Made by a program: the position numbers and the translations under genes
Notes under the pieces: model-generated
Seen by the model: the letters and a program-made list of their open reading frames with translations, nothing else
Told to the model about the DNA's origin: nothing
The model's database searches: none
DNA from: a virus
Reading direction: 5' to 3' (one strand)
DNA length: 64,000 nt
IMG/VR virus record: IMGVR_UViG_3300049830_000285
Coordinates: 113,709-177,708 of that record
Shown: positions 1 to 64,000 of the stretch, piece after piece
Position numbering within the stretch: the first letter of the stretch is position 1
Layout: each line of letters begins with the position of its first letter

Positions 1-2
1 AT

Positions 3-3000
3 GACGGTAATCTCACCGAGACATTTGACAGAAGTGTCTACGTCGGCGCTGAAACTGGATTTTTTGTCAACGGATATCTTGTAAGTAATGCAATTGTAAA
101 AGGCATTTACTGGCTTCAAGGTGGCACAGACCCAAGAAAAAATAATATCATTTGGCATACAGACCATGAAGTGTATGTAACGCATACATCTGAATTAATT
201 GAAACAGATAATGCTCGATATTACAATCATCCATTAGTGTATTTCAAGCAAGCTGATATTGTTCAACTAACAGATGCTAAAGCTTCAACTACTAGCAATA
301 TCACTGATTTCGTGACTTCATGCCCATCTACTGTTGATGGCGTGGCTTTAATTGCCAATGACAGAGTATTAGTAAAAAATCAAACTAATAGTATTCAAAA
401 TGGAGTTTATACAGTTACAACTGTTGGTGCTGGTTCGAATGGACATTGGATACGCGCCACAGATATGGCGGCAGCAGTAACAGCTACAAGTGAATTCTAC
501 ATTCGAGTGACCAACGGCAATATTTTTGGTGGAAGCGCTTGGCATGTTAAAACCACTACATTAATTAACACTGATGCATTGAATTGGATAAATTTGATTT
601 TACGCCCAATTAACGATACATCTCGCACATTCAACAATTTACATCAACATGCATTTGACCCTAGTATCTATTTCGCTTTAACAGACAGCAATATTTATCG
701 TATTGATGATGTGTATGATGACGGAACTGATTCATGGACTGCGTTATCCGCATCTCAATTGATTTGGGAGGAAATGAATCAAGGAAGTCCAAGATGTATT
801 ATTTCGGACAGCACCGGAGATTTTGGAGTATTACGAGTCGGGACTAACAGGGGCATTTGGAAAAGTGCAAAAGCTGTCTGGGATAATACTGATGTTAATG
901 CGCCCTGGGTAAGAACAAGCCAACAATTCTTGACTTCACATGAACCCACTGTCTTCGTTGCAACTGATTTCTCAGACTATACAGAGTCGGTTGAATACAG
1001 CCACACACCGCCGACACCAACTTTGCAGCACAGCGTTGCTTATCAAGGATTTATTTGGGATACACCTAAACAACCTTGGGATAATTTCGTCTTTGAAAAA
1101 GATTACACAACATTTTGGGTAAATCCGTGGAATGGCGATAATGCCGATGTTGTGGTGTATATTGGAAACACCCCGAGTGATACGAACTATATTTTAACAC
1201 CAGAGCTGGGCAAAATACAATTTACATCAACTATTGGTCGCACCAATGCTCGCAAGGTCAAAATCACTATTCTTAGACCGGGCGCGTTTATTTCTGACAT
1301 TGGCACAATTCCACACGGTGAAATGCCCAATAGTTTTGTAACAAATGCCACTCAATCAACTGTTTTGAGTCAGGATTTTACTGCTCAAGATACGATTATT
1401 CATGTTGCTGATGAGGGGGCAATTCCTGTTGGAACCAATTATATCGAACTCAGAAACAGTATTAATCGCGAAAGACTTAATATTGTGGTGAATCCAAGTA
1501 CAAAAGAAATTACATTAGCTCATCCGCGCTCTGGAATTGTTACATTTCCAAAAACTACAACAAAGGTCTATGTAGTCAATGTTCAATCAGTTTTGGGTAT
1601 TGAAGATGAAATAACTAAAAAACAAACCAACGAAACATATCATTTAAATTCTCTTGGCGGCGTAAATACAATCCAGCTTTCTATTGCTGCAAAAAATCAT
1701 TACACTTCACCATCACTGTTTGACAATTATGGAAGTTATGCAAGACATGGATATAATGCTGACCGCGGCCCAAAAAATGCAATGTTTTTTGATTTTGGAA
1801 CAGACCCATATGATTCCACAAAATCCTCGTCAGCTTTTTACGTGGGCAACGACCCATTTGGTGGCATAGATTCTGCTGTAGAACCAACTTCTGTTTACTC
1901 TATTTATGGCGCTTCTCCATCAGGTGATAACATGCAGGTTGGAACCGACCAGGGCATGTGGTATTATTCATTATCAGAATCTCGATGGCTCAAATCCAGC
2001 TCATTGGGTCAGGCGCATAGAACTTATTTTATTCAAAATGTAGACTCTGTTTTGACAACTGGTACTGATTCGGGTGTTTATCAAAAAAACAACAATAGCT
2101 GGGCTTTAAACGCAACATATCCACAAACTGCTTTTGCCCAAGTTGACAATCAGCCCTGGAAAACAATTGGTGATGTCACCTATACTTATGATGCATGGGG
2201 TAAAGAAGATGGTTTGGCTTTCATTTTGCATCAAAGCGATTCATCAACTTTTGTTTCAGACCATTTTGATGCATTAGATGGAAGACGAGTTTACGGGTTG
2301 CACCATGACCAATTTATTCGCGTTAGCACAGATAGCCAGGGCAATACAACGCAAACTCTAGTAAATACATTGTATTTAGCCACAGAAGATGGATTATTTG
2401 CTGTTACCGAGGGTGGAAGAGATAGTAAATATAGTTCTGTTTTAACTGGCAGACAAATGTTTGGCGATAGCCGACCTATGATTGATGTGGCACTTCCAAG
2501 CGGCGGCACACAATCAGTTCCTGTAAAATTCTATAGCATAACAAAATCGCAAAGACCAAATAGTATTCCAATGATACTGTTCTCAAGTAATGGTGTTTAT
2601 GTTGTTCGAAATTGGAGATGGTGTGACCCAGACCCCGCAGCCGCCCCTCCTGTTCTAGATTTCTTCGCGGAATCTCACAGTTTAGCTGGAATTTCATGCT
2701 ACAGTTATCTGCAAACTTCTGAAGGCACAACACCAGTTGTCTACAAGCTCTTTGTAGCCACAGAAAAGGGTGTGTATAGAAGTTATAACGATGGTTATAC
2801 CTGGGAGCGCTGTGAGCGCATTGCAGGCGGTGATACGGCTGTTTATACTCTTGTGTCTTCTGGAACTGGTATTCTCGCAGGAACTGAACTTGGCTTTTAT
2901 TATTCCGATGACGACGGAGATACATGGTATCTTCCAGAAGATAACGGAAATGGTGTAGCTGAATTTGCCTCAGTTGTGTCAACTTCTATTGCTTTCAATG

Positions 3001-6000
3001 GTGGATATTTAGCGCAAACTTTTAAACTAGATGCAATATCTAATGATGTTACCAAAGTCGCACTCCATCTATCTCTTAAAGATTTGACGAATAACCCTGC
3101 CTATAATGCATCGTTGAACAACACCCTTCAAGTTGCAATCTACACCACTAGTGGTGGTCAGCCAAATTCTCCAATCGCGACAGTCGGGACACCTGATACA
3201 ATTTTAGCTAGCGATGTTGCTTTTAGAGGTTGGCATTATGCCAATATATCTGTTACTGGATTAACACCCGGTGCGACCTATGCTCTCGTTGTCAATGAAA
3301 ATATTGCACCGGGTGGCGTGTCTGCTTTCAAATGGCACACCTCCAAAGTGTTGAATCCCTACCCTGAGGGAAAAGCGTTTCAAGGGGCGTCTTGGACTTC
3401 TTTAACAACTCAGGATTACTACTTTAGAGTGTATCAGCCAGCACCTCCAATTGCTACTGAAACTATTGAGCCTGTTGGCTATTATGACAACACACATCCT
3501 ATCGGCTGGAGAGAAGGCGAGGGCAGGGGATGGTATGTATCAGGCGGACAATTAACTTCTAATATCAATCCATTAATTAGTTTAGTGGTAGATGACTCCC
3601 GTTCTGCAAAATGGAGTGACCCAAGTGTGACTAATCCAAGAGAAATTGCGATTAGCAATTTCTTATCCACAATCTTTCAGTTTACTGATGTTGTCCTTTC
3701 TGGAACTATATTTCCTGAGTTAGCGGGCGAAACATTTTATCCAACATTTGCTGATTTCTGGGTGTTTGGCTCTGGAATATTAGAGCGAACAAACGGTTAC
3801 ACTAATGATTTAATTGGAACTATTCAAGTTGTGGCATCAGCATTATATGAACGGGGTTCGTTAAGTGAACCTTATGATACATCAGAAATAGCTTTTGGTG
3901 CGCTTTCGCCACAGTCATTAGCCGATGCAATCGTAAAAGATAATGATGAAGATAACAACATTGAAAGAACAAAACGCATAGTTGAATATATGAATTCAAT
4001 CGGAGCTTTAAATCATGATGATATCGTTACTTATTGGAATTCATTAGCTGTCAGCGAACAAAGTGAATGGGGCACTACTGGTGGATTTTTAGATTCTAAT
4101 ATTCCATATTACTCTGACGTTAGAGGTTTTGTTCTTGGAAGATTCGGAGAATTATTCTGTCCGTTGGCAGTTGCTATTGTTGATGGTGACGGCGAGGGAA
4201 ATCCATCAGATGTAGCATTAATGTTACAAAGCGGCTGGGATGCAGACGGCATCAAGCCATTAGTTCTAGGATTGGGTTCTGGTCATCGACAGCAAGGGCT
4301 TAGAACAATGGCAACAGAAGCGCTTGGAAAACATGTTTCAATTGTAGATGGAACAGTCTCTACTGGAGATTGGGATAATACCATAATATCTATTTTACCG
4401 GGTGGCGAAAATACGGTTTATACTGCTATTTGGAATAGGATTTATGATTATGAAGAACCCACTTTCATTAGTGTAGTCGGAGCAAATTGGATTTCAACTA
4501 TCGGGTCAAGCGTAGTTCTTCAATACCGATATACCATGGATAGAGTAAATTGGTCTCCTTGGATAACACATAGTGGTGGCGGGTCTGAACTTACCATCGG
4601 TCTTAAGCTTCTGGGAATTGAATATCATGTAGAATTGCAAGAAGGTATAGACTTTGGGGAAAAATCGCTATCTAGTATTAGCTCTCTATATCACAAAGTT
4701 ATCACTCCTGGGTATAAGTATTTATTTACAAAACCGCAAGATGTTGATGGTATGGTGTTTGAGTATTTGTTATCTCAAGACACAGGAACAGATTGGCCTT
4801 CAACTGCCGATTTACAATGGGGAATCATAAGAGGCGACTCTGTTGATTTCGCTGATTTCGAACAAATGCGCAAAAACCGAAAGGGCGCTTTGCCAAATCG
4901 ACAGGCAAGCTTGCAATTTACAGAAGAAGTAAAGCAAGATAAATTAGCTACCGTTACAAGTGATTTTCATTACTATTATGTAAAGAATAGCGCTGGACAA
5001 ACAGTTACATGGTCAACTACAGACATCATTACCGTTTATGCGCTTGTGCTGGGGCAATATCGCGAAGTAGTCCCGGATGGTTCTGATGGTGATTTTGGAT
5101 TTGTGTATTTTGCAAATGCTCAACCATCAGATTTGATTATCAAAGTAACAATTGTAACACCTCAGCATTTGTACACATCTAGCGGAGAAGCCACCACTAC
5201 AAAAGATGGGCGAACTTATGTTCTGGCTAATGGTAGCTGGCCGAAAGACGCAACTGCGATAGTTATTGTTAATGGAAAAATCAAACGCGGGGGATTCTGG
5301 TTATCTCCAGATGATGGTACTGTCACTTTTTCCAAAGAAAGAGAGAGAACAGACCTCGTAACAGTATATATTGAATTTAATCATAAATTCCGCGTGGGAG
5401 TGGAAATTAAGAACTACTCTACTGTTTCAGATGTTACACCGTCGAACTTTGGTTTGTTCTATACAGCTAAGCCAGATGGAAGATTGGTTTTCTTATATGA
5501 CAATACTAATCCTCCAGCTATTGTTGACAATCTTGTTTCTATCTTACCAAATGGATATCATGAGCCAACATCGAGTCAGAGATTGCTTTTGAATTATGTG
5601 TTTTATTCTAGTGACAACAACACTGAGCGCGGCACAAAAACAACATGGTGGAGAAAAAGACCATCAGACCCGGCTACATATTCACTGCCAGAAGACCCCG
5701 ATTATCCAGGACAAAACTTCCGGCAAATGACTTATGAAAATATTGAAACAGTTGGAATGACCAATAGACACTTCCCGGAATACAACAATCGTACTGTTGA
5801 GCGAAAAGCAGATGTTAATGCGAGCGATTGGTTTAAGACTTCAGATATTATTCGAGTGAAAGTCACTCCATCTGATGGAATATCTGATGGAATTATAGTT
5901 CAATCGTCTGCGACAACTCTTACAGGTGAGCATGTTCCATATGTATCTGGTGTAACTATTTCTGCGACTGGCAAGGTTGAAGAGCCTGCATCTAGTGGTA

Positions 6001-6275
6001 AGTTTTACGTTCCTGCTGGAACCGAGCTGCGAGCTTATTATTCATACACAGACACGGACACGGGAACTGTTGTTATCAATGGCACCACCCACACTAGTTT
6101 AGTGGAATGGTTTGTTAATGACTCAACTACTGTTTATTCGACGCTGCCAGCGATTCCAGCGGGAACTATTACGGCAGGCCAATCAATTAGCTTTAGAGTT
6201 ACACCAAGAGACGGGGCTTTACCTAGCGCTCACATTGGAATTCCAGTAATGAGCGAAAATGTGGTTGTTCGTTAA
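3..6275 (+). CDS. Very large virion structural protein (tail fibre/baseplate-associated), 5'-truncated by the window edge
   Basis: The frame is open from base 3, upstream of the listed GTG at 171. It has a DRVLVKNQ..QNGVY motif typical of phage tail/structural proteins, Asp-box (BNR) repeats RSYNDGYTW and YSDDDGDTW, and a Thr/Ser/Gly-rich beta composition. Confidence 0.75.
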   Translation, partial: DGNLTETFDRSVYVGAETGFFVNGYLVSNAIVKGIYWLQGGTDPRKNNIIWHTDHEVYVTHTSELIETDNARYYNHPLVYFKQADIVQLTDAKASTTSNITDFVTSCPSTVDGVALIANDRVLVKNQTNSIQNGVYTVTTVGAGSNGHWIRATDMAAAVTATSEFYIRVTNGNIFGGSAWHVKTTTLINTDALNWINLILRPINDTSRTFNNLHQHAFDPSIYFALTDSNIYRIDDVYDDGTDSWTALSASQLIWEEMNQGSPRCIISDSTGDFGVLRVGTNRGIWKSAKAVWDNTDVNAPWVRTSQQFLTSHEPTVFVATDFSDYTESVEYSHTPPTPTLQHSVAYQGFIWDTPKQPWDNFVFEKDYTTFWVNPWNGDNADVVVYIGNTPSDTNYILTPELGKIQFTSTIGRTNARKVKITILRPGAFISDIGTIPHGEMPNSFVTNATQSTVLSQDFTAQDTIIHVADEGAIPVGTNYIELRNSINRERLNIVVNPSTKEITLAHPRSGIVTFPKTTTKVYVVNVQSVLGIEDEITKKQTNETYHLNSLGGVNTIQLSIAAKNHYTSPSLFDNYGSYARHGYNADRGPKNAMFFDFGTDPYDSTKSSSAFYVGNDPFGGIDSAVEPTSVYSIYGASPSGDNMQVGTDQGMWYYSLSESRWLKSSSLGQAHRTYFIQNVDSVLTTGTDSGVYQKNNNSWALNATYPQTAFAQVDNQPWKTIGDVTYTYDAWGKEDGLAFILHQSDSSTFVSDHFDALDGRRVYGLHHDQFIRVSTDSQGNTTQTLVNTLYLATEDGLFAVTEGGRDSKYSSVLTGRQMFGDSRPMIDVALPSGGTQSVPVKFYSITKSQRPNSIPMILFSSNGVYVVRNWRWCDPDPAAAPPVLDFFAESHSLAGISCYSYLQTSEGTTPVVYKLFVATEKGVYRSYNDGYTWERCERIAGGDTAVYTLVSSGTGILAGTELGFYYSDDDGDTWYLPEDNGNGVAEFASVVSTSIAFNGGYLAQTFKLDAISNDVTKVALHLSLKDLTNNPAYNASLNNTLQVAIYTTSGGQPNSPIATVGTPDTILASDVAFRGWHYANISVTGLTPGATYALVVNENIAPGGVSAFKWHTSKVLNPYPEGKAFQGASWTSLTTQDYYFRVYQPAPPIATETIEPVGYYDNTHPIGWREGEGRGWYVSGGQLTSNINPLISLVVDDSRSAKWSDPSVTNPREIAISNFLSTIFQFTDVVLSGTIFPELAGETFYPTFADFWVFGSGILERTNGYTNDLIGTIQVVASALYERGSLSEPYDTSEIAFGALSPQSLADAIVKDNDEDNNIERTKRIVEYMNSIGALNHDDIVTYWNSLAVSEQSEWGTTGGFLDSNIPYYSDVRGFVLGRFGELFCPLAVAIVDGDGEGNPSDVALMLQSGWDADGIKPLVLGLGSGHRQQGLRTMATEALGKHVSIVDGTVSTGDWDNTIISILPGGENTVYTAIWNRIYDYEEPTFISVVGANWISTIGSSVVLQYRYTMDRVNWSPWITHSGGGSELTIGLKLLGIEYHVELQEGIDFGEKSLSSISSLYHKVITPGYKYLFTKPQDVDGMVFEYLLSQDTGTDWPSTADLQWGIIRGDSVDFADFEQMRKNRKGALPNRQASLQFTEEVKQDKLATVTSDFHYYYVKNSAGQTVTWSTTDIITVYALVLGQYREVVPDGSDGDFGFVYFANAQPSDLIIKVTIVTPQHLYTSSGEATTTKDGRTYVLANGSWPKDATAIVIVNGKIKRGGFWLSPDDGTVTFSKERERTDLVTVYIEFNHKFRVGVEIKNYSTVSDVTPSNFGLFYTAKPDGRLVFLYDNTNPPAIVDNLVSILPNGYHEPTSSQRLLLNYVFYSSDNNTERGTKTTWWRKRPSDPATYSLPEDPDYPGQNFRQMTYENIETVGMTNRHFPEYNNRTVERKADVNASDWFKTSDIIRVKVTPSDGISDGIIVQSSATTLTGEHVPYVSGVTISATGKVEEPASSGKFYVPAGTELRAYYSYTDTDTGTVVINGTTHTSLVEWFVNDSTTVYSTLPAIPAGTITAGQSISFRVTPRDGALPSAHIGIPVMSENVVVR

Positions 6276-7057
6276 TCTAAAACGACATGTGGATATTGTG
6301 CTACATCATCAAGCAAATCTTGATTGGAAAATTGTTTTCTGTTAATAGTTCTCCAACCATTGCTTGAAAGTGTTTTGTCCGAGGGACAGATGCTTCTCGT
6401 GGTTCTTCCATGCTCACCGTAATGCAAAATTTGAGCATTGTGAATTCTGTCATGTGGATTTTTCGACCTATCAAGGCGAATAAAATCATCTTCAAGAAAT
6501 CTCTCCAATCGCACTCTAAATGCCCACATTAATTCTCCATGGCAAACAATTACAACGTTTTTGTCACCAGAATATTCACGATGTAAAGTGTCTAACACTC
6601 TATCTACGCGAAGGCAAAGATTAGAAATTGATTCTCCGTTTGGCGGAGCACCATAAAATGGGTCTTCTTGCTTGAAAGAAGAAGCGCCTGTTCTTTCAAC
6701 AAAATCGCGTAATCCGACATCTCCCCAATCTCGCTCACGAAGATATGGTTCAACTTTCCATTGGGCATCTTTAAGATTTAAAGCAGCAGCGGTTTCTTTT
6801 GCGCGAACAAAATCAGATACAAAAAAACCATCGAATTTCAGCTTGATGTTATGCCTTAAATAATCGCCAGCCACTTCAGCTTGTTGGTGACCAAGTTCGG
6901 TTAATCGCCACTTCGAACCAGTTCTGCTCAATACAGATTTGTCTAATGCATCGAATTGCCTAGTTCCTTGGCGCAATTCATGCACCAATTTGTTAAATTC
7001 TGATTCACCATGTCGAACTAAGATGATATTTTTTGGTAACACATTATATGTTACCAT
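6272..7057 (-). CDS. Histidine phosphatase (phosphoglycerate mutase) family protein
   Basis: RHGES motif, SDFVRAKET, LRER, and VCHG catalytic His. Confidence 0.9.
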   Translation of the reverse strand: MVTYNVLPKNIILVRHGESEFNKLVHELRQGTRQFDALDKSVLSRTGSKWRLTELGHQQAEVAGDYLRHNIKLKFDGFFVSDFVRAKETAAALNLKDAQWKVEPYLRERDWGDVGLRDFVERTGASSFKQEDPFYGAPPNGESISNLCLRVDRVLDTLHREYSGDKNVVIVCHGELMWAFRVRLERFLEDDFIRLDRSKNPHDRIHNAQILHYGEHGRTTRSICPSDKTLSSNGWRTINRKQFSNQDLLDDVAQYPHVVLD

Positions 7058-7065
7058 AAATATTC

Positions 7066-8400
7066 TTAAGCTGCGCTTTTAACCCAGATTTCTAGCATAT
7101 CGCCGTCAACACCATTATCAGATGCGATAGAGATAGCAGACAAGGTGATACCAGTAATCGCGGTGGCACCAATCGCAAATCGAGTACCAACAGAAGAGCC
7201 AACTGGAATAGTAACAGTCTGAAGACTGGTAGTTAAATCAGCTTTTTGCACAACAAGTGTCGCAATAATTTCATCTGTAGTGGCTGCACTACCATTTCCA
7301 ACAATTCTGACTTCAAGATTTGAATTTAATGAAATACCACACATAGTAGTTTGAGTGAAAGCTAGTGCTGTTGTGCCCATAGTAATAGCCGCGTTAGTGG
7401 ACATATAGAACTTTTTAGAGCCATTTGTTGAACCAGATGTGACATAAACTGCCATTCCATATGATACTTCGGTTGCTGATGAAGCGTCTGCATCAGTAGC
7501 TCGCACAAGCATCCAGGGTACTGATGCACTTCCGATACTGGCAACTACATATACACCATTTTGGAACGCAGAAGCTTGGTCTTTAACCAACAGTCTGTCT
7601 CCAGCAGCTAAGGTGATACCATCTTGCGCAGCCAATGCTGCGTTTCCGCCAGCAGTCAGGGTCGCGCCAACGCCAGCAGTACCATTAGCATAGGTGGGAG
7701 TGTTGGGAAGAACTCCAGTTGTTGCTGCTTTGGCATCTGTAACATCATGAACAGTGGTGAGAGTGGCAGGCCAAGCTCCGCTGGCTTTTGTAACTGTTCC
7801 TACTTTAACAATTAATTCTTCTACCATTTGGTCGCGCCACAACTTTCTAAACCCCGATGTGAAAAACGGGTCATTAACGCCAGTTGAGGTTGCGTTCCAT
7901 TTGTCTCTGAATTTCTTGCTGGAATAAGCGGCTTTAGAATATGTTTCAAGCGCTGTGCAGCAAGCTTTCATGACTGGCTGAACATCAGATGTCATTTTCT
8001 TTTCAACTGTGCGAAAAGATGATGCGAGAGCGGCGGCATTATCATATTCAGTTGACACCATGTTAGTATTTACTGTTTGTCGTGCGTTAGCGATTGTTGT
8101 AAGTGCATCAATGCCACCCGCCACCGTTCCTAACACCGATGTATAACCTGTACCCAAATCAGTTGTGATACTTAAAACTTTTGTTTTGTCGTCAAGAGCC
8201 ATAATACTTACCTCGAAGTCCATTGCCTGTACTTCGTTCTTAATAGTTTCTTCTGGAATTTCTGACAAAGCCCCTACTGACGGCTCAACCATTTTTTCTA
8301 CTGTTTTTGCAGGGCTTTCAACAGCTTTTACTTTCTTATCTTGAATAACAGGTGTAGATTCCTCGTTTTCTTCTGGTGTGATTTTCTTTTCGTCTGCCAT
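7066..8400 (-). CDS. Putative virion structural protein
   Basis: The DRLLVKDQ..QNGVYVV..RATDAD segment is homologous to the one in the large ORF at 3-6275. Confidence 0.6.
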   Translation of the reverse strand: MADEKKITPEENEESTPVIQDKKVKAVESPAKTVEKMVEPSVGALSEIPEETIKNEVQAMDFEVSIMALDDKTKVLSITTDLGTGYTSVLGTVAGGIDALTTIANARQTVNTNMVSTEYDNAAALASSFRTVEKKMTSDVQPVMKACCTALETYSKAAYSSKKFRDKWNATSTGVNDPFFTSGFRKLWRDQMVEELIVKVGTVTKASGAWPATLTTVHDVTDAKAATTGVLPNTPTYANGTAGVGATLTAGGNAALAAQDGITLAAGDRLLVKDQASAFQNGVYVVASIGSASVPWMLVRATDADASSATEVSYGMAVYVTSGSTNGSKKFYMSTNAAITMGTTALAFTQTTMCGISLNSNLEVRIVGNGSAATTDEIIATLVVQKADLTTSLQTVTIPVGSSVGTRFAIGATAITGITLSAISIASDNGVDGDMLEIWVKSAA

Positions 8401-8425
8401 GATGCCCTCAAGATATGTTTAAAAT

Positions 8426-8461
8426 AAAAAAGCCCAGGAACCTGTTGGTTCCTGGGCTTTT
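8426..8461. terminator. Bidirectional intrinsic terminator
   Basis: 11-bp stem gcccaggaacc/ggttcctgggc flanked by A and T tracts. Confidence 0.8.
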
Positions 8462-8472
8462 CTTTGTTTTTC

Positions 8473-8787
8473 TTAGTGTCCGCCGCGTCCACCTGAGCCA
8501 GCGTTTCCGCCGTTATTTCCACCAAAGCCACCATTATTTCCGCCGAAACCGCCATTGTTTCCGCTTCCAAATCCTCCACCGCCGAATCCGTTGTTGCGAT
8601 TACCCATTCGAGATAAGCTTGTTGGTTCGGGAGACATGTCAAATGTATATTTGCCAGATAAAATCATAGCAATCAATTGCGGGTCTGCGCTTCGGATGAT
8701 GATTTTTCGAGTAACCTTACCATCTTGTGCAAATGCTGATGCTGCTAAAATAGCAGATAGTGTGAGAATTGTGAAAAGTTTTTTCAT
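8473..8787 (-). CDS. Small secreted Gly/Asn-rich protein
   Basis: Sec-type signal MKKLFTILTLSAILAASAFA, followed by a GNNGGF-repeat tail. Confidence 0.7.
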   Translation of the reverse strand: MKKLFTILTLSAILAASAFAQDGKVTRKIIIRSADPQLIAMILSGKYTFDMSPEPTSLSRMGNRNNGFGGGGFGSGNNGGFGGNNGGFGGNNGGNAGSGGRGGH

Positions 8788-8825
8788 GTTATTGTTCTTT
8801 TTTACACGTGTTGTGTTGTTTTCCT

Positions 8826-9233
8826 TTAGAGTAATTTTAATTCTCCAGTGACTTCATTAATGCGGTGAGCGTAGTTTGGGCCAATAGCTAAACAAGTATA
8901 TGTTGGCACTCCATCGAATTCTGTTCTGCCAGCATCTAAAATCAAATGTACGCGCAACCCCTTTTCTTTTGCTCGTTCATAGATTTGATGCAACTCTTCT
9001 TCGCTTTCTACCCGGACGCATACTTTTGTAAATGCATCTGTTAGCCAAGCTCGTTCTTCGGAATCAAATTCGATTGTTTTAGCTTGTTTTCCGTTTTTAC
9101 GAAATCCAACTTTGTCAGATAAAAAACTCAAGCTAGCATGTGCGCCTTGGGCTACCATTTTGCCCTTACGCATATTCAGGTCATTGCGCATCACGATAAC
9201 CTGTTTAACTTCTAAACCTGGTGTTTCACCCAT
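8826..9233 (-). CDS. pth2: Peptidyl-tRNA hydrolase, Pth2 (archaeal/eukaryotic-type) family
   Basis: KQVIVMRNDLNMRKGKMVAQGAHA, KVCVRV, DAGRTEF, TCLAIGP. Confidence 0.92.
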   Translation of the reverse strand: MGETPGLEVKQVIVMRNDLNMRKGKMVAQGAHASLSFLSDKVGFRKNGKQAKTIEFDSEERAWLTDAFTKVCVRVESEEELHQIYERAKEKGLRVHLILDAGRTEFDGVPTYTCLAIGPNYAHRINEVTGELKLL

Positions 9234-9235
9234 TA

Positions 9236-9562
9236 CTATTTCCTTTTCTTTCGTTCTTTCGAATTGTTAGACGAGCCACCCTGCGGTGTGTTTTGCTCAT
9301 ATTTTCTTCCAGTGATGTGTTGCTCGCTGTCAAGCCACCCAAGCCATTGCTTAACTTGAGAATACGCCCCACTATCAAACAAATATTGAATCATCACAAC
9401 CTTTTCGTTGTATTCGGTTCGTCGCTCCTTACTCCATCGGTTGGCGTTTTCTTTTTTACTAACCGAACCAAGGGTGAAAATTTTGTTCATTTCAGCAGCG
9501 GCGAGTTTTCTATCAATTGATGCGTCGGATTGATAGTTTCCGTTTTTTGTATTTTTAGCCAT
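9236..9562 (-). CDS. Hypothetical protein
   Basis: ORF tightly packed between its neighbours. Confidence 0.55.
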   Translation of the reverse strand: MAKNTKNGNYQSDASIDRKLAAAEMNKIFTLGSVSKKENANRWSKERRTEYNEKVVMIQYLFDSGAYSQVKQWLGWLDSEQHITGRKYEQNTPQGGSSNNSKERKKRK

Positions 9563-10547
9563 AGATTAAACCGTGTAGTTGTTCTGCCTGTTCCATGATA
9601 ACATTTCCAAGCTCTAATTCTTGCAATAACAGGACTGGTAATGATTGTACACCATTTTGCGTGCCAATTAGCTGTCCTGTGATACTTCCTGTAGAATCTG
9701 AATCTCCACTGTGATTTACAGCATTAATTATCGCGTCTAAAAAGGTGTCATTTTTCAAAGCACAATAGATACTCATAGCTAGTGCTTCATCTCCAGTCCA
9801 TCCTTCTCCAATGTCGCTGAAATGCTCATGATTAAATTTGCTATCCAATGCATGTAATTCTTGAGCTAATTCCCATAATTTTATTGTTCCGCAGCTATTT
9901 TCTTCTTTCTTAATAAAATCAAAAGTGTCAGATTGTGCAATTTCAAATGTTTTATTATGATGGGTTATTAACGAAATCATTCGAGCAAGTGCCCCAGCGG
10001 GAATAAATCCATCAACATCGTGGTGGGTGACAAGAGCACACATCTTACCAGCACAATAAGCTTCATCTGGGTCATTGAGGGTTAATCCAATAGGTGCAGA
10101 ACGCATTACGCCACCACAACCTTTACTTCTATTGTTAATGGTTATTCCCGTGTCTTTTAGTTGTTTTAGCGACCCAAGGCAGGTTAGTCCCGGCGCTCTT
10201 TGTGACCAAAGTTCTTTATGTTGCATGATTTTTAAACGAGCGGCACCATCATAATCATTTTCTTGAGTTTCAAGCCAATATAAATATGCCTGTGTTAAAA
10301 TCACTTCAAATGGAATGCTTTGTCTAGATTGAAAAAATTGGCACAATGCATCAACGGTAAACATTGTCATCTGGGTGTCGTCAGTGATGGCACCTTTTCT
10401 ACCATAGGCAAAATCAAAATCTTGAATACCTTTTTCGCCATAAGCATGTTTTATGGCTCCCCATTTCATAAACTCAACCGGGGCACCCAAGGCATCTCCG
10501 ATAGCGCCGCCAGCCAAACATCCTTGAAAGCGCTCTAATGTGGTCAT
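9555..10547 (-). CDS. ADP-ribosylglycohydrolase (ARH/DraG family)
   Basis: GGAIGDALG, TDDTQM, GCGGVMRSAP, HSGDSDSTGSITG; start placed at MTTLERF. Confidence 0.92.
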   Translation of the reverse strand: MTTLERFQGCLAGGAIGDALGAPVEFMKWGAIKHAYGEKGIQDFDFAYGRKGAITDDTQMTMFTVDALCQFFQSRQSIPFEVILTQAYLYWLETQENDYDGAARLKIMQHKELWSQRAPGLTCLGSLKQLKDTGITINNRSKGCGGVMRSAPIGLTLNDPDEAYCAGKMCALVTHHDVDGFIPAGALARMISLITHHNKTFEIAQSDTFDFIKKEENSCGTIKLWELAQELHALDSKFNHEHFSDIGEGWTGDEALAMSIYCALKNDTFLDAIINAVNHSGDSDSTGSITGQLIGTQNGVQSLPVLLLQELELGNVIMEQAEQLHGLIYG

Positions 10548-10566
10548 GTGTATATTATACTCTATA

Positions 10567-11148
10567 TTAAAATCCTCTAGCTTTCCTAGCATGGTGCAGT
10601 AGACTTCTGGCTGCCTCTTCTGCTTCTTCTGGCTTTAAAGCCATCCAAGAAATGGTTTGCGAGAAATCAGTTACAACACAACCGTCTTCATGACCTATTC
10701 TCCATTTGAAATCCTGCGATGGCGCTGCTTGCTGTGTGGTTTCGGATTCATAAAATGGAACAAATTCACCGACAATAAAGGAGGATATCTTCCCGAGATT
10801 CATGTATTTTTTGTCTGCCTTCGGTAAAACAACAATAGCTAACACAGAGTCGTCTAACGGCTGAATTCTCAACGAGTGCTCTCCGCTAATGATTTCATAT
10901 TCAAAACCAGTTTCGCCAATGACTTTACTCCAATGCTGCCCGTGGCTTATGTGTAATTCACACATACCTGAAATAATTTTCACAGCAAAATTATTCATCC
11001 AATCCCATGATTGAATTTTATCAATTTTATGAAGTTCTAACACCCAATCATCAACGACGCAATGAACAGAACTCGTGCCGCATGAAATCCACTTGCCCTT
11101 TAATAGCCGTGGCATATCATTTTCCAGTTTACGCAAAGCGTTAAGCAT
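10567..11148 (-). CDS. Hypothetical protein
   Basis: Long ORF; likely start 6 nt after a TATAAT box. Confidence 0.55.
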   Translation of the reverse strand: MLNALRKLENDMPRLLKGKWISCGTSSVHCVVDDWVLELHKIDKIQSWDWMNNFAVKIISGMCELHISHGQHWSKVIGETGFEYEIISGEHSLRIQPLDDSVLAIVVLPKADKKYMNLGKISSFIVGEFVPFYESETTQQAAPSQDFKWRIGHEDGCVVTDFSQTISWMALKPEEAEEAARSLLHHARKARGF

Positions 11149-11199
11149 GATGTTATTATACTCTTTCCTCAAACTGTATATCAAATGTGGTAAGAAAAA

Positions 11200-11784
11200 A
11201 TGCTTCAAATAGGTATCACTGGCGGAATTGCATGCGGAAAAAGCACAATTCTAGAACAAATCAGCTCACTTGGATACTCCGTCTTTTCATCTGACGCCGC
11301 TTTTAAGGCTATTTTTGACACCGCAGAGGTACAAGAGTGGCTGAAAGAGCAAATAACCCAACGCAAGGGAGAAGATGGCTGGAAAGAGTATCAAGAAGTT
11401 GGTAAAACCATGATTCGATATTTGGTACTAAGCGACCCACAATTTAAAACCGATTACGAAAGTTTTGTTCACCCGATGATTCGTAAAGCAATGATTGAAG
11501 CCAATGCAGATGTTTCAGAGGTTCCGTTATTATTTGAGACTAGCGGAGAGTCATGCTTTAGGCATATTTGGGTTGTGGCGTGTGACCCGGAAACTCAAAT
11601 ATCAAGATTGATGGAGCGCATGTCTTGCAATCGAGATTATGCTCTTGCTTGGATAAACAAACAAATGTCGCTTCGAGACAAAATAGAAAGAGCAACTCGT
11701 GTCATTTACACTGATGAAACGCCCGATAAGGTTTTTGAAATAGTTAAACAATCATTGGCTGAAGATTTAACAATGGTAGGTTAA
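11200..11784 (+). CDS. coaE: Dephospho-CoA kinase
   Basis: IGITGGIACGKST P-loop, EVPLLFE, QMSLRDKIERA. Confidence 0.9.
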   Translation: MLQIGITGGIACGKSTILEQISSLGYSVFSSDAAFKAIFDTAEVQEWLKEQITQRKGEDGWKEYQEVGKTMIRYLVLSDPQFKTDYESFVHPMIRKAMIEANADVSEVPLLFETSGESCFRHIWVVACDPETQISRLMERMSCNRDYALAWINKQMSLRDKIERATRVIYTDETPDKVFEIVKQSLAEDLTMVG

Positions 11785-12273
11785 GCCAAGCTCTTTGAAA
11801 ATAACTCGATTACGTTCATGGGTTTCTGCTCTGATTTTTTCAGCATTTTTAGGATAATTTTCTCCATCATTTCTGCACTCCCACAATTCTGCATGACATC
11901 GGTCACAATTTGTTCTGCACCAGCCGCCGTTTCTCCATGTGCCCTCTAAGCCACAATCTTCGCAAATTTCACCAGACTGTTTTTCCGCATCACTAATCAA
12001 AGCACTAAATTTTTTATCTACATCAACCGCGCTCGATGCATAAAATCTCAAGGTGCCAAATTTTTCCTTTACTTGCAAAACGGAATATGTTGGGTCGAGC
12101 TTAATTAATTCAATGTGTAATCTAGCTACCAATGGTAGCCATCCATCACCTACGCCGCTCCAACATGCATCATTGCCTATGTTGGGTTCTAAAAAATGTA
12201 AAGTTTTCATGTTTGCTCTAAAATATGACAATATCCTCTGGGTGGTCAACAACGATTCCGTTATCTTCTTCAA
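11767..12273 (-). CDS. Conserved phage hypothetical protein
   Basis: QVKEKFGTLRFY motif and CEDCG..CDRC Cys pairs. Confidence 0.65.
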   Translation of the reverse strand: MKKITESLLTTQRILSYFRANMKTLHFLEPNIGNDACWSGVGDGWLPLVARLHIELIKLDPTYSVLQVKEKFGTLRFYASSAVDVDKKFSALISDAEKQSGEICEDCGLEGTWRNGGWCRTNCDRCHAELWECRNDGENYPKNAEKIRAETHERNRVIFKELGLTYHC

Positions 12274-12619
12274 TTGGAATAAAATCCTGCTCTTCTGGTT
12301 CCACTGGCTTCATCACTGCTTTGGTGCGCTTCTTGGGGGTTGGTAATAATGCCGGGTCTGGAATATATCGAATATCTGTAATAGCTGATGTTGGCATTAA
12401 ATTTGTTTTGAAACTTTTTGCAATCAACTCAGCTTGCTTAATGTCAGAAAATACACCGAGTGTTCTTCCATCCCATGTTTTCACAACGTATTTATTATCT
12501 ATTTGGCAAATCTCCAAATAGATGCCCAGCGCATTGGTGGTGGCTACCTTAGTAGCATTAGACATATTTCTTGCTGTCGCAGATGTTGCGTTCCAGCCTC
12601 TTGGATTTACTTTTCTCAT
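12218..12619 (-). CDS. Hypothetical protein
   Basis: Start reassigned to MRKVNP, directly after the stop of the upstream ORF. Confidence 0.5.
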   Translation of the reverse strand: MRKVNPRGWNATSATARNMSNATKVATTNALGIYLEICQIDNKYVVKTWDGRTLGVFSDIKQAELIAKSFKTNLMPTSAITDIRYIPDPALLPTPKKRTKAVMKPVEPEEQDFIPIEEDNGIVVDHPEDIVIF

Positions 12620-12621
12620 TA

Positions 12622-12930
12622 TTATGCCACAGTTGTAGTATTCGCCCAAGCTCCAGCAAAGAACATAGCCCCGACTCCGGTTGTTGTGCTTGCACTCACC
12701 ATTGTAATCGTCATAGATGTTGTTGTACAAGCTGTGTGAGTGACAGCGTATGTGTTGCCATTTCGCTGCGCCCATCTGTCATCTGTAATAATACCATCTT
12801 TAACAACGCGACAGTGTTCATGATTGCAATTCGGACAGTTTAAAACATGATTGCCGTTAAGCTCCATATCAATTTCGAACTGTACGTATTTATCACAATT
12901 GTGACACCAAAGCTCTTGCTTCTCATTCAT
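12622..12930 (-). CDS. Small Cys/His-rich (Zn-binding) protein
   Basis: CHNC..CPNC..HC; start 7 nt after TATACT. Confidence 0.6.
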   Translation of the reverse strand: MNEKQELWCHNCDKYVQFEIDMELNGNHVLNCPNCNHEHCRVVKDGIITDDRWAQRNGNTYAVTHTACTTTSMTITMVSASTTTGVGAMFFAGAWANTTTVA

Positions 12931-12976
12931 ACACAAAAGTATAGCACATAATGAGGAAAAACGAGTAAGCATTCGC

Positions 12977-13771
12977 TTACTCGTTTGCGGTTAGTTCATG
13001 CATTCTAGATTTACGCCTCGCGTCACAATCTATATGCCTTTCTACATTCCAGTGCTCTGGAAGATACTGCGGATTCATAACACTCACAAAATGTTCTCTC
13101 CACATTTTGGTGAACTCATTATAGTCCTGAATATTACTTACTGCTTCTTTCCAAACAGCAGCGGAATGGTATCCGCCGAATCGCTCATTTGCCAACTGTG
13201 CCACAATATCATCATTGAAGTCACCAGCATACTCTTCAATACGCAACATTAATCGCAGCGCACTGTCATCGGGAATTTTGTCAGCATATCTAATCAAAGT
13301 CTTTGCTGCTTTAATTGCTCGAATATGAGTAACATCCTCTTCTTCCATTGATGTTACATTGGTGCCGCATACTAACTTCTTTTTCAATTCGGTAGCATGT
13401 ACTTCATATAATTCGTGACAATCACGACATACCAATAAGACATCATGCGAATCATATCGCTTAAGATACGAAGGGAAGTGCTTTCGAAAACATCTGGGTA
13501 AAGCGTGATGCTTGGTTAAATCACTCTGAATTCCACAAACAACACAAACATTTTCTTTTTCAGCAAGATAGTAGTCGTCGTTGTAATTTCCTAATCCATT
13601 AGGTTCAAACAAAAGCTGAATTGTATGCGGGTCAGAGCTAACAACTTTTGCAAGCCCCCTTTCAACATACCAATCCACCCTTTTCTTGCCCATTCTGCAC
13701 ATGAAAACTCCCTCAGGAGATAACATTTTGCAATTTGAGTAAGCAGGCGTTCTCAACGTCTGTAAATGCAC
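12977..13771 (-). CDS. HNH-like nuclease domain resembling the C-terminal domain of eukaryotic EXD2
   Basis: YSNCKMLSPEG..WYVERGLA..CVVCG..LTKHHALP..SHDVLLVCRDCH. Confidence 0.7.
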   Translation of the reverse strand: MHLQTLRTPAYSNCKMLSPEGVFMCRMGKKRVDWYVERGLAKVVSSDPHTIQLLFEPNGLGNYNDDYYLAEKENVCVVCGIQSDLTKHHALPRCFRKHFPSYLKRYDSHDVLLVCRDCHELYEVHATELKKKLVCGTNVTSMEEEDVTHIRAIKAAKTLIRYADKIPDDSALRLMLRIEEYAGDFNDDIVAQLANERFGGYHSAAVWKEAVSNIQDYNEFTKMWREHFVSVMNPQYLPEHWNVERHIDCDARRKSRMHELTANE

Positions 13772-13792
13772 GATAACTCATTATATCCAAAT

Positions 13793-14440
13793 TTATTTGT
13801 TTTTTCGCTTGTTTGTTGCAGAAGCTGCTTTCTTTTTCTTTTTTATTGCGACAGAACGTGCAGATTGGGCAGAAGGAATTTTTGCTTTTATGTCTGCTTT
13901 TGTAGTTTCCAGCTTTGCTTTTTGTGCTGGAGTGGCACTTTTTCGCAATCCACTTGTTTGCTCGGGTGGGTTTTCAGCCTTGTCTTTAAACTCAGCCATT
14001 GTTTCTTTGCTGTCAGCAATGTCTTGCGCATCTTTTAATTTTCCAACCAAACTATTTGCTTCTCCAGCAAAATTGCCAATTACTTTCTTGTGAGCATCCG
14101 TTACCATTCCATGAAGCATGGCATCTCGCGTGACTTGCTTTAGTTCCTCGGAAGGCGGCTTGGCATTTCCATCACTAATCATTCGACGCGCTTCATCAGT
14201 GGACACAAAGAGTAAGCCGCTGACTTGATGACCATAAACAGGTGGTTCTGGCGGCGCAGTTGGTCGAGCGGGCATAACATCTGGTGTTTTTAGCGTTACA
14301 ACACCAGTTTCACGTGTGGCTGGAATTAAGACACTTTTTTGCGGAGCAGATTCGATGCGCATACTGCCCTGTTGTAACCAGCCGAATGACGTAATTTTAT
14401 TCAGAATTCTTTTGAATACGTTCATATTTTTCTTGTACAT
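13793..14440 (-). CDS. Hypothetical protein with basic tail
   Basis: 215-aa ORF in operon order. Confidence 0.55.
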   Translation of the reverse strand: MYKKNMNVFKRILNKITSFGWLQQGSMRIESAPQKSVLIPATRETGVVTLKTPDVMPARPTAPPEPPVYGHQVSGLLFVSTDEARRMISDGNAKPPSEELKQVTRDAMLHGMVTDAHKKVIGNFAGEANSLVGKLKDAQDIADSKETMAEFKDKAENPPEQTSGLRKSATPAQKAKLETTKADIKAKIPSAQSARSVAIKKKKKAASATNKRKNK

Positions 14441-14783
14441 TTTTTTGATAGGTTTTTCCAGTTTCGGTTAAAAAATGTAATCCAAGAAATGCCATAGTTC
14501 CAATAACAGCGGCTAAGACTAATCCCGTTCTTAATCCATTCCAAATTAAATCCGATGTACTCAACTGTCCACTCCAGCTAATAGCGGCATGATTGGTTTT
14601 ACTTGTGTCTAGTACATATTCTACTGGTACCCATCCGAGAGTGCTTCCACGCCACACATATGTCCAATTGCGAGTTTTACCTTCGCAGCAGTAACAAATA
14701 TGATTGCTGCGAAAATGGGCATTACCCATAGGACATTCTCGATAGAGAAATGGAAGAAATTTTACTTTCCAATCTTTGTTCAT
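14397..14783 (-). CDS. Hypothetical membrane protein
   Basis: One hydrophobic segment, GLVLAAVIGTMAFLGL. Confidence 0.55.
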   Translation of the reverse strand: MNKDWKVKFLPFLYRECPMGNAHFRSNHICYCCEGKTRNWTYVWRGSTLGWVPVEYVLDTSKTNHAAISWSGQLSTSDLIWNGLRTGLVLAAVIGTMAFLGLHFLTETGKTYQKNVQEKYERIQKNSE

Positions 14784-15376
14784 AAATTACACTCCTTAAG
14801 CGCAGGGTCGTTCGTTAAAAGCATGGCAATCACAAAAGCGTGACCCATTTTTTTCTTGGGATTATTCAACACGTCTCGCAGCGTATTCCCCAAATCGTTG
14901 TACATGTATCCGTCAAAATCTCGCAAAGCTATATCTTGACCGCCTTCATGGAGTAATTCCAGTTCTTTGTAAGCGGCAGTTTGTACGACGCGCTCAGCAT
15001 ATAAAGGCGCATAGATTTTCTTTCTTGCTTCGATGTAATCTAAGGGTTCACCGTCCCACCAAGAAAACAATGGCTTAGCGCCTCTGCCCATCGGATATCG
15101 GTCTGCCCATTTTTTACTCCAACCCGTTTTTGCCCATTCAAAATATTCGTCAGTTGGCATATTATTGTCATCAACTTGACTTGCATAAACTTTTGAATAT
15201 TGCCATGCATTTTCCATGTTGAGGCTAGCATAATCATCATACAATTTGCAAGGCCCAAGTTTAAATGGACTTAGAGCTTGAAATTGATTGGTTGAACGAC
15301 TTGTTGTATTAACCTCAAGCGCACCATTTGGCACTGTGTCATACATAGATAATACGTAAATCATGCTTGCTCCCAA
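14780..15376 (-). CDS. Conserved phage/giant-virus hypothetical protein
   Basis: LSPF..ENAWQYSKVY..DYIEARKKIY motif set. Confidence 0.6.
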   Translation of the reverse strand: MGASMIYVLSMYDTVPNGALEVNTTSRSTNQFQALSPFKLGPCKLYDDYASLNMENAWQYSKVYASQVDDNNMPTDEYFEWAKTGWSKKWADRYPMGRGAKPLFSWWDGEPLDYIEARKKIYAPLYAERVVQTAAYKELELLHEGGQDIALRDFDGYMYNDLGNTLRDVLNNPKKKMGHAFVIAMLLTNDPALKECNL

Positions 15377-16209
15377 TATGCATCTATGAGGTTGGATAGC
15401 AATGTCGCCACCGTCATTGGGCCAACTCCACCGGGAACTGGTGTGATGTAGCTCGCCTTGGGAAAAACTTCATCATATCGAATGTCACCCACGGCAACAT
15501 CATTAACTATGGCGTAACCACAATCAACGGCAACAACTCCATCCTTTAAATCAGCGCCTCGAATTAATCCCGGTACACCAGTCGCAGAAATAACAATATC
15601 TGCGTTAGCTAAAAGCTCTGGCATGTTTTTGGTGTACTTGTGAGTTATGGACACTGTTGCATCGCGCTCAATCATCATTAACGCCATTGGTCTACCTAAG
15701 ATAATGCTACAGCCCACGACAACAACATTAGCTCCTCGCAATGGAATGTTATAGTTGTCGAGTAAACGAATTATTCCAAGAGGCGTAGCGGCTCGATGAC
15801 CTTTCATTCGACTTGCAAGCAATCCCACTGAAAGCGGCGAAATACCATCCACGTCTTTTGAAACTTTAACAGTGGACAAAATTTGAGATTCATCTATAAA
15901 AGATGGCAATGGGTGCTGTACCAAAATACCATGAACGCCATGGTCTTCGTTTAAGCGATGCACTAATTCAAACAATTCAACCTGAGTTGTATTTTCGTTG
16001 ACAAAATAAGCTTCACTTTCAGCGCCAATTTGAGCCGCCCATTTGCGTTTCATTTTAACATAAGAAAGGCTCGGCGCATCTTGCCCTGCGACAATCACTG
16101 CTAATTTTGGCTTGACTGGCATTGTGTCAACTTGCAATTTAAGTTGTTCTAATGTCGATTTCGCGAGAGATTTTCCATCAAGTAAAGTGCATTCAGCCTG
16201 CGAGGTCAT
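15361..16209 (-). CDS. folD: Bifunctional methylenetetrahydrofolate dehydrogenase/cyclohydrolase
   Basis: YVKMK, GILVQHPLP, KDVDG, TPLG, TPVPGGVGPMT. Confidence 0.95.
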   Translation of the reverse strand: MTSQAECTLLDGKSLAKSTLEQLKLQVDTMPVKPKLAVIVAGQDAPSLSYVKMKRKWAAQIGAESEAYFVNENTTQVELFELVHRLNEDHGVHGILVQHPLPSFIDESQILSTVKVSKDVDGISPLSVGLLASRMKGHRAATPLGIIRLLDNYNIPLRGANVVVVGCSIILGRPMALMMIERDATVSITHKYTKNMPELLANADIVISATGVPGLIRGADLKDGVVAVDCGYAIVNDVAVGDIRYDEVFPKASYITPVPGGVGPMTVATLLSNLIDAYWEQA

Positions 16210-16397
16210 GAATCAAGTATACCACTAAGTTGCTTTTTTGAGGATTTTAGGAGCGACTTAATTGCGCAGCCACCAATCTAGGCCTTTATCCACTGTTTTT
16301 TTGCTGCTAGTCGCTCCTGGTTGGTGATATGGACTTAATGTCGAATATCATGTAATTGCAGCACAACGGACATTAATATTATACGTTATCTTAAGAA

Positions 16398-16628
16398 AAG
16401 GTGTTACAGTTGAGCTTGCCCGCCGTTCTGCTTTATGTCATCATTTGTCTATTGGCCCCTAAACCATCCCATTATAGTGTCACGCTCGCACTAGGGAAAT
16501 TCGGGTTGCATACATCCTCCGTGGTACAAGCGACGAATCTCCCACGTTACGTGAATATGCGGCGAAGTTTCTCACCATGTCTCATTAGATTGAGGTTAGT
16601 GCGATGACTTCTCTGACTGTAACATCTT
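16398..16628 (-). ncRNA. rnpB: Compact RNase P RNA (rnpB-like)
   Basis: P1 16616-16628/16398-16410; P2 GUCAUC/GAUGAC; P3 hairpin; P4 CU*UCGCCG/CGGCGGG with bulged U; GAGAAACUUC and AGACAAAUGA..GCAGAACGGCGGG conserved-region matches; TATAAT immediately upstream. Confidence 0.8.
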
Positions 16629-16693
16629 ATTATATCCATAAAAGAAAGGTAATGAGGAAAAACCATCAGAAATTGTAAAACAAAGGTATCGTC

Positions 16694-17266
16694 ATGCATA
16701 AAAAATTAGTTTTAGCAAATTTAGCGGCTGTTGCCAATAGACTAGATGAGCGCGGTATTCATGATGGTGCTGATGCTCTTACACAAGTAATGCAGCGCAT
16801 TTCTCAAAACGCATGGTGGCAAAACGATGCTGGCGAGCCAATGTATAGCCCAGAAGCCATTCGCTCCGAAGAAAGAGCTGATAGCGAACGCGAATATGAC
16901 CAAGACCCAGGGGATTATAATTCACGACATGATTTTGAAGAAGAAGAGCCAGCTTTAAAGTCACCATCTCCTCATTTACTTCAAGCAATTCAACAAATTA
17001 TGGGCACACCACCGGGCACTCCGTATGTGAAAGGCTATGTTTGGGGCCCGTTAACAGATGAGGTTGCATTTGAAAATCGCGAAGATTTAATGAAAGTTGT
17101 GGATTGGCTATATCAACATCAAGAATTCAACAACGAGTGGGACGGCTACCGAGAACAGCCACCGAAAATTACAATGCCAGAAGATACCGCCGATTCTGAG
17201 CATCAAATGCAGCCAGAAAGAGAGGATTTCGGGCATTTTGGTGATGAAAGATTAATGGGTGAATAA
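16694..17266 (+). CDS. Acidic hypothetical protein with conserved N-terminal module (paralog 1)
   Basis: N-terminus KKLVLANLAAVANRLDERG..ADALTQVMQRISQ. Confidence 0.7.
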   Translation: MHKKLVLANLAAVANRLDERGIHDGADALTQVMQRISQNAWWQNDAGEPMYSPEAIRSEERADSEREYDQDPGDYNSRHDFEEEEPALKSPSPHLLQAIQQIMGTPPGTPYVKGYVWGPLTDEVAFENREDLMKVVDWLYQHQEFNNEWDGYREQPPKITMPEDTADSEHQMQPEREDFGHFGDERLMGE

Positions 17267-17798
17267 TATGAATAAGAAACAAGTTTTAGCAAGTCTGGTG
17301 AAAATAGCCAATGAATTTGATAATCAAGGCGAATTTGAATTCGCAGATATTTTGACACAAGTTGGTGTGAGAATCGCACAATGGGATGACGAGGGATTCG
17401 GTGGCGGCGACCATGAGCGATATGAAGACGAACTCGGCAACCATGAAATGAATGAACTAACGCGAGACCATTGGCTTGACGACCATGATGAGCCAGAAGA
17501 GGAAGAAGGCTCTTTCTATCGTGATATAGATTCTGCTGTAAGTGATATTCATTCTCAACAAGTTGCTGGCATGAATGAAACATTTTATGTTTTTCAAAAC
17601 GACGAAGGCCTTCTCTACGCTGTACCAGATTCCACTCATACACAATCGCATGACCAGTTTGTTAAAGCAGTCCCAGCAATGACAAAAGAAGAACTTGCTG
17701 CTTATGTGGATTACCAACGGCAGCAATATGAAGACATTCCTGGAGAAACACCACTTGGTATGGAACTTGATGACCCACATGACCCAATGGATTATTAA
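17259..17798 (+). CDS. Acidic hypothetical protein with conserved N-terminal module (paralog 2)
   Basis: N-terminus KKQVLASLVKIANEFDNQG..ADILTQVGVRIAQ. Confidence 0.7.
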   Translation: MNNMNKKQVLASLVKIANEFDNQGEFEFADILTQVGVRIAQWDDEGFGGGDHERYEDELGNHEMNELTRDHWLDDHDEPEEEEGSFYRDIDSAVSDIHSQQVAGMNETFYVFQNDEGLLYAVPDSTHTQSHDQFVKAVPAMTKEELAAYVDYQRQQYEDIPGETPLGMELDDPHDPMDY

Positions 17799-17799
17799 C

Positions 17800-17826
17800 A
17801 AAAAAGCGGCTTTAAGCCGCTTTTTT
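17800..17826. terminator. Bidirectional intrinsic terminator
   Basis: aaaaagcggc-ttaa-gccgcttttt between convergent genes. Confidence 0.8.
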
Positions 17827-17827
17827 G

Positions 17828-18226
17828 TTATGCCTTGATACCTGGCAAACTCATATCTGGCTCTTTGCCAGCAAGTTTGTCTTGATATCGCTGCTCATCA
17901 ATCATGTGAATGTATCCCTCTGGACTTTGGCCAGGTGGTAAAACAACAATATTTTTAAATCCATTGTCTTCTGTGATAAGAGAATCAGATGGATGAATTG
18001 CGCCCTTGTAGGTTTCACCATAATTGCCCTCTACTTTTCCAGTAGCAGGATTGATGTCACCAAACTTTCGCTTGGTACCTTTGTCAAGAGGTTCAATGTA
18101 ATATTTATAACCAGTCTTGAAGGAGCGCACCATAAACCTTCCGGTGTGGTCTCTGTCTTCGAAGAATAGTTTGTCAAATTCCTTTCTGTCCATTTTCTTA
18201 TCCTTTTTGGGGCGTTTCCGCCCCAA
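17828..18226 (-). CDS. Hypothetical protein
   Basis: 132-aa ORF following the AlaRS-like gene. Confidence 0.6.
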   Translation of the reverse strand: MGRKRPKKDKKMDRKEFDKLFFEDRDHTGRFMVRSFKTGYKYYIEPLDKGTKRKFGDINPATGKVEGNYGETYKGAIHPSDSLITEDNGFKNIVVLPPGQSPEGYIHMIDEQRYQDKLAGKEPDMSLPGIKA

Positions 18227-18228
18227 AT

Positions 18229-19059
18229 CTATATTTCCTCAGAAAGAAATTCTTCAATCTCCTTCTGAGTCAAACCGAGAGAGCTGTGCCAATATTCGTA
18301 TGGCTTTTTGTGGAATGAATTCCTATAGCGTTCGAGAGTATACCTCTTTTGACGTATTAATTCCCGTTCCCTTTCCACCCAATATTCCACTTCTGGCTGC
18401 AATGTTTCTTCCAAGTACGGCAACATGCGTCGAATAAGGTCTTTGCAGACGTTATACCGACCTTTATTACCAGGCCTTATCTGTTGTTCCAGAAGATGTG
18501 TCACCGAGCGCACATGGTCTCGCACAATCGGATGCCAGTCTTGGTTGAAAAGAGAAGTCTCATCGACTCTACTCTTACCCTCCATAACTTGCACAAGCCG
18601 CTCAAGCCCGAATCCAACATCAACTGAGTGTTCCAAAGGATTCACAAGATTTCCAATTTCTAAGTCATTGACAAAAAGTTCGCAGCAATAGCCGCCAATC
18701 TCTCCGTCTGACCAAGTACATTCTTCATCTGGGACTGTGTTATAGCCAAAGCTATCCCATAGTTTTTTGTGATGCAATTGAGTTGGGTGAACAGTAACAT
18801 GTGTGACAGGAATGTTTAATTCACTGATAATGTTATGCCACATTTCTACAGATTTGTGATAATCGTAGTTCCCGAAAGAAAAAGAACCAAGCATCTCGAA
18901 ATACGTGAGATGAGTTCCGTCGCCCACTAAATCCACGTCAATCGTTCGCAAACATGATTGTAAGCTCGAATGATGACTATTATCTGGATTGTGGAATTTT
19001 GGCTTCACCACTTGCATTCCGCTACATGTAAATAGCGTAGTGTCGTCTGGTGGAAGCAA
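18229..19059 (-). CDS. Truncated alanyl-tRNA synthetase-like protein (catalytic N-terminal core only)
   Basis: LFTCSGMQ, QSCLRTID..VGDGTHLTYFEMLGSFSFGNY, EIGNLV, VDVGFGLERL; no editing or C-Ala domains. Confidence 0.85.
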   Translation of the reverse strand: MLPPDDTTLFTCSGMQVVKPKFHNPDNSHHSSLQSCLRTIDVDLVGDGTHLTYFEMLGSFSFGNYDYHKSVEMWHNIISELNIPVTHVTVHPTQLHHKKLWDSFGYNTVPDEECTWSDGEIGGYCCELFVNDLEIGNLVNPLEHSVDVGFGLERLVQVMEGKSRVDETSLFNQDWHPIVRDHVRSVTHLLEQQIRPGNKGRYNVCKDLIRRMLPYLEETLQPEVEYWVERERELIRQKRYTLERYRNSFHKKPYEYWHSSLGLTQKEIEEFLSEEI

Positions 19060-19203
19060 TTGTTCATTTACGTCAAGTTTGGGAAATCCAAACTCTACAA
19101 GTTGTCGATTTACTGTGTCTATTAAGCGTCCCGCGTGTTCATGTTCGTTATCCTCCTTCCTTTCATATCTTTACGATATGAAAGCTGTGCATATTGCACA
19201 AAT

Positions 19204-19428
19204 CTATTGTACCACGATTCTGTTTATTGCGTGGTCATTTATGACAGCAAATCCAACTTCTTCATATACCATCCAACCAAGTCTCAGTCTTTTAGGGTCA
19301 TCTGCTGGAAGAACAGTTAGTTTTTGTTTTATTGGTTTTACTTCAGGTGTCTTTTTGAACAAACCAAATGGAAGAAGCGCCAGTAAGAATGCGCCCGAGG
19401 TTGATTGTAGAAATTCTCGCCTGTTCAT
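19204..19428 (-). CDS. Tat-like signal fused to a capsid-protein C-terminal-like segment
   Basis: MNRREFLQ + hydrophobic stretch; ADDPKRLRLGWMVYEEVGFAVIN. Confidence 0.55.
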   Translation of the reverse strand: MNRREFLQSTSGAFLLALLPFGLFKKTPEVKPIKQKLTVLPADDPKRLRLGWMVYEEVGFAVINDHAINRIVVQ

Positions 19429-19429
19429 A

Positions 19430-19696
19430 TCAATCTCGATGTAATACGCACATTTTGCCCTGAGGAACGGCAGTAGCTACGTGAACGGTTATATCTTTAT
19501 CTCGAAAATAAGCATATATGTGCTTATCTACGATGTCTTTCCACGAAGCTTCATCTATCAAACCACTTCCGCGTAATTCTTTATAGTCTTTGGGATGGAT
19601 GACAATATCGACTCTATCTGACAATTTGTAGACGCCGTTGAAATTGACCATTTCTCCTTTTAAAATTTCTTTAACATGTTTTTTCATGATGCTCAC
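19430..19696 (-). CDS. Small protein resembling the middle segment of a capsid-like protein
   Basis: IVIHPKDY..VHVATAVPQG parallels LIIHPKTY..IHVSTHVPEN in 54754-55986. Confidence 0.5.
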   Translation of the reverse strand: MSIMKKHVKEILKGEMVNFNGVYKLSDRVDIVIHPKDYKELRGSGLIDEASWKDIVDKHIYAYFRDKDITVHVATAVPQGKMCVLHRD

Positions 19697-19962
19697 TTTT
19701 CGGTTAAAAGTTTCTTACCAACAGTGTTGTACATTAATCCGCAGACTAACGGAGCAGTCATGGCTTCAGCAAGTGCTTTTCTGCCCTCTGAAATATCAAG
19801 TGCTTTGGCTATAATAGCTTCTCTTTGAGCTTGAATCTCTTCCCTTGTTAGAGGGACGGGCTTCTTTAAAACAACAGGTTCTGGCTGCTTAAATAAACTG
19901 CTTGATATAAGGGTGCCGACAAGAGCACCGAATATGCCTTGTAAAAGTGTTCTGCGGGTCAT
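19693..19962 (-). CDS. Tat-like signal fused to a capsid-protein N-terminal-like segment
   Basis: MTRRTLLQ; IIAKALDISEGRKALAEAMTAPL parallels LIAEALSCDEGHFALAVNIAEPI in 54754-55986. Confidence 0.55.
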   Translation of the reverse strand: MTRRTLLQGIFGALVGTLISSSLFKQPEPVVLKKPVPLTREEIQAQREAIIAKALDISEGRKALAEAMTAPLVCGLMYNTVGKKLLTEK

Positions 19963-20015
19963 TAAATTATTATACTACTTTCCTCATGATATTGTCATCC
20001 GAGTATAATACAATA

Positions 20016-20306
20016 ATGTGTGAAGTGTATATTTGTGAATTGTGCTTGAGAGAAGTGTCTGAAACGACAGTCCATCATTTAATTCCGCAATCAGAGGCTA
20101 AAAGAAACAAGCTAAAGCCAATTGAGCTGCCAACGGCTAATCTATGTCGTCAATGCCATAAAAAGCTTCATTCGCTCTATTCTAACCGATTGTTGGGCGA
20201 CGAGTTAAACACTGTCGAAATCATTAGAGGGCAAGAAGCAATCCAGAAGTATCTTGTTTGGGTGAACAAGATACCTGGTACGCAAGTACATAAAGAGCGA
20301 CGTTAA
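20016..20306 (+). CDS. Small HNH endonuclease
   Basis: CELC..HHLIP..NLCRQCHKKLH; leaderless start after TATAAT. Confidence 0.75.
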   Translation: MCEVYICELCLREVSETTVHHLIPQSEAKRNKLKPIELPTANLCRQCHKKLHSLYSNRLLGDELNTVEIIRGQEAIQKYLVWVNKIPGTQVHKERR

Positions 20307-20899
20307 CCGCCGAAGTAAGAACTCTGCTTGCCGCGAAGTCCAAGAAAATGAGAATTCATTTCTTCATAAGCCACCCAGACATCTTTATCATAAAACTCTT
20401 CAATAGCTTTAAGGTGAAAACCTATTCTGTCTGAATCGACTGGTCGGTAGGCGTTTGTGTCAATGCCAATGTTGTACATATTCAACTGATATTTCCAAGC
20501 TGCATGAATATGACCGACGAGATTGAATTTATCAACAACACCCCGAGTTGGATAATGAGTAAGATAACATGGAATGTCACAAAAATCTACTTTAATGCCA
20601 TCACCCTCTTTGATAATCTGCTCAAAATAAGGAGCAAGGTCTTCATCAGTAAAAACGCGGTCATGATTCCCGCGTGTTAGAATTTTTCGCCCATTAAACC
20701 TAGCGACTTCTGGAAGAAACTCGGGAGTTTTTTGATAGCAAACATCTCCAAGCATATAAACCAAATCACCTGGAGCAACGAGCTTGTTATGATTTTCTAC
20801 TAATGTGTCAATCATTTCTCGCTGAGTAGTGAACGGTCTACCGATGAGTTCGAATCTATCTTCGCCAAGGTGCCAATCTGCGCATAGCCATGTTTTCAT
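20303..20899 (-). CDS. Calcineurin-like metallophosphoesterase
   Basis: ADWHLG, LGD, RGNHD, THYP, GHIH. Confidence 0.88.
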   Translation of the reverse strand: MKTWLCADWHLGEDRFELIGRPFTTQREMIDTLVENHNKLVAPGDLVYMLGDVCYQKTPEFLPEVARFNGRKILTRGNHDRVFTDEDLAPYFEQIIKEGDGIKVDFCDIPCYLTHYPTRGVVDKFNLVGHIHAAWKYQLNMYNIGIDTNAYRPVDSDRIGFHLKAIEEFYDKDVWVAYEEMNSHFLGLRGKQSSYFGG

Positions 20900-20938
20900 G
20901 TGATTACTTATTGTGAATCTTTTTCAGTTTGAGGAAAA

Positions 20939-21382
20939 TCAAACTGAAGACATTTCATCCCACGCTGTCGGTGTAGTTGTTTTAATTCGTTCAGCAATTT
21001 TGTGCAACAACCAGCCCTCAAGCTGTCCATGTTCATCAAAATTGTATCCAGAATCAAGACAAGCTTTGTAAAGTCGATAACCCTCCATTGGCCGGCCGAG
21101 TAAATTATCCATCATGATGTGCATTTGCTCGATGAACATGTCTTCTTGGGCGTCAATATCTGGATTTTTGCGCAATTCTTCAGCCTCTTCTTCTGTCAAC
21201 CCGAACATTGGGTCACAGACTGGATTTGGAAGCCCATCTAAATAATACGTTGGGTCGTTGCATTCAACAAGTCCAAAAACTCCAAGCTGCCACTCGTCGT
21301 ATTCCTGGGTGCTGCGCATTAAATGAAAATCAGGAACAATTTCACCGTAACTTTCTGCTTTGGTTATGCATTGTAAACACAT
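20939..21382 (-). CDS. Hypothetical protein
   Basis: 147-aa ORF. Confidence 0.6.
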   Translation of the reverse strand: MCLQCITKAESYGEIVPDFHLMRSTQEYDEWQLGVFGLVECNDPTYYLDGLPNPVCDPMFGLTEEEAEELRKNPDIDAQEDMFIEQMHIMMDNLLGRPMEGYRLYKACLDSGYNFDEHGQLEGWLLHKIAERIKTTTPTAWDEMSSV

Positions 21383-21402
21383 GCCCTATTGTAGCATATT
21401 TT

Positions 21403-21593
21403 TTTTGGGTGTAGGCTCCGGTGGCAAGAATATAAAGAGCTTGTTCACACTTTCTGCCTTGTTGTTACGTGTCTTTCACGCCCTACTCGTGTCTAATCTC
21501 TCGTTATTCCGCGATTTGTGTCTTCCAATGTCCTGACCACGCGGCGATAAGACTTCGCCAGTTTTCGCTTTGTTGTTTGTTTTCCACCCAAAA
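21403..21593 (-). ncRNA. Candidate ~190-nt non-coding RNA
   Basis: ORF-free gap, TATAAT at 21595-21600, 9-bp terminal stem UUUUGGGUG/CACCCAAAA, three AGACAC repeats. Confidence 0.45.
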
Positions 21594-21605
21594 TATTATA
21601 GCATA

Positions 21606-22085
21606 TTAAGAAGGAAGTCTTTTAACTCTTTGGTGCCAAGAATCGTCTTCATCTAAAATCTTAAATTTTGCGCCTCTTTCCATATAACGATGTAAGTCCA
21701 TCGTGGCTTTTCGAACTTGTATCATGCAATCTTGAGCAACAGCTTGTTTCTTTTGCAGAGTTTCATCAGGATTATTTGTCACTGCGTCGGATAAATCGTT
21801 ATCTACTTGAGTAACAATGCTGCGATATGTGAGCATCGCATATATTTCAAGTTGTTGTTGAAGATTCTCGTATGCCTCTGGATTTCTTGCTGGCAAAGAG
21901 CGCAAATTCTTATTAGCGCCTGCTCGTTGAAGAAAACGTTTCTTGAGTTCTTCAGCTAATTTATAGCTTTGATTAGGCATATGGGCACCGCGAATTCTTG
22001 CGTCCATATCTTCTTTAGCCAATCTAGCCAAAGAATCCGCAAATGCATCCCATGTGTCTTGGATTGATGCTGTTCGATACCACAT
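21606..22085 (-). CDS. Hypothetical protein with MWYR N-terminus
   Basis: Start reassigned to MWYRTA; same N-terminal motif as 40794-41534. Confidence 0.6.
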   Translation of the reverse strand: MWYRTASIQDTWDAFADSLARLAKEDMDARIRGAHMPNQSYKLAEELKKRFLQRAGANKNLRSLPARNPEAYENLQQQLEIYAMLTYRSIVTQVDNDLSDAVTNNPDETLQKKQAVAQDCMIQVRKATMDLHRYMERGAKFKILDEDDSWHQRVKRLPS

Positions 22086-22183
22086 GTAATTGATTTCGTA
22101 TTTGAAGTCAAACGCACCTATGTCGTGAACATTGACTTGTCTTAGTACAAGAGAATACACGTGTCTTGGTTTGAGGTATATTA

Positions 22184-22402
22184 GTGATTATGTTAAAAAA
22201 AGATAGAAAAATACGTGGAATAAAACAAAGCATTAGAAAGCAAGTCTTTGCAAAATACCCTAATTGTGCTTATTGTGGTCGCAAATCTGAAAACATTGAC
22301 CATGTTATTCCGCGCTCAGAGGGTGGTTCTAATGAACTTAAAAATCTCGTCGGTTCTTGCGTAAAATGTAATCAGCGTAAAAGAAACTGGTATCTAGGCT
22401 AG
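22184..22402 (+). CDS. Small HNH endonuclease
   Basis: CAYCG..IDHVIPRSEGG..NLVGSCVKCN. Confidence 0.85.
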   Translation: MIMLKKDRKIRGIKQSIRKQVFAKYPNCAYCGRKSENIDHVIPRSEGGSNELKNLVGSCVKCNQRKRNWYLG

Positions 22403-22422
22403 GGCCTTTCCGCCCTAGCAAA

Positions 22423-22995
22423 TCACTGACCTTTCCCTGTGGAGTCATATTCATAGGTTACTTTATATAACGCATGATTCTGACTATGGAACACCACGAT
22501 TCCTTCTGGTGAAGGGAATCCCTTGGCAGCGATAGAACCAGTTTCCTGGAGTCTGTTCATTACCTCGTCAACTTGTTCCGTTGAGAACTTGTCGATTCTA
22601 GCTAAAACAGGAACAACATAACACAGCGGCGCTTCAATACATCGGCAATCCTCTGTATCTGTGTGCCATTGGTGAGTGTTGAACAATGAAAATCTCTTTT
22701 CATTTAATCCATAACCTCTACCTAATCCTGAACCCCACCATTCACCGTAGTGAATACCGTAGCCAAGTTGAGATATAAGCTCTTTCTTGTTCTTTTCTAC
22801 CCAGTTGGCGAACCCTTTGTAATCATCTTGTGGGGTGATAAACTTGGTTCGAGATTGACAGAGAACATCTCCTTCGTCTGTTACGACTATGGCTACGTTC
22901 GCGCCGTCAATTTTTTCAGTAACGATAACTTCTCGCTTGAGGCGAGCTATTTTGGGAAATTCTTGAAATTCCAATTTGTATTGTCCTTCCACCAC
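22423..22995 (-). CDS. RNA ligase, Rnl2-like nucleotidyltransferase domain
   Basis: TEKIDGAN motif I, GEWWG, EGIVV, terminal YKV. Confidence 0.8.
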   Translation of the reverse strand: MVEGQYKLEFQEFPKIARLKREVIVTEKIDGANVAIVVTDEGDVLCQSRTKFITPQDDYKGFANWVEKNKKELISQLGYGIHYGEWWGSGLGRGYGLNEKRFSLFNTHQWHTDTEDCRCIEAPLCYVVPVLARIDKFSTEQVDEVMNRLQETGSIAAKGFPSPEGIVVFHSQNHALYKVTYEYDSTGKGQ

Positions 22996-23304
22996 TTATT
23001 CACTTTTGGAGAATAAGACCCAACATTAACGCAGTAATGTCCTGCGCTCCACTACATTATTTAACGAGAATGCAGACTCGTTTGATATTATACTATCAAA
23101 TCGTCATTTTGTGAACAATATTTCTCTTTTTTGCAAGCCATTCGTAATATTGTTTCAATTCTTCATCGGTGAGATTGTTAATTAACAGCGAATCCATTGA
23201 GAAAGCATTGCTGAATTCCCTTTTCTGTTTCGTAGCTAATACAATCTTGAAACTTTGTTGCCACCAAAGAAGCCGTGATTTAAGATTCATAGTATGTTTA
23301 TACC

Positions 23305-23568
23305 TTAATCTACGTACTTATTCGGCGCATCTGCGTCAAGAATTATCTTTTTGCCGTCTTCAGTGAGGCGATAAATCCAAGCTGTATATTGAGACTCATC
23401 ATCTCCTGTTTCTTGGAATGACAATAGTCCCTCGCTGCGACCATATTCTGCTGCTTCAATTTGAAACTGCGCACGTTTATCATCAATACGAATAAAATCA
23501 GCGTTGCCGTCTCGAAATGCTCTTACGAGACTAACTAAGAAGTTGTAGTGTGGGTCGTGTTCATACAT
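23305..23568 (-). CDS. Hypothetical protein
   Basis: ORF in operon order. Confidence 0.5.
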   Translation of the reverse strand: MYEHDPHYNFLVSLVRAFRDGNADFIRIDDKRAQFQIEAAEYGRSEGLLSFQETGDDESQYTAWIYRLTEDGKKIILDADAPNKYVD

Positions 23569-23932
23569 TGTTTTCAGTATATCCCTTTTTAGGAGTAAGT
23601 TTACTCATTAATTCAAATTTTGGTGTCTTTTTTCGAATGGCTATTTGGATAATATTCCAATCACCACTGTCGTAAAAATCTTTATTTTCTATTCCAAGCT
23701 CTAATATTTCATCCAAAATGCAATACATTCTTGTTGAAATGATTTTTTCATCTACATTGAATTCACTTAAATCACGAGTTAAAAAATTCAAATCCCAAGC
23801 AAGTTTTTGAGCTTCAGATAATTTTCGCAATTCCCAAATCAGTTTTTCTAAATGGCGTCTTTTATCCCAGGGTAAAGTTTCCATTCCAAAAGACCAAGCC
23901 ATACCTGGCGTCCAAGGCGTTTTCGGTGACAT
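23561..23932 (-). CDS. Hypothetical protein
   Basis: ORF in operon order. Confidence 0.5.
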   Translation of the reverse strand: MSPKTPWTPGMAWSFGMETLPWDKRRHLEKLIWELRKLSEAQKLAWDLNFLTRDLSEFNVDEKIISTRMYCILDEILELGIENKDFYDSGDWNIIQIAIRKKTPKFELMSKLTPKKGYTENNV

Positions 23933-23984
23933 AAATGTTTACATTACGCTTGAGCGCGTTTGAGGAAAATGGTATAATTCAAGC

Positions 23985-24395
23985 ATGTACCCACTTTACA
24001 AAGACATTCGAGAGAAACTTGGCGCTCCGTTATGGCATGATTCTCACGGCGTTCCACGCTACGCTGAGTTTCATCCAAGTCTCTTAGGAGTATACGATGA
24101 GTACGCCGTACTCTTCTTGGTGCAATGCCAATCTTGTCATCAAGTTTTTCCCTGCGCCGTTGGACATTCAAAACATGTTTTCACTAGCGAAATGAAGGTT
24201 TTGAAAGATGTGCATGAATTTATTCAAGATTATGTTGGTTGGGGCGATGCTCCACACCATGAAGATATTCCACAATGTGCTGGAACTACTATGAGTACAA
24301 GTGTAGTAAAATTGCTCAGTGTTTGGGAGAAAAATCGTCACTGGGAACAAGTTGAAATTACTCAATCTATGACCGATTTAGTAACTGATTACTAG
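23985..24395 (+). CDS. Hypothetical protein
   Basis: TTGAGC-17-TATAAT with ATG 6 nt downstream. Confidence 0.6.
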   Translation: MYPLYKDIREKLGAPLWHDSHGVPRYAEFHPSLLGVYDEYAVLFLVQCQSCHQVFPCAVGHSKHVFTSEMKVLKDVHEFIQDYVGWGDAPHHEDIPQCAGTTMSTSVVKLLSVWEKNRHWEQVEITQSMTDLVTDY

Positions 24396-24616
24396 ACTAT
24401 ACTTTCCACAAAGATGTAAGTTTCCAACCCATTTTACGAACTTTTTCTGCCGCTCGGTCGCAATATTCGCAAAATTCGATATTCACCCATTTGCCGCCAT
24501 CGACTTTGTACATGTGAATATCCCCTTGACAGGGCTGCTCGTCGCTAGACGCGCATTTTTCTTTGGTGCATGCCATAATAGTTGGATACAAAAGGAGAGC
24601 TTGTATTTGAGGAAAA

Positions 24617-24691
24617 TGGTGGGCCACGAAGGAATCGAACCTTGTCCTACACCGTGTCGAGGTATTGTACTACCATTATACGTCGCAGCCC
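24617..24691 (-). tRNA. tRNA-Val(GAC)
   Basis: Cloverleaf, loop UC-GAC-AC, encoded CCA. Confidence 0.85.
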
Positions 24692-24696
24692 GTTGT

Positions 24697-25014
24697 TTAT
24701 CGCGATTTAAAATATTTGTTTTGCGGCATATACCAGAAATCTGGACTGTTAAATTCTTCGTAATATGCCCACACTTCGCCCATAAAGATATCAGTAATAC
24801 CTTGGTCAATACATTCTTTCATAGAGTGTACGCTTAAAACATTTGATATTCTGCCTTGTGAATCAACTCCGAATGCTATCCATCGTGCTTCATCTGACGA
24901 CCTAAAGTTGTATGTCTTAATGACATCGGCTTCAAAGCCTTTTTCTTTTAGTAAAGCTGCTAATCGTGCAGTAAGTGTGTTCGGCTTTACATTCGCCACA
25001 ATCATTTTAGCCAT
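24697..25014 (-). CDS. Hypothetical protein
   Basis: 105-aa ORF. Confidence 0.5.
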   Translation of the reverse strand: MAKMIVANVKPNTLTARLAALLKEKGFEADVIKTYNFRSSDEARWIAFGVDSQGRISNVLSVHSMKECIDQGITDIFMGEVWAYYEEFNSPDFWYMPQNKYFKSR

Positions 25015-25036
25015 TGGTTGCTACTCACTCTTGATG

Positions 25037-25546
25037 TTAATATGATGATTTTAGTTCCACAACTAAATGAGGGTAAAGAATGGCGAGCGAAACGTTGTCC
25101 TCTCCATCGTGATTTCTCACTCCCAAAAACTGTGCTTGTGGCAATATAAATTGTGAATTTTCCGGGCATTCATCTGAAGTTAGAACTTCCATTCCAAGAC
25201 GATGAGCTTTGCGCTCCGACGATGGATGACTTATTAAGTATACGCAATCCATATAATTTTCTAATATACACATTGCGCGATTAATCTCAGAACTCACATT
25301 CGAAGGATTGATTTCAATAGCCTTTTGCAACATTTTAATTAAGGCAGCATCTTCATTTTCAATCTCGTCTTGCCATGTTATAAATTCCTCAGCATGTATA
25401 ACCTTCGCCTCTCCATCGCGCCAAATAACGGCACATTGTTGCTCAACACCCTCTGGTGGTTCAATACTATATCTCGTGTTACAATACAGGTCATCAAACA
25501 AAACTTTTTTGGTTAATTCATTCATGCCTTTATTATACACAATCAC
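25037..25546 (-). CDS. Capsid-like paralog fragment (C-terminal half-like)
   Basis: YLISHPS..EVLTSDECPENSQFILPQAQFLGV parallels 54754-55986. Confidence 0.4.
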   Translation of the reverse strand: MIVYNKGMNELTKKVLFDDLYCNTRYSIEPPEGVEQQCAVIWRDGEAKVIHAEEFITWQDEIENEDAALIKMLQKAIEINPSNVSSEINRAMCILENYMDCVYLISHPSSERKAHRLGMEVLTSDECPENSQFILPQAQFLGVRNHDGEDNVSLAILYPHLVVELKSSY

Positions 25547-25555
25547 TGATTATAA

Positions 25556-25631
25556 TGGTACTCAGAACAGGAGTCGAACCTGCATAAAACTCCTTGTAAC
25601 GAAGCTGTTACTGCCTTTGCACTATCTGAGC
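25556..25631 (-). tRNA. tRNA-Val(TAC)
   Basis: Cloverleaf, loop GU-UAC-AA (unusual G32), CCA. Confidence 0.75.
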
Positions 25632-25632
25632 A

Positions 25633-25953
25633 TTAATTGAAGGCTAAATCGCTGAGTATCTTGTCGTAGATACCACCCATTCCTTCTTCCTGTTGCTGAA
25701 CAAGTTTGACAATATCTCGAATAACTTCTGAAGTGTTGGAGTTGATGTCAATATGTATTCTGTTTTTTTCATTGCTTAATTCCAAAAAATAACAACCCTC
25801 GTTGCCAACTACTACCTTCCATTCTCCAACAAATGTTTGCCATCTGTCGTATCCTCGGTTAATCCGAGTCCATTTGAGTTTATTGTCACAAGTTTTCTTT
25901 TCGATTTCTTCGGCAATTTTCATTTGCTTATGGCTGTATTCTGTCATAAGCAT
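25633..25953 (-). CDS. Hypothetical protein
   Basis: ORF between tRNAs. Confidence 0.5.
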   Translation of the reverse strand: MLMTEYSHKQMKIAEEIEKKTCDNKLKWTRINRGYDRWQTFVGEWKVVVGNEGCYFLELSNEKNRIHIDINSNTSEVIRDIVKLVQQQEEGMGGIYDKILSDLAFN

Positions 25954-25969
25954 CAGTTTACCATAAAAA

Positions 25970-26055
25970 TGGTCGGCATGGCAGGACTCGAACCTACGTG
26001 AACTTTCGCTTCCATCTTATCAGGATGGCACTCTACCAATCTGAGTTACACGCCG
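25970..26055 (-). tRNA. tRNA-Ile(GAT) with long variable arm
   Basis: CCAUC-CUGAUAA-GAUGG anticodon arm; 14-nt variable region AAGCGAAAGUUCAC; CCA. Confidence 0.85.
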
Positions 26056-26058
26056 AAA

Positions 26059-26544
26059 TTATTCTGTTTTCAAGCATTGAGCTATTTGCTTGATTAAGGT
26101 GTCAGAAGTGACATAGGAGGCTAAACTGCAATAAAGAGAAGAAGACTGAAGTTCAGCAATGTAAGAATTAACCTTGGCAACAAGTTCTTCAATGGCTTTC
26201 TTCTCAGTGCTATTTTTGTATTTGTAAGCCTTAATGATATCTAGTTTTTGTGTGAAAAATTCTATGTCAAACGTAGCATCTACATTACCAATGTCAATAA
26301 GCTTTACTCCCTCAAATTGCTGGATGATATTTCGCTCATCTGGAGTCGTTGAACAAGTTACCATTGGGCCTTCAATAAAAACGTGCATGCCCATATAATC
26401 ATAAATTTGCACTTGATGCAATCGCGCAAACATGAGCGACATGTAGTCTTCATCTTCCAAAAAGATTTTGGTGTATTGGACTTCAGTTTTCTCTTCACCT
26501 AAGGTTCGAAAAGAACGACATGTGCTATGGCTAATCATAGTCAC
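26059..26544 (-). CDS. Hypothetical protein
   Basis: 161-aa ORF. Confidence 0.5.
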   Translation of the reverse strand: MTMISHSTCRSFRTLGEEKTEVQYTKIFLEDEDYMSLMFARLHQVQIYDYMGMHVFIEGPMVTCSTTPDERNIIQQFEGVKLIDIGNVDATFDIEFFTQKLDIIKAYKYKNSTEKKAIEELVAKVNSYIAELQSSSLYCSLASYVTSDTLIKQIAQCLKTE

Positions 26545-26586
26545 AGCATACCTGAAAGTTGTTGCCGTTTTTAGGCGGCAACAATC

Positions 26587-26982
26587 TCATTTTCGTCGCT
26601 CGAAGCTCACCTCAACAGAATAGTATGTATCCAGATTAGCGCACCAACGAATCACGAGTGACCCCTTGAATGTACCAATACGGTAAAACGTCCACAGCAA
26701 ATCTGAATCGTCTTCCGAAGAAGATTCATCAGCATATGCGACTGGGGCTCCGACGAGACTTTGTGGGTCTCCGCAGATATCCTCAATGTAAACGAGTTCA
26801 CAGCAATCCTGCCCGTGATACATGATGTAAGACTCCGTTTCGTCTACAGTAAACACGATTTCGTCGCGATTTACCTTGACATCACTTAATATCTTTCCAA
26901 CAAGGTCACTGAACTTTGGCGATGGTTGTCTAGTTGTTTGTATGTTTGTCATATCAATGTCGCGCAACAAACTATAGAACAA
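26587..26982 (-). CDS. Conserved phage hypothetical protein
   Basis: YHGQDCCELVYIEDICGD motif. Confidence 0.65.
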   Translation of the reverse strand: MFYSLLRDIDMTNIQTTRQPSPKFSDLVGKILSDVKVNRDEIVFTVDETESYIMYHGQDCCELVYIEDICGDPQSLVGAPVAYADESSSEDDSDLLWTFYRIGTFKGSLVIRWCANLDTYYSVEVSFERRK

Positions 26983-27080
26983 TTCTAATATACTTCAAAA
27001 ACCACCACTTATAAGCTTTTTTTGATTATTTTTTAAAAAGGCCTGAATTTCCGTGTCTCCATTGTCGTTTTATATATGTA

Positions 27081-27338
27081 ATGAAAAACTTACGTAACAT
27101 TAACCTCTCGCCAAAAACACAATCCGAAGTCTACGCTTGGATGACTTGCGCAATTCTCGCGCACACTCGAATGGGCGTTAGTTTTACTCCCAAGGGAGCG
27201 AAACTCGCAAAGGAGATTAAAATGGCTCCTGAAGCATTTTTAAAGGTAGTGGATGAGCTACAGAAAGAGAATGCGTTCGGCTTCACTGAGTTAACAAGCG
27301 AAGAAGCGGAAGAGCTTAAACGTTGGGTGAAAGAATAA
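27081..27338 (+). CDS. Hypothetical protein
   Basis: 85-aa ORF. Confidence 0.5.
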   Translation: MKNLRNINLSPKTQSEVYAWMTCAILAHTRMGVSFTPKGAKLAKEIKMAPEAFLKVVDELQKENAFGFTELTSEEAEELKRWVKE

Positions 27339-27356
27339 CATCATGTTGAAAAAATT

Positions 27357-27435
27357 TGGTGGAGGATACGGGATTCCAACCCGTCTGTTTTCTTCCTTGC
27401 AAAAGAAGCGACCACCGCCAGTAGTCCTATCCCCC
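27357..27435 (-). tRNA. tRNA-Ala(TGC)
   Basis: G3.U70 pair, loop UU-UGC-AA, T-loop UUGGAAU, CCA. Confidence 0.8.
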
Positions 27436-27792
27436 ATATTGTGACGTTGTTTCGTATGAATCATCAACGTCAAGTTTGTCATCCACTTTTGTGGATTTGT
27501 GAATGTCTCGCCACCCATAAGCGCGTGTCCTGGGATTGCACAATCCGCAATCCCAGGAACATCCAACAAATTTCTTTTTGCCCTCGTGTCTCCACTTGCC
27601 TTCGTTTCTGTAAAGGCGACGAAAGCATTTGGTGACAAATTCGTGGTTAGTTGGAACCAAGATGTAGCCTCTCTCTGGATGGCGAACATACATCTCAGTT
27701 TCCTGAGATTCTTCTGCCCACCAACTACGATTCCAAATACGTCGTTTAATTAACGCAGTTTTTGCTCTGCGTTCAGCTCTTGTGTGTTTCAT
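27427..27792 (-). CDS. Hypothetical basic protein
   Basis: 121-aa ORF with CSWDCGLC; overlaps the tRNA 5' end. Confidence 0.5.
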   Translation of the reverse strand: MKHTRAERRAKTALIKRRIWNRSWWAEESQETEMYVRHPERGYILVPTNHEFVTKCFRRLYRNEGKWRHEGKKKFVGCSWDCGLCNPRTRAYGWRDIHKSTKVDDKLDVDDSYETTSQYGG

Positions 27793-27902
27793 TATCCTGT
27801 CTTAGATGGCTATGCCGTCTAATACACAGAATGTTTTCCAAAGTATTTCATGAGTTCATTATACTACGAAATACTCACGTTGAGGAAATTTGGTGGAGGA
27901 GG

Positions 27903-28619
27903 TTATCTTAATCTCGATTTTCGACCATTGCCTTTATTTAAAATACCGTATGTTGGAGTTAACGCATGACAATTTGGGCAAATCAATTCTAGGTTTATTT
28001 CTTTAGAATCTGTTGAATCGCCGTTAATATGATTTACTTGTAACGGAATCTTTTTAGTAATAGGATGCTTTTTTGACCATCCACATTGTGAACATTGCGC
28101 TCGATATTTTTCATGTAAAAACCTTCTAATATGATTGCTTATTCCCCCGCTTTTAGTGTTTCCAGAAATTTCACCTTGCTGCCATTTCGCAATGTAATTT
28201 TCATATTGTAAATTTTTTCGATGAATAGTACAATATTTTGAACCTGTAGTTTTAACATTGCAAATACAACAATGATATGTTCGCTTAATAGCTTGTCCGT
28301 AGAAAGATGGTTTAATGTTTGGCAGCCCATCAATAGATTGCGCCTTGTCTTTACATATTCTAGAACAAAAGTGAAGTCCTGATTTGCTTCTTGAAAATTT
28401 GCTTTTTGACCGCGTTATTGTTTGATTACACCAAGCACAAAATTTTTCAATATTAGTGATTAAATTGACATGCTTTTGTCGGCACTCACGAGAGCAAAAA
28501 TGAGATGGATGTTTGTTAATCTCTTTGTTTAATTTAAGAAAAGTTTTTTCACAACCAGTACATGTGACTTCTGAAGCTGAGCGATTTTTACCGTAACTAT
28601 CTTTGATATATAGGTTCAT
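27903..28619 (-). CDS. HNH homing endonuclease with N-terminal Cys/Zn repeats
   Basis: CxxC and HFCSRxC repeats; LQVNHING..NLELICPNCH. Confidence 0.88.
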   Translation of the reverse strand: MNLYIKDSYGKNRSASEVTCTGCEKTFLKLNKEINKHPSHFCSRECRQKHVNLITNIEKFCAWCNQTITRSKSKFSRSKSGLHFCSRICKDKAQSIDGLPNIKPSFYGQAIKRTYHCCICNVKTTGSKYCTIHRKNLQYENYIAKWQQGEISGNTKSGGISNHIRRFLHEKYRAQCSQCGWSKKHPITKKIPLQVNHINGDSTDSKEINLELICPNCHALTPTYGILNKGNGRKSRLR

Positions 28620-28672
28620 AATATAGCATTTAATCCGTTGGTGGAGTATACCTTCTTTGCGCTGTGTAAAAA

Positions 28673-28748
28673 TGGTGGAGATAGCGAGATTTGAACTCGC
28701 AACCTATTCAATGCCATTGAATTGCTCTCCCAATTGAGCTATATCCCC
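28673..28748 (-). tRNA. tRNA-Ala(GGC)
   Basis: Cloverleaf, G3.U70, loop AU-GGC-AU, CCA. Confidence 0.92.
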
Positions 28749-28759
28749 AGTTGATATCT

Positions 28760-28833
28760 TGGTCGGCATACTAAGAATCGAACTTAGATAAATCGGTTAT
28801 CAGCCGAACCCTCTACCATTGAGGTATATGCCG
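28760..28833 (-). tRNA. tRNA-Ile(GAT)
   Basis: Loop CU-GAU-AA, CCA. Confidence 0.85.
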
Positions 28834-28837
28834 AGGT

Positions 28838-28911
28838 TGGTAGGCAGTGAAGGAATCAAACCTTCACTTCTCCCTAATCAGGGGAGCAGTCTATCATTAA
28901 CTTAACCGCCC
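28838..28911 (-). tRNA. tRNA-Ile(GAT), U37 variant
   Basis: CUCCC-CUGAUUA-GGGAG, CCA. Confidence 0.8.
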
Positions 28912-28926
28912 ATGTGTGGAATAAAT

Positions 28927-29005
28927 TGGTGGAGGGCACGAGACTCGAACTCGTCTGCTGTCCATATTGCAAGTATGGCAATCACACCAGGCAATTCCGC
29001 CCCCC
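28927..29005 (-). tRNA. tRNA-Ala(TGC)
   Basis: G3.U70, CCAUA-CUUGCAA-UAUGG, CCA. Confidence 0.85.
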
Positions 29006-29022
29006 ATGTGTGATTAAAATTG

Positions 29023-29097
29023 TGGTGGGCGATGAGGGATTCGAACCCCCGACCAATAGAATGTAAATCTACTGCGCTTCCGCTGCGCCAATCGCCC
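29023..29097 (-). tRNA. tRNA-Val(TAC)
   Basis: Cloverleaf, loop UU-UAC-AU, CCA; 5' end overlaps the HNH C-terminus. Confidence 0.88.
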
Positions 29098-29437
29098 TTG
29101 GTATTTCACACAATCCAGCGTGAATTTTAGCATGACAGTTTCTACATACCAAAACGCATTTATCCATTTCAGCTTGTAGTCTTTTCAGTGAAACCATCTT
29201 TCTGACCAATGTTGCTACACAATCATCTTTGTCTTTAAGATGGTGAAAATCTAAACATACGATTTCTGATTCTCCACAACAAACACAAGGATTTTTTTGC
29301 TTCCATGCGTCTACATGGGCTTTATTTCTTTCTCGCTTACCCTGTCTATGGAATTTAGCATTTTCTTTTTTTCGTGCAGCATTTACTGGATTAGCATACC
29401 AATTTTGGTGATAGATTTTTCTTTCTTCGGCGTTCAT
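29069..29437 (-). CDS. HNH endonuclease (tRNA-associated)
   Basis: CVCCG..CLDFHH..EMDKCVLVCRNCHAKIH. Confidence 0.85.
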   Translation of the reverse strand: MNAEERKIYHQNWYANPVNAARKKENAKFHRQGKRERNKAHVDAWKQKNPCVCCGESEIVCLDFHHLKDKDDCVATLVRKMVSLKRLQAEMDKCVLVCRNCHAKIHAGLCEIPRAIGAAEAQ

Positions 29438-29475
29438 AGGTGTTTATTCTTATACATATGTTTACACACCTCTTT

Positions 29476-29517
29476 TCTCCGTGTAAAAGAGTAACTCTAC
29501 CGCTGAGTTAATCGCCC
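29476..29517 (-). pseudogene. Orphan 5' fragment of a tRNA-Val(TAC)
   Basis: GGGCGAUU acceptor strand, D arm ACUC/GAGU, anticodon loop UU-UAC-AC; no T arm follows. Confidence 0.75.
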
Positions 29518-29604
29518 GTAAAAGACGGAAAGCGAAAACCATATTGCCTATCGAACCCAACTTAATGGGATTAGAAGTAATGACTTTCATAGCCGCCTAA
29601 ATCT

Positions 29605-29679
29605 TGGTATCCGCACTGAGACTTGAACTCAGAACCTTTCGCTAATCAGGCAAACGCGCTACCATTGCGCCATACGGAT
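29605..29679 (-). tRNA. tRNA-Ile(GAT), U37 variant
   Basis: UUUGC-CUGAUUA-GCGAA, CCA. Confidence 0.85.
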
Positions 29680-29697
29680 ATATCGGTGGATTAAAAT

Positions 29698-29772
29698 TGG
29701 TGGGCAGTGTGAGAATCGAACTCACTTCGTTTCCGTGTAAGAGAAACTCTATTACCAAATTGATAACCGCCC
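29698..29772 (-). tRNA. tRNA-Val(TAC)
   Basis: UUUCU-CUUACAC-GGAAA, CCA. Confidence 0.82.
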
Positions 29773-29924
29773 AGATTGACTAGTCGCCCGAGAAAGATTA
29801 AAATATATACGATTGTTCTGTCACGCAGTATTTTTGCATATATTTTAATCAAAATGCCAGATTAGAAAGTATGGTGTTTTACCCTTTTCTTGGGAAATAT
29901 GCCATGTTTTTTAATCTGAGAAAA

Positions 29925-29999
29925 TGGTACCAACGGGGGGAATCGAACCCCGCCCCCGAGAAGGTATGAACTTCTGGCCCTTTGCCCAAGGTCGTTGGC
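29925..29999 (-). tRNA. tRNA-CAT (Met or Ile2), atypical D arm
   Basis: AGAAG-UUCAUAC-CUUCU, normal T arm, CCA. Confidence 0.7.
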
Positions 30000-30057
30000 A
30001 TGTATTGATTTATCATGGGATGGAAGTTTGGGTACTTCCATCCCTCGCAATCAGCTC

Positions 30058-30077
30058 TATTCGGTTTTCAAAGTGCA
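30058..30077 (-). promoter_or_regulatory. boxA-like antitermination element
   Basis: UGCACUUUGAAAACCGAAUA between the attenuator and the first tRNA. Confidence 0.6.
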
Positions 30078-30106
30078 TTGTGAACTTTCGTTCGGTGTAT
30101 AAATCT

Positions 30107-30148
30107 AAAAAAAAAGAAGGATTCGGTCTTTCTGACCGAATCCTTCTT
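30107..30148 (-). terminator. Attenuator terminator of the Met/Val/Ile/Ala tRNA operon
   Basis: 15-bp stem AAGAAGGAUUCGGUC/GACCGAAUCCUUCUU followed by a U tract. Confidence 0.9.
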
Positions 30149-30171
30149 GCATTTCTCTTTGCTTGTGGAAC

Positions 30172-30249
30172 TTAGGTCAGAACGTCCTCTGCGATAATCG
30201 CAGCGGCTACAACAATTGCCATGACCATAATGTTTCTGTTGTATCTCAT
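30172..30249 (-). CDS. Attenuator leader peptide MRYNRNIMVMAIVVAAAIIAEDVLT (not in the ORF track)
   Basis: 14 consecutive Ile/Met/Val/Ala codons; AAGGA upstream; the stop region pairs with the terminator 5' arm. Confidence 0.85.
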   Translation of the reverse strand: MRYNRNIMVMAIVVAAAIIAEDVLT

Positions 30250-30276
30250 TTTCGTTCTTTGTTCCTTTTTAAAATC

Positions 30277-30353
30277 TGGGTGCGAGCTGCTGGAATCTAA
30301 CCAACCTACCGGGGTTTATGAGACCTCGCTCGTCAACAGTAGAGTAAGCCGCA
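30277..30353 (-). tRNA. tRNA-Met(CAT)-like, atypical
   Basis: GAGGU-CUCAUAA-ACCCC, bulged acceptor stem, T-loop UUAGAUU, CCA. Confidence 0.6.
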
Positions 30354-30358
30354 TATTC

Positions 30359-30400
30359 ATTATGCACTGTCAATATGCATTTGTCAACAACATTTGAGGA
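30359..30400 (-). promoter_or_regulatory. Sigma70-like promoter with upstream TCCTCA
   Basis: TCCTCA-7-TTGACA-17-CATAAT. Confidence 0.8.
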
Positions 30401-30421
30401 TTTTTTCAAATCTTTTTGTTT

Positions 30422-30700
30422 TTAGCCTAAAACTGGAATGTCTTCAGCTTCATAACGTGTTGTACTTGACCATCCTTCTGGCGACTGCTCTTTGCACTCA
30501 AAGGCAACACATCTGTTTCGACCAGACTGAGCAGTTTGCTGATATGGGCGATTTTTACCATTACCAGTTGTCATCATCGGCTGAAATTCCCCCAATGACT
30601 TGACATTCTCTATGCCATATTTTTCTTCAAGATAATGTCTGACTTTATATTCAGTTGTAAAATTGCCGATTCTTTGGCTTGCAAAAGTGAGTAACCACAT
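30422..30700 (-). CDS. Hypothetical protein
   Basis: 92-aa ORF. Confidence 0.5.
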   Translation of the reverse strand: MWLLTFASQRIGNFTTEYKVRHYLEEKYGIENVKSLGEFQPMMTTGNGKNRPYQQTAQSGRNRCVAFECKEQSPEGWSSTTRYEAEDIPVLG

Positions 30701-30905
30701 AACTGAATTATAGCATAGATTCAGTTAGGCGTCTTCCAATCATCATTTGAATCATTATAAGGAGACTTGCGTGGCAGATATCCAAGTGCTATTTCTGCCT
30801 GTCTCAAAGTATTCTGTCCGCGTTTCCATCCTCGAAAAGAGTCATCCTCTTCAACAGCTTCGTACAAATTCTTAAGCGCTCGTCTTAATGTATCTTCAGT
30901 TTCGT

Positions 30906-31166
30906 TCATGGCTGATTTCTATTGTACAGAGTTACTTCTTTATCGCAACCACTACAGAAATATTTCTTTTCAAAGAGTGATTTGGAAAGGATGGTGGTGA
31001 TATCGTATCCCTCTCCATTTCGCAGCACGACACAATCTATCAGCACATTGTGGATTTTACCGTCAGCATCGACCTCTTCATGCATAAACTGTGCGTCATC
31101 GCAAATTAGCATATAGGGATAGTCAGTGTGGTCGGTAACAAGTTCAGGATTTTCTGTATTGAACAT
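30906..31166 (-). CDS. Hypothetical protein
   Basis: 86-aa ORF. Confidence 0.5.
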   Translation of the reverse strand: MFNTENPELVTDHTDYPYMLICDDAQFMHEEVDADGKIHNVLIDCVVLRNGEGYDITTILSKSLFEKKYFCSGCDKEVTLYNRNQP

Positions 31167-31178
31167 GTTCTTAGTATA

Positions 31179-31541
31179 TCACAATTCATCATCTTTCATC
31201 TTAGCGTGAAGTTTAGCGTGACAATTGCGACAAATCACAATGCATTTATCCATTTCCGCCTGTAGTACGGCAATGGATACTGGTCTTTTTGCCATATCGG
31301 ATATATTGCCAGATTTGTTTCCAATATGATGAAAGTCTAAACAAACAATATCAGATTCCCCGCAAGCGCACGGATTTACCATTCTGTATTCATCTATATA
31401 CTGTTTGTTTCGGTTGCGATGAAGTTCTTTGTGAATTTTTGCAGTAGCTTTTTGCTTAGCCTGATATTCTGGCTCTGCATAGCGTTTTTTGTGATACGAG
31501 GCTTGATATGCTTTTTTATCTTCCGTTGATTTGGGTGGCAT
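31179..31541 (-). CDS. HNH endonuclease (tRNA-associated), paralog of 29069-29437
   Basis: CACG..CLDFHH..EMDKCIVICRNCHAKLH. Confidence 0.85.
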   Translation of the reverse strand: MPPKSTEDKKAYQASYHKKRYAEPEYQAKQKATAKIHKELHRNRNKQYIDEYRMVNPCACGESDIVCLDFHHIGNKSGNISDMAKRPVSIAVLQAEMDKCIVICRNCHAKLHAKMKDDEL

Positions 31542-31594
31542 ACCATATCATACCATGTATAACAAAGCCCATCCTTTAGATGGGCTTATAAAAA

Positions 31595-31670
31595 TGGTGC
31601 GGAGGCAAGATTCGAACTTGCGACCTTTGAGGTATGAACCCAACAAGCTACCAGACTGCTCTACTCCGCA
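31595..31670 (-). tRNA. tRNA-Met(CAT), initiator-like
   Basis: GAGCAGUCUGGUAGCU D arm, GGG in the anticodon stem, CAU; own TTGATA-17-TATAAT promoter. Confidence 0.85.
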
Positions 31671-31719
31671 ATATCATTATACCAACATAATCACCACTTA
31701 TCAACTATTTTGAGAAAAA

Positions 31720-32586
31720 ATGTATAAAGCTATTGAATTCGTTGATGAAACGAGTCAAAAATTGCCAAGTGATGAGCTTGGCGGAGACATTACGATGAGT
31801 AATACAAATAATTCAGCCATAGATGCTATCTATGAAGGAATGGTGGAATCCATTCACGGAATCGACATTACTACTGTTTACAGAGAAGAGCAAAAAGATT
31901 CTCTCTGGCATAGGATATGTGACTTCAAAACATATCCATTTACAGAATACTTTATGTTAGAGGGAAATACTGGCCCTATTTTCATAAGAGTTTCAGATAA
32001 ATTAATGACGGCTGGCGGATTAGCAGCAACTTACATTCCAAAAATAACTATTGCCACAAATCCAACAATCAGGTTAGAAGAACTGCGCAAAATGCATGAT
32101 TTTGAAAATCTAATACGTTTTGCCTGTCATCGTCTACATACTCAAATTGATATGGAGTTGATTAAGATTCTTCTTGAGACACACAAAGATAGTCACGAAC
32201 TTGAAGAATATACGACCATGATAATGAGCGCGGAAACATGTGAGCAGTTGATTGGTGAGCCTATTGATTGCTCGTTTCATACTCACAAAGGTTATTCATA
32301 TAAAATTCCATTAAGAGGAATGGTGCCGACATGGGTGGTGGAAGACACTGAATTCACCAAACTAAGTCTTGACAAATCTGTGGTTATAGACTTTCAACAT
32401 GATGGGAAGAAAATAATCATCAGCAATGAAATGCCACCAGACACTATCATTAAGTTAAATGACAATCCAGTTGGTATTGTTTGTTCCCGCGAGATTGTCT
32501 ATGCCATGCCCTGTCCTGAGCCAAAAAGATTAAGACTTGGAGCAGTGATTTCTGATGAAATAGGAGTAGGCGTTTACGGCTCTTGA
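31720..32586 (+). CDS. Divergent capsid-like paralog
   Basis: PTIRLEELRK and PEPKRLRLGAVISDEIGVGV match the other capsid-like ORFs in this window. Confidence 0.5.
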   Translation: MYKAIEFVDETSQKLPSDELGGDITMSNTNNSAIDAIYEGMVESIHGIDITTVYREEQKDSLWHRICDFKTYPFTEYFMLEGNTGPIFIRVSDKLMTAGGLAATYIPKITIATNPTIRLEELRKMHDFENLIRFACHRLHTQIDMELIKILLETHKDSHELEEYTTMIMSAETCEQLIGEPIDCSFHTHKGYSYKIPLRGMVPTWVVEDTEFTKLSLDKSVVIDFQHDGKKIIISNEMPPDTIIKLNDNPVGIVCSREIVYAMPCPEPKRLRLGAVISDEIGVGVYGS

Positions 32587-33161
32587 TGCTCGATGCCATA
32601 AAAAGCGTCTAGCTCTTCTGTCGGAATCTGGTCATTCCATAAACCAGAATAAGACATGATTGGGTAAAGGCGCTTTACAAATTCATCCATTTGTTCTTTG
32701 CTTAGCTTAAGGTCATCCATTTTTTGATTAGCAAAATCAAAGATGACTGTCATAAGAAGCATATTTTTGATTGGTTCTGGTAGTTCTACATGAATAGTAA
32801 TTTGCTTTTTACTCTCATTCTTTTCGAACAATGTGCCGGGAATTAATGGTTTTTGAACAACTCTCCACCAATTGTTATCGCCAACTTGAATGGCAGTCAC
32901 GAGTTTTGATTTGTCATATCTGAGTAGTGGCTTGACAGAGTTGTCATATTCCCACTTGCCCTCTTTGTAATTTTTGGCAGCTTCTACTCGCGCCTCTTCT
33001 TCGCTGCTTGCCCATCCAAAATATGTTTTACCATTAACAACAAGCTCTGCTGTCCAAGTGTTGACGCCATCGCTGCTAATTCCGCTGCGCCATAAGCGGA
33101 ATGTTCCATATTTTCCTAAAATTACATCATTTAGATGCTTCGCCTGTTTTATCGTGTTCAT
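32574..33161 (-). CDS. Hypothetical protein
   Basis: 195-aa ORF. Confidence 0.55.
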   Translation of the reverse strand: MNTIKQAKHLNDVILGKYGTFRLWRSGISSDGVNTWTAELVVNGKTYFGWASSEEEARVEAAKNYKEGKWEYDNSVKPLLRYDKSKLVTAIQVGDNNWWRVVQKPLIPGTLFEKNESKKQITIHVELPEPIKNMLLMTVIFDFANQKMDDLKLSKEQMDEFVKRLYPIMSYSGLWNDQIPTEELDAFYGIEHQEP

Positions 33162-33534
33162 GATTGAATCGCCGCAGGAACTGTTTTGCTCGATTGGTGA
33201 CGTTGGAAACCGTTTTTTCTAAGATTTGCCCAACTGTTTGCGCTGGTGTAAACCGCATGCATTCTCCGCCGCGAGCTTTGATGATTGTAACAATCCATCC
33301 CTGACTTTGATATCTTTTTACAAGAATATCACGAATTTCTTGTGAAATATTGTCACTTAGCTTGACTAAAACGGGTTCACCTTTTCGAATTGACTTCGCG
33401 CTGGATAGCATTTCAGCATCAATGATGTTTTCCAGATTTACAACTTGCAGCGTGCGATTCATGTTTGTCATCGCCTCAGGCGTAGTTGTGTCTGGTGTAC
33501 TTTGTTCGATTACTTCTTCTGGACTATATGCCAT
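33127..33534 (-). CDS. Hypothetical protein
   Basis: Start reassigned to MAYSPEE, 6 nt after TATAAT. Confidence 0.55.
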   Translation of the reverse strand: MAYSPEEVIEQSTPDTTTPEAMTNMNRTLQVVNLENIIDAEMLSSAKSIRKGEPVLVKLSDNISQEIRDILVKRYQSQGWIVTIIKARGGECMRFTPAQTVGQILEKTVSNVTNRAKQFLRRFNHEHDKTGEASK

Positions 33535-33615
33535 ACTGTGATTATAGCATAAAATGATGGTTTTGAGGATATTTGAGATTTTCCTCAAAATAGGTTCAAA
33601 GCAAGCTATGAAATC

Positions 33616-35469
33616 ATGAAAGTTTGCATGGCACAATTAGAGGTAAGAACAGGCGACCTCGACGGAAACACTCATCAAATCATCGAAACCCTTTTCGACA
33701 ACCAAGATAAGGCAGATGTTATTCTCTTTCCAGAATTTATGGTTTGCGGATACAACTGCGGTAGCTTGTTTGAATCAGAAGAATTCATTGACGATTGTCT
33801 GAATAAGATTGATACAATCAAGCACTTGGTTGGTGACAACCTTGTTATGGTGGGGTGTCCCACTTACGCAGAGCCGAAGTATGAGCCAAATGGTAATCTT
33901 CGACTTCACAACTCTGTGTTCGTTATGCACCAGGGCAAGATTATTCACGTTCACCACAAGAATTTGCTCGCAAATGATTTCCAACACGAAGACCGAAAGT
34001 ATTTCATTCCTGGCGAGACTGTTGAGCCATTCCAATATAGGGGCAAGTGGTATGGCGTTCTTACTTGCGAGGATTGTTGGAGAGGCGACCACACACGAGA
34101 TTTGGTGGGTGAGCTTAAGGAACAACAGCCGAGCATTGAATCCATATTCTGCTTGAACTATTCTTACTTCACTTACTCCAAGGCTGACTTCCGAGCCAAC
34201 TTGCTTTCAGGTTTGTCAAAGGAACACGAAGTTTTCATTTTCTACGTCAACGCAGTTGGTATTGGAGATATCGTAAAGAATTACATTTCTTACGACGGTC
34301 GTTCTTTGGTATATACGCCAAAGGGAGAGCTGCTTTGCGAAATGGCATCGTTTGCCAAGGATGTTCACATCGTTGATACTGATTATATGGACGGTAAGGT
34401 GATGAAGACTCAACATTCCCCAAAGAATATGATTAACTTTGCACCCTCAAGAAAGGGTAAGGGAAGTTCAAAGATTACGCCAGCGCCACTTTGTGCTGTA
34501 GAATATTCAACAAGCCTTCGCGACCATAAGTGGACTAAGTATTCTCGAATTTGGAGTTCCATGCTTTATGTTCAAAAGGAACTATTTGCGCAATGTGGAA
34601 TCAAGAAGGCTCAAGTACACGTTTCTGGTGGAGTTGATAGTGCGGTTAATGCTGTTCTTTGCGCCAAGGCGATGGGAGAAGAAAATTGTGTATTCGTCAC
34701 AAACCCAAGTCAGCACAACGGAGATTTCACAAAGAGTAACGCGCAGTCTATTTGTGATAAGTTGGGTGTACCGCTTTATTGGGTGCCAATCCAGACAATC
34801 GTTGATGCATCACTTGAGGCTTGCGATAAGGGTATTGGTCAAAAGCTTTCCGCCGTTCCATTTGTTGTTGGTACATCCGAAGCCACTGTGAGAAGCACCG
34901 TAGGCTTGACAATGGCAAACTTCTTCAATAGTGGTATCGTTTCTACTGGAAATCACACAGAAAACGTACTTGGTTGGTTTTCGTTCCACGACGTTGGCAG
35001 CATTGGCGTCTATCAGCCAATCGGTGACTTAACTAAGCTTGAACTCTTTGACCTCTGTGGATTCGTTAACAATCTTTACGGCGAGGAGCTTATCCCGAGA
35101 GAGCTATGGGACGAAGAAGTGCGAACACAACCTGCCGCAGAACTTGCTGACTCCACCGACGACCCATTCGATTATCAAATCTATTCTGGAATCTGCGCTG
35201 AAATGATTCGAGCGAGAAAGCTTCCAAGAGACTTGATTCGAGACTTTGACATGAGAAATCTGAATGAAGACGCTTTTCCTCCAACGAAGCACTATGATTA
35301 CTACGCCGACAGAGAGAAGTTCGAGAATGCTGTAAACGACGCTTACAAGCGAAGCAAGAGAAGTGTTTATAAGTGTGCTCAATCTGCGCCAGTGCTAATC
35401 ATGTCGCCACGGTCAAGAGGATTCAGTTCGCGAGAAACGATTCTTAACTTCTACGACGCGACTGTTTAG
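33616..35469 (+). CDS. nadE: Glutamine-dependent NAD+ synthetase (nitrilase + synthetase domains)
   Basis: LFPE, K..L, TCED nitrilase triad; VSGGVDSAV, TGNHTE, PIGDLTK, PAAEL. Confidence 0.92.
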   Translation: MKVCMAQLEVRTGDLDGNTHQIIETLFDNQDKADVILFPEFMVCGYNCGSLFESEEFIDDCLNKIDTIKHLVGDNLVMVGCPTYAEPKYEPNGNLRLHNSVFVMHQGKIIHVHHKNLLANDFQHEDRKYFIPGETVEPFQYRGKWYGVLTCEDCWRGDHTRDLVGELKEQQPSIESIFCLNYSYFTYSKADFRANLLSGLSKEHEVFIFYVNAVGIGDIVKNYISYDGRSLVYTPKGELLCEMASFAKDVHIVDTDYMDGKVMKTQHSPKNMINFAPSRKGKGSSKITPAPLCAVEYSTSLRDHKWTKYSRIWSSMLYVQKELFAQCGIKKAQVHVSGGVDSAVNAVLCAKAMGEENCVFVTNPSQHNGDFTKSNAQSICDKLGVPLYWVPIQTIVDASLEACDKGIGQKLSAVPFVVGTSEATVRSTVGLTMANFFNSGIVSTGNHTENVLGWFSFHDVGSIGVYQPIGDLTKLELFDLCGFVNNLYGEELIPRELWDEEVRTQPAAELADSTDDPFDYQIYSGICAEMIRARKLPRDLIRDFDMRNLNEDAFPPTKHYDYYADREKFENAVNDAYKRSKRSVYKCAQSAPVLIMSPRSRGFSSRETILNFYDATV

Positions 35470-35486
35470 GTCAGTTAACTAATCGG

Positions 35487-35523
35487 ATTGAGGGCTATCT
35501 TTTGATTGAAGATAGCCCTCAAT
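35487..35523. terminator. Strong hairpin/terminator after nadE
   Basis: 15-bp stem attgagggctatctt/aagatagccctcaat. Confidence 0.65.
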
Positions 35524-35683
35524 CAATTTAGCCGCTAGATGCACATTAAATGCTGCTTGTCCGTGAGATGTTCTTACGCAATCTTTCTGAATTTGTTTAG
35601 CAAGCTCTATCGCTTGATTATCAATTGGTGTGTCTTTTTGCTTCTTCCATGATTGCATCTAAAGATTATAGCACAATCTGAAG

Positions 35684-36040
35684 CTAGAAATACGGAAGGT
35701 CATCTGGAAAATCCTCGGCAATCTTACCAGTTTCTTCGATTTCGTAAGCCATTTCTTCGGCAAGCTCTGCGATTTGTTGAACTATACACGCTCTGTCGAA
35801 AAGCGCCTTGTCGCTAATGAGCCCTAGTGTGTTCACAAGCTCTTGTCTGGCACAACCGCGTGCCTTGCTGTCTTGTATTGCATTGAGTGCTTCAGCGAGT
35901 GCTGGAATGTCTTCTGGCTCCAGATATGCCACCATCTTGCCATCAACGACGAGATGATGCATACGCACCCTTCCACCGTAAGTGCAAATGATTTGCATAC
36001 GTCCGAAGTCATGTAAGATTTCTACCTTGTAATCGTCCAT
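35684..36040 (-). CDS. Hypothetical protein (tandem paralog)
   Basis: DGKMV..EDIPALAEAL..DSKARG shared with the next ORF. Confidence 0.6.
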   Translation of the reverse strand: MDDYKVEILHDFGRMQIICTYGGRVRMHHLVVDGKMVAYLEPEDIPALAEALNAIQDSKARGCARQELVNTLGLISDKALFDRACIVQQIAELAEEMAYEIEETGKIAEDFPDDLPYF

Positions 36041-36339
36041 TAGAAGAATGGAAGCTCGTCAGTGACAGGCTCGGCAATCAATGGAATAGGCGAAGGCTCT
36101 GGTTTGCGACCGTCTCTAAACCCTTGTGCGCGAGAATCAGACACAATACGCTCCAATGATTGAACAAGCTGTGGAATGTCTTCAAATGGTATTTCTGATA
36201 CCATTTTTCCATTAATTTCAATATGATATTGATTGACTGGCACTTTCCATTTATGCGGTGTGTTAGTCTTATCTGCTAATGCTACAGTCTGAACGATTTG
36301 CAGCCATTTGTAATCATATAGGATTTTAGGTTTAGACAT
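36040..36339 (-). CDS. Hypothetical protein (tandem paralog)
   Basis: NGKMV..EDIPQLVQSL..DSRAQG; both end in LP(Y/F)F. Confidence 0.6.
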   Translation of the reverse strand: MSKPKILYDYKWLQIVQTVALADKTNTPHKWKVPVNQYHIEINGKMVSEIPFEDIPQLVQSLERIVSDSRAQGFRDGRKPEPSPIPLIAEPVTDELPFF

Positions 36340-36633
36340 TATTGACGCTTCTCTTATGATATGTGAGAAAGCACATTCATTGAGGAATTATATCACATTT
36401 GACACTGCGTTTAGTCTTTCTGGGGTTTCTGCATGTTGTTTCCAGCAGCTTCAAAGCAGCCCTCTGGAGCATTCTTGATAAAATGCTTAGCTTTCAATGC
36501 AGAGTAGAATTTTTTAATGTTACCAATCTCATGCTGAACACCACCATGGTTGCATTTCTTAATGCACTTTACATAAAAAACTTTACGACTAATACCCACG
36601 TTAAATTGTACGCGGATATTAGTCGTAAATCCT

Positions 36634-37338
36634 TTAGTGTTTGACGGGATATTCGTTGGCGTACTTCACCAATCCAACTTCACTTGTCGTCACCCGGCAA
36701 TATTTAGGAGTCTTGCCTTTGAAATCATAGACGCCAGTGCGCACATATACTAAGCCAGCATCGGTGCCAGAGATATCCACTACACCAGGAAACATGAATT
36801 CATAGTTATCATCAAACACTTCAAATAAGATGCGAGACAATCTTGGTCTAGTTTTATCACTACGTCTAAGCGTATATTCGAAAAGCACACCTGATTGGTC
36901 AAGAACGGCTTTTGTTTGTCCTGTTGGAGTAACCAAATCCATTCTGAAATTTATGCCTCTAACTTCCCATCCACCATCAATGCTCTTCCAGTTAATGAAA
37001 TCATCAATTGGAGTGAGATTCAGAGCCTTAATTTTAGCTTCTTCTTTGTTTTTCTGTTCTGCGATTAATTGTTCTTTTTGTGCAACGGCTCGTTGATACT
37101 CGGCGCTTTTCTTAGCATCGTTCATTATTGCGTTATCACGAATAGCTTGGGCGCGAATTGCCGCCTGAGCCTCGCCACGCGCTTGAGCTTGTGCCAAGAT
37201 ATATTCTTTTGAATTTTCTTTAATAGCTGGTGGAGCGAAATATCGCCCAACATCAAAGACTATCATGACTGCGGCAAATATAAGTGTAGAATAGACAAAT
37301 GGTAGACGTGATTTCTGTTTCTTTTCGTAAATAGACAT
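36634..37338 (-). CDS. Membrane-anchored coiled-coil protein
   Basis: N-terminal TM segment followed by Ala/Gln-rich helix. Confidence 0.6.
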   Translation of the reverse strand: MSIYEKKQKSRLPFVYSTLIFAAVMIVFDVGRYFAPPAIKENSKEYILAQAQARGEAQAAIRAQAIRDNAIMNDAKKSAEYQRAVAQKEQLIAEQKNKEEAKIKALNLTPIDDFINWKSIDGGWEVRGINFRMDLVTPTGQTKAVLDQSGVLFEYTLRRSDKTRPRLSRILFEVFDDNYEFMFPGVVDISGTDAGLVYVRTGVYDFKGKTPKYCRVTTSEVGLVKYANEYPVKH

Positions 37339-37339
37339 A

Positions 37340-38710
37340 TTATTCTTGCACTGGCTTTACATAGGGGAACCAGCTCACCTGTCGAATGTGACTTGCGTCA
37401 GAGAGTGCCATAGCTAATCGGTCAATGCCAATGCCGACGCCAAAAGCTGGCGGCATTCCACAAGCTAAGGCGTATACAAAGTCGTGGTCGATTTGATTAC
37501 CAAGAGCATCAAATTGTGATTGAAATGCCGCGAGTTGAACTTGCGGGTCGTTTTGCTCACAGAATCCATTTGCAATTTCCATACCACTGATATATGCTTC
37601 AAATCTCTCTGCATACTTTCCATCTTGACTTCTAGCTAATGGCGAAATACAAGATGGGTGATGTGTGATAATTGTCGGAGACAAAAGCTTGGGCTCAACA
37701 AAAGACTTCATGCATTCTTCTAGCATTTCTAATGTTTCTGGCTTCGAGAAATCCCACTCATCAATATCATGACCAGCGTGTTCATAGATGGCTTCACGCA
37801 TTGTCATTGTTGTCCAATCGCTTTCATTAATCTTAACTTCAAAATGTTGTGAGGCCGCTTGTACGATTACCTTGAATCGCTCAATTCCTTGTGTGAAGTT
37901 ATCATACGCAGTGTAATACTCCAGAAGAGTAAACTCTGGATTGTGATGTGCGCTGATACCTTCGTTTCGGTATACAGTGCCAATTTCATACACGCGCTCA
38001 AAACCGCCACATAAAAGCTTCTTAAGCTGAATTTCCAATGAAATGCGCAGCTTTACGTCCGCTTCATATGCGTTGTAATGTGTATCGAATGTCTTTGCCT
38101 CTGCTCCGCCCGGAATTTGAAGTAACGTTGGAGTTTGAACTTCGATGAACGATGCAGTGTTGAGAGTTTCGCGAATATTTGTAATCATTCGCGAGCGTTC
38201 AACAAGTCGTTGTCGCAAATCATCATCAATGAGCATCGCCAAGTGTCTATGACGCATTAGAATTTCTGCATCACGCACTTGATTGAATGCTTCACCATCC
38301 TTTTCTTGACCATAAGGAACTGTCACCAGAGCCTTGCTCAAAATATGGAAATTCGATACAAAGATTGACTTTTCTCCAGCAACCGTTGCCTTGTAAACAC
38401 CCTCGAAGTGAACTAAGTCACCTGAGTGAATGTGCTTAACAATCTGCTTCCAGCCCTCGGCGGTAAAGCCTTGTTGAAAAACAACCTGGATGCGTGATAG
38501 CTGTGTTGCATTTGGAGTTTCTGAATACAAAATTGTGGCAAATGTCATACTCCCCATACGTCGAATAGTTAAAATTCGGCCGACGAGTGAAACACTAGTT
38601 CCCTCTTGATAACCACCACGTGGTATCCAGATGTATGGAGTATCCTGTAAATATGGGCGCTGTCCTAACTGGCGCAATTGTTCTAAACTGTCTATTCTAT
38701 CTGTTTGCAT
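37340..38710 (-). CDS. lysS: Lysyl-tRNA synthetase, class II
   Basis: OB-fold GRILTIRRMG, FIEVQTP, YEIGTVYRNEGISAHHNPEFT, ERFE..EIANG, GIGIDRL. Confidence 0.92.
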   Translation of the reverse strand: MQTDRIDSLEQLRQLGQRPYLQDTPYIWIPRGGYQEGTSVSLVGRILTIRRMGSMTFATILYSETPNATQLSRIQVVFQQGFTAEGWKQIVKHIHSGDLVHFEGVYKATVAGEKSIFVSNFHILSKALVTVPYGQEKDGEAFNQVRDAEILMRHRHLAMLIDDDLRQRLVERSRMITNIRETLNTASFIEVQTPTLLQIPGGAEAKTFDTHYNAYEADVKLRISLEIQLKKLLCGGFERVYEIGTVYRNEGISAHHNPEFTLLEYYTAYDNFTQGIERFKVIVQAASQHFEVKINESDWTTMTMREAIYEHAGHDIDEWDFSKPETLEMLEECMKSFVEPKLLSPTIITHHPSCISPLARSQDGKYAERFEAYISGMEIANGFCEQNDPQVQLAAFQSQFDALGNQIDHDFVYALACGMPPAFGVGIGIDRLAMALSDASHIRQVSWFPYVKPVQE

Positions 38711-38713
38711 TAT

Positions 38714-39034
38714 TTATCTAAACCTATAAGTGTCAAGTGATGATTGCACTTCTTTTTTCCAATCACCATCTACGTCAAGCTTGCCAATATAAGCAAGTGC
38801 TTTTGCGAGAGCTTTCGCACGTTTATCGCGTTTCTCAGTCTCTGTAGGTGCCTTTGAACACTCTTGCTCGACTCTTATTTGCATAAAATTGGGAATGAAT
38901 GCAACCTTTCTGCCGCACTTAAACTCGCGAATTTCAAATCCGTGTCCATTACAATGTCTGTGACGGATTGATTCTGCGATAATGTCAGCTCCACAATGTG
39001 CGCATTGCGTTTCGGTAATTTCTACTAGTTGCAT
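38714..39034 (-). CDS. Hypothetical Cys-rich protein
   Basis: Leaderless start 6 nt after TATAAT. Confidence 0.55.
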   Translation of the reverse strand: MQLVEITETQCAHCGADIIAESIRHRHCNGHGFEIREFKCGRKVAFIPNFMQIRVEQECSKAPTETEKRDKRAKALAKALAYIGKLDVDGDWKKEVQSSLDTYRFR

Positions 39035-39054
39035 TGCTCAATTATAGCAGATTG

Positions 39055-39378
39055 TTACCCTTTTGAGGAAAAAGATTCATGTAATGAGCCGCCAATATCA
39101 CAATATTCAGAAGCATCGAATGGTCGGTGCCAATTTTCGCCTTGACTTTGATTGTATTCCATATCTTCTGGATGCGGATATGGAATGAGTGCAATTCTGG
39201 GAATATCTATGCATCCACCGTCTAGCGACACAAGAATCGAAAAAGCTAAACCATCCAGAGCTTCTTCTTTACTATCTGTTTCAACTCTAGCCCAATATTT
39301 AACCAAGTGCTTGATGTGATTAAGAAAAATTTCTCTTGTTTCTTCTGCTGTTTGTTCTCTAGGCTCTGACATTTTCAA
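39055..39378 (-). CDS. Conserved phage hypothetical protein
   Basis: LDGLAFSILVSLDG..GSLHE motif. Confidence 0.55.
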   Translation of the reverse strand: MKMSEPREQTAEETREIFLNHIKHLVKYWARVETDSKEEALDGLAFSILVSLDGGCIDIPRIALIPYPHPEDMEYNQSQGENWHRPFDASEYCDIGGSLHESFSSKG

Positions 39379-39621
39379 TTTCCTTTTTTGTTTGTATCAA
39401 TAAGTCATATAGATTGTCGATGGGTGTATTTGATACTACTTCAAGGCTTTGCGTAAAGCAGCCATCTTTGTCAGTACCGCACCTTCGAATAGGTGTGCCT
39501 TCATGATTAAACAAAACGGCCTGGCCGACATCTTCGCAGTGCAACCAATATCCATGTGGACACGGGATTTCATAACATTTCTTAAAGCGAGATTTCAACT
39601 CGTTCATCATATTACTCATTG

Positions 39622-40041
39622 TTAATCTCCTGGGTGTTCATCTGGTCGCTTGACTTTCAAATTGCCACCGTATATTGATGGAGTTGTGCGTCTGCCGCTT
39701 TCATCTCTTTCACCAAAATAAAGTTCATAGCTCTCGCGCATTGCTTGAGCATACGTGCCACCGCGCCATGGGTCAGCCGGGTCTGACCAACCACTGTTTG
39801 CGCTATATCCTTCTGGATTGGCTTCTAGTATTTCTTGCCAGTCGATATCTGGATTGAGAGATTCTTGATATTCAAAATCTTCTACGATTTTTCGCACAGT
39901 ATCCTTGGCGGCATCAGAAGTAGTTGTTTCTCTCTTCACCGAGATACATGCGCCGCCTTTCATTTCCACCCATCCTTGTTCTCTGAGAAGTCGATGTTCG
40001 CTTTTAAAAAGACATCGACTAAGGATGCTTTCTAAATCCAT
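39622..40041 (-). CDS. Hypothetical protein
   Basis: 139-aa ORF. Confidence 0.5.
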   Translation of the reverse strand: MDLESILSRCLFKSEHRLLREQGWVEMKGGACISVKRETTTSDAAKDTVRKIVEDFEYQESLNPDIDWQEILEANPEGYSANSGWSDPADPWRGGTYAQAMRESYELYFGERDESGRRTTPSIYGGNLKVKRPDEHPGD

Positions 40042-40328
40042 ATGACAACAATAACCACAGGGATAAAAATGTCCTTCTGGAGAAACAAAGCCAAGTCTAG
40101 CTGACGGAAGTTGTGGCGTGGGCGCATATTCTTCATCTAAGGCGTCATCTGCTGCCTCGATGGACTTGTTTTAATCAACATAAGGAAATTCTCTTACAAT
40201 CTTGTAATTTTCGGGTATCCATGTGCATCTGGTGATACCAGCGCCAGTGCATCTTTCCTTCATATAAGCCAACAAGAATGGGACGCGCAGTATCTGGCTC
40301 GTCTTTACCTATTATCCATAGCAGTTTT

Positions 40329-40718
40329 TCAAACTCTCTCATGTAACTCCTTTTCGAGCCGTTCGTTTAATGTTGTCATGTCGTCAATTTTCAAACCAAG
40401 AGGTGCTTCAATTCGCTCAAGTTGAATATTGTCATCATAATCAATGTGAACACCTAAAAAGAAATGCTCGCCATTTCTCATAATAAAGCTGTATGCTATG
40501 TGGTCTTTATGTTTAAAACCGTGCCATCCGCCACCAAATTCAGCAACTTCTTTCGGTGTAGTTGTCTTGAGTGTAATCTCAACATCTTCTTGCGTTCCAT
40601 TTTCCCAAGTTATGCGTAATTTTTCACCATCAACAAGTAAATATCCGTCGAGACTATCATGCGAACATGTATCTAACGCATCATTGTAGATGTAATAAAA
40701 ACTACGTATTTTGCCCAT
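40329..40718 (-). CDS. Hypothetical protein
   Basis: 129-aa ORF with an upstream TTCCTCA motif. Confidence 0.5.
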   Translation of the reverse strand: MGKIRSFYYIYNDALDTCSHDSLDGYLLVDGEKLRITWENGTQEDVEITLKTTTPKEVAEFGGGWHGFKHKDHIAYSFIMRNGEHFFLGVHIDYDDNIQLERIEAPLGLKIDDMTTLNERLEKELHERV

Positions 40719-40793
40719 GTGTTTATTCTACCCTTTTGAAAATATGGTTTTGAGGAAATAGGATAAATCAGCTTCAATGCAGCATTTTATAAT

Positions 40794-41534
40794 ATGTGGT
40801 ATAGACTGGCGCACATTAGAGGGGAGTATTGGCTAAATGAAAATGGCCCAGTACATGCTGATGGCGACCTTGGCGACGACAATCATGAAATGATTGCCGA
40901 AACACATATGCTCAATGAGCTTAGAAACGATATTGAGTCTCCAGAATATTGGGGCGCACAAACATACAACAATGCGCGATTATTATTCATGGAAGCTCAA
41001 GAGCATCCAGGTGCATATATGGGTCAAATGCCTGAATTTATCAAAGATTTGCAAGCTCAATATGGAAATGAATGGTGGGATTACGCTGACTATGACAGCT
41101 ATTTGATTTGGTTAAATACAAGACATTTCAAAGATGAGGCTGTTAAAAAAAGACAACAAGAATGGACTGAAAGAGAAATTCGGGGATTTAAAGACCCTCG
41201 AACACATGCTTCAAAATATTATGATTGGGTGAGAGTGCATGGCACAAATATCGAAGTTTGGGAAATGAACAATCTTACACGCAAGCGCATCGAACGTCAA
41301 ATTGAAGACATCTACCATGATGAAAATGAATATTCAGACGACGATTCGTGGAAAGATTCGCCCAAATTCAATCTTAGTATTCTTTCCACCAACAAATATG
41401 TTGGTGGACTTACTTACAACCAATTAATATCAGGTGGAGAAGTCGAACATCTTAATACACCAAATCACGTTGAAGTTGGTACTCGTGGTACAGTGCCGAC
41501 TAGCGTCCCTGGATATCAATATCAAGGCGGTTAA
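40794..41534 (+). CDS. Hypothetical protein with MWYR N-terminus
   Basis: MWYRLA start directly after TATAAT. Confidence 0.65.
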   Translation: MWYRLAHIRGEYWLNENGPVHADGDLGDDNHEMIAETHMLNELRNDIESPEYWGAQTYNNARLLFMEAQEHPGAYMGQMPEFIKDLQAQYGNEWWDYADYDSYLIWLNTRHFKDEAVKKRQQEWTEREIRGFKDPRTHASKYYDWVRVHGTNIEVWEMNNLTRKRIERQIEDIYHDENEYSDDDSWKDSPKFNLSILSTNKYVGGLTYNQLISGGEVEHLNTPNHVEVGTRGTVPTSVPGYQYQGG

Positions 41535-41935
41535 GAATATTCTTGAATCGTAAAAATAGAAATTAATTGTGTAGCACCGATATTATGCAATTGATTTTGA
41601 GTGTGTTTCCATTCCACACCGTCAATGGGAATACTTATTTCAGCACATTGACCGCCATCATCTTTACTGACCTCACGACCAATAACCATGTCTTCTAAAA
41701 TCCACTCTGTGCTGTGTTGCGTTGGATATGCTTCTAAATCATGTTGCGACAACATATGGCGCAAGTCTTTGGCATCATATTCGACGCCATTCAAAATATA
41801 TTTTGTATCTTTGAACGGCACTTCGTAAGGCTCACCAGTGTCAGAATTATACTTTGTGTACGACGATGCAATTGTTTTTGCTTCAATGATTTGGTCTGCT
41901 TTGACACCAATAACTAATAATGCGCTGTATCCCAT
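41531..41935 (-). CDS. Hypothetical protein
   Basis: 134-aa ORF. Confidence 0.55.
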   Translation of the reverse strand: MGYSALLVIGVKADQIIEAKTIASSYTKYNSDTGEPYEVPFKDTKYILNGVEYDAKDLRHMLSQHDLEAYPTQHSTEWILEDMVIGREVSKDDGGQCAEISIPIDGVEWKHTQNQLHNIGATQLISIFTIQEYS

Positions 41936-41938
41936 AAT

Positions 41939-42667
41939 TTAATCCTTAAATAACCTCAGTTTATTGTAAACACATCTATCTAATCCAATCGCAATCTCAA
42001 AATTTATTAAGTCTTTTTCCACTGACTTGAATCGGGCTTGAAAAGGAACATCTTTACGAAGCGACAAACTCACGACTTCCATCCATTTATCGTCATTCAA
42101 AACTTCTACGTCCATCGTTTTGACGCTGTAATCTGGAAGCCTGTCGCTTGGAATCAATCTAGTCTCTAAGCCGACATGTAAATGAATCATTTGTTCGATG
42201 ATTGGTGCTATAGCTTCGAAATAATCATTCTTTGTATCAGCGGTAAAGATGCATTGGAACTCTTGCTGATAGAACTCTTTCAAACGCATGTTTTTGCTCA
42301 CCTGGTCTTGTTCTTTTCGGAAGCTTTTAGCAGTCTGCCAAACAACTAGAGGCGGTAACGTTAATTGATTATGCAACAAATGTTCCGCGTAGGCATAACT
42401 TGCTGGCGTAGTCTCAGGGCGTAACACAAGTTCTCGCTCGTCTGGTTTTGGTAGTAAATGAAAAACATCTTCAGTGGTGTATTCTTTGCTAATCAAGTCT
42501 TTCGGAATAAGCGAAGGCGCTTCAATTTGATGGAAGCACCAAGCTTTATTAGTGTCCAACAAAGCCTCTTGGATATCTTGTGCAAAAGTGGTGCTAAGCT
42601 GCTGTCGCATCAAAATCTCTTTGCTATTCCAGAATGGAACACCATTTAGATTGTAAATGTTTTTCAT
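41939..42667 (-). CDS. Truncated class II aaRS core, GlyRS (alpha2-type)-like, lacking the anticodon-binding domain
   Basis: LRPETT, WQTAKSFRKE..RLKEFYQQEFQ, LPDYS..TMDVEV, EIAIGLDR, then stop. Confidence 0.75.
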   Translation of the reverse strand: MKNIYNLNGVPFWNSKEILMRQQLSTTFAQDIQEALLDTNKAWCFHQIEAPSLIPKDLISKEYTTEDVFHLLPKPDERELVLRPETTPASYAYAEHLLHNQLTLPPLVVWQTAKSFRKEQDQVSKNMRLKEFYQQEFQCIFTADTKNDYFEAIAPIIEQMIHLHVGLETRLIPSDRLPDYSVKTMDVEVLNDDKWMEVVSLSLRKDVPFQARFKSVEKDLINFEIAIGLDRCVYNKLRLFKD

Positions 42668-43023
42668 TCTTGCTCACTCTCTTTATTGCAGAAAGCAAGT
42701 AAAACGTCAATCGCAGCAATGGATTCTTGGTCTAATCCATCTTTCCATCTTTCTTCTGTTCCTGGTGTGCAAGTAAAGTTTCGAGTTGTCGCCATGCACT
42801 TGCGTAATAAAGGTGCGACATCCCAATGCATAGCATTAGTTATAGTTAGCATTGCTGAAAAACCAACAGTCAATTTTTCAACATTATCTCTAAATGATTC
42901 CGCGCTATTATGAGACATAACAACGCCCACCATTAATACCTGTAATCCTCTTGGAATAATTTTACGTACTTCGATTGGAGTTGGAATGTCACAATTTGGA
43001 ATGACGGCAATATGCGTGCTCAT
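42664..43023 (-). CDS. Hypothetical protein
   Basis: 119-aa ORF. Confidence 0.5.
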   Translation of the reverse strand: MSTHIAVIPNCDIPTPIEVRKIIPRGLQVLMVGVVMSHNSAESFRDNVEKLTVGFSAMLTITNAMHWDVAPLLRKCMATTRNFTCTPGTEERWKDGLDQESIAAIDVLLAFCNKESEQE

Positions 43024-43060
43024 TCATTCATATTACCACAACGAACACATATGAGGAAAA

Positions 43061-43137
43061 TGGAGCCCGGTGCAAGATTCGAACTTGCGATTATCGTTTT
43101 GCAGACGAGCACGTTAGGCCAGCTTCGTCAACCGGGC
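43061..43137 (-). tRNA. tRNA-Cys(GCA)
   Basis: Loop CU-GCA-AA, U73, CCA. Confidence 0.85.
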
Positions 43138-43325
43138 TTAACTATTTTACCTTACTTTTTCTTTTTTGGTGCTGGGGCTGGTTTGCCCTTAGGAGCCTGC
43201 GGAGCTGTCTTTGCTTGTTTCTTCTGTTTGTCTTTGCCTTTTGCCATAGTAATAAATCATACTCTATGCGAAATGCTACTTCCTACATAAATCCTCAATA
43301 AATATATGTGTGATATAATATAAGT

Positions 43326-43697
43326 GTGAAAGAAAATCTTGAACAACGAATGCGAGACACACTTGATGCCGACTTCCCTGAATGGGTGTGGCAACTAAAA
43401 CCAGGAAACCGTATTGCGGTTTGTTCATATCAGGGAAGCTGGAGCCCACAAGGAACTCGTTATTGGTATGCAAAAATCTTTGTCTGCATATCTGGTAAAT
43501 CAGTTTATTATTACGACCTCGATGACACCATGCGTTGGAATGACCTAAATGATGCTCAGAAATTAATCTTTAGAGGCGGAATAAATTGCACACATTACTC
43601 ACAGTCTCTTAAGCCGATTGAAGAACTTGCTGCAATAGATGCTGAAATTGACGCATATCAGGCTGCTCATCCAGATTGGCGCACTCAAGGTATGTAA
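43326..43697 (+). CDS. Hypothetical protein
   Basis: TCCTCA-16-TATAAT upstream. Confidence 0.55.
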   Translation: MKENLEQRMRDTLDADFPEWVWQLKPGNRIAVCSYQGSWSPQGTRYWYAKIFVCISGKSVYYYDLDDTMRWNDLNDAQKLIFRGGINCTHYSQSLKPIEELAAIDAEIDAYQAAHPDWRTQGM

Positions 43698-43991
43698 TCA
43701 GTCTGTTAACAAAACAAAATCATAGCATGAACAGTATTTGCATCCAACGTGCAAATTGTCTTCATATCCGTCAAAATGGCGATAGTAAGGATGCCCACAT
43801 TCGCACATCTTGCTGTCGCCATAATCAGCTCTGTAGACTTTTTCAGGGTGAGCTTCTACATAGCTTTTGACGAATTCAATAAATTCATCCATTCCCTTAT
43901 TGCCAATAAACTCAGCCATCATTTGCATTTTCAATGTATCGTCCCCGTATGGAACTCCAGCTTGTTGAAAAGCACGCATTAAATCATTCAT
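43698..43991 (-). CDS. Hypothetical protein with CECGH..C..CSC Zn motif
   Basis: Cys pattern. Confidence 0.55.
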   Translation of the reverse strand: MNDLMRAFQQAGVPYGDDTLKMQMMAEFIGNKGMDEFIEFVKSYVEAHPEKVYRADYGDSKMCECGHPYYRHFDGYEDNLHVGCKYCSCYDFVLLTD

Positions 43992-44004
43992 GGCTCATTA
44001 TACC

Positions 44005-44874
44005 TCAGACGCCTCGCGTGATATAATCCCAAAGCATTTCTCTGTTAATGTCAACAGCAATCAAATCGCCGTCTTCACACAGTTCTGTTCCCCATTTACC
44101 TTTTTGATAGATTAATTTTCCTCTTAACCAAGTTGCGCATTCTGGGTGTAAATGACATACGGCAGCCGTTGGGTCGTGAAACATTTTGACAGGCTGATGC
44201 TCTAAATATAAATCCATATGTTCATGGAAGACTTCCATTGCACGATTAGTTGGAGCATGTTTCTTAACACTGGCGTGGATATCTTTGTCATAAACAATGG
44301 TGTGGCAAAGATGCTTACCAACAAAGGAACGCTCAGCAACATTTAGGTTCAAAAATGCGTGAGCCCCGATTTGAGAGCCACCTAAATTAAAGGTGTTTTC
44401 GAACAGTTTATTTTCAAATTTCTCTAAACGAACAACATCTAAATTGTGAATTTCATAACCCATAAAACCGCCTTGCATTGTCGCTCTGCCCAATTTACCA
44501 CCGGATAGTAAATAAGGGCCGACGCTGTGTAAAGGCCCACAAACAAAAAGTTCTGCGTCGGGATGTTTTATCATAGCCTCAGCAATGATATTTTCTCCCA
44601 CACCATCGGGTTCACATTCAAGTGGATAGTTGTATTGCTTAAGGAAGTCTAAATGCCTACCGCCAACAGATGATTTATCTCGATTAGGTTTCCCGCTGCC
44701 AACAGGACAATCAACGCCACATTCTTTAAGCAGCCCTTTGGCGACAGCAATCTGGTCTTTATCTCCCGGACTAACAGTAACAGCGACAATCTCAACGCCA
44801 GCGCTAATTAAATAACACAAAGCAAAAAAATCATCAGCATCGCGCCCGATATCGGTTTCAACAATAAGTTTCAT
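44005..44874 (-). CDS. Nucleoside hydrolase (IU-NH family)
   Basis: ETDIGRDADD, MQGG, NTFN, FHDP. Confidence 0.82.
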   Translation of the reverse strand: MKLIVETDIGRDADDFFALCYLISAGVEIVAVTVSPGDKDQIAVAKGLLKECGVDCPVGSGKPNRDKSSVGGRHLDFLKQYNYPLECEPDGVGENIIAEAMIKHPDAELFVCGPLHSVGPYLLSGGKLGRATMQGGFMGYEIHNLDVVRLEKFENKLFENTFNLGGSQIGAHAFLNLNVAERSFVGKHLCHTIVYDKDIHASVKKHAPTNRAMEVFHEHMDLYLEHQPVKMFHDPTAAVCHLHPECATWLRGKLIYQKGKWGTELCEDGDLIAVDINREMLWDYITRGV

Positions 44875-45422
44875 GTGCTTATTGTACCTGAACTGAATAG
44901 TGTGAATGTGGACAAATAGTGCGAGTTAATCTACCAATTTCTTGGCTGATTCTATCAAAATTTGTAAAGGCGTACCCTTGTATTTGTGCTGCCACAAATG
45001 TGGGTCATAAGGTGCTGTGGCGATTGCCCATTCAATTCGCTCTTTCTCAAAACCTTCTGCGACTGGAGTCATTACGCGAATGGTTCTTGGGCTGGATATC
45101 CCACAGATGAACTCGTTTTTTAGTGGCATGATATTTATTCTACCACGCCTGCGTGTGGGTCGAAGTCTTTATTCAACGCATCTTCAAGTTTGTCTGGAAA
45201 ACCATCGCCGCTATATTCCCAAGCAGCATCGTGCATATTCACTTCTACAACTTCGCAATCTTTGTAAAGCTCAATGATTCTCTTAGGTTCCATGCGTTCC
45301 CATTTGTCTTGCTGGTAGTCAACTAACTCACCATTCTTGTAATATCCCTCTCCCCACTCAACTCTAACGACTGTAAGCACTGTTTGTGACATACTGTTAT
45401 TATACATGAAATTGGACTTAGA

Positions 45423-45761
45423 TTATTCAATGGTGTCTTGTAATATGCGTTCCCATGCGTCCCAGTATTCAGACGGGCCTGTAGGAAAAGTAGATGTGCC
45501 ATTTCGACGGAGATTGCACTCCTCTAAAGCCGCCTCTTCGCTTGCATAATGTTCATGAAAAGCTGGTGTACCTCCAGCATTAAAAACCAAGGCCCATATT
45601 CTGACACCTGTTTTGTTAGCAGGGAAACATTCGACTGTTGCATCAGATAATCGTCGCGCAGCATCAGCTACGCCCTCTGCATGTTTTCGACTGTAATATC
45701 CAGAATGGTAACTTTCCCCGCGACATGTGCCACGCACTTCATAAAGTTCAATTCGTTCCAC
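45423..45761 (-). CDS. Hypothetical protein
   Basis: 112-aa ORF. Confidence 0.5.
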   Translation of the reverse strand: MERIELYEVRGTCRGESYHSGYYSRKHAEGVADAARRLSDATVECFPANKTGVRIWALVFNAGGTPAFHEHYASEEAALEECNLRRNGTSTFPTGPSEYWDAWERILQDTIE

Positions 45762-45905
45762 TGATTTATTATAGCATAAATTGGAGTGCAGGTGCCAGTC
45801 TTTATTTGCACATCCGTCATATGTTCGGTGCTAGACGCTCCACGTATCCTGCTTTAAACCAGTCGTCATCTGGCTATGCATACATATTATACCACAACTT
45901 AAAGA

Positions 45906-46005
45906 TGGAGCGCTCGATGGGATTTGAACGTGCATTTGCATCCTTTACCTTACTCAACCTTCGCAAAGTTGGCGGTTACATGCAAAGTACCTCGATTACG
46001 AGCGC
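45906..46005 (-). tRNA. Atypical tRNA-Arg(GCG)-like RNA (100 nt)
   Basis: Acceptor GCGCUCG/CGAGCGC-U-CCA; arm CAACU-UUGCGAA-GGUUG with an extra flanking helix; weak T stem. Confidence 0.5.
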
Positions 46006-46503
46006 ATGTTTGGTGCTTTCTTGTATATTGTTCACGTGACTAATTTACAAGAAGAAGAAGTAATGCTATATATAGCTGGGTTTTGTGCGCATGTGTTTTT
46101 ACACCTTGAATTAACTCCTAAGTGCAAAACAATGCTTGCAACACTTCGTGAAGATAATAAGTTAAAAGCAGCTTTTAACAAAACTCTTGATGAGATGGGC
46201 GAGGTTAACACTTTGACGCCAGACGGTGTTGTTAAAATTAAAGATTTTATCAACAATTAGGTAAGGGTATAGACTCTTCGCTCCATTCTTGATGTAAGCG
46301 TTTTCTCGTGTCTTCTGCATCTTTCTCACTGATAACAGCAGCGTCCCAATATGGAGTTCTACAAATATCAGTGCATATCGTACAGAAGAAAGTGATGATA
46401 TCGTTGTTTTTGGTAGCTTTCTGATAAATCAGTCCACTTTCTCCACGTAAAAACCAACGAGGGTATTTTTTGTCTTCTTTCATTAGTTCCTTGAGATATA
46501 AAT

Positions 46504-46579
46504 TGGTGCCCCAGGCGAGACTCGAACTCGCGGCTTTCACGTTCGAAGCGTGAATCTCTATCCACTGAGTTACCGGGGC
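46504..46579 (-). tRNA. tRNA-Arg(TCG)
   Basis: Canonical cloverleaf UCACG-CUUCGAA-CGUGA, CCA. Confidence 0.92.
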
Positions 46580-46594
46580 ATGGTTGATTAAAAT

Positions 46595-46683
46595 TGGAGC
46601 GCACGACAGGATTCGAACCTGCATTTGAGATTATCTCACTCCTTTAACTAATATAGTTTCGAAGACTACTGGTGTACGTGCGC
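46595..46683 (-). tRNA. Atypical D-armless tRNA-Arg(TCG)-like RNA
   Basis: Acceptor GCGCACG/CGUGCGC-U-CCA; GUAGU-CUUCGAA-ACUAU only 7 nt after the acceptor strand; ~30-nt variable region; normal T arm. Confidence 0.55.
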
Positions 46684-46697
46684 GTTTTTAAGAAAGT

Positions 46698-46772
46698 TGG
46701 AGCATGAGCAGAGAATCGAACTCTGTCCCCTGATTTTGCAGACCAGTACCTAAACCATTTGGCTTCTCATGC
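46698..46772 (-). tRNA. tRNA-Cys(GCA)
   Basis: CUGGU-CUGCAAA-AUCAG, U73, CCA. Confidence 0.88.
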
Positions 46773-46788
46773 ATTTGTTGATTAAATT

Positions 46789-46864
46789 TGGTCTCCTTGA
46801 CTGGACTCGAACCAGCGGTCTCAGCCTTCGCAGGGCTGTGTTTTATCCTCTAAACTACAAGGAG
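46789..46864 (-). tRNA. tRNA-Arg(GCG)
   Basis: CAGCC-CUGCGAA-GGCUG, CCA. Confidence 0.9.
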
Positions 46865-46867
46865 ATA

Positions 46868-46942
46868 TGGCTGAAGAGACTAGATTCGAACTAGTATCCA
46901 AATTGTTCAAAGCAATTTATCCTACCTTTAGACGACTCTTCA
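46868..46942 (-). tRNA. tRNA-Gln(TTG)
   Basis: U1-A72, G73, AAUUG-CUUUGAA-CAAUU. Confidence 0.88.
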
Positions 46943-46951
46943 ATATTTTTT

Positions 46952-47025
46952 TGGCTGAGGAAGCTAGATTCGAACTAACATTTTTCGGGTCAGAGCCGAT
47001 TTTCCTACCTTTAGAAGATTCCTCA
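46952..47025 (-). tRNA. tRNA-Gln(CTG)
   Basis: U1-A72, G73, loop CU-CUG-AC. Confidence 0.88.
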
Positions 47026-47040
47026 GTATTTCTTTCACAC

Positions 47041-47059
47041 TATTCAATTTTCAATGTAC
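47041..47059 (-). promoter_or_regulatory. boxA-like antitermination element
   Basis: GUACAUUGAAAAUUGAAUA in the spacer after the first tRNA. Confidence 0.55.
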
Positions 47060-47072
47060 GTTTTTAAAGTTT

Positions 47073-47148
47073 TGGCTGAAGAGGTTAGACTCGAACTAAC
47101 ATTTCACAAATTCAAAGTTTGGGTTCCTACCAATTAGAAGACTCTTCA
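47073..47148 (-). tRNA. tRNA-Gln(TTG)
   Basis: U1-A72, G73, loop CU-UUG-AA. Confidence 0.82.
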
Positions 47149-47280
47149 GTATGGTTCCAGGCAGTAATGAAATGTTACTAATAGCACTAAGCTGGAATGT
47201 GAGTTATGAAACGGTCACACTCGCTTAGTGGCGAGACTGATTTATGGAGTTAATAAGCAACTATTAGTGTCAGTCCCGAC

Positions 47281-47391
47281 TTAGCGAGTACGCCGACAAC
47301 GTTGCTGGAAAAAGCATCGAGCGCAAGCAACACGAGCAGTGTTCTTGATTTTTGCGCTGTAGTTAGTGATTGTGTTCATGATGCTATTCAT
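47281..47391 (-). CDS. Leader peptide MNSIMNTITNYSAKIKNTARVACARCFFQQRCRRTR (not in the ORF track)
   Basis: 3' half enriched in CGN-Arg, Cys and Gln codons; lies between the promoter and the Gln/Arg/Cys tRNAs. Confidence 0.75.
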   Translation of the reverse strand: MNSIMNTITNYSAKIKNTARVACARCFFQQRCRRTR

Positions 47392-47445
47392 TTTCGTCTC
47401 TCCGAATGCTAAGCCTGGATTATGGGCGGCTTTCCCTTACGTTTT

Positions 47446-47489
47446 ATTATGTCGTGTTCATCTAGCTTTTGTCAACTAGATTTTGAGGA
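47446..47489 (-). promoter_or_regulatory. Sigma70-like promoter with upstream TCCTCA
   Basis: TCCTCA-8-TTGACA-18-CATAAT. Confidence 0.75.
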
Positions 47490-47646
47490 TTTTTTGTTTA
47501 AATCGTCTTTTGAAGCTTCATTAAGTTCAATATCTCGCTGAGTATATGTTCTGAAAGTTCTACTTATGCGTTTACCGCTAAGAGCTTGACGGCTATGAAG
47601 TCTTCGATAGTCGTAGACTTTCATCATAAACCAAATGTAGAAATTC

Positions 47647-48597
47647 TTAAACATTGCTTAATTCTCTTGGTGTATGCACCATTGGGAGTCCATTACCAAT
47701 AGTTTTCTTTGCGAACTTAGTGTTGTTGCGCATCCATTCTTGAACGTACCAAAGCTGCCCACAGCCACCACCGATGTCGTCTTGTCCTGCTGGGTCAAAA
47801 CATCTGGTGCTGAAACCAAGATTCATAAGCTTGGACATAAAGTTTTGCGCAAGCTCTCGTTGTCGTTGATTGGCAGCAGCGATTGATTCGTCTCGTTCGC
47901 AAATAACAGAAATAGTTGCTTGCCAAATACGAGGGTCGAACAAATCAGCAAGGCGTTGAGCGTCTGCATCGCTTGTGTTGTCGGCGTGAGCGCAATAGTT
48001 GTAGAAAGGTTGTCGTCCAGTTCGCTCGAAGAATTCAACTCCGCGCTCTGCAATCTGCGCAAGTGTGAGCTTTTTCTTGAAAGGAATCAATTTATCACGA
48101 TTTTCGTCAGTTGATTCATGAACTGAAAATTGTAATCCGATGGTTGGGATTTGCTCAGCGGCTTCGAAGAGAGGATTGTAGTCAACATCTGGCGCTGATG
48201 TGCTAATGAGAAGGGCTGCCCGTGGATGTTGTTCGTAAAGCGTGTGCATAGCTGGAATGAGCGCTTTGAGATTAAGAAGAGGTTCACCCATACTCATAAA
48301 CATGATTTGGAGCCGCTGGACATCTTTTGTGTCGATTCCCATGTCTTCAAACAAATGATTTGGTTGAGCAACGATTTCATCACTTGTAAGAGAACGAACG
48401 AAATAGTCTCCAGCTCCACAGAAACGGCAACCAATAGGGCAACCAGACATCGTAGAACAACAAACTACTGTGCGTTCATTGTAGGTTGGGTATTTGTAGA
48501 GAACTGATTCTGCGACAGCATTGTCAGTTGTGAAAACATACTTGAGTACATTCTCGTCCGAAGAAGCGATTCGTTTAACGTCAGACCAATTAGGCAT
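47647..48597 (-). CDS. RlmN/Cfr-family radical SAM RNA methyltransferase
   Basis: CSTMSGCPIGCRFC, MSMGEPLLN, SVH, GQDDIGGGCGQL. Confidence 0.88.
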   Translation of the reverse strand: MPNWSDVKRIASSDENVLKYVFTTDNAVAESVLYKYPTYNERTVVCCSTMSGCPIGCRFCGAGDYFVRSLTSDEIVAQPNHLFEDMGIDTKDVQRLQIMFMSMGEPLLNLKALIPAMHTLYEQHPRAALLISTSAPDVDYNPLFEAAEQIPTIGLQFSVHESTDENRDKLIPFKKKLTLAQIAERGVEFFERTGRQPFYNYCAHADNTSDADAQRLADLFDPRIWQATISVICERDESIAAANQRQRELAQNFMSKLMNLGFSTRCFDPAGQDDIGGGCGQLWYVQEWMRNNTKFAKKTIGNGLPMVHTPRELSNV

Positions 48598-48603
48598 TCC
48601 CTA

Positions 48604-48906
48604 TTATGGCACAGTATTCGAGTTTTGAGGAATATATAGTGATGGTCTATCGAGGCATGGGAATAACAATTCTCTTAATTTGTCTTGCAAGATATTTTCA
48701 TAGACTGCATCTAGCCATTGATGCCTTGTTGTCATTGAAGCTGGTTTGCAATGTTGCTTGCCCTCAAAATAAACAGCGTATACTTCACCTTCATCTAAGT
48801 CATCAGTTTTATTGGCTGGAAAATAAGTGGTTGCATATTCTTTTCGAACGGCAAATCCATATGATTGGATAATCTTAATTTTATCTTGCGTAGTGACGTA
48901 AAGCAC
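48604..48906 (-). CDS. Hypothetical protein
   Basis: 100-aa ORF. Confidence 0.5.
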   Translation of the reverse strand: MLYVTTQDKIKIIQSYGFAVRKEYATTYFPANKTDDLDEGEVYAVYFEGKQHCKPASMTTRHQWLDAVYENILQDKLRELLFPCLDRPSLYIPQNSNTVP

Positions 48907-48921
48907 AAGTGAATTATACCA

Positions 48922-49653
48922 CTATTCGTCAATCGCCTCATTTTCTGAGGCGATTATGGCTCTTAATCGCCTCACTCTAGCTCTGGCTAATTCTTCAATA
49001 GCGCCTTTCTTAACTGCAAGGGCACGTTTTGAAGGAATCAAGTCGTAATGATGTGTGCGTTTATCTTGGAACCAACACCATTTAGTTTTATTTTTTGTGA
49101 GGGCAATATCCATACAATCCCAAAGACATGTTGCAATTGTGGCAGAGCACTCGGTAGCCTTCTGGATATTCATTTTTTCTGAGCCAATAATAGAATGAAT
49201 GTCCTCCTTTATTTTTTCCGAACAACTCTCTTCTGTGCTTTCCTCCTCCTCCGTTGATGTGGTCAATACACAAAAATTCTTTAGTGGTTTCTCCACAACA
49301 TTGACATTGGTTTCCGTATGCTTTAAGGGCGGTTGCTCTGTAATCGGCTTGTCTTTGTTTGGTTTGTGATAAAAGTGCGCATCGGTTGTCTTGATAGTAA
49401 TTGCTGTTAAATTCTTTGACACAAGTTTTGCATTTTTGTCCAGCGATTCTTGCTCCACCGCATTTTGAGCATATTGGTTTGTGTAGCGCCATTGCTTACA
49501 TATTGTACATGCAAGTGGTGTTTTTAGCCCAATTAAATCAGCCATAGCGTGCAATTCTTCATCAGAATCGGCTGTCATATGACACCAAACCTTCCATCTC
49601 AGTTTAGTGTCATATGTGCGAAGCTCGTCAACATAAACGCTCATAATTAACAA
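48922..49653 (-). CDS. DUF4031-like protein interrupted by a 441-nt in-frame insertion
   Basis: VYVD..WCHMTAD..ELHAMADLIGLK [147-codon insert] WCWFQ..HYDL..RALAVKKGA. Confidence 0.7.
   Translation of the reverse strand: MLIMSVYVDELRTYDTKLRWKVWCHMTADSDEELHAMADLIGLKTPLACTICKQWRYTNQYAQNAVEQESLDKNAKLVSKNLTAITIKTTDAHFYHKPNKDKPITEQPPLKHTETNVNVVEKPLKNFCVLTTSTEEEESTEESCSEKIKEDIHSIIGSEKMNIQKATECSATIATCLWDCMDIALTKNKTKWCWFQDKRTHHYDLIPSKRALAVKKGAIEELARARVRRLRAIIASENEAIDE
49088..49492 (-). CDS. HNH-like endonuclease nested in another frame inside the DUF4031-like gene
   Basis: YGNQCQCCGE..LCIDHING..LCHNCN. Confidence 0.85.
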   Translation of the reverse strand: MALHKPICSKCGGARIAGQKCKTCVKEFNSNYYQDNRCALLSQTKQRQADYRATALKAYGNQCQCCGETTKEFLCIDHINGGGGKHRRELFGKNKGGHSFYYWLRKNEYPEGYRVLCHNCNMSLGLYGYCPHKK

Positions 49654-50324
49654 TACGTTTCTGTTGTGTTCTCGTAACTCTTAATAGAGTCGTGAACTCG
49701 AACAATACCGAAGTCACTTGATTTCACTTTCACCATTCGACCATCTGGGTGGTGCCAAACGACACCCTCGATATTCTCTTTGGTAAGCTCCTCGCGAATC
49801 TCATCGAAAGTTCTTGGAAAGCTCATAAACGAAATATCACCGTGACTTCGCAAAATGTGGTCTGCTAAGTTCTCGGGATTTTTACCAGCACGAGTTCCAA
49901 TTTTAGGGCCACACAACTCGTATGTACCATTTGGATACATACCTGGATTAGCCTCATAAATACCTAAGACAAGTTTGTCATCTGGCAATTTACATGGAAC
50001 CCAGCCAGGTAAGTGACCTGTAATTGGGTCGAAGTCCTGGAGTTGAATAAAGCCCTCTGGTGGTTTACGGTTGTGAACACGCTTTTCACCAGTTTTATTG
50101 TCGATGGTGAATGCTTTAGCGTCATAGCGCTTAAACAATTGTCCATCTTGAATCATGATGGCAATGCCATCCCATTTACGAGTTGCCGTTCCTTCGCCGT
50201 TCTGCACCCACTCAGTACCAGGCGTCACCTGGTTAATCACTAAGCCGTCGTTGCTGTAATCACGCACGAAGAGAGTTGGAATTTTCTTCATTTTACCTTG
50301 TTGTGAATGAAGTACAGCATTCAC
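49647..50324 (-). CDS. Putative ATP-dependent RNA ligase (RLIG1/C12orf29-like family)
   Basis: MKKIPTLF, ATRKWDG motif I, TYELCG, EGVVW..GRMVKVK. Confidence 0.7.
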   Translation of the reverse strand: MNAVLHSQQGKMKKIPTLFVRDYSNDGLVINQVTPGTEWVQNGEGTATRKWDGIAIMIQDGQLFKRYDAKAFTIDNKTGEKRVHNRKPPEGFIQLQDFDPITGHLPGWVPCKLPDDKLVLGIYEANPGMYPNGTYELCGPKIGTRAGKNPENLADHILRSHGDISFMSFPRTFDEIREELTKENIEGVVWHHPDGRMVKVKSSDFGIVRVHDSIKSYENTTETYC

Positions 50325-50361
50325 TCTGTTCGAATCCCGCCTGCACCAAGGTAATTAGTAT

Positions 50362-50448
50362 ACCCTTCAACGGGAGTGTCCTGCCGTTAGACGACTGAAG
50401 CTTGCGCTAAAGCTGGGAATCGAACCCAGGTTACTCCCTCTGAAGAGT
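50362..50448 (-). ncRNA. Circularly permuted tRNA-like RNA (YrlA-like) module 2
   Basis: Order T arm, acceptor-like hairpin capped by GCAA, D arm; ends close as CUCUUCAG-A-GGGAG/CUCCC-G-UUGAAGGG. Confidence 0.65.
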
Positions 50449-50452
50449 TTCT

Positions 50453-50541
50453 ATCCTATAACGGGCTGCTCTAACCACTGAGCTACACCGCCGCGAACGA
50501 CGATGGTTGGATTTGAACCAACGACATACCCTCTATAGGAC
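50453..50541 (-). ncRNA. Circularly permuted tRNA-like RNA (YrlA-like) module 1
   Basis: T arm GUUGG-UUCAAAU-CCAAC, acceptor CAUCGUC/GGCGGUG capped by G-UUCG-C, D arm GCUC/GAGC, closing stem GUCCUAUAG/UUAUAGGAU. Confidence 0.75.
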
Positions 50542-50593
50542 TTCTTTATTCTTCCTCAACTCTATTGTTTTGTCAACCGATTTTGAGGAAAAA

Positions 50594-50689
50594 TGAATAA
50601 CATAGTCCTTCCAAATTAGACGAGTCAGCAGGTTGAATCGCAATGCTCAACGCCATTTAGTGAGAATCGAACTCACATTATGTTATCCA
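50594..50689 (-). ncRNA. Circularly permuted tRNA-like RNA module 3 (more degenerate)
   Basis: T arm GUGAG-UUCGAUU-CUCAC, central hairpin, D arm GUCU/GGAC, 11-bp closing stem. Confidence 0.55.
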
Positions 50690-50726
50690 GTTATGTACGA
50701 TGACGAATAAGGATTTTGAGGAAAAG

Positions 50727-51074
50727 TTATTTAAGCTGTAAACCGTGTCTATCGCACCAATCTTTTAGATATTGTTGGCACAATTCAATGCCATTGTCAA
50801 AGAGAATGTTCTTGGCTAAATAGCGTTCATCTTCGTCAACATCTATCATATGTCTAACAGTTTTACCGTTTGAATCTTCCTTAAATGGTGCGCGAAATTC
50901 AATATCGTAAAGCAATGGAATATCAGTGGAATATACTGCATCGACTTCACCGCAGCCAACTGGATAGCGAGTTTGAACTTGTGGGAAAAGGGTGAATGCA
51001 AGGATTGCCGTATCAGCTAGATAAACATGATGTGGCTCTGGATAGCCAATCATACGGTAGATGTCGCCACTCAC
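50727..51074 (-). CDS. Hypothetical protein
   Basis: 115-aa ORF. Confidence 0.5.
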   Translation of the reverse strand: MSGDIYRMIGYPEPHHVYLADTAILAFTLFPQVQTRYPVGCGEVDAVYSTDIPLLYDIEFRAPFKEDSNGKTVRHMIDVDEDERYLAKNILFDNGIELCQQYLKDWCDRHGLQLK

Positions 51075-51553
51075 GAAAGAATGTCTCCGAGTCTTACTCT
51101 GCCGTCTGGAGTGGCAAGTAGTCCATACTCTTCTTTGGTCATTTCTTGTGGAGATTGTAGAGCAGATATCCCAATTTCAAAGATTTCGCCGCAGTTGCAT
51201 TCCCATCCAATTTTCAATGCTGCTAAATCATCGTGCTGCCAGAAACGTTTCATTTTGCAAGAATGCGTTTGCATGGCGCGTTTGAGAGACAAAAAAGAGT
51301 CATATCCCATGATGATTTAGTTATACACTTGTTTAGATTTCAAATGATTCAATTAATTCTTATGTTAACTGACAATATCTCCTTATTTGGATATAATGAA
51401 TTGGATTCACAGGCGAACCATTAAGTCATTGGCGACTCAACGTAAATAAGGAGGAGCTAAATGGTTAAGAAAATTGAAGAGTTAATGAATCACATTGTGG
51501 CGTTAATACTGCCACCCGACATGAGATAATCAATCAATCCCCAACGTCGTGGA

Positions 51554-51877
51554 TTAAACAAACATATAAAGCGCGTCATCGTGAGGACATACACCGCACT
51601 TGAGTAGTTCTTTTACTTGCTCGTCAGTAATAATTTCATTTAACTCGTCTGTGTCGATGTCTAAATAAATACCATAATGGTCGGTGCCTGATACTATATC
51701 GCTTTTATCTGGCATAATCGAATCCAATAACATAAAAGCATGTAAATCTCTCCTGTTACTGTGCTTATTTTCAATGGATTGAAAACTATCAATGCTATCG
51801 CATTCATCGCGGAATTTGTCAAATCGCTCGCCTAATGTCATTTTCTTTCCTTTGGCATTACACAAAAAACACACCAA
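51554..51877 (-). CDS. Hypothetical protein
   Basis: HSNRRDLHAFMLLD motif ORF. Confidence 0.55.
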   Translation of the reverse strand: MVCFLCNAKGKKMTLGERFDKFRDECDSIDSFQSIENKHSNRRDLHAFMLLDSIMPDKSDIVSGTDHYGIYLDIDTDELNEIITDEQVKELLKCGVCPHDDALYMFV

Positions 51878-52206
51878 TCATCTGACTCTCCATTAAAGTC
51901 ATGGCTGTCGGGTAATTTGTACAATTCTCCACCCAATAGTTGAACGCAGCCATCTTTTGAATGATAATGACAGACGCCATCTGGAGATATTTTGCAACGC
52001 CATCCTCGATGCTGTCCGCATTTAATACACCTTGCGCCCTCACTCATCCATTCGTCTTCAAGCTCTTCTTTGGTAAGTGGCTCAAACTCACAGTTGCAAT
52101 GATGCATAAGCTCAAATAAAGCTTTATATGCCTCTGCAAGCGTCATGCCTGCTTCTTCTAGGGAATTTAAGAGCTTCTTAGCCTCTTCGCTGATATTAAA
52201 TGACAT
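51838..52206 (-). CDS. Cys-rich hypothetical protein
   Basis: Multiple CxxC/CxC motifs. Confidence 0.55.
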   Translation of the reverse strand: MSFNISEEAKKLLNSLEEAGMTLAEAYKALFELMHHCNCEFEPLTKEELEDEWMSEGARCIKCGQHRGWRCKISPDGVCHYHSKDGCVQLLGGELYKLPDSHDFNGESDDWCVFCVMPKERK

Positions 52207-52891
52207 AAGGTGGCTTTGGTGTCCTAACGGTATAATCGTCGTCGTATTTTCCGTTGTAATCTTCTTGTCTTAAAAATTCATGAACATATTTCTCGTTAGC
52301 TTCAATTTTCATTTTCTTTGCCCGAATTTCAGCTTCTCGTTCTTGATTGGAAATTTTAAGTGCTTGTACAGCAGCTTCTTGATATTCTGGCAGGTTGGCT
52401 AATTCTCGCTCAAGTTCTTTTTTGTTATTGATGGCAGCGCTTTGCTCAAGTTTGTCCATCATAACCTTAGCAAGTCTTTCAGCTTTATTGACCTCAATGT
52501 TAGCTTCTCGCTCGTGCTGGTCTGCGATAGCTTTTGCGGCATCAATTTCAACTTGATGTGGCAGGGCGAGACGAGTTCTCTCTAATTCGATTTCTTTATC
52601 TAACAAAGCAATTCTTTCTGCCTCTGCTTCAAGCTTTTTCTTAGCAGCGTCAATTTCAACATCAAATGGAATTCTCGCTCTTTGTCTTTCAAGTTCGACT
52701 GTTTCTCGCAGCACTTCAAGATTGCTTCGTTCTTGCATTACGGAATCTTGAATAATAGCTAAATTATGTCGCGCTTGTTTATCTTCTATTCGATTATCGA
52801 AATATGCAGCCCATCGTTGTCGATTAACAAAAATGAACAAGAATACTCCTGCCGTCCAAACAGCAATAAAGTTTTGCCAAAAATCAGTCAT
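52196..52891 (-). CDS. Membrane-anchored coiled-coil protein
   Basis: N-terminal TM; internal repeat ELERQRARIPFDVEIDAAK / ELERTRLALPHQVEIDAAK. Confidence 0.65.
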   Translation of the reverse strand: MTDFWQNFIAVWTAGVFLFIFVNRQRWAAYFDNRIEDKQARHNLAIIQDSVMQERSNLEVLRETVELERQRARIPFDVEIDAAKKKLEAEAERIALLDKEIELERTRLALPHQVEIDAAKAIADQHEREANIEVNKAERLAKVMMDKLEQSAAINNKKELERELANLPEYQEAAVQALKISNQEREAEIRAKKMKIEANEKYVHEFLRQEDYNGKYDDDYTVRTPKPPYVI

Positions 52892-52897
52892 GCTTCA

Positions 52898-53602
52898 CTA
52901 TACCTGAATTATGCCTCTATTAATCAAGTGTCCGCGAATATCACGGATGGTGTTATCTTCATCGCTGACAACCAATTCCGCTTCCCAGCCAGCATTACGG
53001 GCGGCATCAACATTTGCTTGAACATCGTCAAAGTACAAAATATTTCTTGGCGAACGAGCAAATGACATCTCTTCAAAAGCTTTAAATGCTTTAATATCTG
53101 GCTTATTGAATCCAATTTCAAATGACAAAGCATTGTGTTGCATCAAAGCAATCGCGGAATATTCTTCGTTGTCTTTCAAAATATCCCAATGAAGTTGACT
53201 TGTGTTCGACAAGCAACCTGTCGTGATACTATTTTTCAACAAAGCTAAAAGTGTGAGAAAAGCGCCTGGATACTGTCTTCCGAGAATATGCGTATGTATT
53301 AACTCAGCGCATTCTAAACATTCTTCAATGGTGAAATTGTCGTCATTTGACCCAAACAAATAATCTTGCAGCACTAATAAATGTTTTTCTTTGCTTATTT
53401 TGCCAGCCTGATATAAGTCAAAAGTTGAACAATCAGATAAATCGGCATTTTGAGTGTGTTTCAATAATTTAGGCCATCGACCACGGTATGTATATACGGA
53501 TTCATTTTGAGCGTGAAACGCTGCTGCGCCCCAAGTTTTATTCACGTGGACTAAGGTTCCACCGAGGTCGAAACAGACGATTTTCGTTGTGACATTTATC
53601 AT
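52898..53602 (-). CDS. HAD-superfamily phosphatase
   Basis: FDLGGTL, LSNT, KPD, YFDD..NV. Confidence 0.88.
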   Translation of the reverse strand: MINVTTKIVCFDLGGTLVHVNKTWGAAAFHAQNESVYTYRGRWPKLLKHTQNADLSDCSTFDLYQAGKISKEKHLLVLQDYLFGSNDDNFTIEECLECAELIHTHILGRQYPGAFLTLLALLKNSITTGCLSNTSQLHWDILKDNEEYSAIALMQHNALSFEIGFNKPDIKAFKAFEEMSFARSPRNILYFDDVQANVDAARNAGWEAELVVSDEDNTIRDIRGHLINRGIIQV

Positions 53603-54117
53603 TAATATTGCTCCCGGTAGAATAGTGAAAACATATTAAGAATTTCATACATTCGCATAACTGAAATCTTAGCATTTTCGCCGTGTTCTGGTTCTACTGG
53701 CATTTCTCGGCTCCAAGGCTTGCTGCTTACCATAACAGAAAGATTTAACCCGTCAGATGGACAAACATAATGCCAGCCATTGGGATTTTCCATGCAGTAT
53801 TCGCTACCAGCTTTTAGAATCACTTTACAAGCTTCTGGCGGCGCTTCCAATCCCTCACCGTATCCAATTCCCATTTCATATCCGCCATGAACTACGCGGA
53901 TGCCAGATACCCAAGGATGCGGATGATATAGACAGTCAATCTGTGAAGCTGGATGAATCACATGAAGGCTAATTCGATAATCACCCCATTGTCGCCAAAC
54001 GCGCTCAACTCTCGGTTCATGATAGAGAACGTCAATGCCGTTCCATCCGTCTAAATCATGGAGTAATTCAGGAAGATATACTTCCGCTTGATGTAACTTT
54101 TCTAACATGAGGTTCAT
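53602..54117 (-). CDS. Cupin-like hypothetical protein
   Basis: YHPHPW..GYE..WHYV. Confidence 0.5.
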   Translation of the reverse strand: MNLMLEKLHQAEVYLPELLHDLDGWNGIDVLYHEPRVERVWRQWGDYRISLHVIHPASQIDCLYHPHPWVSGIRVVHGGYEMGIGYGEGLEAPPEACKVILKAGSEYCMENPNGWHYVCPSDGLNLSVMVSSKPWSREMPVEPEHGENAKISVMRMYEILNMFSLFYREQY

Positions 54118-54320
54118 AATGTTTCACTTCTCGGTCGTCATCTTCCCAGCCATCATCTAGCTCGCCATCTTTCATTTTTATTATGGCGTTTCCAATATGA
54201 ACGCCAGCTATAGAAATGTCGATGATTAAATTTTGAATGTTATTTTTGTAATCAACATCCACAATTTCTGCGCCGACTGTTAAGTTCGATGCCAGATATT
54301 CAACGTCTAAATCCACGCTT

Positions 54321-54677
54321 TCATATCTTATTGACAGGCTGTTTTGAGGAAATAAATCCCTGAACGAGCTTCATCTTTTCTAATGCTGTCTCGTGGTCGG
54401 GTACTAAATCCAAAATTTTTGTGAGCGTTGCCTCTGAGTCTTTGTACTGACTAAGATGAAAATAACACATTCCAATGTTCATGTTAATTTCAACCCAATG
54501 TCTGGTGTGTGGCAGAATCCAGTCTCGATATTTCTTGAACAAGAAAAGTGCTTGACGATAATCTCCGTTTAAAGCTGCGAGTTCAGCTAAGGTTGCCAAT
54601 TCCCACGGGCGCTTAATGGAACGAATATCCTTTTTAGATACAACTGGGCGTCTTCCTAATCGCAATATATTACTCAC
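54321..54677 (-). CDS. TPR-containing protein
   Basis: NIGMCYFHLSQYKDS..LDLVPDH. Confidence 0.7.
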   Translation of the reverse strand: MSNILRLGRRPVVSKKDIRSIKRPWELATLAELAALNGDYRQALFLFKKYRDWILPHTRHWVEINMNIGMCYFHLSQYKDSEATLTKILDLVPDHETALEKMKLVQGFISSKQPVNKI

Positions 54678-54753
54678 GCGATTATTTTACCACATTTGTG
54701 TATAAACAAATTGTCGAGTATAAGCCTAGAGTTTTACTGCGACAGGACAGAAA

Positions 54754-55986
54754 ATGCCAATATCTCCTAAAGAAATCGCTGATAAGCGTATCGAAAACAC
54801 CGTCACAAAGCTTTGTGACCTCATCGACAGAAAGCTTCAAGAATCAGAAGACACTCCTTTTGAATTCACATTCCTAGCTAACACAAGCCCTGAAGCTCAA
54901 AATTCCATTGTAGACATCTACCGTAAAATCGGATGGAGCGCTGCGCTCATCAAGAAAAGTGAAGGAGTGCTATCAACTTTAGTTTTACAACACCCAAATG
55001 ATGCTCTTAAGCAAGCACTTGAGGCTGAAACACCTAAATCAAATTTACTAAGTCCACCAAGCTCAGTTGTTTCATTCATAAATGACCGCCCAGCTCAGTC
55101 GATTAAAGGTAGAGAGGCAAAAGATAGACTCAAGAATCAGTCTATGACAGGCAACGAGGTAAAAGATAAACTCATTGCAGAAGCTTTAAGCTGCGATGAA
55201 GGGCATTTTGCACTGGCAGTAAATATTGCAGAACCAATAAATCATCGGCTAGCAGCAACATCTCCTATGCGAAAATTATTTATAGTAGACAATTTACCAA
55301 ACGATGCAAAGCCTACTTATGACACCAGATTTGACACACATCCCATCTATCATTCTAAGGATGGAACTATAAAAAGTTATGATGAAAATGATGAAAACTG
55401 TCTTGAAGACATTACCGAATTAAAGGCACATGTTGAAATACCAAATGAACGATTGCTTAAAAGACAATTTTATGTCGTAGATGATGCTCAGTGCAGACTA
55501 AGCGATTCACTCGAAAGTCAAGAGGCTTGTGTAATGATGAAACTGTTACAAGCGGCAGCAGTATTTGACCAAACAATTTACACATATGGTGAAACCACTC
55601 AAAGAGCTATTCTGGATTCGATAGGTGAAATTGAATCAGGTGATATGATTGCAGCAAAATTGATTATTCATCCCAAGACATACAGACGAGTTATGTTTCA
55701 TAAGATGTACAGCGGCGATATGGAAGAGGCAACCATGAGAGATGTACTAATGACAGGACTTTATGGACATATATACACATTAGATATTCATGTTAGCACT
55801 CATGTACCTGAAAATGAAATGTTCATTACGCCAATGGCATCATTTCTTGGAGCATATGCATTGCCGAGTAATGTTGAGGTGTTGCCATGTAAAGCAAAGG
55901 ATAAATTGGGATTTCTTGCAAAAATACAATGTTTTCCCGTGATTATGAATCCTCAGTCTGTTCGCAAGATTGTGATTCGATGGTGA
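54754..55986 (+). CDS. Capsid-like paralog with N-terminal extension
   Basis: LIAEAL..EG..ALA..EPI..RKLFIVDNLP..YD; RQFYVVDDAQ; GHIYTLDIHVSTHVPEN resemble a huge-phage major capsid protein (recognised from memory, not searched). Confidence 0.55.
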   Translation: MPISPKEIADKRIENTVTKLCDLIDRKLQESEDTPFEFTFLANTSPEAQNSIVDIYRKIGWSAALIKKSEGVLSTLVLQHPNDALKQALEAETPKSNLLSPPSSVVSFINDRPAQSIKGREAKDRLKNQSMTGNEVKDKLIAEALSCDEGHFALAVNIAEPINHRLAATSPMRKLFIVDNLPNDAKPTYDTRFDTHPIYHSKDGTIKSYDENDENCLEDITELKAHVEIPNERLLKRQFYVVDDAQCRLSDSLESQEACVMMKLLQAAAVFDQTIYTYGETTQRAILDSIGEIESGDMIAAKLIIHPKTYRRVMFHKMYSGDMEEATMRDVLMTGLYGHIYTLDIHVSTHVPENEMFITPMASFLGAYALPSNVEVLPCKAKDKLGFLAKIQCFPVIMNPQSVRKIVIRW

Positions 55987-55987
55987 T

Positions 55988-56464
55988 TTAGAAAATCTCG
56001 TCTCGAACTCGCATAATCGCCTCGCCCAGCCAATTTGTCCCTTTCCATTTGGCTGGGTCACAAACGTCTTTATGGCTGTCCATCATTCCAATGCCCCAAA
56101 TATTGTCGTCGCGGCTTGCTTCAACAATATGAGTTTTGCCAGTTGCAAATAAGCGAGACTTCAACATATCATGTTGAGTAAATTTAGCGAGATTGGCGCG
56201 ATAGACAATTTCGCGACAGTTTGCATCCCAAACAGCTTTATCAAAACCCTTTACCATGCGTCCTAAGCTCTTTTGAGTGCTTGGGTCACTGACAGCCATA
56301 ATGCGCTCCCAAATGTCGTCATCCTTAAATAAACGAGCTTTCTCTGCCATCATGTATTGTTCATTGCAATTGTAAGTTACTCCGTCGATGACAATAGGAT
56401 ACATAGCCCATTGAGAAAAAGGGCCAGACCAGAAGAAAGTAAAATCGCGTCGTGATTGTTTCAT
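55988..56464 (-). CDS. NADAR (YbiA/DUF1768) family protein
   Basis: FSQW, EQYMMAEKARLF, QKSLGR, KFTQH, EASRDDNIWGIG, NWLGEAIM. Confidence 0.92.
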   Translation of the reverse strand: MKQSRRDFTFFWSGPFSQWAMYPIVIDGVTYNCNEQYMMAEKARLFKDDDIWERIMAVSDPSTQKSLGRMVKGFDKAVWDANCREIVYRANLAKFTQHDMLKSRLFATGKTHIVEASRDDNIWGIGMMDSHKDVCDPAKWKGTNWLGEAIMRVRDEIF

Positions 56465-56477
56465 AGAAGCATTATAC

Positions 56478-56831
56478 CTAAAAATGAATATGCTCTTTCA
56501 AATCTACCACCATTTCATTTATCAGTTGAATGGCAGCATCTTTGTCTCCGTGAACAGCCTTTGATAGCAAAGATGCGTCAAGTGCATCTTTTTCTTCACT
56601 AATCACCCTTTCAACATATGGTACCAGGCCGTTTTCGTTCACTTGATACCCAAACGCTTTCAAGGCTAGATTTCTGGCTCTTAGTATATCTAAAAGAACT
56701 TGAAGAGTTACTCTTTTGTCACCCGTCTTTGTCATTTCAATGGCAACGCGACTCATAAAAGCAGCGCGTATATGCGTTGCTGCTCCCAAGCGTTCTTTGT
56801 TAGTGAGATTTTCCGCAACATCCATCAGCAC
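56478..56831 (-). CDS. Hypothetical protein
   Basis: 117-aa ORF. Confidence 0.5.
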   Translation of the reverse strand: MLMDVAENLTNKERLGAATHIRAAFMSRVAIEMTKTGDKRVTLQVLLDILRARNLALKAFGYQVNENGLVPYVERVISEEKDALDASLLSKAVHGDKDAAIQLINEMVVDLKEHIHF

Positions 56832-57293
56832 ACTCCAATCGTTAAAGTTTGGTTACCACCGCGACTAAAGCTGATATCATTGTGTAGCAATGATATCTTA
56901 TGCATAGCCTCGTAGATAATATACTTGAAGTAATCATCTTTTTTATCTCTTTGATAGTCGCAATATTCTTGTTCCCACGGCATGCGAATTTCAACCTTAG
57001 CGAGAAACAGCACAATCTCTTTGCGTAAGTCAATTTCGTTGTCTGCTTCAATGGTGTATTTCATATGCTCCGTAAAGCTTCCAATTGGAGTTATCATATG
57101 GAAATCCATATCTGAGTCGATTTCAATAAATGCTTTCATTATTTTCCTTAATATAATCTGACAATATACATGCAGCTATCATTTTTCCAGTTTCACGGCA
57201 TGCTATTTCTATCTCTTCTTTTGAAGCCGTCGAAATATCTTTGCCGAAGTTTTCCCTAAGATAACGGTGTACTAGGTCGTCAATCATAATTTT

Positions 57294-57851
57294 TCAAGCT
57301 GGTAGACTGTGTTCAATGTTGATTAAAATATGGTGAGCCTTATACCAAAATTCAGTTTCTGTCGTTTCAAGTGGAGTATGTCCGTCAAGCATGGAATGCG
57401 GCTGATTCATAAACTTTTCTGCGGCTTCTTCACTCCCAAGTGTTGAAACAGCCCTCGCTTTCAGTGCCTCAAATCGCTCTGCATTGACAGATTCAGTAGT
57501 TGGCATTACTTCTACAAATAGCATCGCAATGGCTTCTGTGAGAGTTGCTGTAACGTCAATATCTTCGTAGTAATATGATTCAAGACGAATAGATGCATTT
57601 TCAGCTTTAACAAGATAATTGCTGCCATAGTTACTTTGGTAAGAATGAATCTCAACATTAATGCAACGAGCTTCCATTCGCTGAATTAAATCAAGTAATG
57701 CCAACGGATATTCTTTTTGTTCAGAATCATCCAAATACATTTTCGCATTATCTTTGGTAAGCCAAGCGAGAATGTTGCCATCTCCGTGTCGCTGGACATA
57801 AACGCCTTTGTCTAATCGTTCGGCTATCTTTTCTAGAAGTTCAAGTTTCAT
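57294..57851 (-). CDS. Protein with C-terminal MbcA/ParS/Xre antitoxin-like (DUF2384) domain
   Basis: AVSTLGSEEAAEKFMNQPHSMLDGHTPLE..ILINIEHSLPA. Confidence 0.7.
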   Translation of the reverse strand: MKLELLEKIAERLDKGVYVQRHGDGNILAWLTKDNAKMYLDDSEQKEYPLALLDLIQRMEARCINVEIHSYQSNYGSNYLVKAENASIRLESYYYEDIDVTATLTEAIAMLFVEVMPTTESVNAERFEALKARAVSTLGSEEAAEKFMNQPHSMLDGHTPLETTETEFWYKAHHILINIEHSLPA

Positions 57852-58647
57852 GGTGTTAGTCTACCTTGTTGTGTGCCTTCAAATAAAAACCATCATCTCT
57901 TAGGGGCACTAATTCGTTTGTCATAGGGTCAATTTCAAATCCCATGAGACTCAAAGCCCATCCTTGTTCAGACATATAAGTCAATCCTTTTATGAAAGAT
58001 TCAGATTGCACTCTTTCATGCTCTATGGCTTTGTCAAACACTTCGCGGGTATTTTTCGCTATTCTTGTTCGCACCTGTTCATCAAGTTTAAAGAATGGAT
58101 TCGAGGAATATTTTTCTTGATTATTCATGGTGTTAGTATACCAGGGATTTTGGTGTCACGGACAGGTGTAAACAGCTCATGTGCGATTGCAAATAGGGAA
58201 TATCAACACCTGTTTCCTAAGGTTGTTCTGCTCAATGTGGCAAAATTAGTATACCATTCTCAAGCGATTATGAGGAAAAAATGCTATACTATGCTAATGC
58301 AAATTAAAACACCTCCTGGTAAATATAGATTGATGATGATGTTTGACGACACATGGTGCGATGTTGCTATTTATGACACCAATGAAATGGCTATCGAGCA
58401 AGCCCTCGCCTTGTTGTCACAAAATCCAAGTCATGTATCAATTTATCACATTAATCATGCGAACAAAGATTTAGAATTAACTCGCTATAAAGTAGTGAGC
58501 TTGGATGTTTCAGAAACGGGTAAGCCTGGTAAGGGATTGAAACAGTACGATTATGTAGTTTATCCTAAACTAATACCATTCTCTCTGCGAAATATGTTTA
58601 GTAAATGGTTCACGAAATAATGAAATTTGGCCGGTATTTGGCCGGAT

Positions 58648-59022
58648 TCATATATTCCAAACCATTATTTCGTCCACAACACCAGCATCTGGATGAAATG
58701 CTCGAAGTGTTCGATTAATAGCCTGTTCGTTATTGATATTGGCTGGTACAAATGAAAACCCAAGGTCTGGGTGATGAAATATCAATTTTGGAGATTCATC
58801 ATACTGAACAGTATTTTGCGCTTCTTCCATTGCCTCTTCTTTCGTTTTAAACCATCTTGGTTGAAAACGAGCGCAATCTTCTTTAAATCCCCATTGAGTC
58901 ATTCCAGCCGTTTTTGTGTAATATGGACAATCAAAAACGCTTTTTTCCTCTCTGTGTGGAATTTCTACCTTAACTTTGACGCCTTTCTTAGTGGGCTTAA
59001 CAGTAACTTTAGTTTCACTCAT
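58648..59022 (-). CDS. Hypothetical protein
   Basis: 124-aa ORF. Confidence 0.5.
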   Translation of the reverse strand: MSETKVTVKPTKKGVKVKVEIPHREEKSVFDCPYYTKTAGMTQWGFKEDCARFQPRWFKTKEEAMEEAQNTVQYDESPKLIFHHPDLGFSFVPANINNEQAINRTLRAFHPDAGVVDEIMVWNI

Positions 59023-59444
59023 GTCTTACTATACCTGATTAAAAATCTGGAGCATCAAAATCATCCCACCAATGTAGTTTCAGCTTCAGCTTGTGCTGCT
59101 TCAGCTTCTTTAAGCTGCTCTTGAGCCAATCGTCTGCATTCAGCCACGCCCTCGGCAAGATGCCCGTAGCGCTCTCTCCAAATAGTTGTGGAAGAATCAC
59201 AAATTTTTACACGATATTCGTGCTCAAGCTTTTCCATTGTTTTGATAAGTTTTTTGAGTTCTTGCATGATTATTCACCGCTAAATGCCGACCATCCAGCA
59301 TGATATAAGTCTGAAACACATTTTTCATGAAGAAAATCTTTTTGAGCTTGCGTTAATGTGCTTCTCTTTAGGCGACTTTTGATAGCTGATTCTACATCAA
59401 GCATGATTTCATCCCATAATTCGCCAGCATCGAAATATTCTTCT

Positions 59445-59819
59445 TCAGTCATTTTTTTCCTCAGGTAGATGAGTTGCAACAAAATCACCAGCATAAACTT
59501 TCTCACCTGGTAGCGGTAAATCACGTAAACATACTGCCCAAAATCCCCAGTCGCCAGTACCTGCGATGTGGACAGAATATGCTGGATTCTTGAATTTGCT
59601 TTTCTTCATTAATTTCTTAACACATTTGATTATTGTGTCTTTCTTAACTTGAGAATTATCAATAATATCCCAAGAATCAAATGTGTTTTCAGAAGTGCTG
59701 GCATAATGATAAGAAGCTTTGCTGACGCCATTCCATGGTGTGTATGGAATCTTTAATTCATTCTCGATGAACTTCAAATAGTTCTGAAAATGATTTTCGT
59801 AAAAAGCTGCATCTCTCAT
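59445..59819 (-). CDS. Hypothetical protein
   Basis: 124-aa ORF. Confidence 0.5.
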   Translation of the reverse strand: MRDAAFYENHFQNYLKFIENELKIPYTPWNGVSKASYHYASTSENTFDSWDIIDNSQVKKDTIIKCVKKLMKKSKFKNPAYSVHIAGTGDWGFWAVCLRDLPLPGEKVYAGDFVATHLPEEKND

Positions 59820-59907
59820 GCTTATATTCTACCATAAATAGTGTATAACATTTTCACCAACCGTGGCTGCGAGGCGTGAAGGAAGGTAACATTTAAGGAG
59901 AAACGCC

Positions 59908-60348
59908 ATGTTACATAAAACTCGCTGCAAATTCTACGTTTCAGCACAAAACATTTCGTCAACGCAACCAAGTGACTTATATCAGCATCATTTGAACGCG
60001 ACAATTAAGCTTAATGCAGCTTATAGCCCAGACCCAAGTACAGAGAATTACTCTTTCTGGAATGCAACGCCGTCAGGCAGCGCAACTATTAACTTGTACG
60101 GCGAAGAGCAAATCAAACCATACGCTCCGGGAAGTTTCTGGTATATCGACATTTGGGAAGACGCCGAAGGCGATTGGAAAATCACTAAACTTGACACTCA
60201 TGAATACAACATTAATGTTGAGCTAACTGATGGCTCAGCGTGGCAAGGAGATAAAATCGAACTCGCCATCACAAACAAAAATGCTTGGGAAATCTTTGAA
60301 AAAGGAAAGAAATACAAAGCTGAGTTCATCCCCGCTGTGAAAAGCTAA
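59908..60348 (+). CDS. Conserved phage hypothetical protein
   Basis: RCKFYV..ENYSFWNATPSG motif; AAGGAG SD. Confidence 0.65.
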   Translation: MLHKTRCKFYVSAQNISSTQPSDLYQHHLNATIKLNAAYSPDPSTENYSFWNATPSGSATINLYGEEQIKPYAPGSFWYIDIWEDAEGDWKITKLDTHEYNINVELTDGSAWQGDKIELAITNKNAWEIFEKGKKYKAEFIPAVKS

Positions 60349-60358
60349 GCTACTGAAA

Positions 60359-60478
60359 TGTCGCGATAGGTGTTTTTTGTTAATAAATTGACGCCTATTG
60401 CGACATTTATCGCGACATTTGTCGCGATAGAACTAAATTGAGTATCTAAAAAGTGCTATTGCGACACCAATCGCGCCA
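60359..60478. repeat. Array of 10-bp TGTCGCRATA motifs in both orientations
   Basis: Copies at 60359, 60396, 60408, 60420, 60457, plus a degenerate one near 60469. Confidence 0.75.
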
Positions 60479-60871
60479 AAAATACGCGCAAGAATTTATA
60501 TGTATAGGAAATACGCACTTTCTATACATATTTTCTCAACGTGTATACAAAACAGTCATTTCCTATGCATATGAACGACTGGCTTCAATGTATGCCACGG
60601 CGTCATCCTTAGCCAGTTGCTCTATGTTTGCCTTTGTTCCCGCACATGCAATAATCGAGCCGATTCTGCCAAAGATACATAGCCCTTCGTATTTGTTACT
60701 GTCAAATGTTTCATTCACCTGAAGAACAAAGCCATAAATATGTGATTCATCTTCAATGCAATCCATCGTCGTTTGAAGATATGGGTCGATAGTGGGATTG
60801 ATTAAACGGAAGTTCATGACTTGTTAGACACTCGAAGATACTTTTTGAGGATATTCCTCAAACGTTGATGT

Positions 60872-61213
60872 GTGCAACATAGGATTATTATGACATTTTC
60901 ATGGACAACAAAATCAGGTACTGGTACATATCAGTTGTTAAAAATCCCAGACATTTATCCAGAAGATGAGTTCGCTTTAGCGTATGTGATTCCAATGACG
61001 CGCAGAGGCAGGGATGGCAACGAGTGTTATAATTTTCACATCAATGTTGATGACCCAGATAGCACAGTTCCTATTAACGGCGCTAATCCAAAGAATTTAA
61101 AAACTCTTGGCGACAAAGATAGATTTAGAGATGCGATTGATTTTGTTACAGCATATGCCGAATCTCTAGGGCACACAGTAACAACATATCGCCCGAGAGA
61201 TTATTACTGGTGA
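60872..61213 (+). CDS. Hypothetical protein
   Basis: 113-aa ORF. Confidence 0.5.
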   Translation: MQHRIIMTFSWTTKSGTGTYQLLKIPDIYPEDEFALAYVIPMTRRGRDGNECYNFHINVDDPDSTVPINGANPKNLKTLGDKDRFRDAIDFVTAYAESLGHTVTTYRPRDYYW

Positions 61214-61282
61214 TGATAGTGCGCTGTCAGATTTTACTCTGAGTTCCCGATTTCACGCGGACACCTACTCTCTCGGGCTGGG

Positions 61283-61735
61283 CTAACGGTGTCGTGGCTT
61301 TGCGGCCCAGTTTTCAGCGCACGATTTATTATAGCACATTGTTTTATTGGATAAGTCTAAAGACGCAAAATCTTGTTGCTTTAATCTAAAATGTGGTTTA
61401 TTATAAGGTTGTAGATATGGAATATAAACATATCCCAACTCTATCGCTGCTGCCAGTCGATGATGTCCGTCGCAATGCACTTTTACGTCGTCAGAAGCAT
61501 ATAAATAAGACAGTGGCATATTAAACCCATGGTCTTTTATGAACTTCAATACTTTAGCATATCTTTTGTGACTTCGTTTTCGAGCAAGCAACTTTTGCCA
61601 TTGAATATTGGTAAGTGGCTTGGTGTTGTCCACGTAAATACAACTGCTATCACAACTCGCCCATGCATTAAAAATTTCATCAATGTGAATAAATTCAATG
61701 TCTTCCATCGTAATGATGCGATTTTCAACTTCCAT
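61283..61735 (-). CDS. ParB/Srx-like N-terminal domain protein
   Basis: DGHHRLAAAIELG..IP. Confidence 0.65.
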   Translation of the reverse strand: MEVENRIITMEDIEFIHIDEIFNAWASCDSSCIYVDNTKPLTNIQWQKLLARKRSHKRYAKVLKFIKDHGFNMPLSYLYASDDVKVHCDGHHRLAAAIELGYVYIPYLQPYNKPHFRLKQQDFASLDLSNKTMCYNKSCAENWAAKPRHR

Positions 61736-61781
61736 TTCTCATTCTACCACAAACGGTGTATAACAAAAATACGTCTTATAG

Positions 61782-62390
61782 GTGCAAAAAATGGGTAGCA
61801 AATTATTTTATCGTTTCAAGAGATATTCGTATCTCGCGGATAGTTTTAGTGAAAATTCAGAAACATCAAAATTAATCGTACCGATTTTAGCAGGAGGGGC
61901 GATTCATCATGGGCGCTCATTGGCTAATGTGGCACTGAACACTCCAGATACGTCTATTTATGTTCGAGTAAATAGCGAATGTGCTAATGTAACTGTTAAT
62001 ACTCCGCCTGAAAACATAACCAGACACTCTGGTAGAAATCATGAATCAGATTACACGAAGGGCGAAAACAAAGCAATCAGAGAAGCAAAGTTATTTGATT
62101 TTAGAGTTAATATAGGTGGAATTTATACATATGTACTCGCATTGGGGATTGATGCCAAAAAAGAAGGCGATAATATCATCTGCAAAGGCGAAGTGAGTTT
62201 AGCTGCCCCAAGTCAAGATGAATTAAAGGAAGTCTTTGAGTTTGAAGTTTGGGATTCTATTCATCAACGATGGCGACCATTTTTTAATAACACAAAACTT
62301 GTATCTTTTGAATGGGTTGAATTAGATGATTATATTAATGAAAATTCTTATCTTTGTAGATTTAACGCTGTGCTAAAGAAAAGAAAATAA
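61782..62390 (+). CDS. Hypothetical protein
   Basis: 202-aa ORF. Confidence 0.55.
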   Translation: MQKMGSKLFYRFKRYSYLADSFSENSETSKLIVPILAGGAIHHGRSLANVALNTPDTSIYVRVNSECANVTVNTPPENITRHSGRNHESDYTKGENKAIREAKLFDFRVNIGGIYTYVLALGIDAKKEGDNIICKGEVSLAAPSQDELKEVFEFEVWDSIHQRWRPFFNNTKLVSFEWVELDDYINENSYLCRFNAVLKKRK

Positions 62391-63248
62391 TTAAGCTGGC
62401 AAGCTATATTCGATATTATGTAAAATGCGCTCAACATCTTCCTGTTTACCTTTCTGAATGGCCTGGTGTGGCGTTAATCCATCCAGCATCGAATGTTCTT
62501 GATGCATAAACTTATCGGCTGATTCGCCTAAAACTTGCTGAGCGAGTGCGGTAATGGATTCAAGAATATAAGCTCGTTCCCATTTACGGATAGCATTATC
62601 GCTAACGTTATATTGTCTACCAACAGCCGAATATGATGTCTCTTTTATCATTCGTTTAAGTTCAGTGTAAGATGGACGAATCAGCACCTTTCTAAATTTA
62701 CCTTTTGCATATTGTTTCGGACGACATGCTTTCGAACAAATTGTTTTTTTAGTTACACCAGGGTCAAATGTTTTGTTGCATACAGTGCATTGAATAAGGC
62801 GTTGCAATATCTTGATTTTTGTTTTACCTTTTTGTCTATTGGTTTCACTTTCTTCAAGCGCATAAATATGTAAACCAATCTTTAATTCTTCGTGATATTT
62901 TGTTAACACATCGGAATGAAAACCTGAATGACACTCTCTATGGCATCTGCAACATAGTAGAATACATTTATCTAATTCTGCTTTAATTTGTTCCCAAGAG
63001 CGCGTGTTGCCCGATTTACTTAGCCCGAAATCTTTTTTATTGGGGTCTAAATGATGAAAATCTAAAGCTCCAACGCACAAATCGTATGAGCAAACATAGC
63101 ATTTGCCACCTTTATAGCGAATAGATAATGCCTTTAAATCTTTTCTGCGTCTATCAACATTAAATTTTGATTTACACTTATGGCTACAGAATCTACCACC
63201 TTTGTTAACAGGCAAATTGCATAAATGATATTCACAAATCGAACTCAT
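62391..63248 (-). CDS. HNH endonuclease fused to HTH-like and MbcA/ParS (DUF2384)-like C-terminus
   Basis: LDFHH..ELDKCILLCCRCH; YSAVGRQYNVSDNAIRKW; DKFMHQEHSMLDGLTP..NIEYSLPA. Confidence 0.8.
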   Translation of the reverse strand: MSSICEYHLCNLPVNKGGRFCSHKCKSKFNVDRRRKDLKALSIRYKGGKCYVCSYDLCVGALDFHHLDPNKKDFGLSKSGNTRSWEQIKAELDKCILLCCRCHRECHSGFHSDVLTKYHEELKIGLHIYALEESETNRQKGKTKIKILQRLIQCTVCNKTFDPGVTKKTICSKACRPKQYAKGKFRKVLIRPSYTELKRMIKETSYSAVGRQYNVSDNAIRKWERAYILESITALAQQVLGESADKFMHQEHSMLDGLTPHQAIQKGKQEDVERILHNIEYSLPA

Positions 63249-63288
63249 TTATATCTTATACAAGAAGTTACATTCTCGTTAATTAATT

Positions 63289-63364
63289 TGGAGCGGGGTG
63301 TGGGAATCGAACCCACTTAGTTTTGCTTAACAGGCAAACGCAATTCCAAACATGCCAACCCCGC
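63289..63364 (-). tRNA. tRNA-Asn(GTT), non-canonical acceptor (G1-C72, U73)
   Basis: UUUGC-CUGUUAA-GCAAA, CCA. Confidence 0.85.
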
Positions 63365-63386
63365 TTAATTTTATCGTTGTTTAAAA

Positions 63387-63462
63387 TGGAGGGTCGCCTG
63401 GGTTCTGACCCCAGCCCTCTCCGCTTAACAGGCGTCCGCAACTACCAGCTCGCTCACGACCC
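63387..63462 (-). tRNA. tRNA-Asn(GTT), non-canonical (U73, T-loop GUCAGAA)
   Basis: Loop CU-GUU-AA, acceptor GGGUCGU/GCGACCC. Confidence 0.7.
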
Positions 63463-63477
63463 ACTTAAAAACTTTGA

Positions 63478-63553
63478 TGGCTCCCCCACCAGGATTCAAA
63501 CCTGGAATCTCTCGGGTAACAGCCGAGCGCGATATCAGTTACGCCACAGAGGA
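63478..63553 (-). tRNA. tRNA-Asn(GTT)
   Basis: U1-A72, G73, CUCGG-CUGUUAC-CCGAG. Confidence 0.88.
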
Positions 63554-63555
63554 AT

Positions 63556-63597
63556 AAAAAAAGAAGAACTACCAGCTTCTCCTGGTAGTTCTTCTTT
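63556..63597 (-). terminator. Attenuator terminator of the Asn tRNA operon
   Basis: 16-bp stem AAAGAAGAACUACCAG/CUGGUAGUUCUUCUUU plus U tract, 3 nt before tRNA-Asn. Confidence 0.9.
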
Positions 63598-63627
63598 AAG
63601 TTTCCTTTTTTTGAAGTGGCGCTTGTG

Positions 63628-63696
63628 TTACTCAGCGCTTCTACCAGTGGCTGGTGAAGTATTAGCGTTATTATTATTGCTGAGAGTGTAAAGCAT
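63628..63696 (-). CDS. Attenuator leader peptide MLYTLSNNNNANTSPATGRSAE (not in the ORF track)
   Basis: 5 Asn codons within 6 positions; contains CUGGUAG complementary to the terminator 5' arm. Confidence 0.85.
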   Translation of the reverse strand: MLYTLSNNNNANTSPATGRSAE

Positions 63697-63717
63697 GATT
63701 GCGTTTCCTATTGACTT

Positions 63718-63760
63718 ATTGTATCCTCTGTGTTATCTTGTTGTCAACTGTTTTTGAGGA
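63718..63760 (-). promoter_or_regulatory. Sigma70-like promoter with upstream TCCTCA
   Basis: TCCTCA-7-TTGACA-18-TACAAT. Confidence 0.75.
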
Positions 63761-64000
63761 AAAAACAGCATTTAGATTAAAAGCGACTATTTTTCCGATT
63801 TTCCAGAAGCAATGTCTGCATTTTTTCTTCTATTTCTAATGCCGTCTCGAATGACTGTTATTTTTTGTCTTGTGTCTTTGAAGATTTCTGCTGTGATGTT
63901 GTAATATACTTTTGAAATTGATGGAGAGTTTGTAAGAGCTGCCATTTTGTGTCCTATAATTACAATTATTATTGTACTCTGATTCTACCTCTTTTAAATC

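Follow-up and report, generated by a model that had tools for sequence, protein, structure and literature searches.

A gene for a miniature RNase P RNA, separately transcribed and derived from the bacterial type-A form, is with a probability of roughly 0.78 what lies at positions 16403-16623 on the minus strand of the window, the stretch of 64,000 nucleotides of DNA from a giant, uncultured phage analysed here. Judged by comparison with its relatives, this interval is a discrete, conserved and structured RNA gene, which keeps the whole catalytic domain of a bacterial type-A RNase P RNA and has lost nearly all of the half that reads the tRNA elbow. RNase P is the ribozyme that trims new tRNAs by removing the 5′ leaders of pre-tRNAs, and its RNA is among the few universal ribozymes. 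The parts and steps of translation already known in large phages include tRNAs, aminoacyl-tRNA synthetases, CCA-adding enzymes and tmRNA; with this RNA family, tRNA 5′ maturation would join them.

A first-pass annotation, made from the letters alone, had proposed an RNase P RNA at 16398-16659 on the minus strand. This identity is supported, as the helices, pseudoknots and single-stranded blocks of the family correspond to the type-A catalytic domain element by element. Coordinates and strand were also borne out, with the RNA proper covering 16403-16623 and measuring 221 nt rather than the ~230 nt first given. Only one copy was found within the 178-kb contig by a scan with R1, a covariance model constructed from the mini-RNAs alone, and the window copy scores 182.7 bits with it. 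The features are listed below in their order along the minus strand.

16629-16659, minus strand: promoter-type motif TTCCTCA-N18-TATAAT, with TATAAT at 16629-16634, ~6 nt before P1 begins
16403-16623, minus strand: predicted mini RNase P RNA gene of 221 nt, bounded on both sides by P1; conserved block
16611-16623, minus strand: P1 5′ strand, GUUACAGU-CA-GAG, pairs with 16403-16414
16603-16608, minus strand: P2 5′ strand, GUCAUC, pairs with 16437-16442
16581-16594, minus strand: P3 hairpin, CUCA-AUCUAA-UGAG; sequence differs between members having P3
16568-16576, minus strand: J3/4 with the CR-I block, GGUGAGAAA; GAG[G/A]AA invariant
16560-16568, minus strand: P4 5′ strand, A-CU[U]CGCCG, pairs with 16418-16425; bulged U at 16565
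16556-16559, minus strand: P5 5′ strand, CAUA, pairs with UAUG at 16509-16512
16550-16554, minus strand: P6 pseudoknot 5′ strand, UCACG, pairs with CGUGA of the P17 loop (16480-16484)
16520-16546, minus strand: specificity-domain remnant, one hairpin of 27 nt, CGUGG-GA-[GAUUCGUC]-GCUUGUA-CCACG
16506-16512, minus strand: P5 3′ strand UAUG and J5/15 CAA; two A's invariant in the alignment
16457-16505, minus strand: P15-L15-P16-P17 arm; P15 CCC/GGG, P16 CCC/GGG, P17 GUG/CAC
16443-16456, minus strand: J15/2 with CR-IV, GCCAAUAGACAAAU; no P18 between P15 and the junction
16437-16442, minus strand: P2 3′ strand, GAUGAC, pairs with the P2 5′ strand
16426-16436, minus strand: J2/4 with CR-V, AUAAAGCAGAA; aligned to ACAGAA of the Rfam models
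16418-16425, minus strand: P4 3′ strand, CGGCGGG(C), pairs with the P4 5′ strand
16403-16414, minus strand: P1 3′ strand, CUC-A-ACUGUAAC, then ACCUUUUCUU; pairs with the P1 5′ strand
16378-16407, minus strand: second promoter-like site, GTAACA-N18-TATAAT, overlapping the RNA 3′ end; 10/12 consensus positions, pattern match only
15361-16209, minus strand: folD (methylene-THF dehydrogenase/cyclohydrolase; Pfam PF02882, PF00763; phrog_7320), the downstream neighbour, outside the RNA

Elements of the catalytic domain

The window RNA has the type-A P1-P2-P3 ends, P4 with CR-I, the run from CR-IV through P2 to CR-V, P5 with J5/15, and the P15-L15-P16-P17 arm with P6, and the blocks CR-I, CR-IV and CR-V follow in the correct order along it; assignment of these blocks relies on the Rfam consensus lines. 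Helix support was scored on a plain MAFFT alignment of 21 family members. P1 and P2 are present where they had been proposed, the latter exactly so. All eight P1 pairs show compensatory changes, with 93.9% of cells paired, and its outer helix is wholly different in sequence from member to member. For P2 the figures are 6/6 pairs and 98.4%, with ~20 distinct P2 sequences among the members. A U-rich tract directly follows P1 in many members, and no canonical terminator was called after the P1 3′ strand. The proposed P3 hairpin (CUCA/UGAG) is likewise present; it is found in the window, L012, L010, L180, L107 and others, and is missing from L021, L022, L162, L307 and L278.

P4 with its bulged U, CU[U]CGCCG/CGGCGGG (16560-67/16419-25), also stands as proposed and covaries strongly. 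It forms a pseudoknot crossing P2, with compensatory changes at seven of eight pairs and 92.7% of cells paired; the bulged U followed by C is seen in nearly all members, and the outermost pair is A.C in the window and A-U in 20 of the 21 members. An A-rich CR-I block precedes P4 in the window (GAGAAA-CU[U]CGCCG / CGGCGGG). Alignment to the covariance model (CM) puts GAGGAAGGUC on GAGGAAAGUC, and the CR-I of relatives was aligned by CM to GAGGAAAGUCC of RF00010/RF00011. The conserved stretch AGACAAAUGA...GCAGAAC is present as described: AUAAA[A/G]CAGAA is conserved in the family, and both RF00010 and RF00011 align CR-V to the expected positions. Two core positions of the window subgroup differ from the consensus (GAGAAA, GCAGAA). 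The CR-V position (16431), G in the window and A in most members, covaries with the A/G position of CR-I (16570), as 28 members have G..A, 11 have A..G and none is mixed (39/39).

In the interior of the molecule two earlier pairings did not hold. A P5-like CGCA/UGCG pairing was not confirmed, the covariation favouring P5 as CAUA/UAUG (16556-59/16509-12), and the 10-bp specificity helix GGGAGAUUCG/CGAAUUUCCC has no counterpart even in L010, a relative of 70% identity; both were rejected on these comparative grounds. The inner helices that covariation supports are P5, P6 (UCACG/CGUGA, 16550-54/16480-84), the 27-nt hairpin and the P15/P16/P17 arm. P5 has compensatory changes at 4/4 pairs (97.6% of cells paired) and P6 at 5/5 (91.4%), while P15, P16 and P17, of 3 bp each, show them at every pair and are 88-94% paired. 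The J5/15 adenosines, corresponding to the region of E. coli A248, were aligned by CM to GCAA of RF00010. On the 3′ side of L15, AUGGUUUA carries a conserved GGU at 16463-16465, in which GG is invariant and U is present in at least 90% of members (L178 and L206 deviate); UGGUA of L021 was aligned by CM to CGGGUa of RF00010. This GGU is predicted to bind the tRNA 3′-RCCA.

The specificity domain (P7-P14, with the T-loop-binding modules CR-II/CR-III) is not seen in the window, where the 27-nt hairpin CGUGG...CCACG (16520-46) stands instead. The earlier claim that this domain is reduced thus holds, but not its description as a 10-bp helix with a small insert. The 5-bp and 3-bp stems of the hairpin are 93% and 97% paired and its internal loop is conserved. 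At this point the RF00010 CM places 140 S-domain positions against 38 nt of L021, and in the reverse alignment R1 sets the 132-nt S-domain of a real rnpB against 22 model positions. P18 is absent, as had been reported: the P15 3′ strand leads straight into CR-IV, and in the RF00010 alignment of L021 1 nt replaces 23 model positions. CR-IV itself was aligned to CuAGAugAAUG (RF00010) and uAGAuAgAUg (RF00011); its UAGACAAAU is invariant in the members, partly by construction, as it was the fixed search anchor for most of them.

Covariation, model searches and relatives

In total 48 pairs in 10 helices were scored. Standard pairs occupy 93.8% of the pair cells, compared with 62.5% in shuffles (0/500 reach 93.8%) and 33-42% with slid partners. 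Compensatory changes were found at 45/48 pairs, and all 10 helices, the pseudoknots P4 and P6 among them, are 88-98% paired. RNAalifold, unaided, recovered P1, P2, P5, the hairpin, P15, P16 and P17, and compensatory changes in P1 and P2 are already apparent between the window and a 91%-identical relative. The first-pass annotation had named missing covariation in P2 and P4 among homologs as a refutation; such covariation is overwhelmingly present. The support is comparative and not thermodynamic, since folding of the single sequence gives an ordinary energy (z = -0.76).

A missing covariance-model match had also been named as evidence against an RNase P RNA. This is literally the case for the window copy, which gave no RNase P match in a Rfam scan of the whole window at the gathering threshold, in a scan of the local 800 nt at E<=10, or with RF00010 against the whole contig, and its closest relatives L010, L015, L180, L307 and L278 likewise have no Rfam RNase P match. 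Other family members, however, are matched at E = 1e-4 to 1e-15. The best score is that of L021 (198 nt), which RF00010 matches over its full span (57.1 bits, E = 1.1e-15 to 6.6e-15), a result that depends on the range searched, as whole-locus scans reproducibly give 57 bits and a 351-nt range only a 16-bit type-B match. RNase P models also match L215 (E = 1.4e-13), L206 (E = 1.9e-11), L174, L250, L199, L182 and L187 (E = 1e-8 to 1e-10) and eight further members (E = 1e-4 to 1e-7). All family matches, at 27-57 bits, lie under the Rfam gathering scores of 84-100 (100 bits for RF00010). The RF00010 alignment gives the same helices as the comparative fold, with the S-domain and P18 deleted. L021 is also found, at E = 1.8e-20, by a profile made from the window group, and since L021 in turn matches RF00010, the missing match of the window copy is outweighed; membership of the window copy therefore rests on its alignment to the matching members.

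With R1, larger relatives of up to 362 nt score 62-185 bits and type-B RNAs 24 bits. Against a canonical type-A rnpB in a bacterial locus R1 gave nothing at default filters, and with filters off a top-ranked, collinear but non-significant match (5.6 bits, E = 0.15). In genuine type-B RNase P RNAs, which score 247 and 233 bits, the anchor motif is found too, and it falls precisely on J18/2-P2-CR-V.

In the syntenic relatives the conserved block is 91% (L012/L013/L015) and 70% (L010) identical to the window, and the edges of the block are the edges of the RNA. More than 40 distinct members were found across metagenomes, viral contigs and one published 595-kb phage genome. Current covariance models miss this class, and copies lie unannotated in published huge-phage genomes such as LR756511.1. 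The syntenic relative L011 keeps folD and is missing the RNA at the corresponding position, which suggests that the mini-RNA may be dispensable. No match was found among deposited phages by blastn and megablast with the gap and with 10 kb, or by blastn with the L217 RNA, and viral contigs gave nothing when searched with peptide patterns of the two flanking proteins. Eight exact matches to the 17-mer GCAGAACGGCGGGCAAG in viral contigs were dismissed as chance, having no wider similarity and no Rfam family. No report of a phage with its own RNase P RNA was found, and such an RNA is not mentioned in the 2020 huge-phage paper, a 2026 jumbo-phage review or a 2024 RNase P review. The mini RNase P RNA family is widespread in phages, and no published description of it was found.

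Genomic setting and possible function

The TTCCTCA-18-TATAAT motif described earlier is present at 16629-16659, occurs four times in the window (0.02 expected) and is conserved in relatives, as TTTCCTCA and TATAAT are kept in L012 and L010 while the spacer diverges. A generic sigma-70 scan missed it because its -35 is atypical. It is probably the RNA's own promoter. On the same strand folD follows the RNA after 190 nt, an arrangement kept in L010 and L012, with a LAGLIDADG ORF between RNA and folD in the latter; the second promoter-like site may be the folD promoter.

Around family members there are 7.8 tRNA genes per 10 kb compared with 0.51 in control loci, a 15-fold enrichment, and in all 29 loci that hold a tRNA gene the nearest one is on the same strand, often within 150 nt. 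The window locus is outside any tRNA array, 8 kb from the nearest tRNA. As for the ~25 phage tRNAs previously counted, ARAGORN gives 20 in the window and Rfam 19; one of the window's tRNA genes is a tRNA-Val at 29026-29097. CCA is encoded in 17/19 of the window tRNA genes by strict offset, and apparently in the other two as well, shifted by one base; such CCA-encoding tRNAs match the retained GGU loop of L15. G006, a 508-kb phage record estimated at 97% complete, carries a mini-RNA together with an RnpA-family ORF (L353:1378-1818), the latter in a phage-like context, and lacks a canonical rnpB. In the window's contig (47% complete) no RnpA was found with the Pfam model (PF00825) or with the G006 phage RnpA as query. 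It is worth mentioning that the mini-RNA of L021 has a 4.5S/SRP RNA gene ~460 nt away.

Given the tRNA linkage, the CCA-encoding tRNAs and the retained GGU loop, maturation of the phage's own tRNAs is a plausible role for the putative ribozyme. It would be transcribed from its TTCCTCA-N18-TATAAT promoter, bind an RnpA-type protein of the host or of the phage (as in the 508-kb relative), and cleave the 5′ leaders of the phage's CCA-encoding pre-tRNAs. These would be held by contacts of the catalytic domain with the acceptor stem, the 3′-RCCA and the leader instead of the T-loop/D-loop elbow, and the large tRNA set of the phage would be matured whatever the quantity of host RNase P RNA and whatever becomes of it. 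Tentatively, and at rather less than even odds, we propose that large phages evolved a minimalist, elbow-blind RNase P consisting of the catalytic domain only, in some cases with its own RnpA, which matures their own tRNAs, CCA-encoding and perhaps atypical, without depending on the host enzyme or in preference to it. If true, a phage could benefit once transcription in the host has been shut off, or where defences that target tRNAs make it necessary to replace them en masse.

An active ribozyme of this type might instead act mainly on substrates other than tRNA, such as phage polycistronic mRNAs, tRNA-like elements or small RNAs (e.g. SRP RNA), with hairpin-type substrates favoured where the T-loop-reading domain is missing. 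E. coli RNase P can process pre-4.5S RNA even when its S-domain is not intact (PMC11143913), a 4.5S/SRP RNA gene neighbours the mini-RNA in L021, and the window copy adjoins folD and not tRNAs. This is nevertheless unlikely in view of the 15-fold same-strand tRNA enrichment round members, the conserved CCA-binding GGU together with window tRNA genes that encode CCA, and the ability of isolated C-domains to cleave pre-tRNAs (PMC5839562, PMC11143913). The RNA could also be a derivative that no longer cleaves, a decoy that, by binding pre-tRNAs or the host's RnpA, modulates tRNA maturation in the infected host or shuts it down; camelpox virus, with its RNase P-like RNA without detectable activity, is a precedent (PMC3001073), the S-domain and P18 are lost, and the window subgroup, altered at two core positions, evades all RNase P models. 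A protein-binding surface alone would suffice for a decoy, yet every feature of the catalytic core (the P4 bulged U, CR-I/IV/V, the J5/15 adenosines, the L15 GGU and P6) is under purifying selection across deep divergence. Moreover, the two core changes covary in 39/39 members, which points to maintenance of a contact and not to decay. The genes also share a strand with the tRNA genes, in operons that belong to the phages themselves, and it would be odd for a sponge that one phage brings an RnpA as well. We regard a decoy as decidedly improbable.

The position upstream of folD, kept in L010 and L012, would also suit a cis-acting 5′ leader with riboswitch-like control of that gene. However, most members lie far from folD in tRNA arrays, a LAGLIDADG ORF intervenes in L012, L011 has folD without the RNA, and a second promoter-like site lies between RNA and folD. 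No riboswitch model, THF and ZTP included, matches the local 800 nt. As RNA and folD are separable in relatives and no THF/ZTP match was found, a folD leader was rejected, its probability being very slight. The unremarkable folding energy (z = -0.76) and the missing Rfam match of the window copy are what a chance resemblance or a decaying, functionless pseudogene would show; the compensatory changes, seen even against a 91%-identical relative and at 45/48 pairs family-wide, and the more than 40 distinct members already refute this for the family. The reading we prefer thus remains a miniature RNase P RNA that plausibly matures phage tRNAs.

Comparison with known RNase P RNAs

The closest counterpart is bacterial type-A RNase P RNA (RF00010; E. 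coli M1 RNA/rnpB), which has the same catalytic-domain helices in the same order and topology. Common to both are P6 formed into the P17 loop, the J5/15 adenosines, the L15 GGU and CR-I/CR-IV/CR-V. The window RNA differs in its size (221 nt compared with roughly 350-400), in the loss of P18, in the reduction of the S-domain (P7-P14, CR-II/III) to one 27-nt hairpin, and in P15, P16 and P17 of just 3 bp each; some family members also lack P3. Unlike type A, the family RNAs are phage-encoded and often sit within phage tRNA arrays. The type-B RNAs L229/L233 (RF00011, 247 and 233 bits) share the identical J18/2-P2-J2/4 motif UAGACAAAUGAUGAAAUAAAACAGAA and, too, sit in a dense tRNA array, but they have the full size (~330 nt) and type-B architecture, keep their S-domain intact and lack only P19. 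Camelpox virus also encodes an RNase P-like RNA, which resembles nuclear H1 RNA and was reported without processing activity in vitro (PMC3001073); it differs from the phage RNA in being H1-like, in belonging to a eukaryotic virus and in having no tRNA-array context.

Archaeal type T (Pyrobaculum and other Thermoproteaceae; RF02357) is likewise a natural RNA of ~200 nt that keeps the catalytic domain and has lost most of the S-domain. It retains the universal P4, J2/4 and J15/2 positions and was missed by existing covariance models. Its ancestor is the archaeal type-A form; its P2 has 3 bp, its P15 is shortened and 2 nt link P5 to P15 (PMC3579882). Type T works with archaeal protein partners. 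In the phage RNA, P2 has 6 bp, the linker is CAA (3 nt) and P6/P15-P17 are bacterial, and RF02357 gave no match in any Rfam scan of the window or its relatives. The analogy with type T drawn in the first-pass annotation is therefore apt as convergence and fails as shared ancestry: S-domain reduction in the two is convergent, not a matter of common descent.

The phage RNA also resembles engineered C-domain ribozymes (E. coli 'CP RPR' and others), which consist of the type-A catalytic domain without the S-domain. Bacterial C-domains of this kind cleave pre-tRNA with or without protein (PMC5839562, PMC11143913); efficient cleavage requires a P6-type interaction, and P18 adds nothing after loss of the S-domain (PMC5839562; PMC11143913). 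Retention of P6 and loss of P18 in the phage RNA follow the pattern of this published biochemistry, and the natural RNA thus agrees with the predictions from truncation that P6 is required and that, in the absence of P8, P18 can be spared. Structural and engineering studies would gain from the family a supply of small and varied ribozyme scaffolds. While the engineered forms are laboratory truncations of reduced efficiency, the gene for the phage RNA is natural and maintained by evolution, and a small conserved hairpin fills the place of the S-domain; as a naturally selected bacterial-type RNase P without S-domain and P18, the phage RNA would directly answer the long-standing question of what a minimal functional bacterial RNase P is.

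Genomic setting and syntenic relatives

The window makes up the final 64 kb of a viral contig from IMG/VR (177.7 kb), whose estimated completeness of 47% (CheckV) places the phage in the jumbo range. The mini RNase P RNA (16403-16623, minus strand, 221 nt) lies in a gap of 484 nt between folD and a divergent ORF of 190 aa, and a search with R1, a covariance model built from mini-RNAs, found only this one copy on the contig. There are 19-20 tRNA genes in the window (the first-pass annotation had put the phage tRNAs at about 25), every one on the minus strand, along with genes related to translation and nucleotide metabolism.

Protein-coding genes of the window
9555-10592, minus: ADP-ribosylglycohydrolase
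15361-16209, minus: folD, on one side of the gap holding the RNA
16694-17266, plus: 190-aa ORF, the divergent neighbour on the other side
18229-19059, minus: AlaRS-like N-terminal fragment (PF01411)
33616-35469, plus: glutamine-dependent NAD synthase
37340-38710, minus: class II Asp/Lys/Asn-type aminoacyl-tRNA synthetase

On its own, the window copy gave no match to any RNase P family, whether the window was searched with Rfam at gathering thresholds, the local 800 nt at E<=10, or the whole contig with RF00010 (type A), which did give matches in control genomes. Its minimum-free-energy fold closes P1 and P2 with an ordinary energy (z = -0.76). The original assignment to RNase P, for which a covariance model match had been anticipated, could not be supported from the single sequence.

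Syntenic contigs were reached via homologs of the 190-aa neighbour. The block matching 16407-16637 is 91% identical in three of these (L012, L013, L015), and in a fourth (L010, about 16402-16643) identity is 70%, with similarity in these relatives ending at the proposed RNA boundaries. Compensatory changes in P1, P2 and P4 are already visible with three sequences. In L011 both flanking genes are kept with 89 nt between folD and the neighbour ORF, the RNA being absent at that site, and in L012 and L013 the RNA gene is separated from folD by an inserted ORF.

L012:1034-1756, minus: LAGLIDADG_2 homing endonuclease

Ahead of the RNA is a promoter-type motif, TTCCTCA-N17/18-TATAAT, which had been noticed at the outset and is conserved in relatives. 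The window has four copies, where 0.02 would be expected, and they probably represent a promoter class specific to the phage, its -35-region element being unusual.

Sites of the motif
16629-16659, minus: precedes the RNA
19980-20009, plus
27858-27887, minus
39041-39070, minus

Family membership and covarying structure

Viral, metagenome and genome collections were scanned with patterns on invariant stretches (GGCCAATAGACAAAT, then TAGACAAAT-N6-ATAAARCNRAA), and filtering of the matches with an nhmmer profile left 46 distinct family cores. Most members were recovered with patterns in which UAGACAAAU and AUAAA were fixed, so that the invariance of these two blocks is partly by construction. The smallest member has 198 nt and the largest about 362 nt; the inserts that sit at the S-domain position and ahead of CR-IV grow step by step across this range, which looks like a reduction series. 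Two members lie in larger genomic records. The one in a 1.36-Mb contig of an Armatimonadota MAG, where a second contig carries a normal rnpB of type A (about 246 bits), is likely a prophage or island; the other lies in a published uncultured-phage genome of 595 kb (LR756511.1) and has no tRNA gene within 3 kb.

Selected members
L307:3478-3687, plus: Armatimonadota MAG, amid five tRNA genes
L355:2880-3111: LR756511.1, about 224.2 kb, unannotated (R1 133 bits, E = 4e-33)
L187:432-793, L263:222-539, L279:5198-5504, and L225, L250, L258: larger-range members

Comparison of these members shows the mini-RNA to be a conserved RNA with the complete type-A catalytic-domain fold. The covariation expected in P2 and P4 was found in both helices: in automatic tabulation P2 is paired at 6/6 positions in nearly every member with approximately 20 different sequences, and P4 at 7/7, its bulged U, followed by C, keeping a constant spacing downstream of GAG[G/A]AA. 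RNAalifold, applied to a MAFFT alignment of the 21 short members that was not fitted to structure, recovered P1, P2 and an internal hairpin; new in its output were P5, 4 bp long, and a P15/P16/P17-like arm made of three helices of 3 bp each. One more helix that covaries runs from the strand directly after P5 to the loop of the P17-like stem, with the same topology as the P6 pseudoknot of type-A RNAs. With P4 and P6 treated as pseudoknots, 93.8% of cells are paired (88-98% for each helix) versus 62.5% in shuffles (reached by 0/500), which do not account for phylogeny, and 33-42% with slid partners, which do; the covariation score is 0.80 versus 0.21, and 45 of 48 pairs show compensatory changes. 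In addition, the fourth base of GAG[G/A]AA (CR-I, 16570) covaries perfectly with the base before CAGAA (CR-V, 16431; minus strand), being G..A in 28 members, A..G in 11 and mixed in none, and L221 seems to have switched independently. Such a pattern points to a tertiary G.A/A.G contact within the catalytic core.

Relation to the RNase P models

The anchor pattern also lands in two genuine RNase P RNAs of type B (246.9 and 233.1 bits). They are embedded in dense arrays of tRNA genes (9-23 genes) on small metagenome contigs that may be phage or cellular; in these RNAs the covariance model places UAGACAAAUGAUGAA...AACAGAACAUGGCUUAC at J18/2, the P2 3′ strand and CR-V.

L229:4294-4626, plus: type-B RNA, 247 bits, full-size, P19 missing, GC 0.30
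L233:278-608, minus: type-B RNA, 233 bits, full-size, P19 missing, GC 0.30

Many members give significant full-span matches to the RNase P models, all under the gathering score. The strongest is that of the 198-nt member L021 to RF00010 (57.1 bits, E = 6.6e-15; 1.1e-15 in a smaller search), with L215 at E = 1.4e-13, L206 at 1.9e-11, and L174, L250, L199, L182, L187, L178, L268, L217, L226, L236, L162, L258 and L225 between 1e-10 and 7e-4. The L021 result is range-sensitive, the 57.1 bits coming from the whole locus while 6300-6650 (351 nt) gave only RF00011 (type B) at 16.3 bits, and short-range cmscan can miss such RNAs.

The RF00010 alignment of L021 assigns elements in the same way as the covariation-based structure. 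P1 and P2 are retained, P3 is almost deleted, and GAGGAAGGUC stands opposite GAGGAAAGUC, followed by P5. GCAA lies at J5/15, then P15/L15/P16/P17, with UGGUA opposite CGGGUa, AUAGACAAAUG aligned with CuAGAugAAUG, and ACUGAA...CUAC with ACAGAA...UUAc. The reduced S-domain and missing P18 proposed for the window copy are borne out here, 38 nt replacing 140 S-domain positions and 1 nt replacing P18.

The window subgroup (window, L015, L010, L180, L307, L278), carrying GAGAAA and GCAGAA where others have GAGGAA and ACAGAA, gave no match from the RNase P models; it is tied to the family by a three-sequence nhmmer profile, which finds L021 at E = 1.8e-20, and by sharing one alignment and model with the other members. 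In reverse, R1, made from the 21 short members only, scores 62-185 bits on larger relatives (240-362 nt) and 24 bits (E = 6e-5) on type-B RNAs. Run unfiltered on the Armatimonadota rnpB locus, its top match is rnpB itself, collinear and with a 132-nt S-domain falling at the position of the mini-RNA hairpin, though at only 5.6 bits (E = 0.15) this is not significant alone.

Proposed function and comparison with known RNase P RNAs

The density of tRNA genes is 7.8 per 10 kb in family loci versus 0.51 in the controls (252 non-family loci retrieved by the same patterns), and the nearest tRNA gene is on the strand of the RNA in 29/29 family loci with tRNA genes, often <150 nt away. The 3′-CCA is encoded in 17/19 window tRNA genes at the strict offset, and apparently in the other two with a shift of one base, which fits with the kept L15 GGU.

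No RnpA gene was found in the half-complete contig of the window. G006, a 508-kb IMG/VR record labelled provirus (97% complete), has both a mini-RNA (153 bits) and, 220 kb apart, an RnpA-family gene neighboured by ORFans and a PHROG protein; neither the rpmH-rnpA-yidD-yidC arrangement nor a canonical rnpB was found. This phage may encode a complete RNase P holoenzyme. There is also a gene for bacterial small SRP (4.5S) RNA, an RNase P substrate, about 460 nt downstream of the mini-RNA on the 36.7-kb viral contig of L021.

L354 = G006:C1:385490-385698: mini-RNA
L353:1378-1818, plus: RnpA-family ORF, 146 aa, 50 bits
L021:5828-5917, minus: 4.5S RNA gene, 49.9 bits (gathering score 40)

The mini-RNA would be transcribed from its own promoter, assemble with host or phage RnpA and trim phage pre-tRNAs. 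Alternatively, it could act as a decoy for RnpA, be a ribozyme retargeted to non-tRNA substrates or a leader of folD, or the likeness could be due to chance; all four fail to account for kept catalytic and CCA-binding features alongside the tRNA-array context. For the E. coli C-domain to cleave efficiently, a P6-type interaction is needed; P18, whose docking partner is P8 in the S-domain, adds nothing after S-domain removal (PMC5839562). In the phage RNA P6 is retained and P18 and P8 are both gone, the pattern to be expected of a working S-domain-less enzyme.

No publication was found on a phage-encoded RNase P RNA, the only viral precedent found being the RNase P-like RNA of camelpox (PMC3001073). 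By descent the nearest relatives are the bacterial type-A RNAs. As the S-domain, P18 and a score above gathering are lacking, the mini-RNA is classed not as an ordinary member of RF00010 but as a reduced derivative of this class. The nearest natural analogue is the archaeal type-T RNA, likewise S-domain-reduced and missed by existing models, in which the S-domain was lost independently (PMC3579882).

Follow-up and report, generated by a model that had tools for sequence, protein, structure and literature searches.

In the window, a 64,000-nt stretch from a large uncultured phage (full record 177,708 bp, estimated to be about 47% complete), three blocks of tRNA genes are found, each behind a predicted short leader ORF whose codon run is matched to the tRNAs that follow (Table 1). 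The tRNAs were called with ARAGORN and Rfam, extra copies only at a relaxed threshold, and the calls bear out the sequence-only reading, in which three isotype-sorted clusters had been placed on the minus strand. The first block (24621-29772) comprises Val-TAC x3, Val-GAC, Ile-GAT x4, Ala-TGC x2, and Ala-GGC; Val-GAC was called by Rfam only and its anticodon was read by eye. The degenerate CAT tRNA at 29925-29996 was called solely at the relaxed threshold. A separate tRNA-Met (31596-31670, minus strand) forms a leaderless unit with a promoter and a terminator of its own. The second block carries Gln-TTG x2, Gln-CTG, Arg-GCG, Arg-TCG, and Cys-GCA x2, including a lone tRNA-Cys downstream of the core (43061-43137, minus strand); its atypical tRNA is at 46598-46683. 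In the third block, tRNA-Asn (GTT) is found at 63289-63364 and 63478-63553, with a third copy (63387-63462) at the relaxed threshold only.

The motif TCCTCA-N7/8-TTGACA occurs at exactly four sites in the 177,708-bp record, all on the minus strand. Three of the four (30400, 47489, and 63760) are located one ahead of each leader, where such a promoter had been proposed, and these three promoters show 11 of 12 hexamer matches in consensus scans. The fourth site, at 50589, has no leader behind it; in other words, the same promoter type drives a fourth unit without a leader. Direct reading gave leader ORFs of 25, 36, and 22 codons, in agreement with the 22-36 codons described before, and the quoted codon runs were the same on re-reading. 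Relatives were traced through two proteins, capsid (homologues 37-48% identical) and NAD synthase (54-75%); their lineages carry L numbers in Table 1.

Table 1. Features of the three cassettes (window coordinates)
Feature	Position	Strand	Remarks
Promoter, cassette 1	30359-30400	-	TCCTCA 30400-30395, -35 TTGACA 30387-30382, -10 ending 30359; conserved in L128, L133
Degenerate CAT tRNA-like element	30277-30353	-	between promoter and leader ORF 1; bona fide tRNA-Met in L129/L132
Leader ORF 1	30172-30249	-	25 codons + stop; homologous ORFs in L128, L129/L132, L133
In-ORF hairpin, leader 1	30186-30206	-	within codon run, pause-like; conserved with compensatory changes
Antiterminator 1, 5' strand TTCTGACC	30175-30182	-	last ORF codons; pairs with GGTCAGAA at 30137-30130
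Intrinsic terminator 1	30105-30148	-	15-bp stem 30148-30114, 5-nt loop, T9 tract
tRNA block 1	24621-29996	-	CAT tRNA-like, Val x4, Ile x4, Ala x3; HNH endonuclease and small ORFs interspersed
Promoter, cassette 2	47446-47489	-	TCCTCA 47489-47484, TTGACA 47475-47470, -10 ending 47446; conserved in L119, L127
Leader ORF 2	47281-47391	-	36 codons; in-frame ATG 47379 is the start conserved in relatives
Alternative helices, cassette 2	47185-47301	-	conserved; no T-tract behind any
Helix D	47301-47283 with ~47225-47203	-	conserved alternative helix
Stem A	47278-47270 with 47240-47232	-	conserved; covarying pairs
Hairpin C	47230-47215 with 47202-47185	-	conserved alternative helix
tRNA remnant	47152-47197	-	acceptor-like stem and CCA; 5' half sequestered by hairpin C
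tRNA block 2 core	46504-47148	-	Gln x3, Arg x2, Cys, one atypical tRNA
Promoter, cassette 3	63718-63760	-	TCCTCA 63760-63755, TTGACA 63747-63742, -10 63723-63718; conserved in L119, L122, L126, L127
Leader ORF 3	63628-63696	-	22 codons + stop; four diverged homologues with 4-6 Asn codons
Hairpin 1:2, leader 3	63638-63659	-	region 1 63659-63651, region 2 63647-63638
Intrinsic terminator 3	63553-63597	-	16-bp stem 63597-63560, 6-nt loop, T-tract
tRNA block 3	63289-63553	-	three tRNA-Asn (GTT)

Codon content of the leaders and its conservation

Codons 7-20 of leader 1 (30231-30190) are all for Ile, Met, Val, or Ala, and they include 10 of the 11 codons that are readable by anticodons of the block. 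This run is hydrophobic. In leader 2, 11 of the 17 codons of the run (47334-47284) are for Gln, Arg, or Cys, and every one of the eight codons readable by anticodons of the block is used (8/8); Arg is present solely as CGN, with no AGA or AGG, which fits the Arg-GCG and Arg-TCG tRNAs of the block. Leader 2 also contains two Phe (or Tyr-Phe) codons that are conserved but for which the block has no matching tRNA. The run of leader 3 (63678-63661) is Asn-Asn-Asn-Asn-Ala-Asn, with both Asn codons used (2/2). Across the six reading frames of the record there are 1,627 ORFs that start with ATG and have 15-60 codons; among them, leader 1 ranked first for Ile/Val/Ala/Met (14/14; the runner-up had 10), leader 2 tied for first for Gln/Arg/Cys (9/12), and leader 3 ranked first for Asn (5/6). 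These ranks agree with the earlier judgement that a chance match of three codon/tRNA pairs is unlikely.

A search upstream of the tRNA arrays of the relatives for conserved ORFs with a block-matched codon class, as the sequence-only reading had suggested, found all three leaders, and the cassettes are kept there with the same isotype blocks. The residue order of the runs varies across relatives, with the amino-acid class constant and the number of Asn codons between four and six. L119 and L127 keep the C-terminal core of leader 2 (L127 with two extra Gln codons), and the codon sensor of this cassette is preserved almost base for base. The leader DNA is 72-86% identical, compared with a full-length identity of 63-72% for the capsid and NAD-synthase genes; in other words, the leaders are more conserved. 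A comparable leader is apparently present in cultured Bacillus phage G, where it is annotated as gp86; in it, 24 of 26 consecutive residues fall within the eight isotypes of the tRNAs behind it (binomial tail 1e-8). It has a strong Shine-Dalgarno site and a terminator. The capsid of phage G is just 28% identical, and this is a separate case.

The leaders might be general sensors of translation speed, of the bmrB or whiB7-uORF kind, with the codon match being secondary or a local codon bias; any slowing of ribosomes by host shut-off, antibiotics, or ribosome shortage would then open the tRNA blocks. An ORF end that pairs with a terminator arm would answer any slow ribosome, and the bmrB leader is a case of ribosome-mediated attenuation beyond amino-acid operons that depends on codon choice (PMC4191407). 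However, a general sensor needs neither three leaders in one genome, each genome-wide extreme for the amino-acid set of its own block, nor an amino-acid class that is kept while the residue order drifts. It also needs neither Arg codons confined to the codon box that the Arg tRNAs of the phage decode nor the match of gp86 to eight isotypes. This explanation seems rather improbable.

Terminators and alternative pairings of cassettes 1 and 3

Leaders 1 and 3 have the full anatomy of an attenuator: a Shine-Dalgarno-like site (11-14 nt from the ATG of leader 1 in the window, and of the AGGA type 7 nt upstream of leader 3), a codon run, an in-ORF hairpin, a terminator with a T-tract, and an antiterminator. 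Among relatives, 8 of the 15 stem pairs of terminator 1 are changed on both sides. The in-ORF hairpin of leader 1 has seven pairs, of which two are changed on both sides, with 100% of the cells paired. When both elements are taken together in four lineages, 97.7% of the cells are paired and both sides have changed in 10 of the 22 pairs, a level of covariation that was reached by 0 of 500 shuffles. The segment common to terminator 1 and antiterminator 1 is nearly invariant: seven of the eight antiterminator pairs are the same in every lineage, and the eighth is open in a single lineage. As these pairs hardly vary, they give no covariation evidence either way. In leader 3, region 2 (63647-63641) alternatively pairs with the 5' arm of the terminator (63588-63582), and hairpin 1:2 shows a compensatory change relative to L126 in alignments. 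In the Asn terminators, four tip pairs are invariant, and positions 6-13 vary yet stay paired.

The predicted energy of the antiterminator 1 duplex lies between -14 and -20 kcal/mol, with shuffle fractions from 0 to 0.052. In all eight lineage tests, antiterminator duplexes were better than shuffled controls, of which a fraction of 0 to 0.052 equalled or exceeded them in stability. Own-lineage versus cross-lineage pairing gave a mixed result for the Asn leaders, and cognate pairs were not favoured for leader 1.

Folding of the leaders with a ribosome footprint, which had been proposed as a check, gave a switch in cassettes 1 and 3 but weak competition by helix D in cassette 2 of the window. 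For these folds, transcripts were cut before the 3' arm of the terminator and the ribosome A site was stepped along the ORF. The antiterminator was present with the A site on codons 2-20 in cassette 1 and on codons 2-13 in cassette 3, and was lost once the ribosome was at the last codons or the stop. It should be mentioned that antiterminator 1 forms without any ribosome too; the untranslated default of cassette 1 would therefore be read-through.

These folds suggest that the 3' part of the ORF would act as an antiterminator by pairing with the 5' arm of the strong intrinsic terminator. Upon fast decoding of the run, the ribosome would reach the stop codon and cover this strand, so that the terminator would form and RNA polymerase would halt ahead of the tRNAs. 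A ribosome waiting in the run for a scarce charged tRNA would leave the strand free, which would allow the antiterminator to form and the tRNA block to be transcribed; in cassette 3, it would additionally melt the competing 1:2 hairpin. In other words, each tRNA set is probably made only when ribosomes decode the matching codons slowly. Because the products are the tRNAs that are tested, the loop would be a self-limiting supply control for each tRNA set. Starvation or anticodon nucleases might be the trigger.

The small ORFs could also be self-contained genes, such as one for a hydrophobic peptide in the case of leader 1, each closed by a terminator of its own; separate promoters would then drive the tRNAs, and the codons would match by accident. 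For leader 1, the run is readable as a short membrane segment, and about 105 nt containing a conserved element separate terminator 1 from the next tRNA, so that an internal promoter may lie there. However, the T-tract of terminator 3 runs directly up to the first tRNA-Asn (5' end at 63553), and a tRNA follows closely in four of four relatives. This leaves no room for a separate promoter, and the first tRNA-Asn can be transcribed only by read-through of terminator 3. Furthermore, leaders 2 and 3 are not hydrophobic, and the peptide order drifts in relatives, whereas compensatory changes, some of them non-synonymous, preserve the RNA pairings. The triple genome-wide extreme isotype match would be left unexplained, and such an origin of the ORFs is hardly credible.

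A set of attenuators, each composed of a promoter, a translated leader ORF, an RNA switch, and matched tRNA genes, is the reading that we consider probable. The anatomy, the low odds of its arising by chance, the conservation, and the covariation in terminator stems and in-ORF hairpins were demonstrated here, whereas we infer that the leaders are translated and that ribosomes stall on them, along with how strongly and in which direction the cassettes respond.

The Gln/Arg/Cys cassette

The earlier claim of ribosome-mediated attenuation stands for the Met/Val/Ile/Ala and Asn cassettes, in which all sequence-level features are present and conserved in diverged relatives: a predicted translated leader, a cognate codon run, an intrinsic terminator, and a predicted ribosome-position-dependent antiterminator. 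It does not hold in the same form for cassette 2, where a canonical hairpin-plus-T-tract terminator was sought and none was found; the output step may therefore be other than classical attenuation. No clear Shine-Dalgarno site precedes the start of leader 2 that is conserved in relatives. The sensor and topology are as in the other two cassettes, in that the end of the ORF pairs with one arm, the 5' one, of a hairpin further downstream. This hairpin, which has no T-tract, would sequester the first tRNA or tRNA remnant by its 5' half, and Rho-dependent termination, processing, and tRNA folding are candidates for the output.

In L119 and L127, hairpin C drops from about 14-15 to about 0.5-8 expected pairs with the ribosome on codons 18-26, and it is fully formed with the ribosome on the last codons or the stop. 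In this cassette alone, the leader might control maturation or folding of the downstream RNA, not termination. A ribosome finishing the ORF would free the 5' arm of hairpin C, which would then capture the first tRNA or remnant at its 5' acceptor and D strand and block its folding or processing; a ribosome stalled upstream would lead to helix D and correct tRNA folding. An alternative version is Rho-dependent termination in the 130-nt untranslated spacer. The missing T-tract, the conservation of all three helices (D, A, and C), the covarying pairs found in stem A, and the response of hairpin C to ribosome position are in favor of such control. In L119, where the homologue of the remnant is a full tRNA-Gln, the 3' arm of this hairpin makes up the 5' half of that genuine tRNA. 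However, the model is based on three lineages, and in the window's own sequence helix D competes weakly with hairpin C, which dominates at almost every ribosome position. One blocked tRNA would not obviously control the whole block, and we know of no precedent for a leader controlling tRNA maturation or folding in this way. Such control is a tentative possibility, on balance doubtful.

Comparison with known systems

Attenuation is a known mechanism; tRNA genes as the regulated product are what is new here. A literature search found no published description of trp-operon-style control of tRNA genes. In Bacillus subtilis, translation of the small bmrB ORF controls a terminator ahead of bmrBCD in a manner sensitive to codon choice (PMC4191407). 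The phage leaders resemble it in ribosome-mediated transcription attenuation through a small leader ORF; however, bmrB answers translation-inhibiting antibiotics generally, controls a transporter, and has no isotype-matched codon runs (PMC4191407).

Like the trp leader, cassette 3 has four regions, with 2:3 as the alternative pairing and 3:4 as the terminator. Its 1:2 hairpin starts one base past the last regulatory codon, and a ribosome at the stop would cover region 2. Unlike trp, cassette 3 has five Asn codons (two Trp codons in trp) and a tRNA product, and cassette 1 has no 1:2 competitor, so that its default in the absence of translation would be read-through. In Rfam searches, the phage leaders showed no sequence or covariance-model similarity to leader families, and no T-box match was found in the phage sequence.

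The pheST attenuator (pheM leader) and T-box riboswitches place translation-machinery genes under the control of tRNA charging; T-boxes bind uncharged tRNA directly, free of the ribosome. The phage cassettes likewise would tie expression of part of the decoding machinery to how much of one charged tRNA is available, whereas pheST and T-boxes control aminoacyl-tRNA synthetases, not tRNA genes. Among the multivalent attenuators of enterobacteria, the ilvGMEDA leader senses Ile/Val/Leu and the thr leader senses Thr/Ile. The phage leaders share with them a multi-amino-acid codon run, an intrinsic terminator before the first gene, and a predicted ribosome-dependent, exclusive antiterminator. They differ in being phage-borne and in regulating tRNAs instead of biosynthetic enzymes. 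The ilvGMEDA and thr systems restore charged tRNA indirectly via amino-acid synthesis, whereas the phage product would relieve the stall directly.

Leader ORFs and their tRNA blocks

Three isotype-sorted blocks of tRNA genes were located in the window with ARAGORN and Rfam, all on the minus strand, which bears out the clustering described by the sequence-only reading. Each block is preceded by a promoter and a short leader ORF, and promoter, leader and block are referred to here as a cassette (cassettes 1, 2 and 3). Taken together, these cassettes probably represent a functional, isotype-specific and ribosome-operated control of tRNA transcription. HNH endonucleases are interspersed with the tRNA genes. 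The window is the final part (64 kb) of a linear IMG/VR record of 177,708 bp, the completeness of which was estimated by CheckV at about 47%. The record is from a phage: it encodes a major head protein, for which the sole match in the cultured-phage collection was that of Bacillus phage G (28% identity).

Features of the three cassettes, of the surrounding record and of phage G (window coordinates unless stated)
Feature	Position	Strand	Details
Block 1		minus	Val, Ile, Ala; an extra Val-GAC from Rfam alone
Block 1 head		minus	degenerate CAT tRNA, detected solely at relaxed threshold
Block 2		minus	Gln, Arg, Cys; ARAGORN and Rfam
Block 3		minus	Asn; ARAGORN and Rfam; third copy at relaxed threshold
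Leader 1 ORF	30249-30172	minus	before block 1
Leader 2 ORF	47391-47281	minus	before block 2
Leader 3 ORF	63696-63628	minus	before block 3
Terminator 1	30148-30105	minus	15 bp and T9 tract
Terminator 3	63597-63553	minus	16 bp and T-tract
Region between terminator 1 and first tRNA	30017-30075	minus	conserved motif, then 11-bp hairpin (30044-30017)
tRNA-Met-like element	30277-30353	minus	L129 7733-7809 in a relative
Phe (or Tyr-Phe) codons in leader 2	47310-47305	minus	two conserved codons
Separate tRNA-Met	31596-31704	minus	own near-consensus promoter and own terminator, no leader
Atypical tRNA	46598-46683	minus	86 nt, 37 bits, insertion in the D-arm region
Class II aminoacyl-tRNA synthetase	37340-38710	minus	closest to lysine-tRNA ligase, 378 bits, below curated cut-off
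Fourth-promoter unit	50330-50589	minus	tRNA-like fragments
YrlA (Y-RNA-like) Rfam match	50437-50549	minus	35.7 bits, below gathering score
RNA-ligase-like gene	49647-50324	minus	after fourth promoter
DUF4031 gene	48922-49653	minus	after fourth promoter
TCCTCAAA box, examples	39069, 33569, 48631, 40756	minus	22 occurrences in the whole record, about 7 expected
Major head protein	54754-55986
CTA-anticodon tRNA	43328-43402 (genome, outside window)	plus	amber-suppressor type, 56.6 bits
Phage G gp86	58381-58515 of NC_023719.1 (L136:782-916)	plus	annotated hypothetical; 44 codons, strong Shine-Dalgarno site
Phage G tRNAs after gp86	58584-60679		eight isotypes: Cys/Asp/Phe/Tyr/Glu/Thr/Ser/Trp

The promoter pattern TCCTCA-N7/8-TTGACA has only four occurrences in the entire record, all in minus-strand orientation. 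Three of these sites precede the leaders, with 11/12 hexamer matches, and the fourth, at 50589, is without a leader ORF. Each leader promoter is followed by a short ORF that has its own start codon and ribosome-binding site; translation is predicted for all three leaders. AGGA-type sites were found 6-12 nt upstream of the start in 5/5 Asn leaders, and the site is weaker or more distant in leader 1 and at the conserved start of leader 2. The short ORFs and codon runs that the sequence-only reading had reported in these upstream regions were all seen on direct reading.

All 1,627 ATG ORFs of 15-60 codons in the six frames of the record were scored for the three amino-acid sets. Leader 1 was the unique maximum for Ile/Val/Ala/Met (14/14; runner-up 10), leader 2 the joint maximum for Gln/Arg/Cys, and leader 3 the sole maximum for Asn. 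In every case the matching tRNA block lies directly 3' of the top-scoring ORF. These ranks (first, tied first and first) uphold the earlier statement that coincidence is unlikely. The codons themselves also correspond to the blocks. Of the codons readable by the respective block, leader 1 uses 10 of 11 and leader 2 uses 8/8; Arg in leader 2 is encoded solely by CGN, matching the Arg-GCG and Arg-TCG tRNAs, and leader 3 uses both Asn codons. A cognate regulatory codon run is present in all three leaders, and its amino-acid class is preserved among relatives. The main rival explanation is a general attenuator of the bmrB type (PMC4191407), in which a leader would respond to translation stress as such. 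This would leave three distinct isotype-matched runs in one genome unexplained. It should be mentioned that two Phe (or Tyr-Phe) codons within the Gln/Arg/Cys run, homologous in relatives L119 and L127, have no cognate tRNA in the block.

The 5' leader of cassette 1 opens with a tRNA-Met-like element, of which one relative has an intact copy and the window a degenerate one. This position means that the leader mRNA may be freed by tRNA processing enzymes. The separate tRNA-Met, having its own promoter and terminator and no leader, is presumably constitutive.

Several other elements of the record were observed. The fourth promoter drives tRNA-like fragments, with a weak YrlA match, and is followed by RNA-ligase-like and DUF4031 genes; this unit may be an RNA-repair module. 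The class II synthetase is kept in relatives, and no tRNA-Lys was found in this half of the genome. Its pairing with the Asn block, as an AsnRS, was ruled out because it is LysRS-like. The TCCTCAAA box is usually at the -35 place; a TATAAT-like hexamer follows after approximately 17 nt, and an ATG is present only 5-7 nt past the hexamer. This spacing and the nearby ATG suggest a phage-specific promoter class for leaderless mRNAs. Within the cassettes, the box is farther upstream, before the consensus -35. The CTA-anticodon tRNA lies directly behind such a box. Stop-codon recoding by this tRNA was rejected: ORFs of at least 100 codons give 91% coverage with code 11, and among 122 long ORFs 15 terminate in TAG.

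Terminators, antiterminators and ribosome position

In cassettes 1 and 3, an intrinsic terminator, kept with compensatory changes, is located between the leader ORF and the first tRNA, and each is the strongest terminator-like hairpin of its region. The 5' end of the first tRNA-Asn adjoins the T-tract of terminator 3. This means that tRNA-Asn would be made solely by terminator read-through.

Transcripts ended just before the 3' arm of the terminator, the moment of decision, were folded with a 28-nt ribosome footprint at every codon. In cassette 3, the segment of codons 17-19 pairs with the inner 5' arm of the terminator when the A site is on codons 2-13, the Asn run included, and this pairing is absent with the ribosome from codon 14 through the stop. 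The codon 17-19 segment also provides the 3' half of a hairpin within the ORF (hairpin 1:2), the 5' half of which begins one base past the last Asn codon. In cassette 1, the ORF ends in TTCTGACC, and these final codons pair with GGTCAGAA, a segment that covers the tip of the terminator 5' arm and part of the loop; the pairing is present with the A site on codons 2-20 and gone at codons 21-26. An additional hairpin is formed within the codon run of cassette 1. These folds, with and without a ribosome as the sequence-only reading had suggested for a check, predict for both cassettes an antiterminator that is exclusive of the terminator and whose fate depends on the position of the ribosome. The antiterminator duplexes were more stable than shuffled controls in 8/8 lineage tests, and the comparison of cognate with cross-lineage pairing gave mixed support.

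Between terminator 1 and the first tRNA, the conserved motif and the 11-bp hairpin are observed as a further element. The hairpin appears, as judged by eye, to covary in three aligned lineages, and this region may contain an internal promoter.

The sensor is the best-conserved part of cassette 2: its last 13 codons show one synonymous change from L119. On the minus strand from 47281 to 47149, no hairpin followed by a T-tract, and hence no intrinsic terminator, was found, and the sequence after the conserved hairpin C is mixed. Three conserved helices (helix D, stem A and hairpin C) compete in this cassette. Helix D can be formed between the last seven codons of leader 2 and a downstream segment, and the same segment is the 5' arm of hairpin C. 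Hairpin C consists of 16 bp. The first tRNA contributes the 3' arm with its 5' acceptor and D strand; in L119 this is a complete tRNA-Gln, and in the window and L127 it is a shortened remnant with CCA and an acceptor-like stem. In the folds, a ribosome at the end of the ORF (last codons or stop) leaves hairpin C fully formed, and helix D competes with hairpin C when the ribosome is farther upstream; L119 and L127 show this effect clearly, the window weakly. Because helix D and hairpin C share one segment, the topology of cassette 2 is like that of cassettes 1 and 3, with an output step that is not classical termination. The output might be Rho-dependent termination, processing or tRNA folding. 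As a result, the ribosome-mediated attenuation proposed earlier for all three cassettes is supported for cassettes 1 and 3, where both terminator and antiterminator are present; for cassette 2 it is supported for the sensor and not for the output.

Conservation and covariation among relatives

A DNA search of the phage collection gave tRNA-level matches alone, and a scan of IMG/VR for the promoter pattern gave single chance matches alone. Capsid searches found none in IMG/VR, with the single protein and with an alignment, and none in GTDB genomes. Relatives were obtained as metagenome contigs from a large protein collection via homologues of the capsid protein (37-48% identical) and of the NAD synthase (54-75%), and a DNA pattern scan supplied more. 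The NAD synthase of one close relative is 94% identical; the leaders compared are those of the more distant relatives.

The contigs carry the same three tRNA blocks and the same three leaders; conserved upstream ORFs, which the earlier reading would look for in related phages, were thus recovered with the same isotypes. There are four more Asn leaders, with 4-6 Asn codons each, two more Gln/Arg/Cys leaders, one of which has two additional Gln codons, and three more Ile/Val/Ala/Met leaders. The order of residues in the runs drifts, with the amino-acid class constant. The leader DNA is 72-86% identical, compared with 63-72% over the full length of the capsid and NAD-synthase genes in the same genome pairs.

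When leader 1 was aligned across four lineages, 97.7% pairing was found in the terminator and in-ORF hairpin together, and 10 of 22 pairs were changed on both sides; 0 of 500 shuffles equalled this. Seven of the eight antiterminator pairs of leader 1 are invariant, and the remaining pair is unpaired in one lineage. Since these pairs hardly vary, they give no covariation evidence; the segment that serves two helices is nearly frozen, whereas the remainder of the stem changes by compensation. The pairs of the Asn terminators were counted from the hairpin tip, as the MAFFT alignment used by RNAalifold misaligned the terminators. No variation is observed in the four pairs at the tip (CCAG with CTGG), and pairing is retained at positions 6-13 despite base changes. 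In hairpin 1:2 of leader 3, a compensatory change is observed relative to L126; one side of it is synonymous, the other non-synonymous. Such a change speaks for selection on the RNA and not on the peptide.

Phage G and known attenuators

Because Bacillus phage G is the sole cultured phage with a detectable capsid match, its tRNAs were listed and both of its tRNA regions were read. In gp86, 24 of 26 consecutive residues are from exactly the eight isotypes of the tRNAs behind it (binomial tail 1e-8), and gp86 ranks first among 107 small ORFs in 14.7 kb of phage G. A terminator, formed by an 8-bp hairpin with a T-run, lies between gp86 and the first tRNA, and a candidate antiterminator would be able to re-form behind a ribosome at the stop codon. 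Judged by its sequence, gp86 looks like the leader peptide of this tRNA block. The apparent presence of the device in a cultured phage makes the idea testable with existing strains. In the second tRNA region, the promoters are plain and a leader is absent.

Arrays of tRNA genes in phages are commonly viewed as constitutive aids to codon usage, or as replacements after host shut-off or the action of anticodon nucleases. To our knowledge, little has been described on the control of their expression. A more far-reaching reading is that more than one lineage of large phages runs an autonomous, isotype-resolved tRNA homeostat, and that cassette 2 is a novel expression platform acting on tRNA folding or processing; this is a tentative reading, and we consider it rather doubtful. 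Each tRNA block would be transcribed only upon slow decoding of a test ORF written in its own codons, and the phage would replace exactly those tRNAs absent from the host or destroyed during infection. In cassette 2, capture of the first tRNA's 5' half by the leader RNA would depend on leader translation, and control would be exerted on folding or processing of the tRNA, not on termination.

The Rfam leader families (Thr, His, Leu, Trp, Phe) gave no match at the gathering score; the sole leader match was Thr_leader on terminator 3, at chance level (23.7 bits, where the gathering score is 55; E = 2.6). No T-box riboswitch was matched at the gathering threshold in the whole window, nor at E up to 5 in 24000-64000. 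A full-text literature search found no paper on attenuator-controlled tRNA genes, in line with the sequence-only reading, which knew of no such phage arrays. The tRNA-Phe genes of E. coli, considered as a possible precedent for an attenuator leader, were rejected: in pheV the tRNA immediately follows a plain promoter, and there is no leader.

The proposed mechanism of the phage leaders is shared with the multivalent leader-peptide attenuators known from amino-acid operons of enterobacteria; the arrangement of cassette 3 is that of the four-region model of trp. Because the regulated genes are the sensed tRNAs, feedback would be direct; if true, an attenuator having the sensed tRNA as its product would form a direct negative-feedback loop on decoding capacity. 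Such control would also account for the sorting of tRNAs by isotype into separate transcription units in these phages, and its signature, a small ORF with an excess of the isotypes encoded behind it and then a terminator, could serve to re-annotate phage tRNA arrays. The phage cassettes differ from the attenuators of amino-acid operons in this respect, in that their targets are the sensed tRNAs themselves, and in that the element is borne by a phage.

Follow-up and report, generated by a model that had tools for sequence, protein, structure and literature searches.

A free-standing HNH endonuclease gene probably lodged in a former tRNA-Val(UAC) gene of a viral tRNA array

Free-standing endonuclease ORFs of fungal mitochondria insert into genes and bring a duplicated, diverged gene end with them. 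The host gene stays whole by way of the replacement end, and the old end persists as a pseudo-fragment. The hosts are protein-coding genes, the enzymes usually belong to the LAGLIDADG or GIY-YIG families, and it is normally the 3' end that is duplicated. In phages, free-standing homing endonucleases are established inhabitants of tRNA clusters, as the SegB and T5 enzymes exemplify. SegB of T4 homes in a tRNA cluster, recognises a motif in the tRNA T arm, cuts within the tRNA genes of phages lacking SegB and is inherited with flanking tRNA genes (PMC2330249). The segB ORF adjoins tRNA-Arg, and maturation of the tRNA was proposed to cut the mRNA beside the stop codon (PMC2330249). SegB homologues are associated with tRNAs across many phages (PMC13096335). 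In T5, endonuclease ORFs lie within the tRNA cluster, and a lowering of expression through processing of the primary transcript has been proposed (work cited in PMC2330249).

Control of such genes was described, in PMC2988022, for I-TevI and segB and for mobE of Aeromonas phage Aeh1, where a hairpin that hides the ribosome site is combined with a late promoter; the I-TevI operator resembles the homing site of the enzyme. A full-text search of incomplete coverage returned no published account of phages in which an HNH gene interrupts a resident tRNA gene, or lies next to a fragmentary one, and delivers a substitute tRNA.

The DNA analysed here (the window) comes from an uncultured freshwater phage and makes up the final 64 kb of its IMG/VR virus record, which is 177.7 kb long and has a CheckV completeness of 47%. 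The sequencing runs that contain its sequence are freshwater and freshwater-sediment metagenomes. The features of the locus are as follows:

29679-29605, minus strand: tRNA-Ile just upstream of the HNH locus
29517-29476, minus strand: orphan 5' part of a 'type A' tRNA-Val(UAC), 42 nt (reverse-complement read)
29475-29438, minus strand: spacer, the left end of the cassette, 38 nt (sequence read)
29457-29434, minus strand: upstream ORF of 8 codons (7 residues and stop), its stop overlapping the HNH start as ATGA
29437-29069, minus strand: HNH (His-Me finger) endonuclease ORF, 122 aa, apparently intact (ORF and PHROG)
29097-29023, minus strand: complete tRNA-Val(UAC), 'type B2' allele, CCA encoded (ARAGORN tRNA-Val(tac), Rfam)
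29055-29023, minus strand: variable loop, T arm, acceptor 3' strand and CCA of the complete tRNA (tRNA-Val alignment)

The orphan consists of the acceptor 5' strand, the D arm and the whole anticodon arm; its tRNA-like sequence stops once the anticodon stem is complete, at the point at which a variable loop would be expected to start. The complete tRNA-Val has a cloverleaf and a defined anticodon and scores 67.9 bits against Rfam RF00005 (threshold 29). The last 29 nt of the HNH ORF are the first 29 nt of this tRNA (29069-29097). A sequence-only reading had described the orphan, the HNH gene, the complete tRNA and the overlap, and its coordinates, all of them minus-strand, proved exact at single-base level. 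Its further observation that the two tRNAs share their start and diverge in the D and anticodon arms was borne out: the first 8 nt are identical, the D stem and anticodon stem differ, and the anticodon loops, UUUACAC in the orphan and UUUACAU in the complete tRNA, differ in their last base.

A Logan contig of run X1, possibly the source sample, spans positions 29025-29900 with zero differences. Runs X2 and X4, which belong to other studies, contain parts of the HNH gene and of the upstream spacer/orphan junction in identical form; this independent support covers the gene and that junction, the orphan-to-HNH junction lying outside it. Logan contigs break across a 30-nt T-arm repeat (29025-29054) because other genomes in the sample share the repeat. 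The IMG/VR contig spans it, and depth on either side is similar (96.7 and 108.8). As far as the data reach, an assembly artefact is unlikely for the HNH/orphan locus.

The 122-aa protein matches PHROG 2255 and 3106, both 'HNH endonuclease', with E-values of 6e-19 and 9e-17. In an alignment with six homologues (seven sequences) the residues C51/C54, H65, H66 (DFHH), C98, N100, C101, H102 and H106 are invariant, a set which comprises both Cys pairs, the DFHH motif, the Asn of CRNCH and the last His, as is characteristic of HNH/His-Me finger enzymes, whose beta-beta-alpha metal motif has a catalytic His, a conserved Asn and a second His and is often flanked by two zinc-binding Cys pairs. The protein thus looks like an intact and active HNH endonuclease. 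Pfam HNH (PF01844) gave no match to it at E-values up to 0.1, and a profile of the protein's own family matched no PDB chain at E-values up to 0.01; judged by these comparisons, it is a member of a divergent HNH subfamily. It matches HNH families only and has no recognisable GIY-YIG catalytic domain, and its gene lies inside neither a self-splicing intron nor an intein.

The orphan is the 5' part of a common tRNA allele. In a BLAST search of 2.3 Gb it matched cyanophage tRNA-Val genes at up to 90.7% identity over 43 nt (E 2e-7), and 39 of its 42 nt are identical to the type A allele. Among at least 119 matching IMG/VR contigs, type A is intact in all 119 that were readable and broken in none; two end at the contig edge. 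Many of these genes, those of S-RIM8 and S-RIM50 included, match the window's complete tRNA exactly in the T arm and acceptor strand. The last 31 nt of that tRNA are a type A 3' half, and the stretch between 29053 and the discriminator base (29026) is identical at every position to type A alleles in an alignment of S-RIM8, S-RIM50 and S-RSM4. When the orphan is joined in silico to 29054-29023, ARAGORN calls a tRNA-Val. In the metagenomes that contain the phage, other contigs join position 29500 to 29053/29054 through 26-28 nt of differing anticodon arms. They carry intact tRNA-Val genes, which were assigned to other genomes because their flanks differ. An intact allele combining the orphan's 5' half with the window's T arm, as had been predicted from the sequence, is therefore widespread in IMG/VR contigs and occurs in the same metagenomes. 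Region 29055-29023 may have served as the right-hand homology arm or as the zone of crossover.

The complete tRNA represents a second naturally occurring allele. It is identical at 72 of 73 positions to the tRNA-Val of three IMG/VR loci (L135, L165 and L175), a single D-loop base differing. Ten IMG/VR contigs share the B2 anticodon arm with the UUUACAU loop, none with an HNH gene directly upstream, and fifty more carry the sister allele of S-RSM4. Elsewhere, B2-type genes sit in ordinary cyanomyovirus-type tRNA arrays and are without CCA, whereas the window's copy encodes it. The proposal that the cassette supplies a 5' half recoded for supposed resistance to cleavage is supported only in part. 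The new tRNA does have a different 5' half, but since 72/73-identical B2 genes stand elsewhere with no adjacent HNH gene, the features taken for recoding are those of a pre-existing allele. The cassettes of the nearest relatives contain whole tRNAs. Delivery of a 5' half only is possible at the window locus, where the CCA and an array-typical downstream spacer would agree with a 3' end that is native; half-tRNA replacement and whole-tRNA replacement with merged 3' ends look the same in the sequence of this locus and are indistinguishable there.

A search of 5.8 billion proteins gave homologues of the HNH protein with a best identity of 50%. The two nearest (50% and 45%) both adjoin tRNA-Val, one with anticodon UAC and the other with GAC. 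In the nearest (L195/L197), the stop codon is formed by nt 8-10 of a tRNA-Val(UAC), and upstream L197 keeps only the piece of a tRNA that bears the anticodon loop. The second (L198, positions 1381-1923) comes after a tRNA-Ile, like the window's locus, and contains a split tRNA-Val(GAC) of which both halves are kept. The order is the first 43 nt of the tRNA-Val(GAC), a spacer, the HNH gene, a complete and different tRNA-Val(GAC), and a 3' orphan of about 30 nt with the variable loop, T arm and acceptor strand that match the 5' fragment. Joined in silico, the orphan halves are called as tRNA-Val(GAC) by ARAGORN. The break falls after the anticodon stem, at the same tRNA position as in the window, and the two 3' halves of L198 differ at many positions. 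On this arrangement, the L198 cassette is plainly the HNH gene together with a whole tRNA; it is the clearest example among the loci compared.

A pair of cyanophages provides a further comparison. S-RIM50 (L003) has an HNH gene with 35% identity in its product between cpeT and tRNA-Gly, and S-RIM8 (L002) has no HNH gene at that place. The first 12 nt of tRNA-Gly are duplicated in S-RIM50, before and after the HNH gene, and the tRNA-Gly that follows the HNH gene diverges from its S-RIM8 counterpart from end to end. The cpeT stop codon of S-RIM50 falls within the retained 12 nt. The split gene of L198, the tRNA-Val-adjoining homologues and the S-RIM50/S-RIM8 pair support the original proposal that a homing-type HNH gene entered a tRNA-Val gene.

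At least 445 HNH homologues were confirmed. Of the 80 best metagenome homologues, 39 have a tRNA on the same strand that starts between -143 and +180 nt from the stop codon. The ORF overlaps the tRNA in 25 of the 80, and 11 of the 39 have an overlap of precisely 10 nt. Of the junctions listed as distinct, 11, that of S-RIM50 among them, end in a stop at tRNA nt 8-10, either TAG or TAA. The tRNA-associated homologues cover 23 different anticodons. By this company, the window's HNH gene is of a lineage that lives in phage tRNA gene arrays. An upstream stub and a downstream tRNA sharing 8 nt or more (prefix match) were seen in only 3 of 41 HNH-tRNA loci. A screen in which stubs were rejoined in silico and submitted to tRNA calling recovered the window, L198 and L255. 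A further hit of the screen (L005) was a false positive, its 'stub' being a whole tRNA with a UCA anticodon that ARAGORN had missed; this tRNA-like gene (L005:2770-2843), which reads UGA, lies upstream of an HNH homologue on a 198-kb viral contig. Two other stubs upstream of HNH homologues are a tRNA-Trp(CCA) stub at L255:143-230 and a much-shortened tRNA-Gly(CCC) stub at L006:2840-2875 (= L230).

A near-isogenic phage that lacks the HNH gene was found neither in INPHARED nor in IMG/VR nor in the metagenome runs searched. When the surrounding 10 kb were compared by Megablast with 50,697 phage records (INPHARED), the only match was a tRNA stretch of 72 nt. In IMG/VR, a 24-nt spacer pattern gave no match and the neighbouring 288-aa protein had no confirmed relative. 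The contigs of four runs contained no joint that removes the HNH gene from the phage's own flanks, low-depth gaps in them being uninformative. We infer insertion at the window locus from relatives of 35-50% protein identity.

The tRNA genes around the locus form a minus-strand run in the order Val (29772), Ile (29679), the HNH locus, Ala (29005), Ile (28911), Ile (28833) and Ala (28748). The window contains three intact Val(UAC) genes, the other two being at 29772 and 25631, and four Ile(GAU) genes, and isoacceptors that share one anticodon have unrelated bodies. A 3' CCA is encoded by all 20 tRNA genes of the window (e.g. 28673-29772 and 46504-47148), the complete tRNA-Val included. Many of the tRNAs are separated by a similar AT-rich spacer which ends in ...ACAT or ...ATAT before nt 1; this common spacer suggests a joint processing signal or duplication of a unit. 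The spacer 3' of the complete tRNA-Val resembles those after several other window tRNAs. Rfam matches in 25000-32000 (E-values up to 1) were tRNAs, one weak tmRNA-like match and one weak match to a cis-regulatory family (Plastid-ycf2). Further HNH-type genes lie in or beside the tRNA arrays, bringing their number in the window to at least four:

31179-31541, minus strand: paralogous HNH gene after tRNA-Met and a hairpin, 50% identical to the locus HNH
27903-28619, minus strand: larger HNH gene, 238 aa, downstream of tRNA-Ala(GGC); L198 contains a relative with 52% identity
62391-63248, minus strand: HNH-like match inside an ORF, beside tRNA-Asn genes

Two stretches of the array stand out. The 87 nt between tRNA-Ile and the orphan (29518-29604, minus strand) are without the array-typical spacer motif and contain a T-loop-like stretch; identical copies occur in runs X3 and X4. 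This segment may be a decayed tRNA or an imported flank. Directly before the tRNA-Val at 29772-29698, the 17 nt at 29773-29789 (minus strand) resemble the first 18 nt of that tRNA, with about 14 matches and one gap, and may be a trace left by an earlier insert that was later lost from this second Val gene.

The arrangement is best read as a free-standing HNH homing gene lodged in a former type A tRNA-Val(UAC) gene of an Ile/Val/Ala operon by intronless homing, a reading to which we assign a probability of about 0.7. The resident type A gene is broken after nt 42, at the boundary of anticodon stem and variable loop. During a mixed infection, the enzyme would cut or nick the tRNA-Val gene of an HNH-free genome, and repair would be templated by the HNH-bearing genome, with the tRNA 5' half as left homology arm and the 3' half as right arm. 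The copied segment would comprise the HNH gene and a replacement tRNA-Val, or at least its 5' half. The replacement would keep tRNA-Val function and would no longer offer the target. Double-strand-break repair leaves the recipient's sequence unchanged as far as the break, and the segment between the homology arms comes from the donor. By this logic, the orphan would be resident, the import would consist of the HNH gene and no less than the 5' part of the new tRNA, and the 3' part could be either. The absence of a 3' orphan from the window would follow from the identical 3' halves (31 nt) of the replaced and replacing genes: the right crossover may have fallen inside the tRNA, or two direct repeats may later have collapsed. 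In L198 the 3' halves differ and both are kept, so the window-type and L198-type loci would be two states of one process. The complete tRNA may nevertheless be resident rather than imported, and the orphan itself could be an imported flank because 29518-29604 is without the array spacer motif.

Expression of the HNH gene appears to depend on the tRNA operon. The tRNA run is preceded by a promoter-like site (30387-30359) and a terminator-like hairpin (30148-30114). A promoter scan gave no strong promoter directly upstream of the HNH gene, the nearest good match being the site at 30387-30359, and the gene is presumably transcribed with the tRNA operon from about 30387. Since the tRNA contains the stop codon of the HNH ORF, processing at its 5' end would deprive the HNH mRNA of that codon.

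The anticodon loop of the orphan (29487-29481) has an exact complement 13 nt downstream (29467-29461). Five cassettes (window, L197, L198, L255 and L006/L230) have a complement of their own anticodon loop 9-13 nt downstream; they cover the four anticodons UAC, GAC, CCA and CCC, and the arms, taken from an exact inverted-repeat scan, match the loops of their own loci. S-RIM50 pairs its own 12-nt tRNA-Gly stub likewise. By a simple count, a 7-mer complement within about 20 positions is expected by chance about once per 800 loci, and the five cases are thus not attributable to chance. Perfect inverted repeats of at least 8 bp lie upstream in 18 of 72 distinct homologue loci (1.5 expected from shuffles), and a T4-type late-promoter motif in 14 of 72 (1.0 expected). 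In S-RIM50 (L003:2446-2500), the HNH gene comes after a 9-bp hairpin in which the duplicated start of tRNA-Gly forms the left arm and a T4-type late-promoter motif sits in the loop. The hairpin of the window has arms of only 7 bp with a competing 7-bp pairing, the RNA fold of 29425-29520 did not outperform shuffled sequences (z -1.33), and a consensus late-promoter motif is absent upstream of the window's HNH gene. It is possible only that a weak hairpin of orphan loop and cassette damps translation of the window's HNH. A group I intron, in which the exon end would pair with the insert, was considered for the hairpin and rejected, as no Rfam intron family matched and the 38-nt spacer and ORF are too short for a ribozyme core.

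Three other explanations of the locus were weighed. Type A and B2 may have been native tandem Val genes, the first of which lost its 3' half to a deletion or to a stray, non-targeted HNH insertion, with neither targeting nor rebuilding of tRNA-Val. The redundancy of Val(UAC) and Ile(GAU) genes in the array, the occurrence of B2 alone elsewhere and the native look of the CCA and downstream spacer of the complete gene are all in keeping with such a history, but the closest HNH relatives are likewise fused to tRNA-Val 5' ends, the break in L198 falls at the corresponding tRNA position and leaves both halves in place, and a fusion of ORF end and tRNA start that recurs in 25 of 80 homologues is not what repeated accidental deletion is expected to produce. 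We regard this course of events as quite unlikely. Still less probable, to our judgement, is that the HNH genes are domesticated in the manner of SegB of T6, amplifying and shuffling tRNAs such that varied Ile, Val and Ala tRNAs escape tRNA-cutting defences of the host, with the orphan as a by-product. The abundance of HNH-type genes at the tRNA arrays and the unrelated bodies of same-anticodon isoacceptors would suit this role, and SegB-driven tRNA amplification against the Septu defence has been published (PMC13096335). However, the window contains no direct-repeat amplification of an HNH-tRNA unit, the copies are old and divergent, the paralogous HNHs being 50% identical, and nothing ties the host to a tRNA-cutting defence. 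Domestication would in any case be compatible with a selfish origin and not opposed to it.

The orphan may, finally, be a part of the cassette kept for its function and not debris, its anticodon loop serving as the arm of a regulatory hairpin or as an I-TevI-like operator which limits read-through expression of the HNH gene. Control of this kind has been published (PMC2988022). The five cassettes with complements of their own loops, the S-RIM50 stub pairing, the excess of inverted repeats upstream of homologues and the retention in L197 of only the loop-bearing piece all point in this direction. The short arms, rival pairing and ordinary fold energy of the window's hairpin point the other way, as does the match of the full 42 nt, far beyond a hairpin arm, to an ordinary tRNA allele; for the window's orphan, we consider such a function highly improbable.

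Homing into the type A gene as the preferred reading could be one instance of a wider rule, under which HNH-tRNA cassettes would be a general means of position-specific tRNA allele replacement. Each isoacceptor would have its own lineage with a fixed entry nucleotide, the leftover anticodon loop would become an arm of a control hairpin, a new anticodon arm would be delivered, and homing would also spread variants that escape anticodon nucleases. This generalisation is speculative and we think it unlikely to hold as a whole. More directly, the locus adds a Val-specific lineage with a common break point and an anticodon-matched hairpin arm. Testable rules follow: a break after the anticodon stem in the Val lineage, a frequent stop at tRNA nt 8-10, and a hairpin arm that tracks the anticodon of the broken gene. 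The rules give substrates for defining how HNH enzymes read tRNA genes, help in annotating tRNA fragments and "hypothetical" ORFs in phage tRNA arrays, and bear on how phages acquire several differently built tRNAs per codon.

Among described systems, the window's HNH gene most resembles segB in being a free-standing endonuclease gene within a phage tRNA array, with an ORF that adjoins a tRNA. SegB is a GIY-YIG enzyme, and the window's HNH would work like SegB without being a member of its family. SegB lies between intact tRNA genes, whereas the window has a resident tRNA gene that is interrupted and survives as a stub; neither split tRNA genes nor orphan halves are described for SegB in the accessible portions of PMC2330249 and PMC13096335. 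The T5 enzymes, as cited in PMC2330249, share with the window's HNH their placement in a tRNA cluster. Homologues in Felix O1-type and other phages were found by tblastn, and T5 was not among the matches listed. The mobE/I-TevI scheme has a parallel in many homologues of the window's HNH, which have an upstream hairpin and, in some cases, a late-promoter motif. In the window itself the hairpin is weak, and one of its arms is leftover target, the orphan anticodon loop, an arrangement not described in the available sections of PMC2988022. The free-standing ORFs of fungal mitochondria differ in the host gene, the enzyme and the duplicated part: in the window the host is a tRNA gene, the enzyme is an HNH endonuclease, and what appears to be duplicated is the 5' half or the whole of the tRNA.

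Follow-up and report, generated by a model that had tools for sequence, protein, structure and literature searches.

Why a block of tRNA genes in an uncultured giant phage should stand behind a short open reading frame rich in the amino acids that those tRNAs carry is the question raised by this locus. The sequence analysed (the window) is the last 64 kb of a 177.7-kb IMG/VR virus record (IMGVR_UViG_3300049830_000285), rated 47% complete by CheckV and with a GC content of about 40%. The window encodes a LysRS-like class II synthetase, a glutamine-dependent NAD synthase, an ADP-ribosylglycohydrolase and, according to ARAGORN, 20 tRNA genes, all on the minus strand and sorted by amino acid (Val/Ile/Ala, Met, Cys, Arg/Cys/Gln and Asn). 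The closest complete relative found is a 378,848-bp phage (G001), whose NAD synthase is 51-54% identical and which carries 33 tRNAs and a tmRNA; this is a jumbo phage. The comparisons described below suggest that the Met/Ile/Val/Ala array is most likely governed by a trp-style, ribosome-mediated transcription attenuator, such that the phage probably makes these tRNAs only when ribosomes read the corresponding codons slowly.

Elements of the leader region and the tRNA array

All of the elements given in the preliminary description are present on the minus strand, and are as follows.

30359 to 30400, minus strand: promoter, with a TCCTCAAA upstream element (30400-30393), -35 TTGACA (30387-30382), a 17-nt spacer and -10 CATAAT (30364-30359), matching the consensus at 11 of 12 positions.
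30277 to 30353, minus strand: tRNA-like element with a CAU anticodon at the 5' end of the transcript, upstream of the leader and therefore outside attenuation control.
30172 to 30249, minus strand: leader ORF of 25 codons plus UAA, encoding MRYNRNIMVMAIVVAAAIIAEDVLT.
30190 to 30231, minus strand: codons 7-20 of the leader, 14 consecutive Ile/Met/Val/Ala codons (AUU AUG GUC AUG GCA AUU GUU GUA GCC GCU GCG AUU AUC GCA), with all four Ala, three Val and two Ile codons plus AUG.
30186 to 30206, minus strand: predicted hairpin inside the coding run (CC-G-CUGCGA-UUA-UCGCAG-A-GG), a possible RNA polymerase pause hairpin.
30168 to 30182, minus strand: predicted antiterminator 5' strand, comprising UUCUGACC (30182-30175), the UAA stop (30174-30172) and AGUUC (30172-30168).
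30107 to 30148, minus strand: predicted intrinsic terminator with a 15-bp stem, the 5' arm AAGAAGGAUUCGGUC (30148-30134), the 5-nt loop AGAAA (30133-30129), the 3' arm (30128-30114) and a U7 tract (30113-30107); GGAUU (30143-30139) and GGUCAGAA (30137-30130) form the antiterminator 3' strand.
30017 to 30044, minus strand: 11-bp hairpin without a U tract (GGGAUGGAAGU-ACCCAA-ACUUCCAUCCC) between the terminator and the first downstream tRNA-like gene, which may be a processing site.
24617 to 29996, minus strand: the array of twelve tRNA genes, namely tRNA-like(CAU) 29996-29925, Val 29772, Ile 29679, Val 29097, Ala 29005, Ile 28911, Ile 28833, Ala 28748, Ala 27435, Ile 26055, Val 25631 and Val(GAC) 24691-24617, interspersed with small ORFs that include an HNH-like endonuclease.

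Three points of the preliminary description require correction. The sequence GGUCAGAA, which is the Watson-Crick complement of UUCUGACC and had been placed in the 5' arm of the terminator, comprises the last 4 nt of that arm plus 4 nt of the loop. The pairing also extends further than described, as AGUUC just after the stop pairs with GGAUU of the arm. Finally, the two CAU 'tRNAs' at 30353-30277 and 29996-29925 are sub-threshold: both are called by ARAGORN only at -ps95, the first scores 21.7 bits in Rfam (E=1.2) and the second has no Rfam hit. All of the other tRNAs down to 24617 are Val(UAC/GAC), Ile(GAU) or Ala(UGC/GGC), and every codon of the run can be read by the anticodons of the array (GAU, CAU, UAC, GAC, UGC and GGC). 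No promoter-like site was found on this strand between the terminator and 29152, suggesting that expression of at least the proximal array should depend on read-through. The purine-rich AAGGAA lies 14-15 nt upstream of the AUG, which is far for a Shine-Dalgarno site; most genes of this phage lack a clear one.

Leaders matched to their arrays within and between phages

To determine whether the composition of the leader could be due to chance, every ATG ORF of 8-70 codons in all six frames of the whole record (2558 ORFs) was scored for its best run of a given set of amino acids. The 30249-30172 ORF ranks first for an I/V/A/M run, with a score of 17.9 compared to 9.9 for the next ORF. Two other arrays in the window follow the same plan of promoter, codon-matched mini-ORF and hairpin.

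63556 to 63760, minus strand: promoter 63760-63718; leader 63696-63628 (MLYTLSNNNNANTSPATGRSAE), containing NNNNAN; a 1:2 hairpin; CUGGUAG complementary to CUACCAG of a 16-bp, U-tailed terminator (63597-63556); then the tRNA-Asn genes.
47149 to 47489, minus strand: promoter 47489-47446; leader 47391-47281 (ending in ARVACARCFFQQRCRRTR); then tRNA-Gln x3, Arg(GCG), Cys and Arg(UCG), with alternative helices but no U-tract terminator.

The Asn leader ranks 1 and the Gln/Arg/Cys leader ranks 3 of 2558 for their own sets. As only 4, 2 and 4 small ORFs lie in the 450 nt upstream of the three arrays, the joint chance is estimated to be about 6e-9. In G001, leaders ranking 1, 1-2, 1 and 4 of 1492 stand before a Gly-Ser-Thr-Asp array, a Gln-Gln-Arg-Arg-Cys array, a 12-tRNA array (Trp-Ser-Ile-Phe-Glu-Glu-Ala-Pro-Val-Val-Pro-Tyr) and tRNA-Leu, respectively, although several single tRNA genes in G001 have no matched leader. 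In a cross-matrix of nine leaders against six amino-acid sets, every leader scores best with its own array. The match is also seen at the codon level, as all 11 Arg codons in the two Gln/Arg/Cys leaders (6 of them in the window) are CGN, against 57-59% genome-wide, and these arrays carry only the Arg anticodons UCG and GCG. The QQRCRR core of the Gln/Arg/Cys leader is conserved in G001 with synonymous changes, whereas an exact-pattern search for this core in viral contigs otherwise returned only chance hits inside unrelated genes.

Searches of viral contigs with the NAD synthase found only G001, while a metagenome scan with the NAD synthase alignment gave the phage contigs L090, L093 and L095. 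The NAD synthases of L090 and L095 are 76% and 51% identical to that of the window, respectively, and both contigs carry a Met/Ile/Val/Ala array with a homologous cassette.

L090: leader MNKNNMNMAVVIIAAAAIMVAADVLT, with the run MAVVIIAAAAIMVAA; terminator AAGAAGGCUCGGUCAGAAAGACUGAGCCUUCUU followed by U7.
L095: leader MYSTRQNAIMAAVAVAAMIIAGTVLT, with the run AIMAAVAVAAMIIA; terminator GAAGAGGCUCGGUCAGAAAGACCGAGCCUCUU followed by a U-rich tract.

L090 also keeps the TCCTCAAA-TTGACA promoter and the tRNA-like(CAU) element, the latter with compensatory changes in the acceptor and anticodon stems, while in L095 the leader follows a tRNA-Met (called at -ps95, the only threshold run on these loci). 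The leader ORF is 25-26 codons in the three cassettes, with in-frame length differences, and the runs are 14-15 codons long. The order of the run is scrambled, yet all 43 run residues are I/V/A/M and no Leu or Phe appears, although each is one base change away. By contrast, GUUCUGACC plus a stop codon (UAA, UAA and UGA) and GGUCAGAAAGAC in the terminator, loop included, are invariant, while the spacer between them diverges in sequence and length. This pattern fits selection on codon class and on two RNA pairing partners and does not fit selection on a peptide sequence. Hairpins within the coding run are predicted at the same place but with different sequence in all three, and hairpins equivalent to that at 30017-30044, again of different sequence, lie at the same place in L090 and L095.

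Predicted alternative structures and the attenuation model

The minimum-energy fold of the full-length transcript shows only the terminator, which is more stable (-24.7 kcal/mol) than the antiterminator, indicating that the switch must be kinetic. The transcript was therefore folded as it would exist with the ribosome held upstream and before the 3' arm has been made, and this gave an antiterminator in all three homologues, consisting of UUCUGACC:GGUCAGAA plus an extension between the post-stop bases and the middle of the 5' arm.

Window cassette: extension AGUUC:GGAUU, -15.3 kcal/mol.
L090: extension AGU/CUUCU:AGAAG/GCU, -20.5 kcal/mol.
L095: extension GAGUC:GGCUC, -19.2 kcal/mol.

The RNAalifold consensus keeps 12 of 12 antiterminator pairs in all three sequences. 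The terminator consensus has 14 pairs, six with changes on both sides, although the MAFFT register in the basal stem is shifted by an indel and some of these double changes may reflect register and not strict covariation. In shuffle tests, the 8-nt perfect complement of this cassette (duplex of -15.2 kcal/mol) has p=0.009, the complementarity in the Asn cassette has p=0.011, and the Fisher combined p over the five cassettes with canonical terminators is 3e-6. In each of the five the complementary strand lies 0-13 nt upstream of the stop, and the minimum-energy structure of the partial transcript is the antiterminator, at -15 to -21 kcal/mol.

These findings support the interpretation in the preliminary description, in which stalling within the run frees the antiterminator whereas translation to the stop codon allows termination. 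In the proposed sequence of events, transcription from the 30387-30359 promoter first yields the tRNA-like(CAU) RNA and then the leader. If Ile-, Val-, Ala- or Met-tRNA is scarce, the ribosome stalls in codons 7-20, UUCUGACC-UAA-GUUC emerges unprotected and pairs with GGAUUC-GGUCAGAA before the 3' arm is transcribed, and RNA polymerase reads through into the twelve CAU/Val/Ile/Ala tRNA genes. If those codons are decoded quickly, the ribosome reaches UAA and covers that segment, the 15-bp hairpin plus U7 forms and transcription stops at about 30107. The result would be a negative feedback loop on decoding capacity for exactly the codons that the array serves, with loss of host tRNAs during infection or through tRNA-cleaving defences as a possible trigger. 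By geometry only, stalls at codons 7-17 would end at least 4 nt upstream of the antiterminator strand if the footprint reaches about 13 nt past the A site, while stalls at codons 18-20 would partly cover it. On comparing the three homologues, no conserved anti-antiterminator (1:2 pairing) sequestering UUCUGACC was evident. The AGAACG of the 5' UTR that pairs with CGUUCU in the fold of the window's cassette is absent in L090 and L095. The untranslated state may therefore read through, unlike trp. The AAGGAA sequence is 9-18 nt upstream of the AUG in the three phages. Translation of the ORF, terminator activity, the kinetic competition and the response to charged tRNA are inferred. Based on this comparative evidence, and in the absence of experimental or transcript data, we put the probability of the attenuation model at about 0.8.

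More broadly, and somewhat less securely but still more likely than not, giant phages of this lineage may run a modular sensing system in which each amino-acid-sorted tRNA array is switched on by its own mini-ORF that tests ribosome speed on the codons the array decodes. This would give homeostatic control of the phage's private tRNA pool, and could also be an inducible answer to loss of host tRNAs, whether from host shut-off or from tRNA-cleaving immune nucleases. If true, phage tRNA arrays are demand-regulated and not simply co-expressed with early or late genes, phages monitor host decoding capacity codon family by codon family, and the sorting of tRNA genes into amino-acid-specific arrays has a regulatory reason. 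This bears on why large phages carry tRNAs at all, including the idea that they replace tRNAs destroyed by host defences (PMC12409363). The leaders also offer a sequence-only read-out of which tRNAs a cassette controls, which would help to annotate degenerate tRNA-like genes.

Related systems and alternative explanations

The layout resembles that of the multivalent leader-peptide attenuators of enterobacterial amino-acid operons, such as ilvGMEDA (ilvL: Ile/Leu/Val) and thrL (Thr/Ile), and of trpL, hisL, leuL and pheL (the last described in PMC3082878), which likewise appear to combine a promoter, a short ORF with a dense run of regulatory codons and an intrinsic terminator whose 5' arm pairs alternatively with a segment next to the leader's stop codon, the ribosome's position deciding the outcome. 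Here, however, the controlled genes are tRNAs and not biosynthetic enzymes, so the loop closes on decoding capacity rather than amino-acid supply; the element is phage-encoded, the codon set mirrors the array's anticodons, Leu is absent and a tRNA-like RNA precedes the leader. The pheM leader of the E. coli pheST operon is probably likewise an attenuator regulating a component of the decoding machinery for the same amino acid that the leader tests, but it is chromosomal, tests a single amino acid and controls a tRNA synthetase protein. T-box riboswitches also use a terminator/antiterminator switch that reports tRNA status and controls translation-related genes, but bind uncharged tRNA directly through a specifier codon and need no translation, whereas the sensing element here is an ORF; no T-box hit was obtained at the gathering threshold over the window or at E<=10 over 24000-32000, and no other Rfam cis-regulator was found. 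Large phages, including T4, T5 and huge phages (PMC7162821), carry tRNA arrays interspersed with small ORFs and homing-endonuclease-like genes, but here the arrays are sorted by amino acid and each multi-tRNA array has its own sensor. No description of leader-peptide attenuation of tRNA genes was found in full-text searches that did not extend to subscription journals, and neither PMC11025619 nor PMC7162821 mentions attenuators or leader peptides for these arrays.

Of the alternatives, the one that survives best, although unlikely, is that the mini-ORF does sense decoding of the cognate codons but that the output is not intrinsic termination, the alternative structures instead controlling RNase processing or stability of the precursor, or Rho access, and so setting tRNA yield after transcription. 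The Gln/Arg/Cys cassettes of the window's phage and of G001 have conserved alternative helices that involve the stop-codon region but no U-tract terminator, and their output step may differ; the conserved hairpin without a U tract between the terminator and the first tRNA in all three I/V/A/M cassettes would also be consistent with this possibility. However, the cassette described here and four others carry textbook intrinsic terminators, with 13-16 bp stems and U7-9 tracts, whose 5' arms are the leader's pairing partner. This alternative cannot be excluded.

It is very doubtful that the ORF encodes a small hydrophobic membrane peptide, such as a type I toxin-like or holin-modulating peptide, whose position before the array is incidental. 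The 14-residue I/M/V/A stretch is hydrophobic, is flanked by polar and charged residues like a short transmembrane segment, and sits in a self-contained promoter-ORF-terminator unit. However, 14 residues is short for a membrane span, the 43 run residues of the three homologues include no Leu, Phe, Gly or Trp, although Ile, Val and Met are each one base change from Leu, the conserved parts are RNA pairing partners and not peptide positions, and the sister leaders are polar yet match their arrays equally well.

The least likely alternative is that the terminator only ends a short transcript carrying the 5' tRNA-like(CAU) RNA, which starts at about +1 of the promoter, with the ORF being untranslated filler of chance composition and the array driven by other promoters such as the promoter-like site at 29152-29124, as the rank of the ORF, the diagonal leader/array matrix, the conserved ORF length and stop position, the significant complementarity and the lack of a promoter-like site between the terminator and the first tRNAs all argue against it.

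A generic leader scan over 41 loci that carry the array's HNH-like gene found a matched leader in only one further family (L052/L053), so the design is lineage-specific and not universal to phage tRNA arrays. Among the neighbouring genes, a 288-aa protein had no relatives in viral contigs and the 92-aa ORF just upstream has no homologue among 5.8 billion proteins. A boxA-like motif noted downstream of the terminator did not recur above chance (2 matches against 1.2 expected). The TCCTCAAA-N5/6-TTGACA layout heads the three cassettes of the window and one further tRNA-like cassette, but TCCTCAAA alone is not specific to tRNA cassettes and is a general promoter-associated motif of this phage, with about 28 copies before many genes.

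A further promoter, a boxA-like sequence and a recurrent motif

Minus strand, 50330-50589: a fourth TCCTCAAA-TTGACA promoter followed by several degenerate tRNA-like fragments
49647-50324: an ORF with a weak T4 RnlA RNA-ligase hit
Minus strand, 30058-30077: UGCACUUUGAAAACCGAAUA, a boxA-like sequence just after the terminator
Minus strand, e.g. 39069, 33569, 40756 and 48631: copies of TTTCCTCAAAA

In the fourth TCCTCAAA-TTGACA promoter region the tRNA-like fragments, which are T-arm and D-arm pieces, are found in place of a leader, and the next feature is the ORF with the weak RnlA hit (E=8e-4). In the whole of G000 (the virus record that contains the window), TTTCCTCAAAA occurs about 28 times, mostly 25-40 nt upstream of gene starts and often followed by a TATAAT-like box, and is probably the signature of one promoter class of this phage. 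UGCACUUUGAAAACCGAAUA resembles boxA; a motif search revealed no recurrence above chance, with 2 matches against 1.2 expected.

Leaders and ORFs before other tRNA genes

Minus strand, 47149-47280: the Gln/Arg/Cys cassette, with alternative helices
Minus strand, 43152-43247: a Lys-rich 31-codon ORF (MAKGKDKQKKQAKTAPQAPKGKPAPAPKKKK and a stop codon) directly before a lone tRNA-Cys
L093:6513-6700 and 6791-6830: leader MINKNATIIEGANAVVAIRPAVVNVAPEHSWFIEPRGGLS with a stop codon, and a terminator
L053:8355-8477, reverse strand (also L052, L060, L061): a leader ending in THTATTMSVRATAFAGGIDIVIDTIAATAAAA and a stop codon

The Gln/Arg/Cys cassette has no U-tract terminator. The stop region ACUCGCUAAGU can pair with ACUAAGCGAGU, in competition with a downstream hairpin, and a GGGACUGA/UCAGUCUC helix covaries with that of the related phage G001 (GGGCUGA/UUAGCCC). 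The Lys-rich ORF does not match the tRNA-Cys that it precedes and no tRNA-Lys is present in the window; the LysRS-like gene lies 4.4 kb further on the same strand.

In L093, a locus from the metagenome scan, the leader and terminator precede His-His-Pro-Pro-Pro-Ile-Ala-Ile-Val tRNAs, and a second mini-ORF starting MEDDHHH runs into the first tRNA-His gene. The His residue in the leader tracks the His tRNAs, and G001 lacks both. In an unrelated phage family (L053, also L052, L060 and L061), the leader lies 50 nt before an Ala x3, Cys, Asp x2, Thr x3 array, and no canonical terminator was found in the 60 nt examined after the stop codon.

A probable homing endonuclease and amber-reading tRNAs

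Minus strand, 27903-28619: a Cys-rich 238-aa ORF inside the tRNA array
G000:C1:43328-43402 (outside the window) and L036:8066-8859: tRNA genes with a CUA (amber-reading) anticodon

The Cys-rich ORF is probably an HNH-type homing endonuclease, although it gave only a weak ZorE-like hit. Of 41 viral contigs with relatives, 32 have tRNA genes in the fetched flanks. G000 has a tRNA with the CUA anticodon, and G001 has two such genes, next to a tmRNA with tag AENNFAFAA. This finding suggests amber suppression or stop-codon recoding in this lineage.
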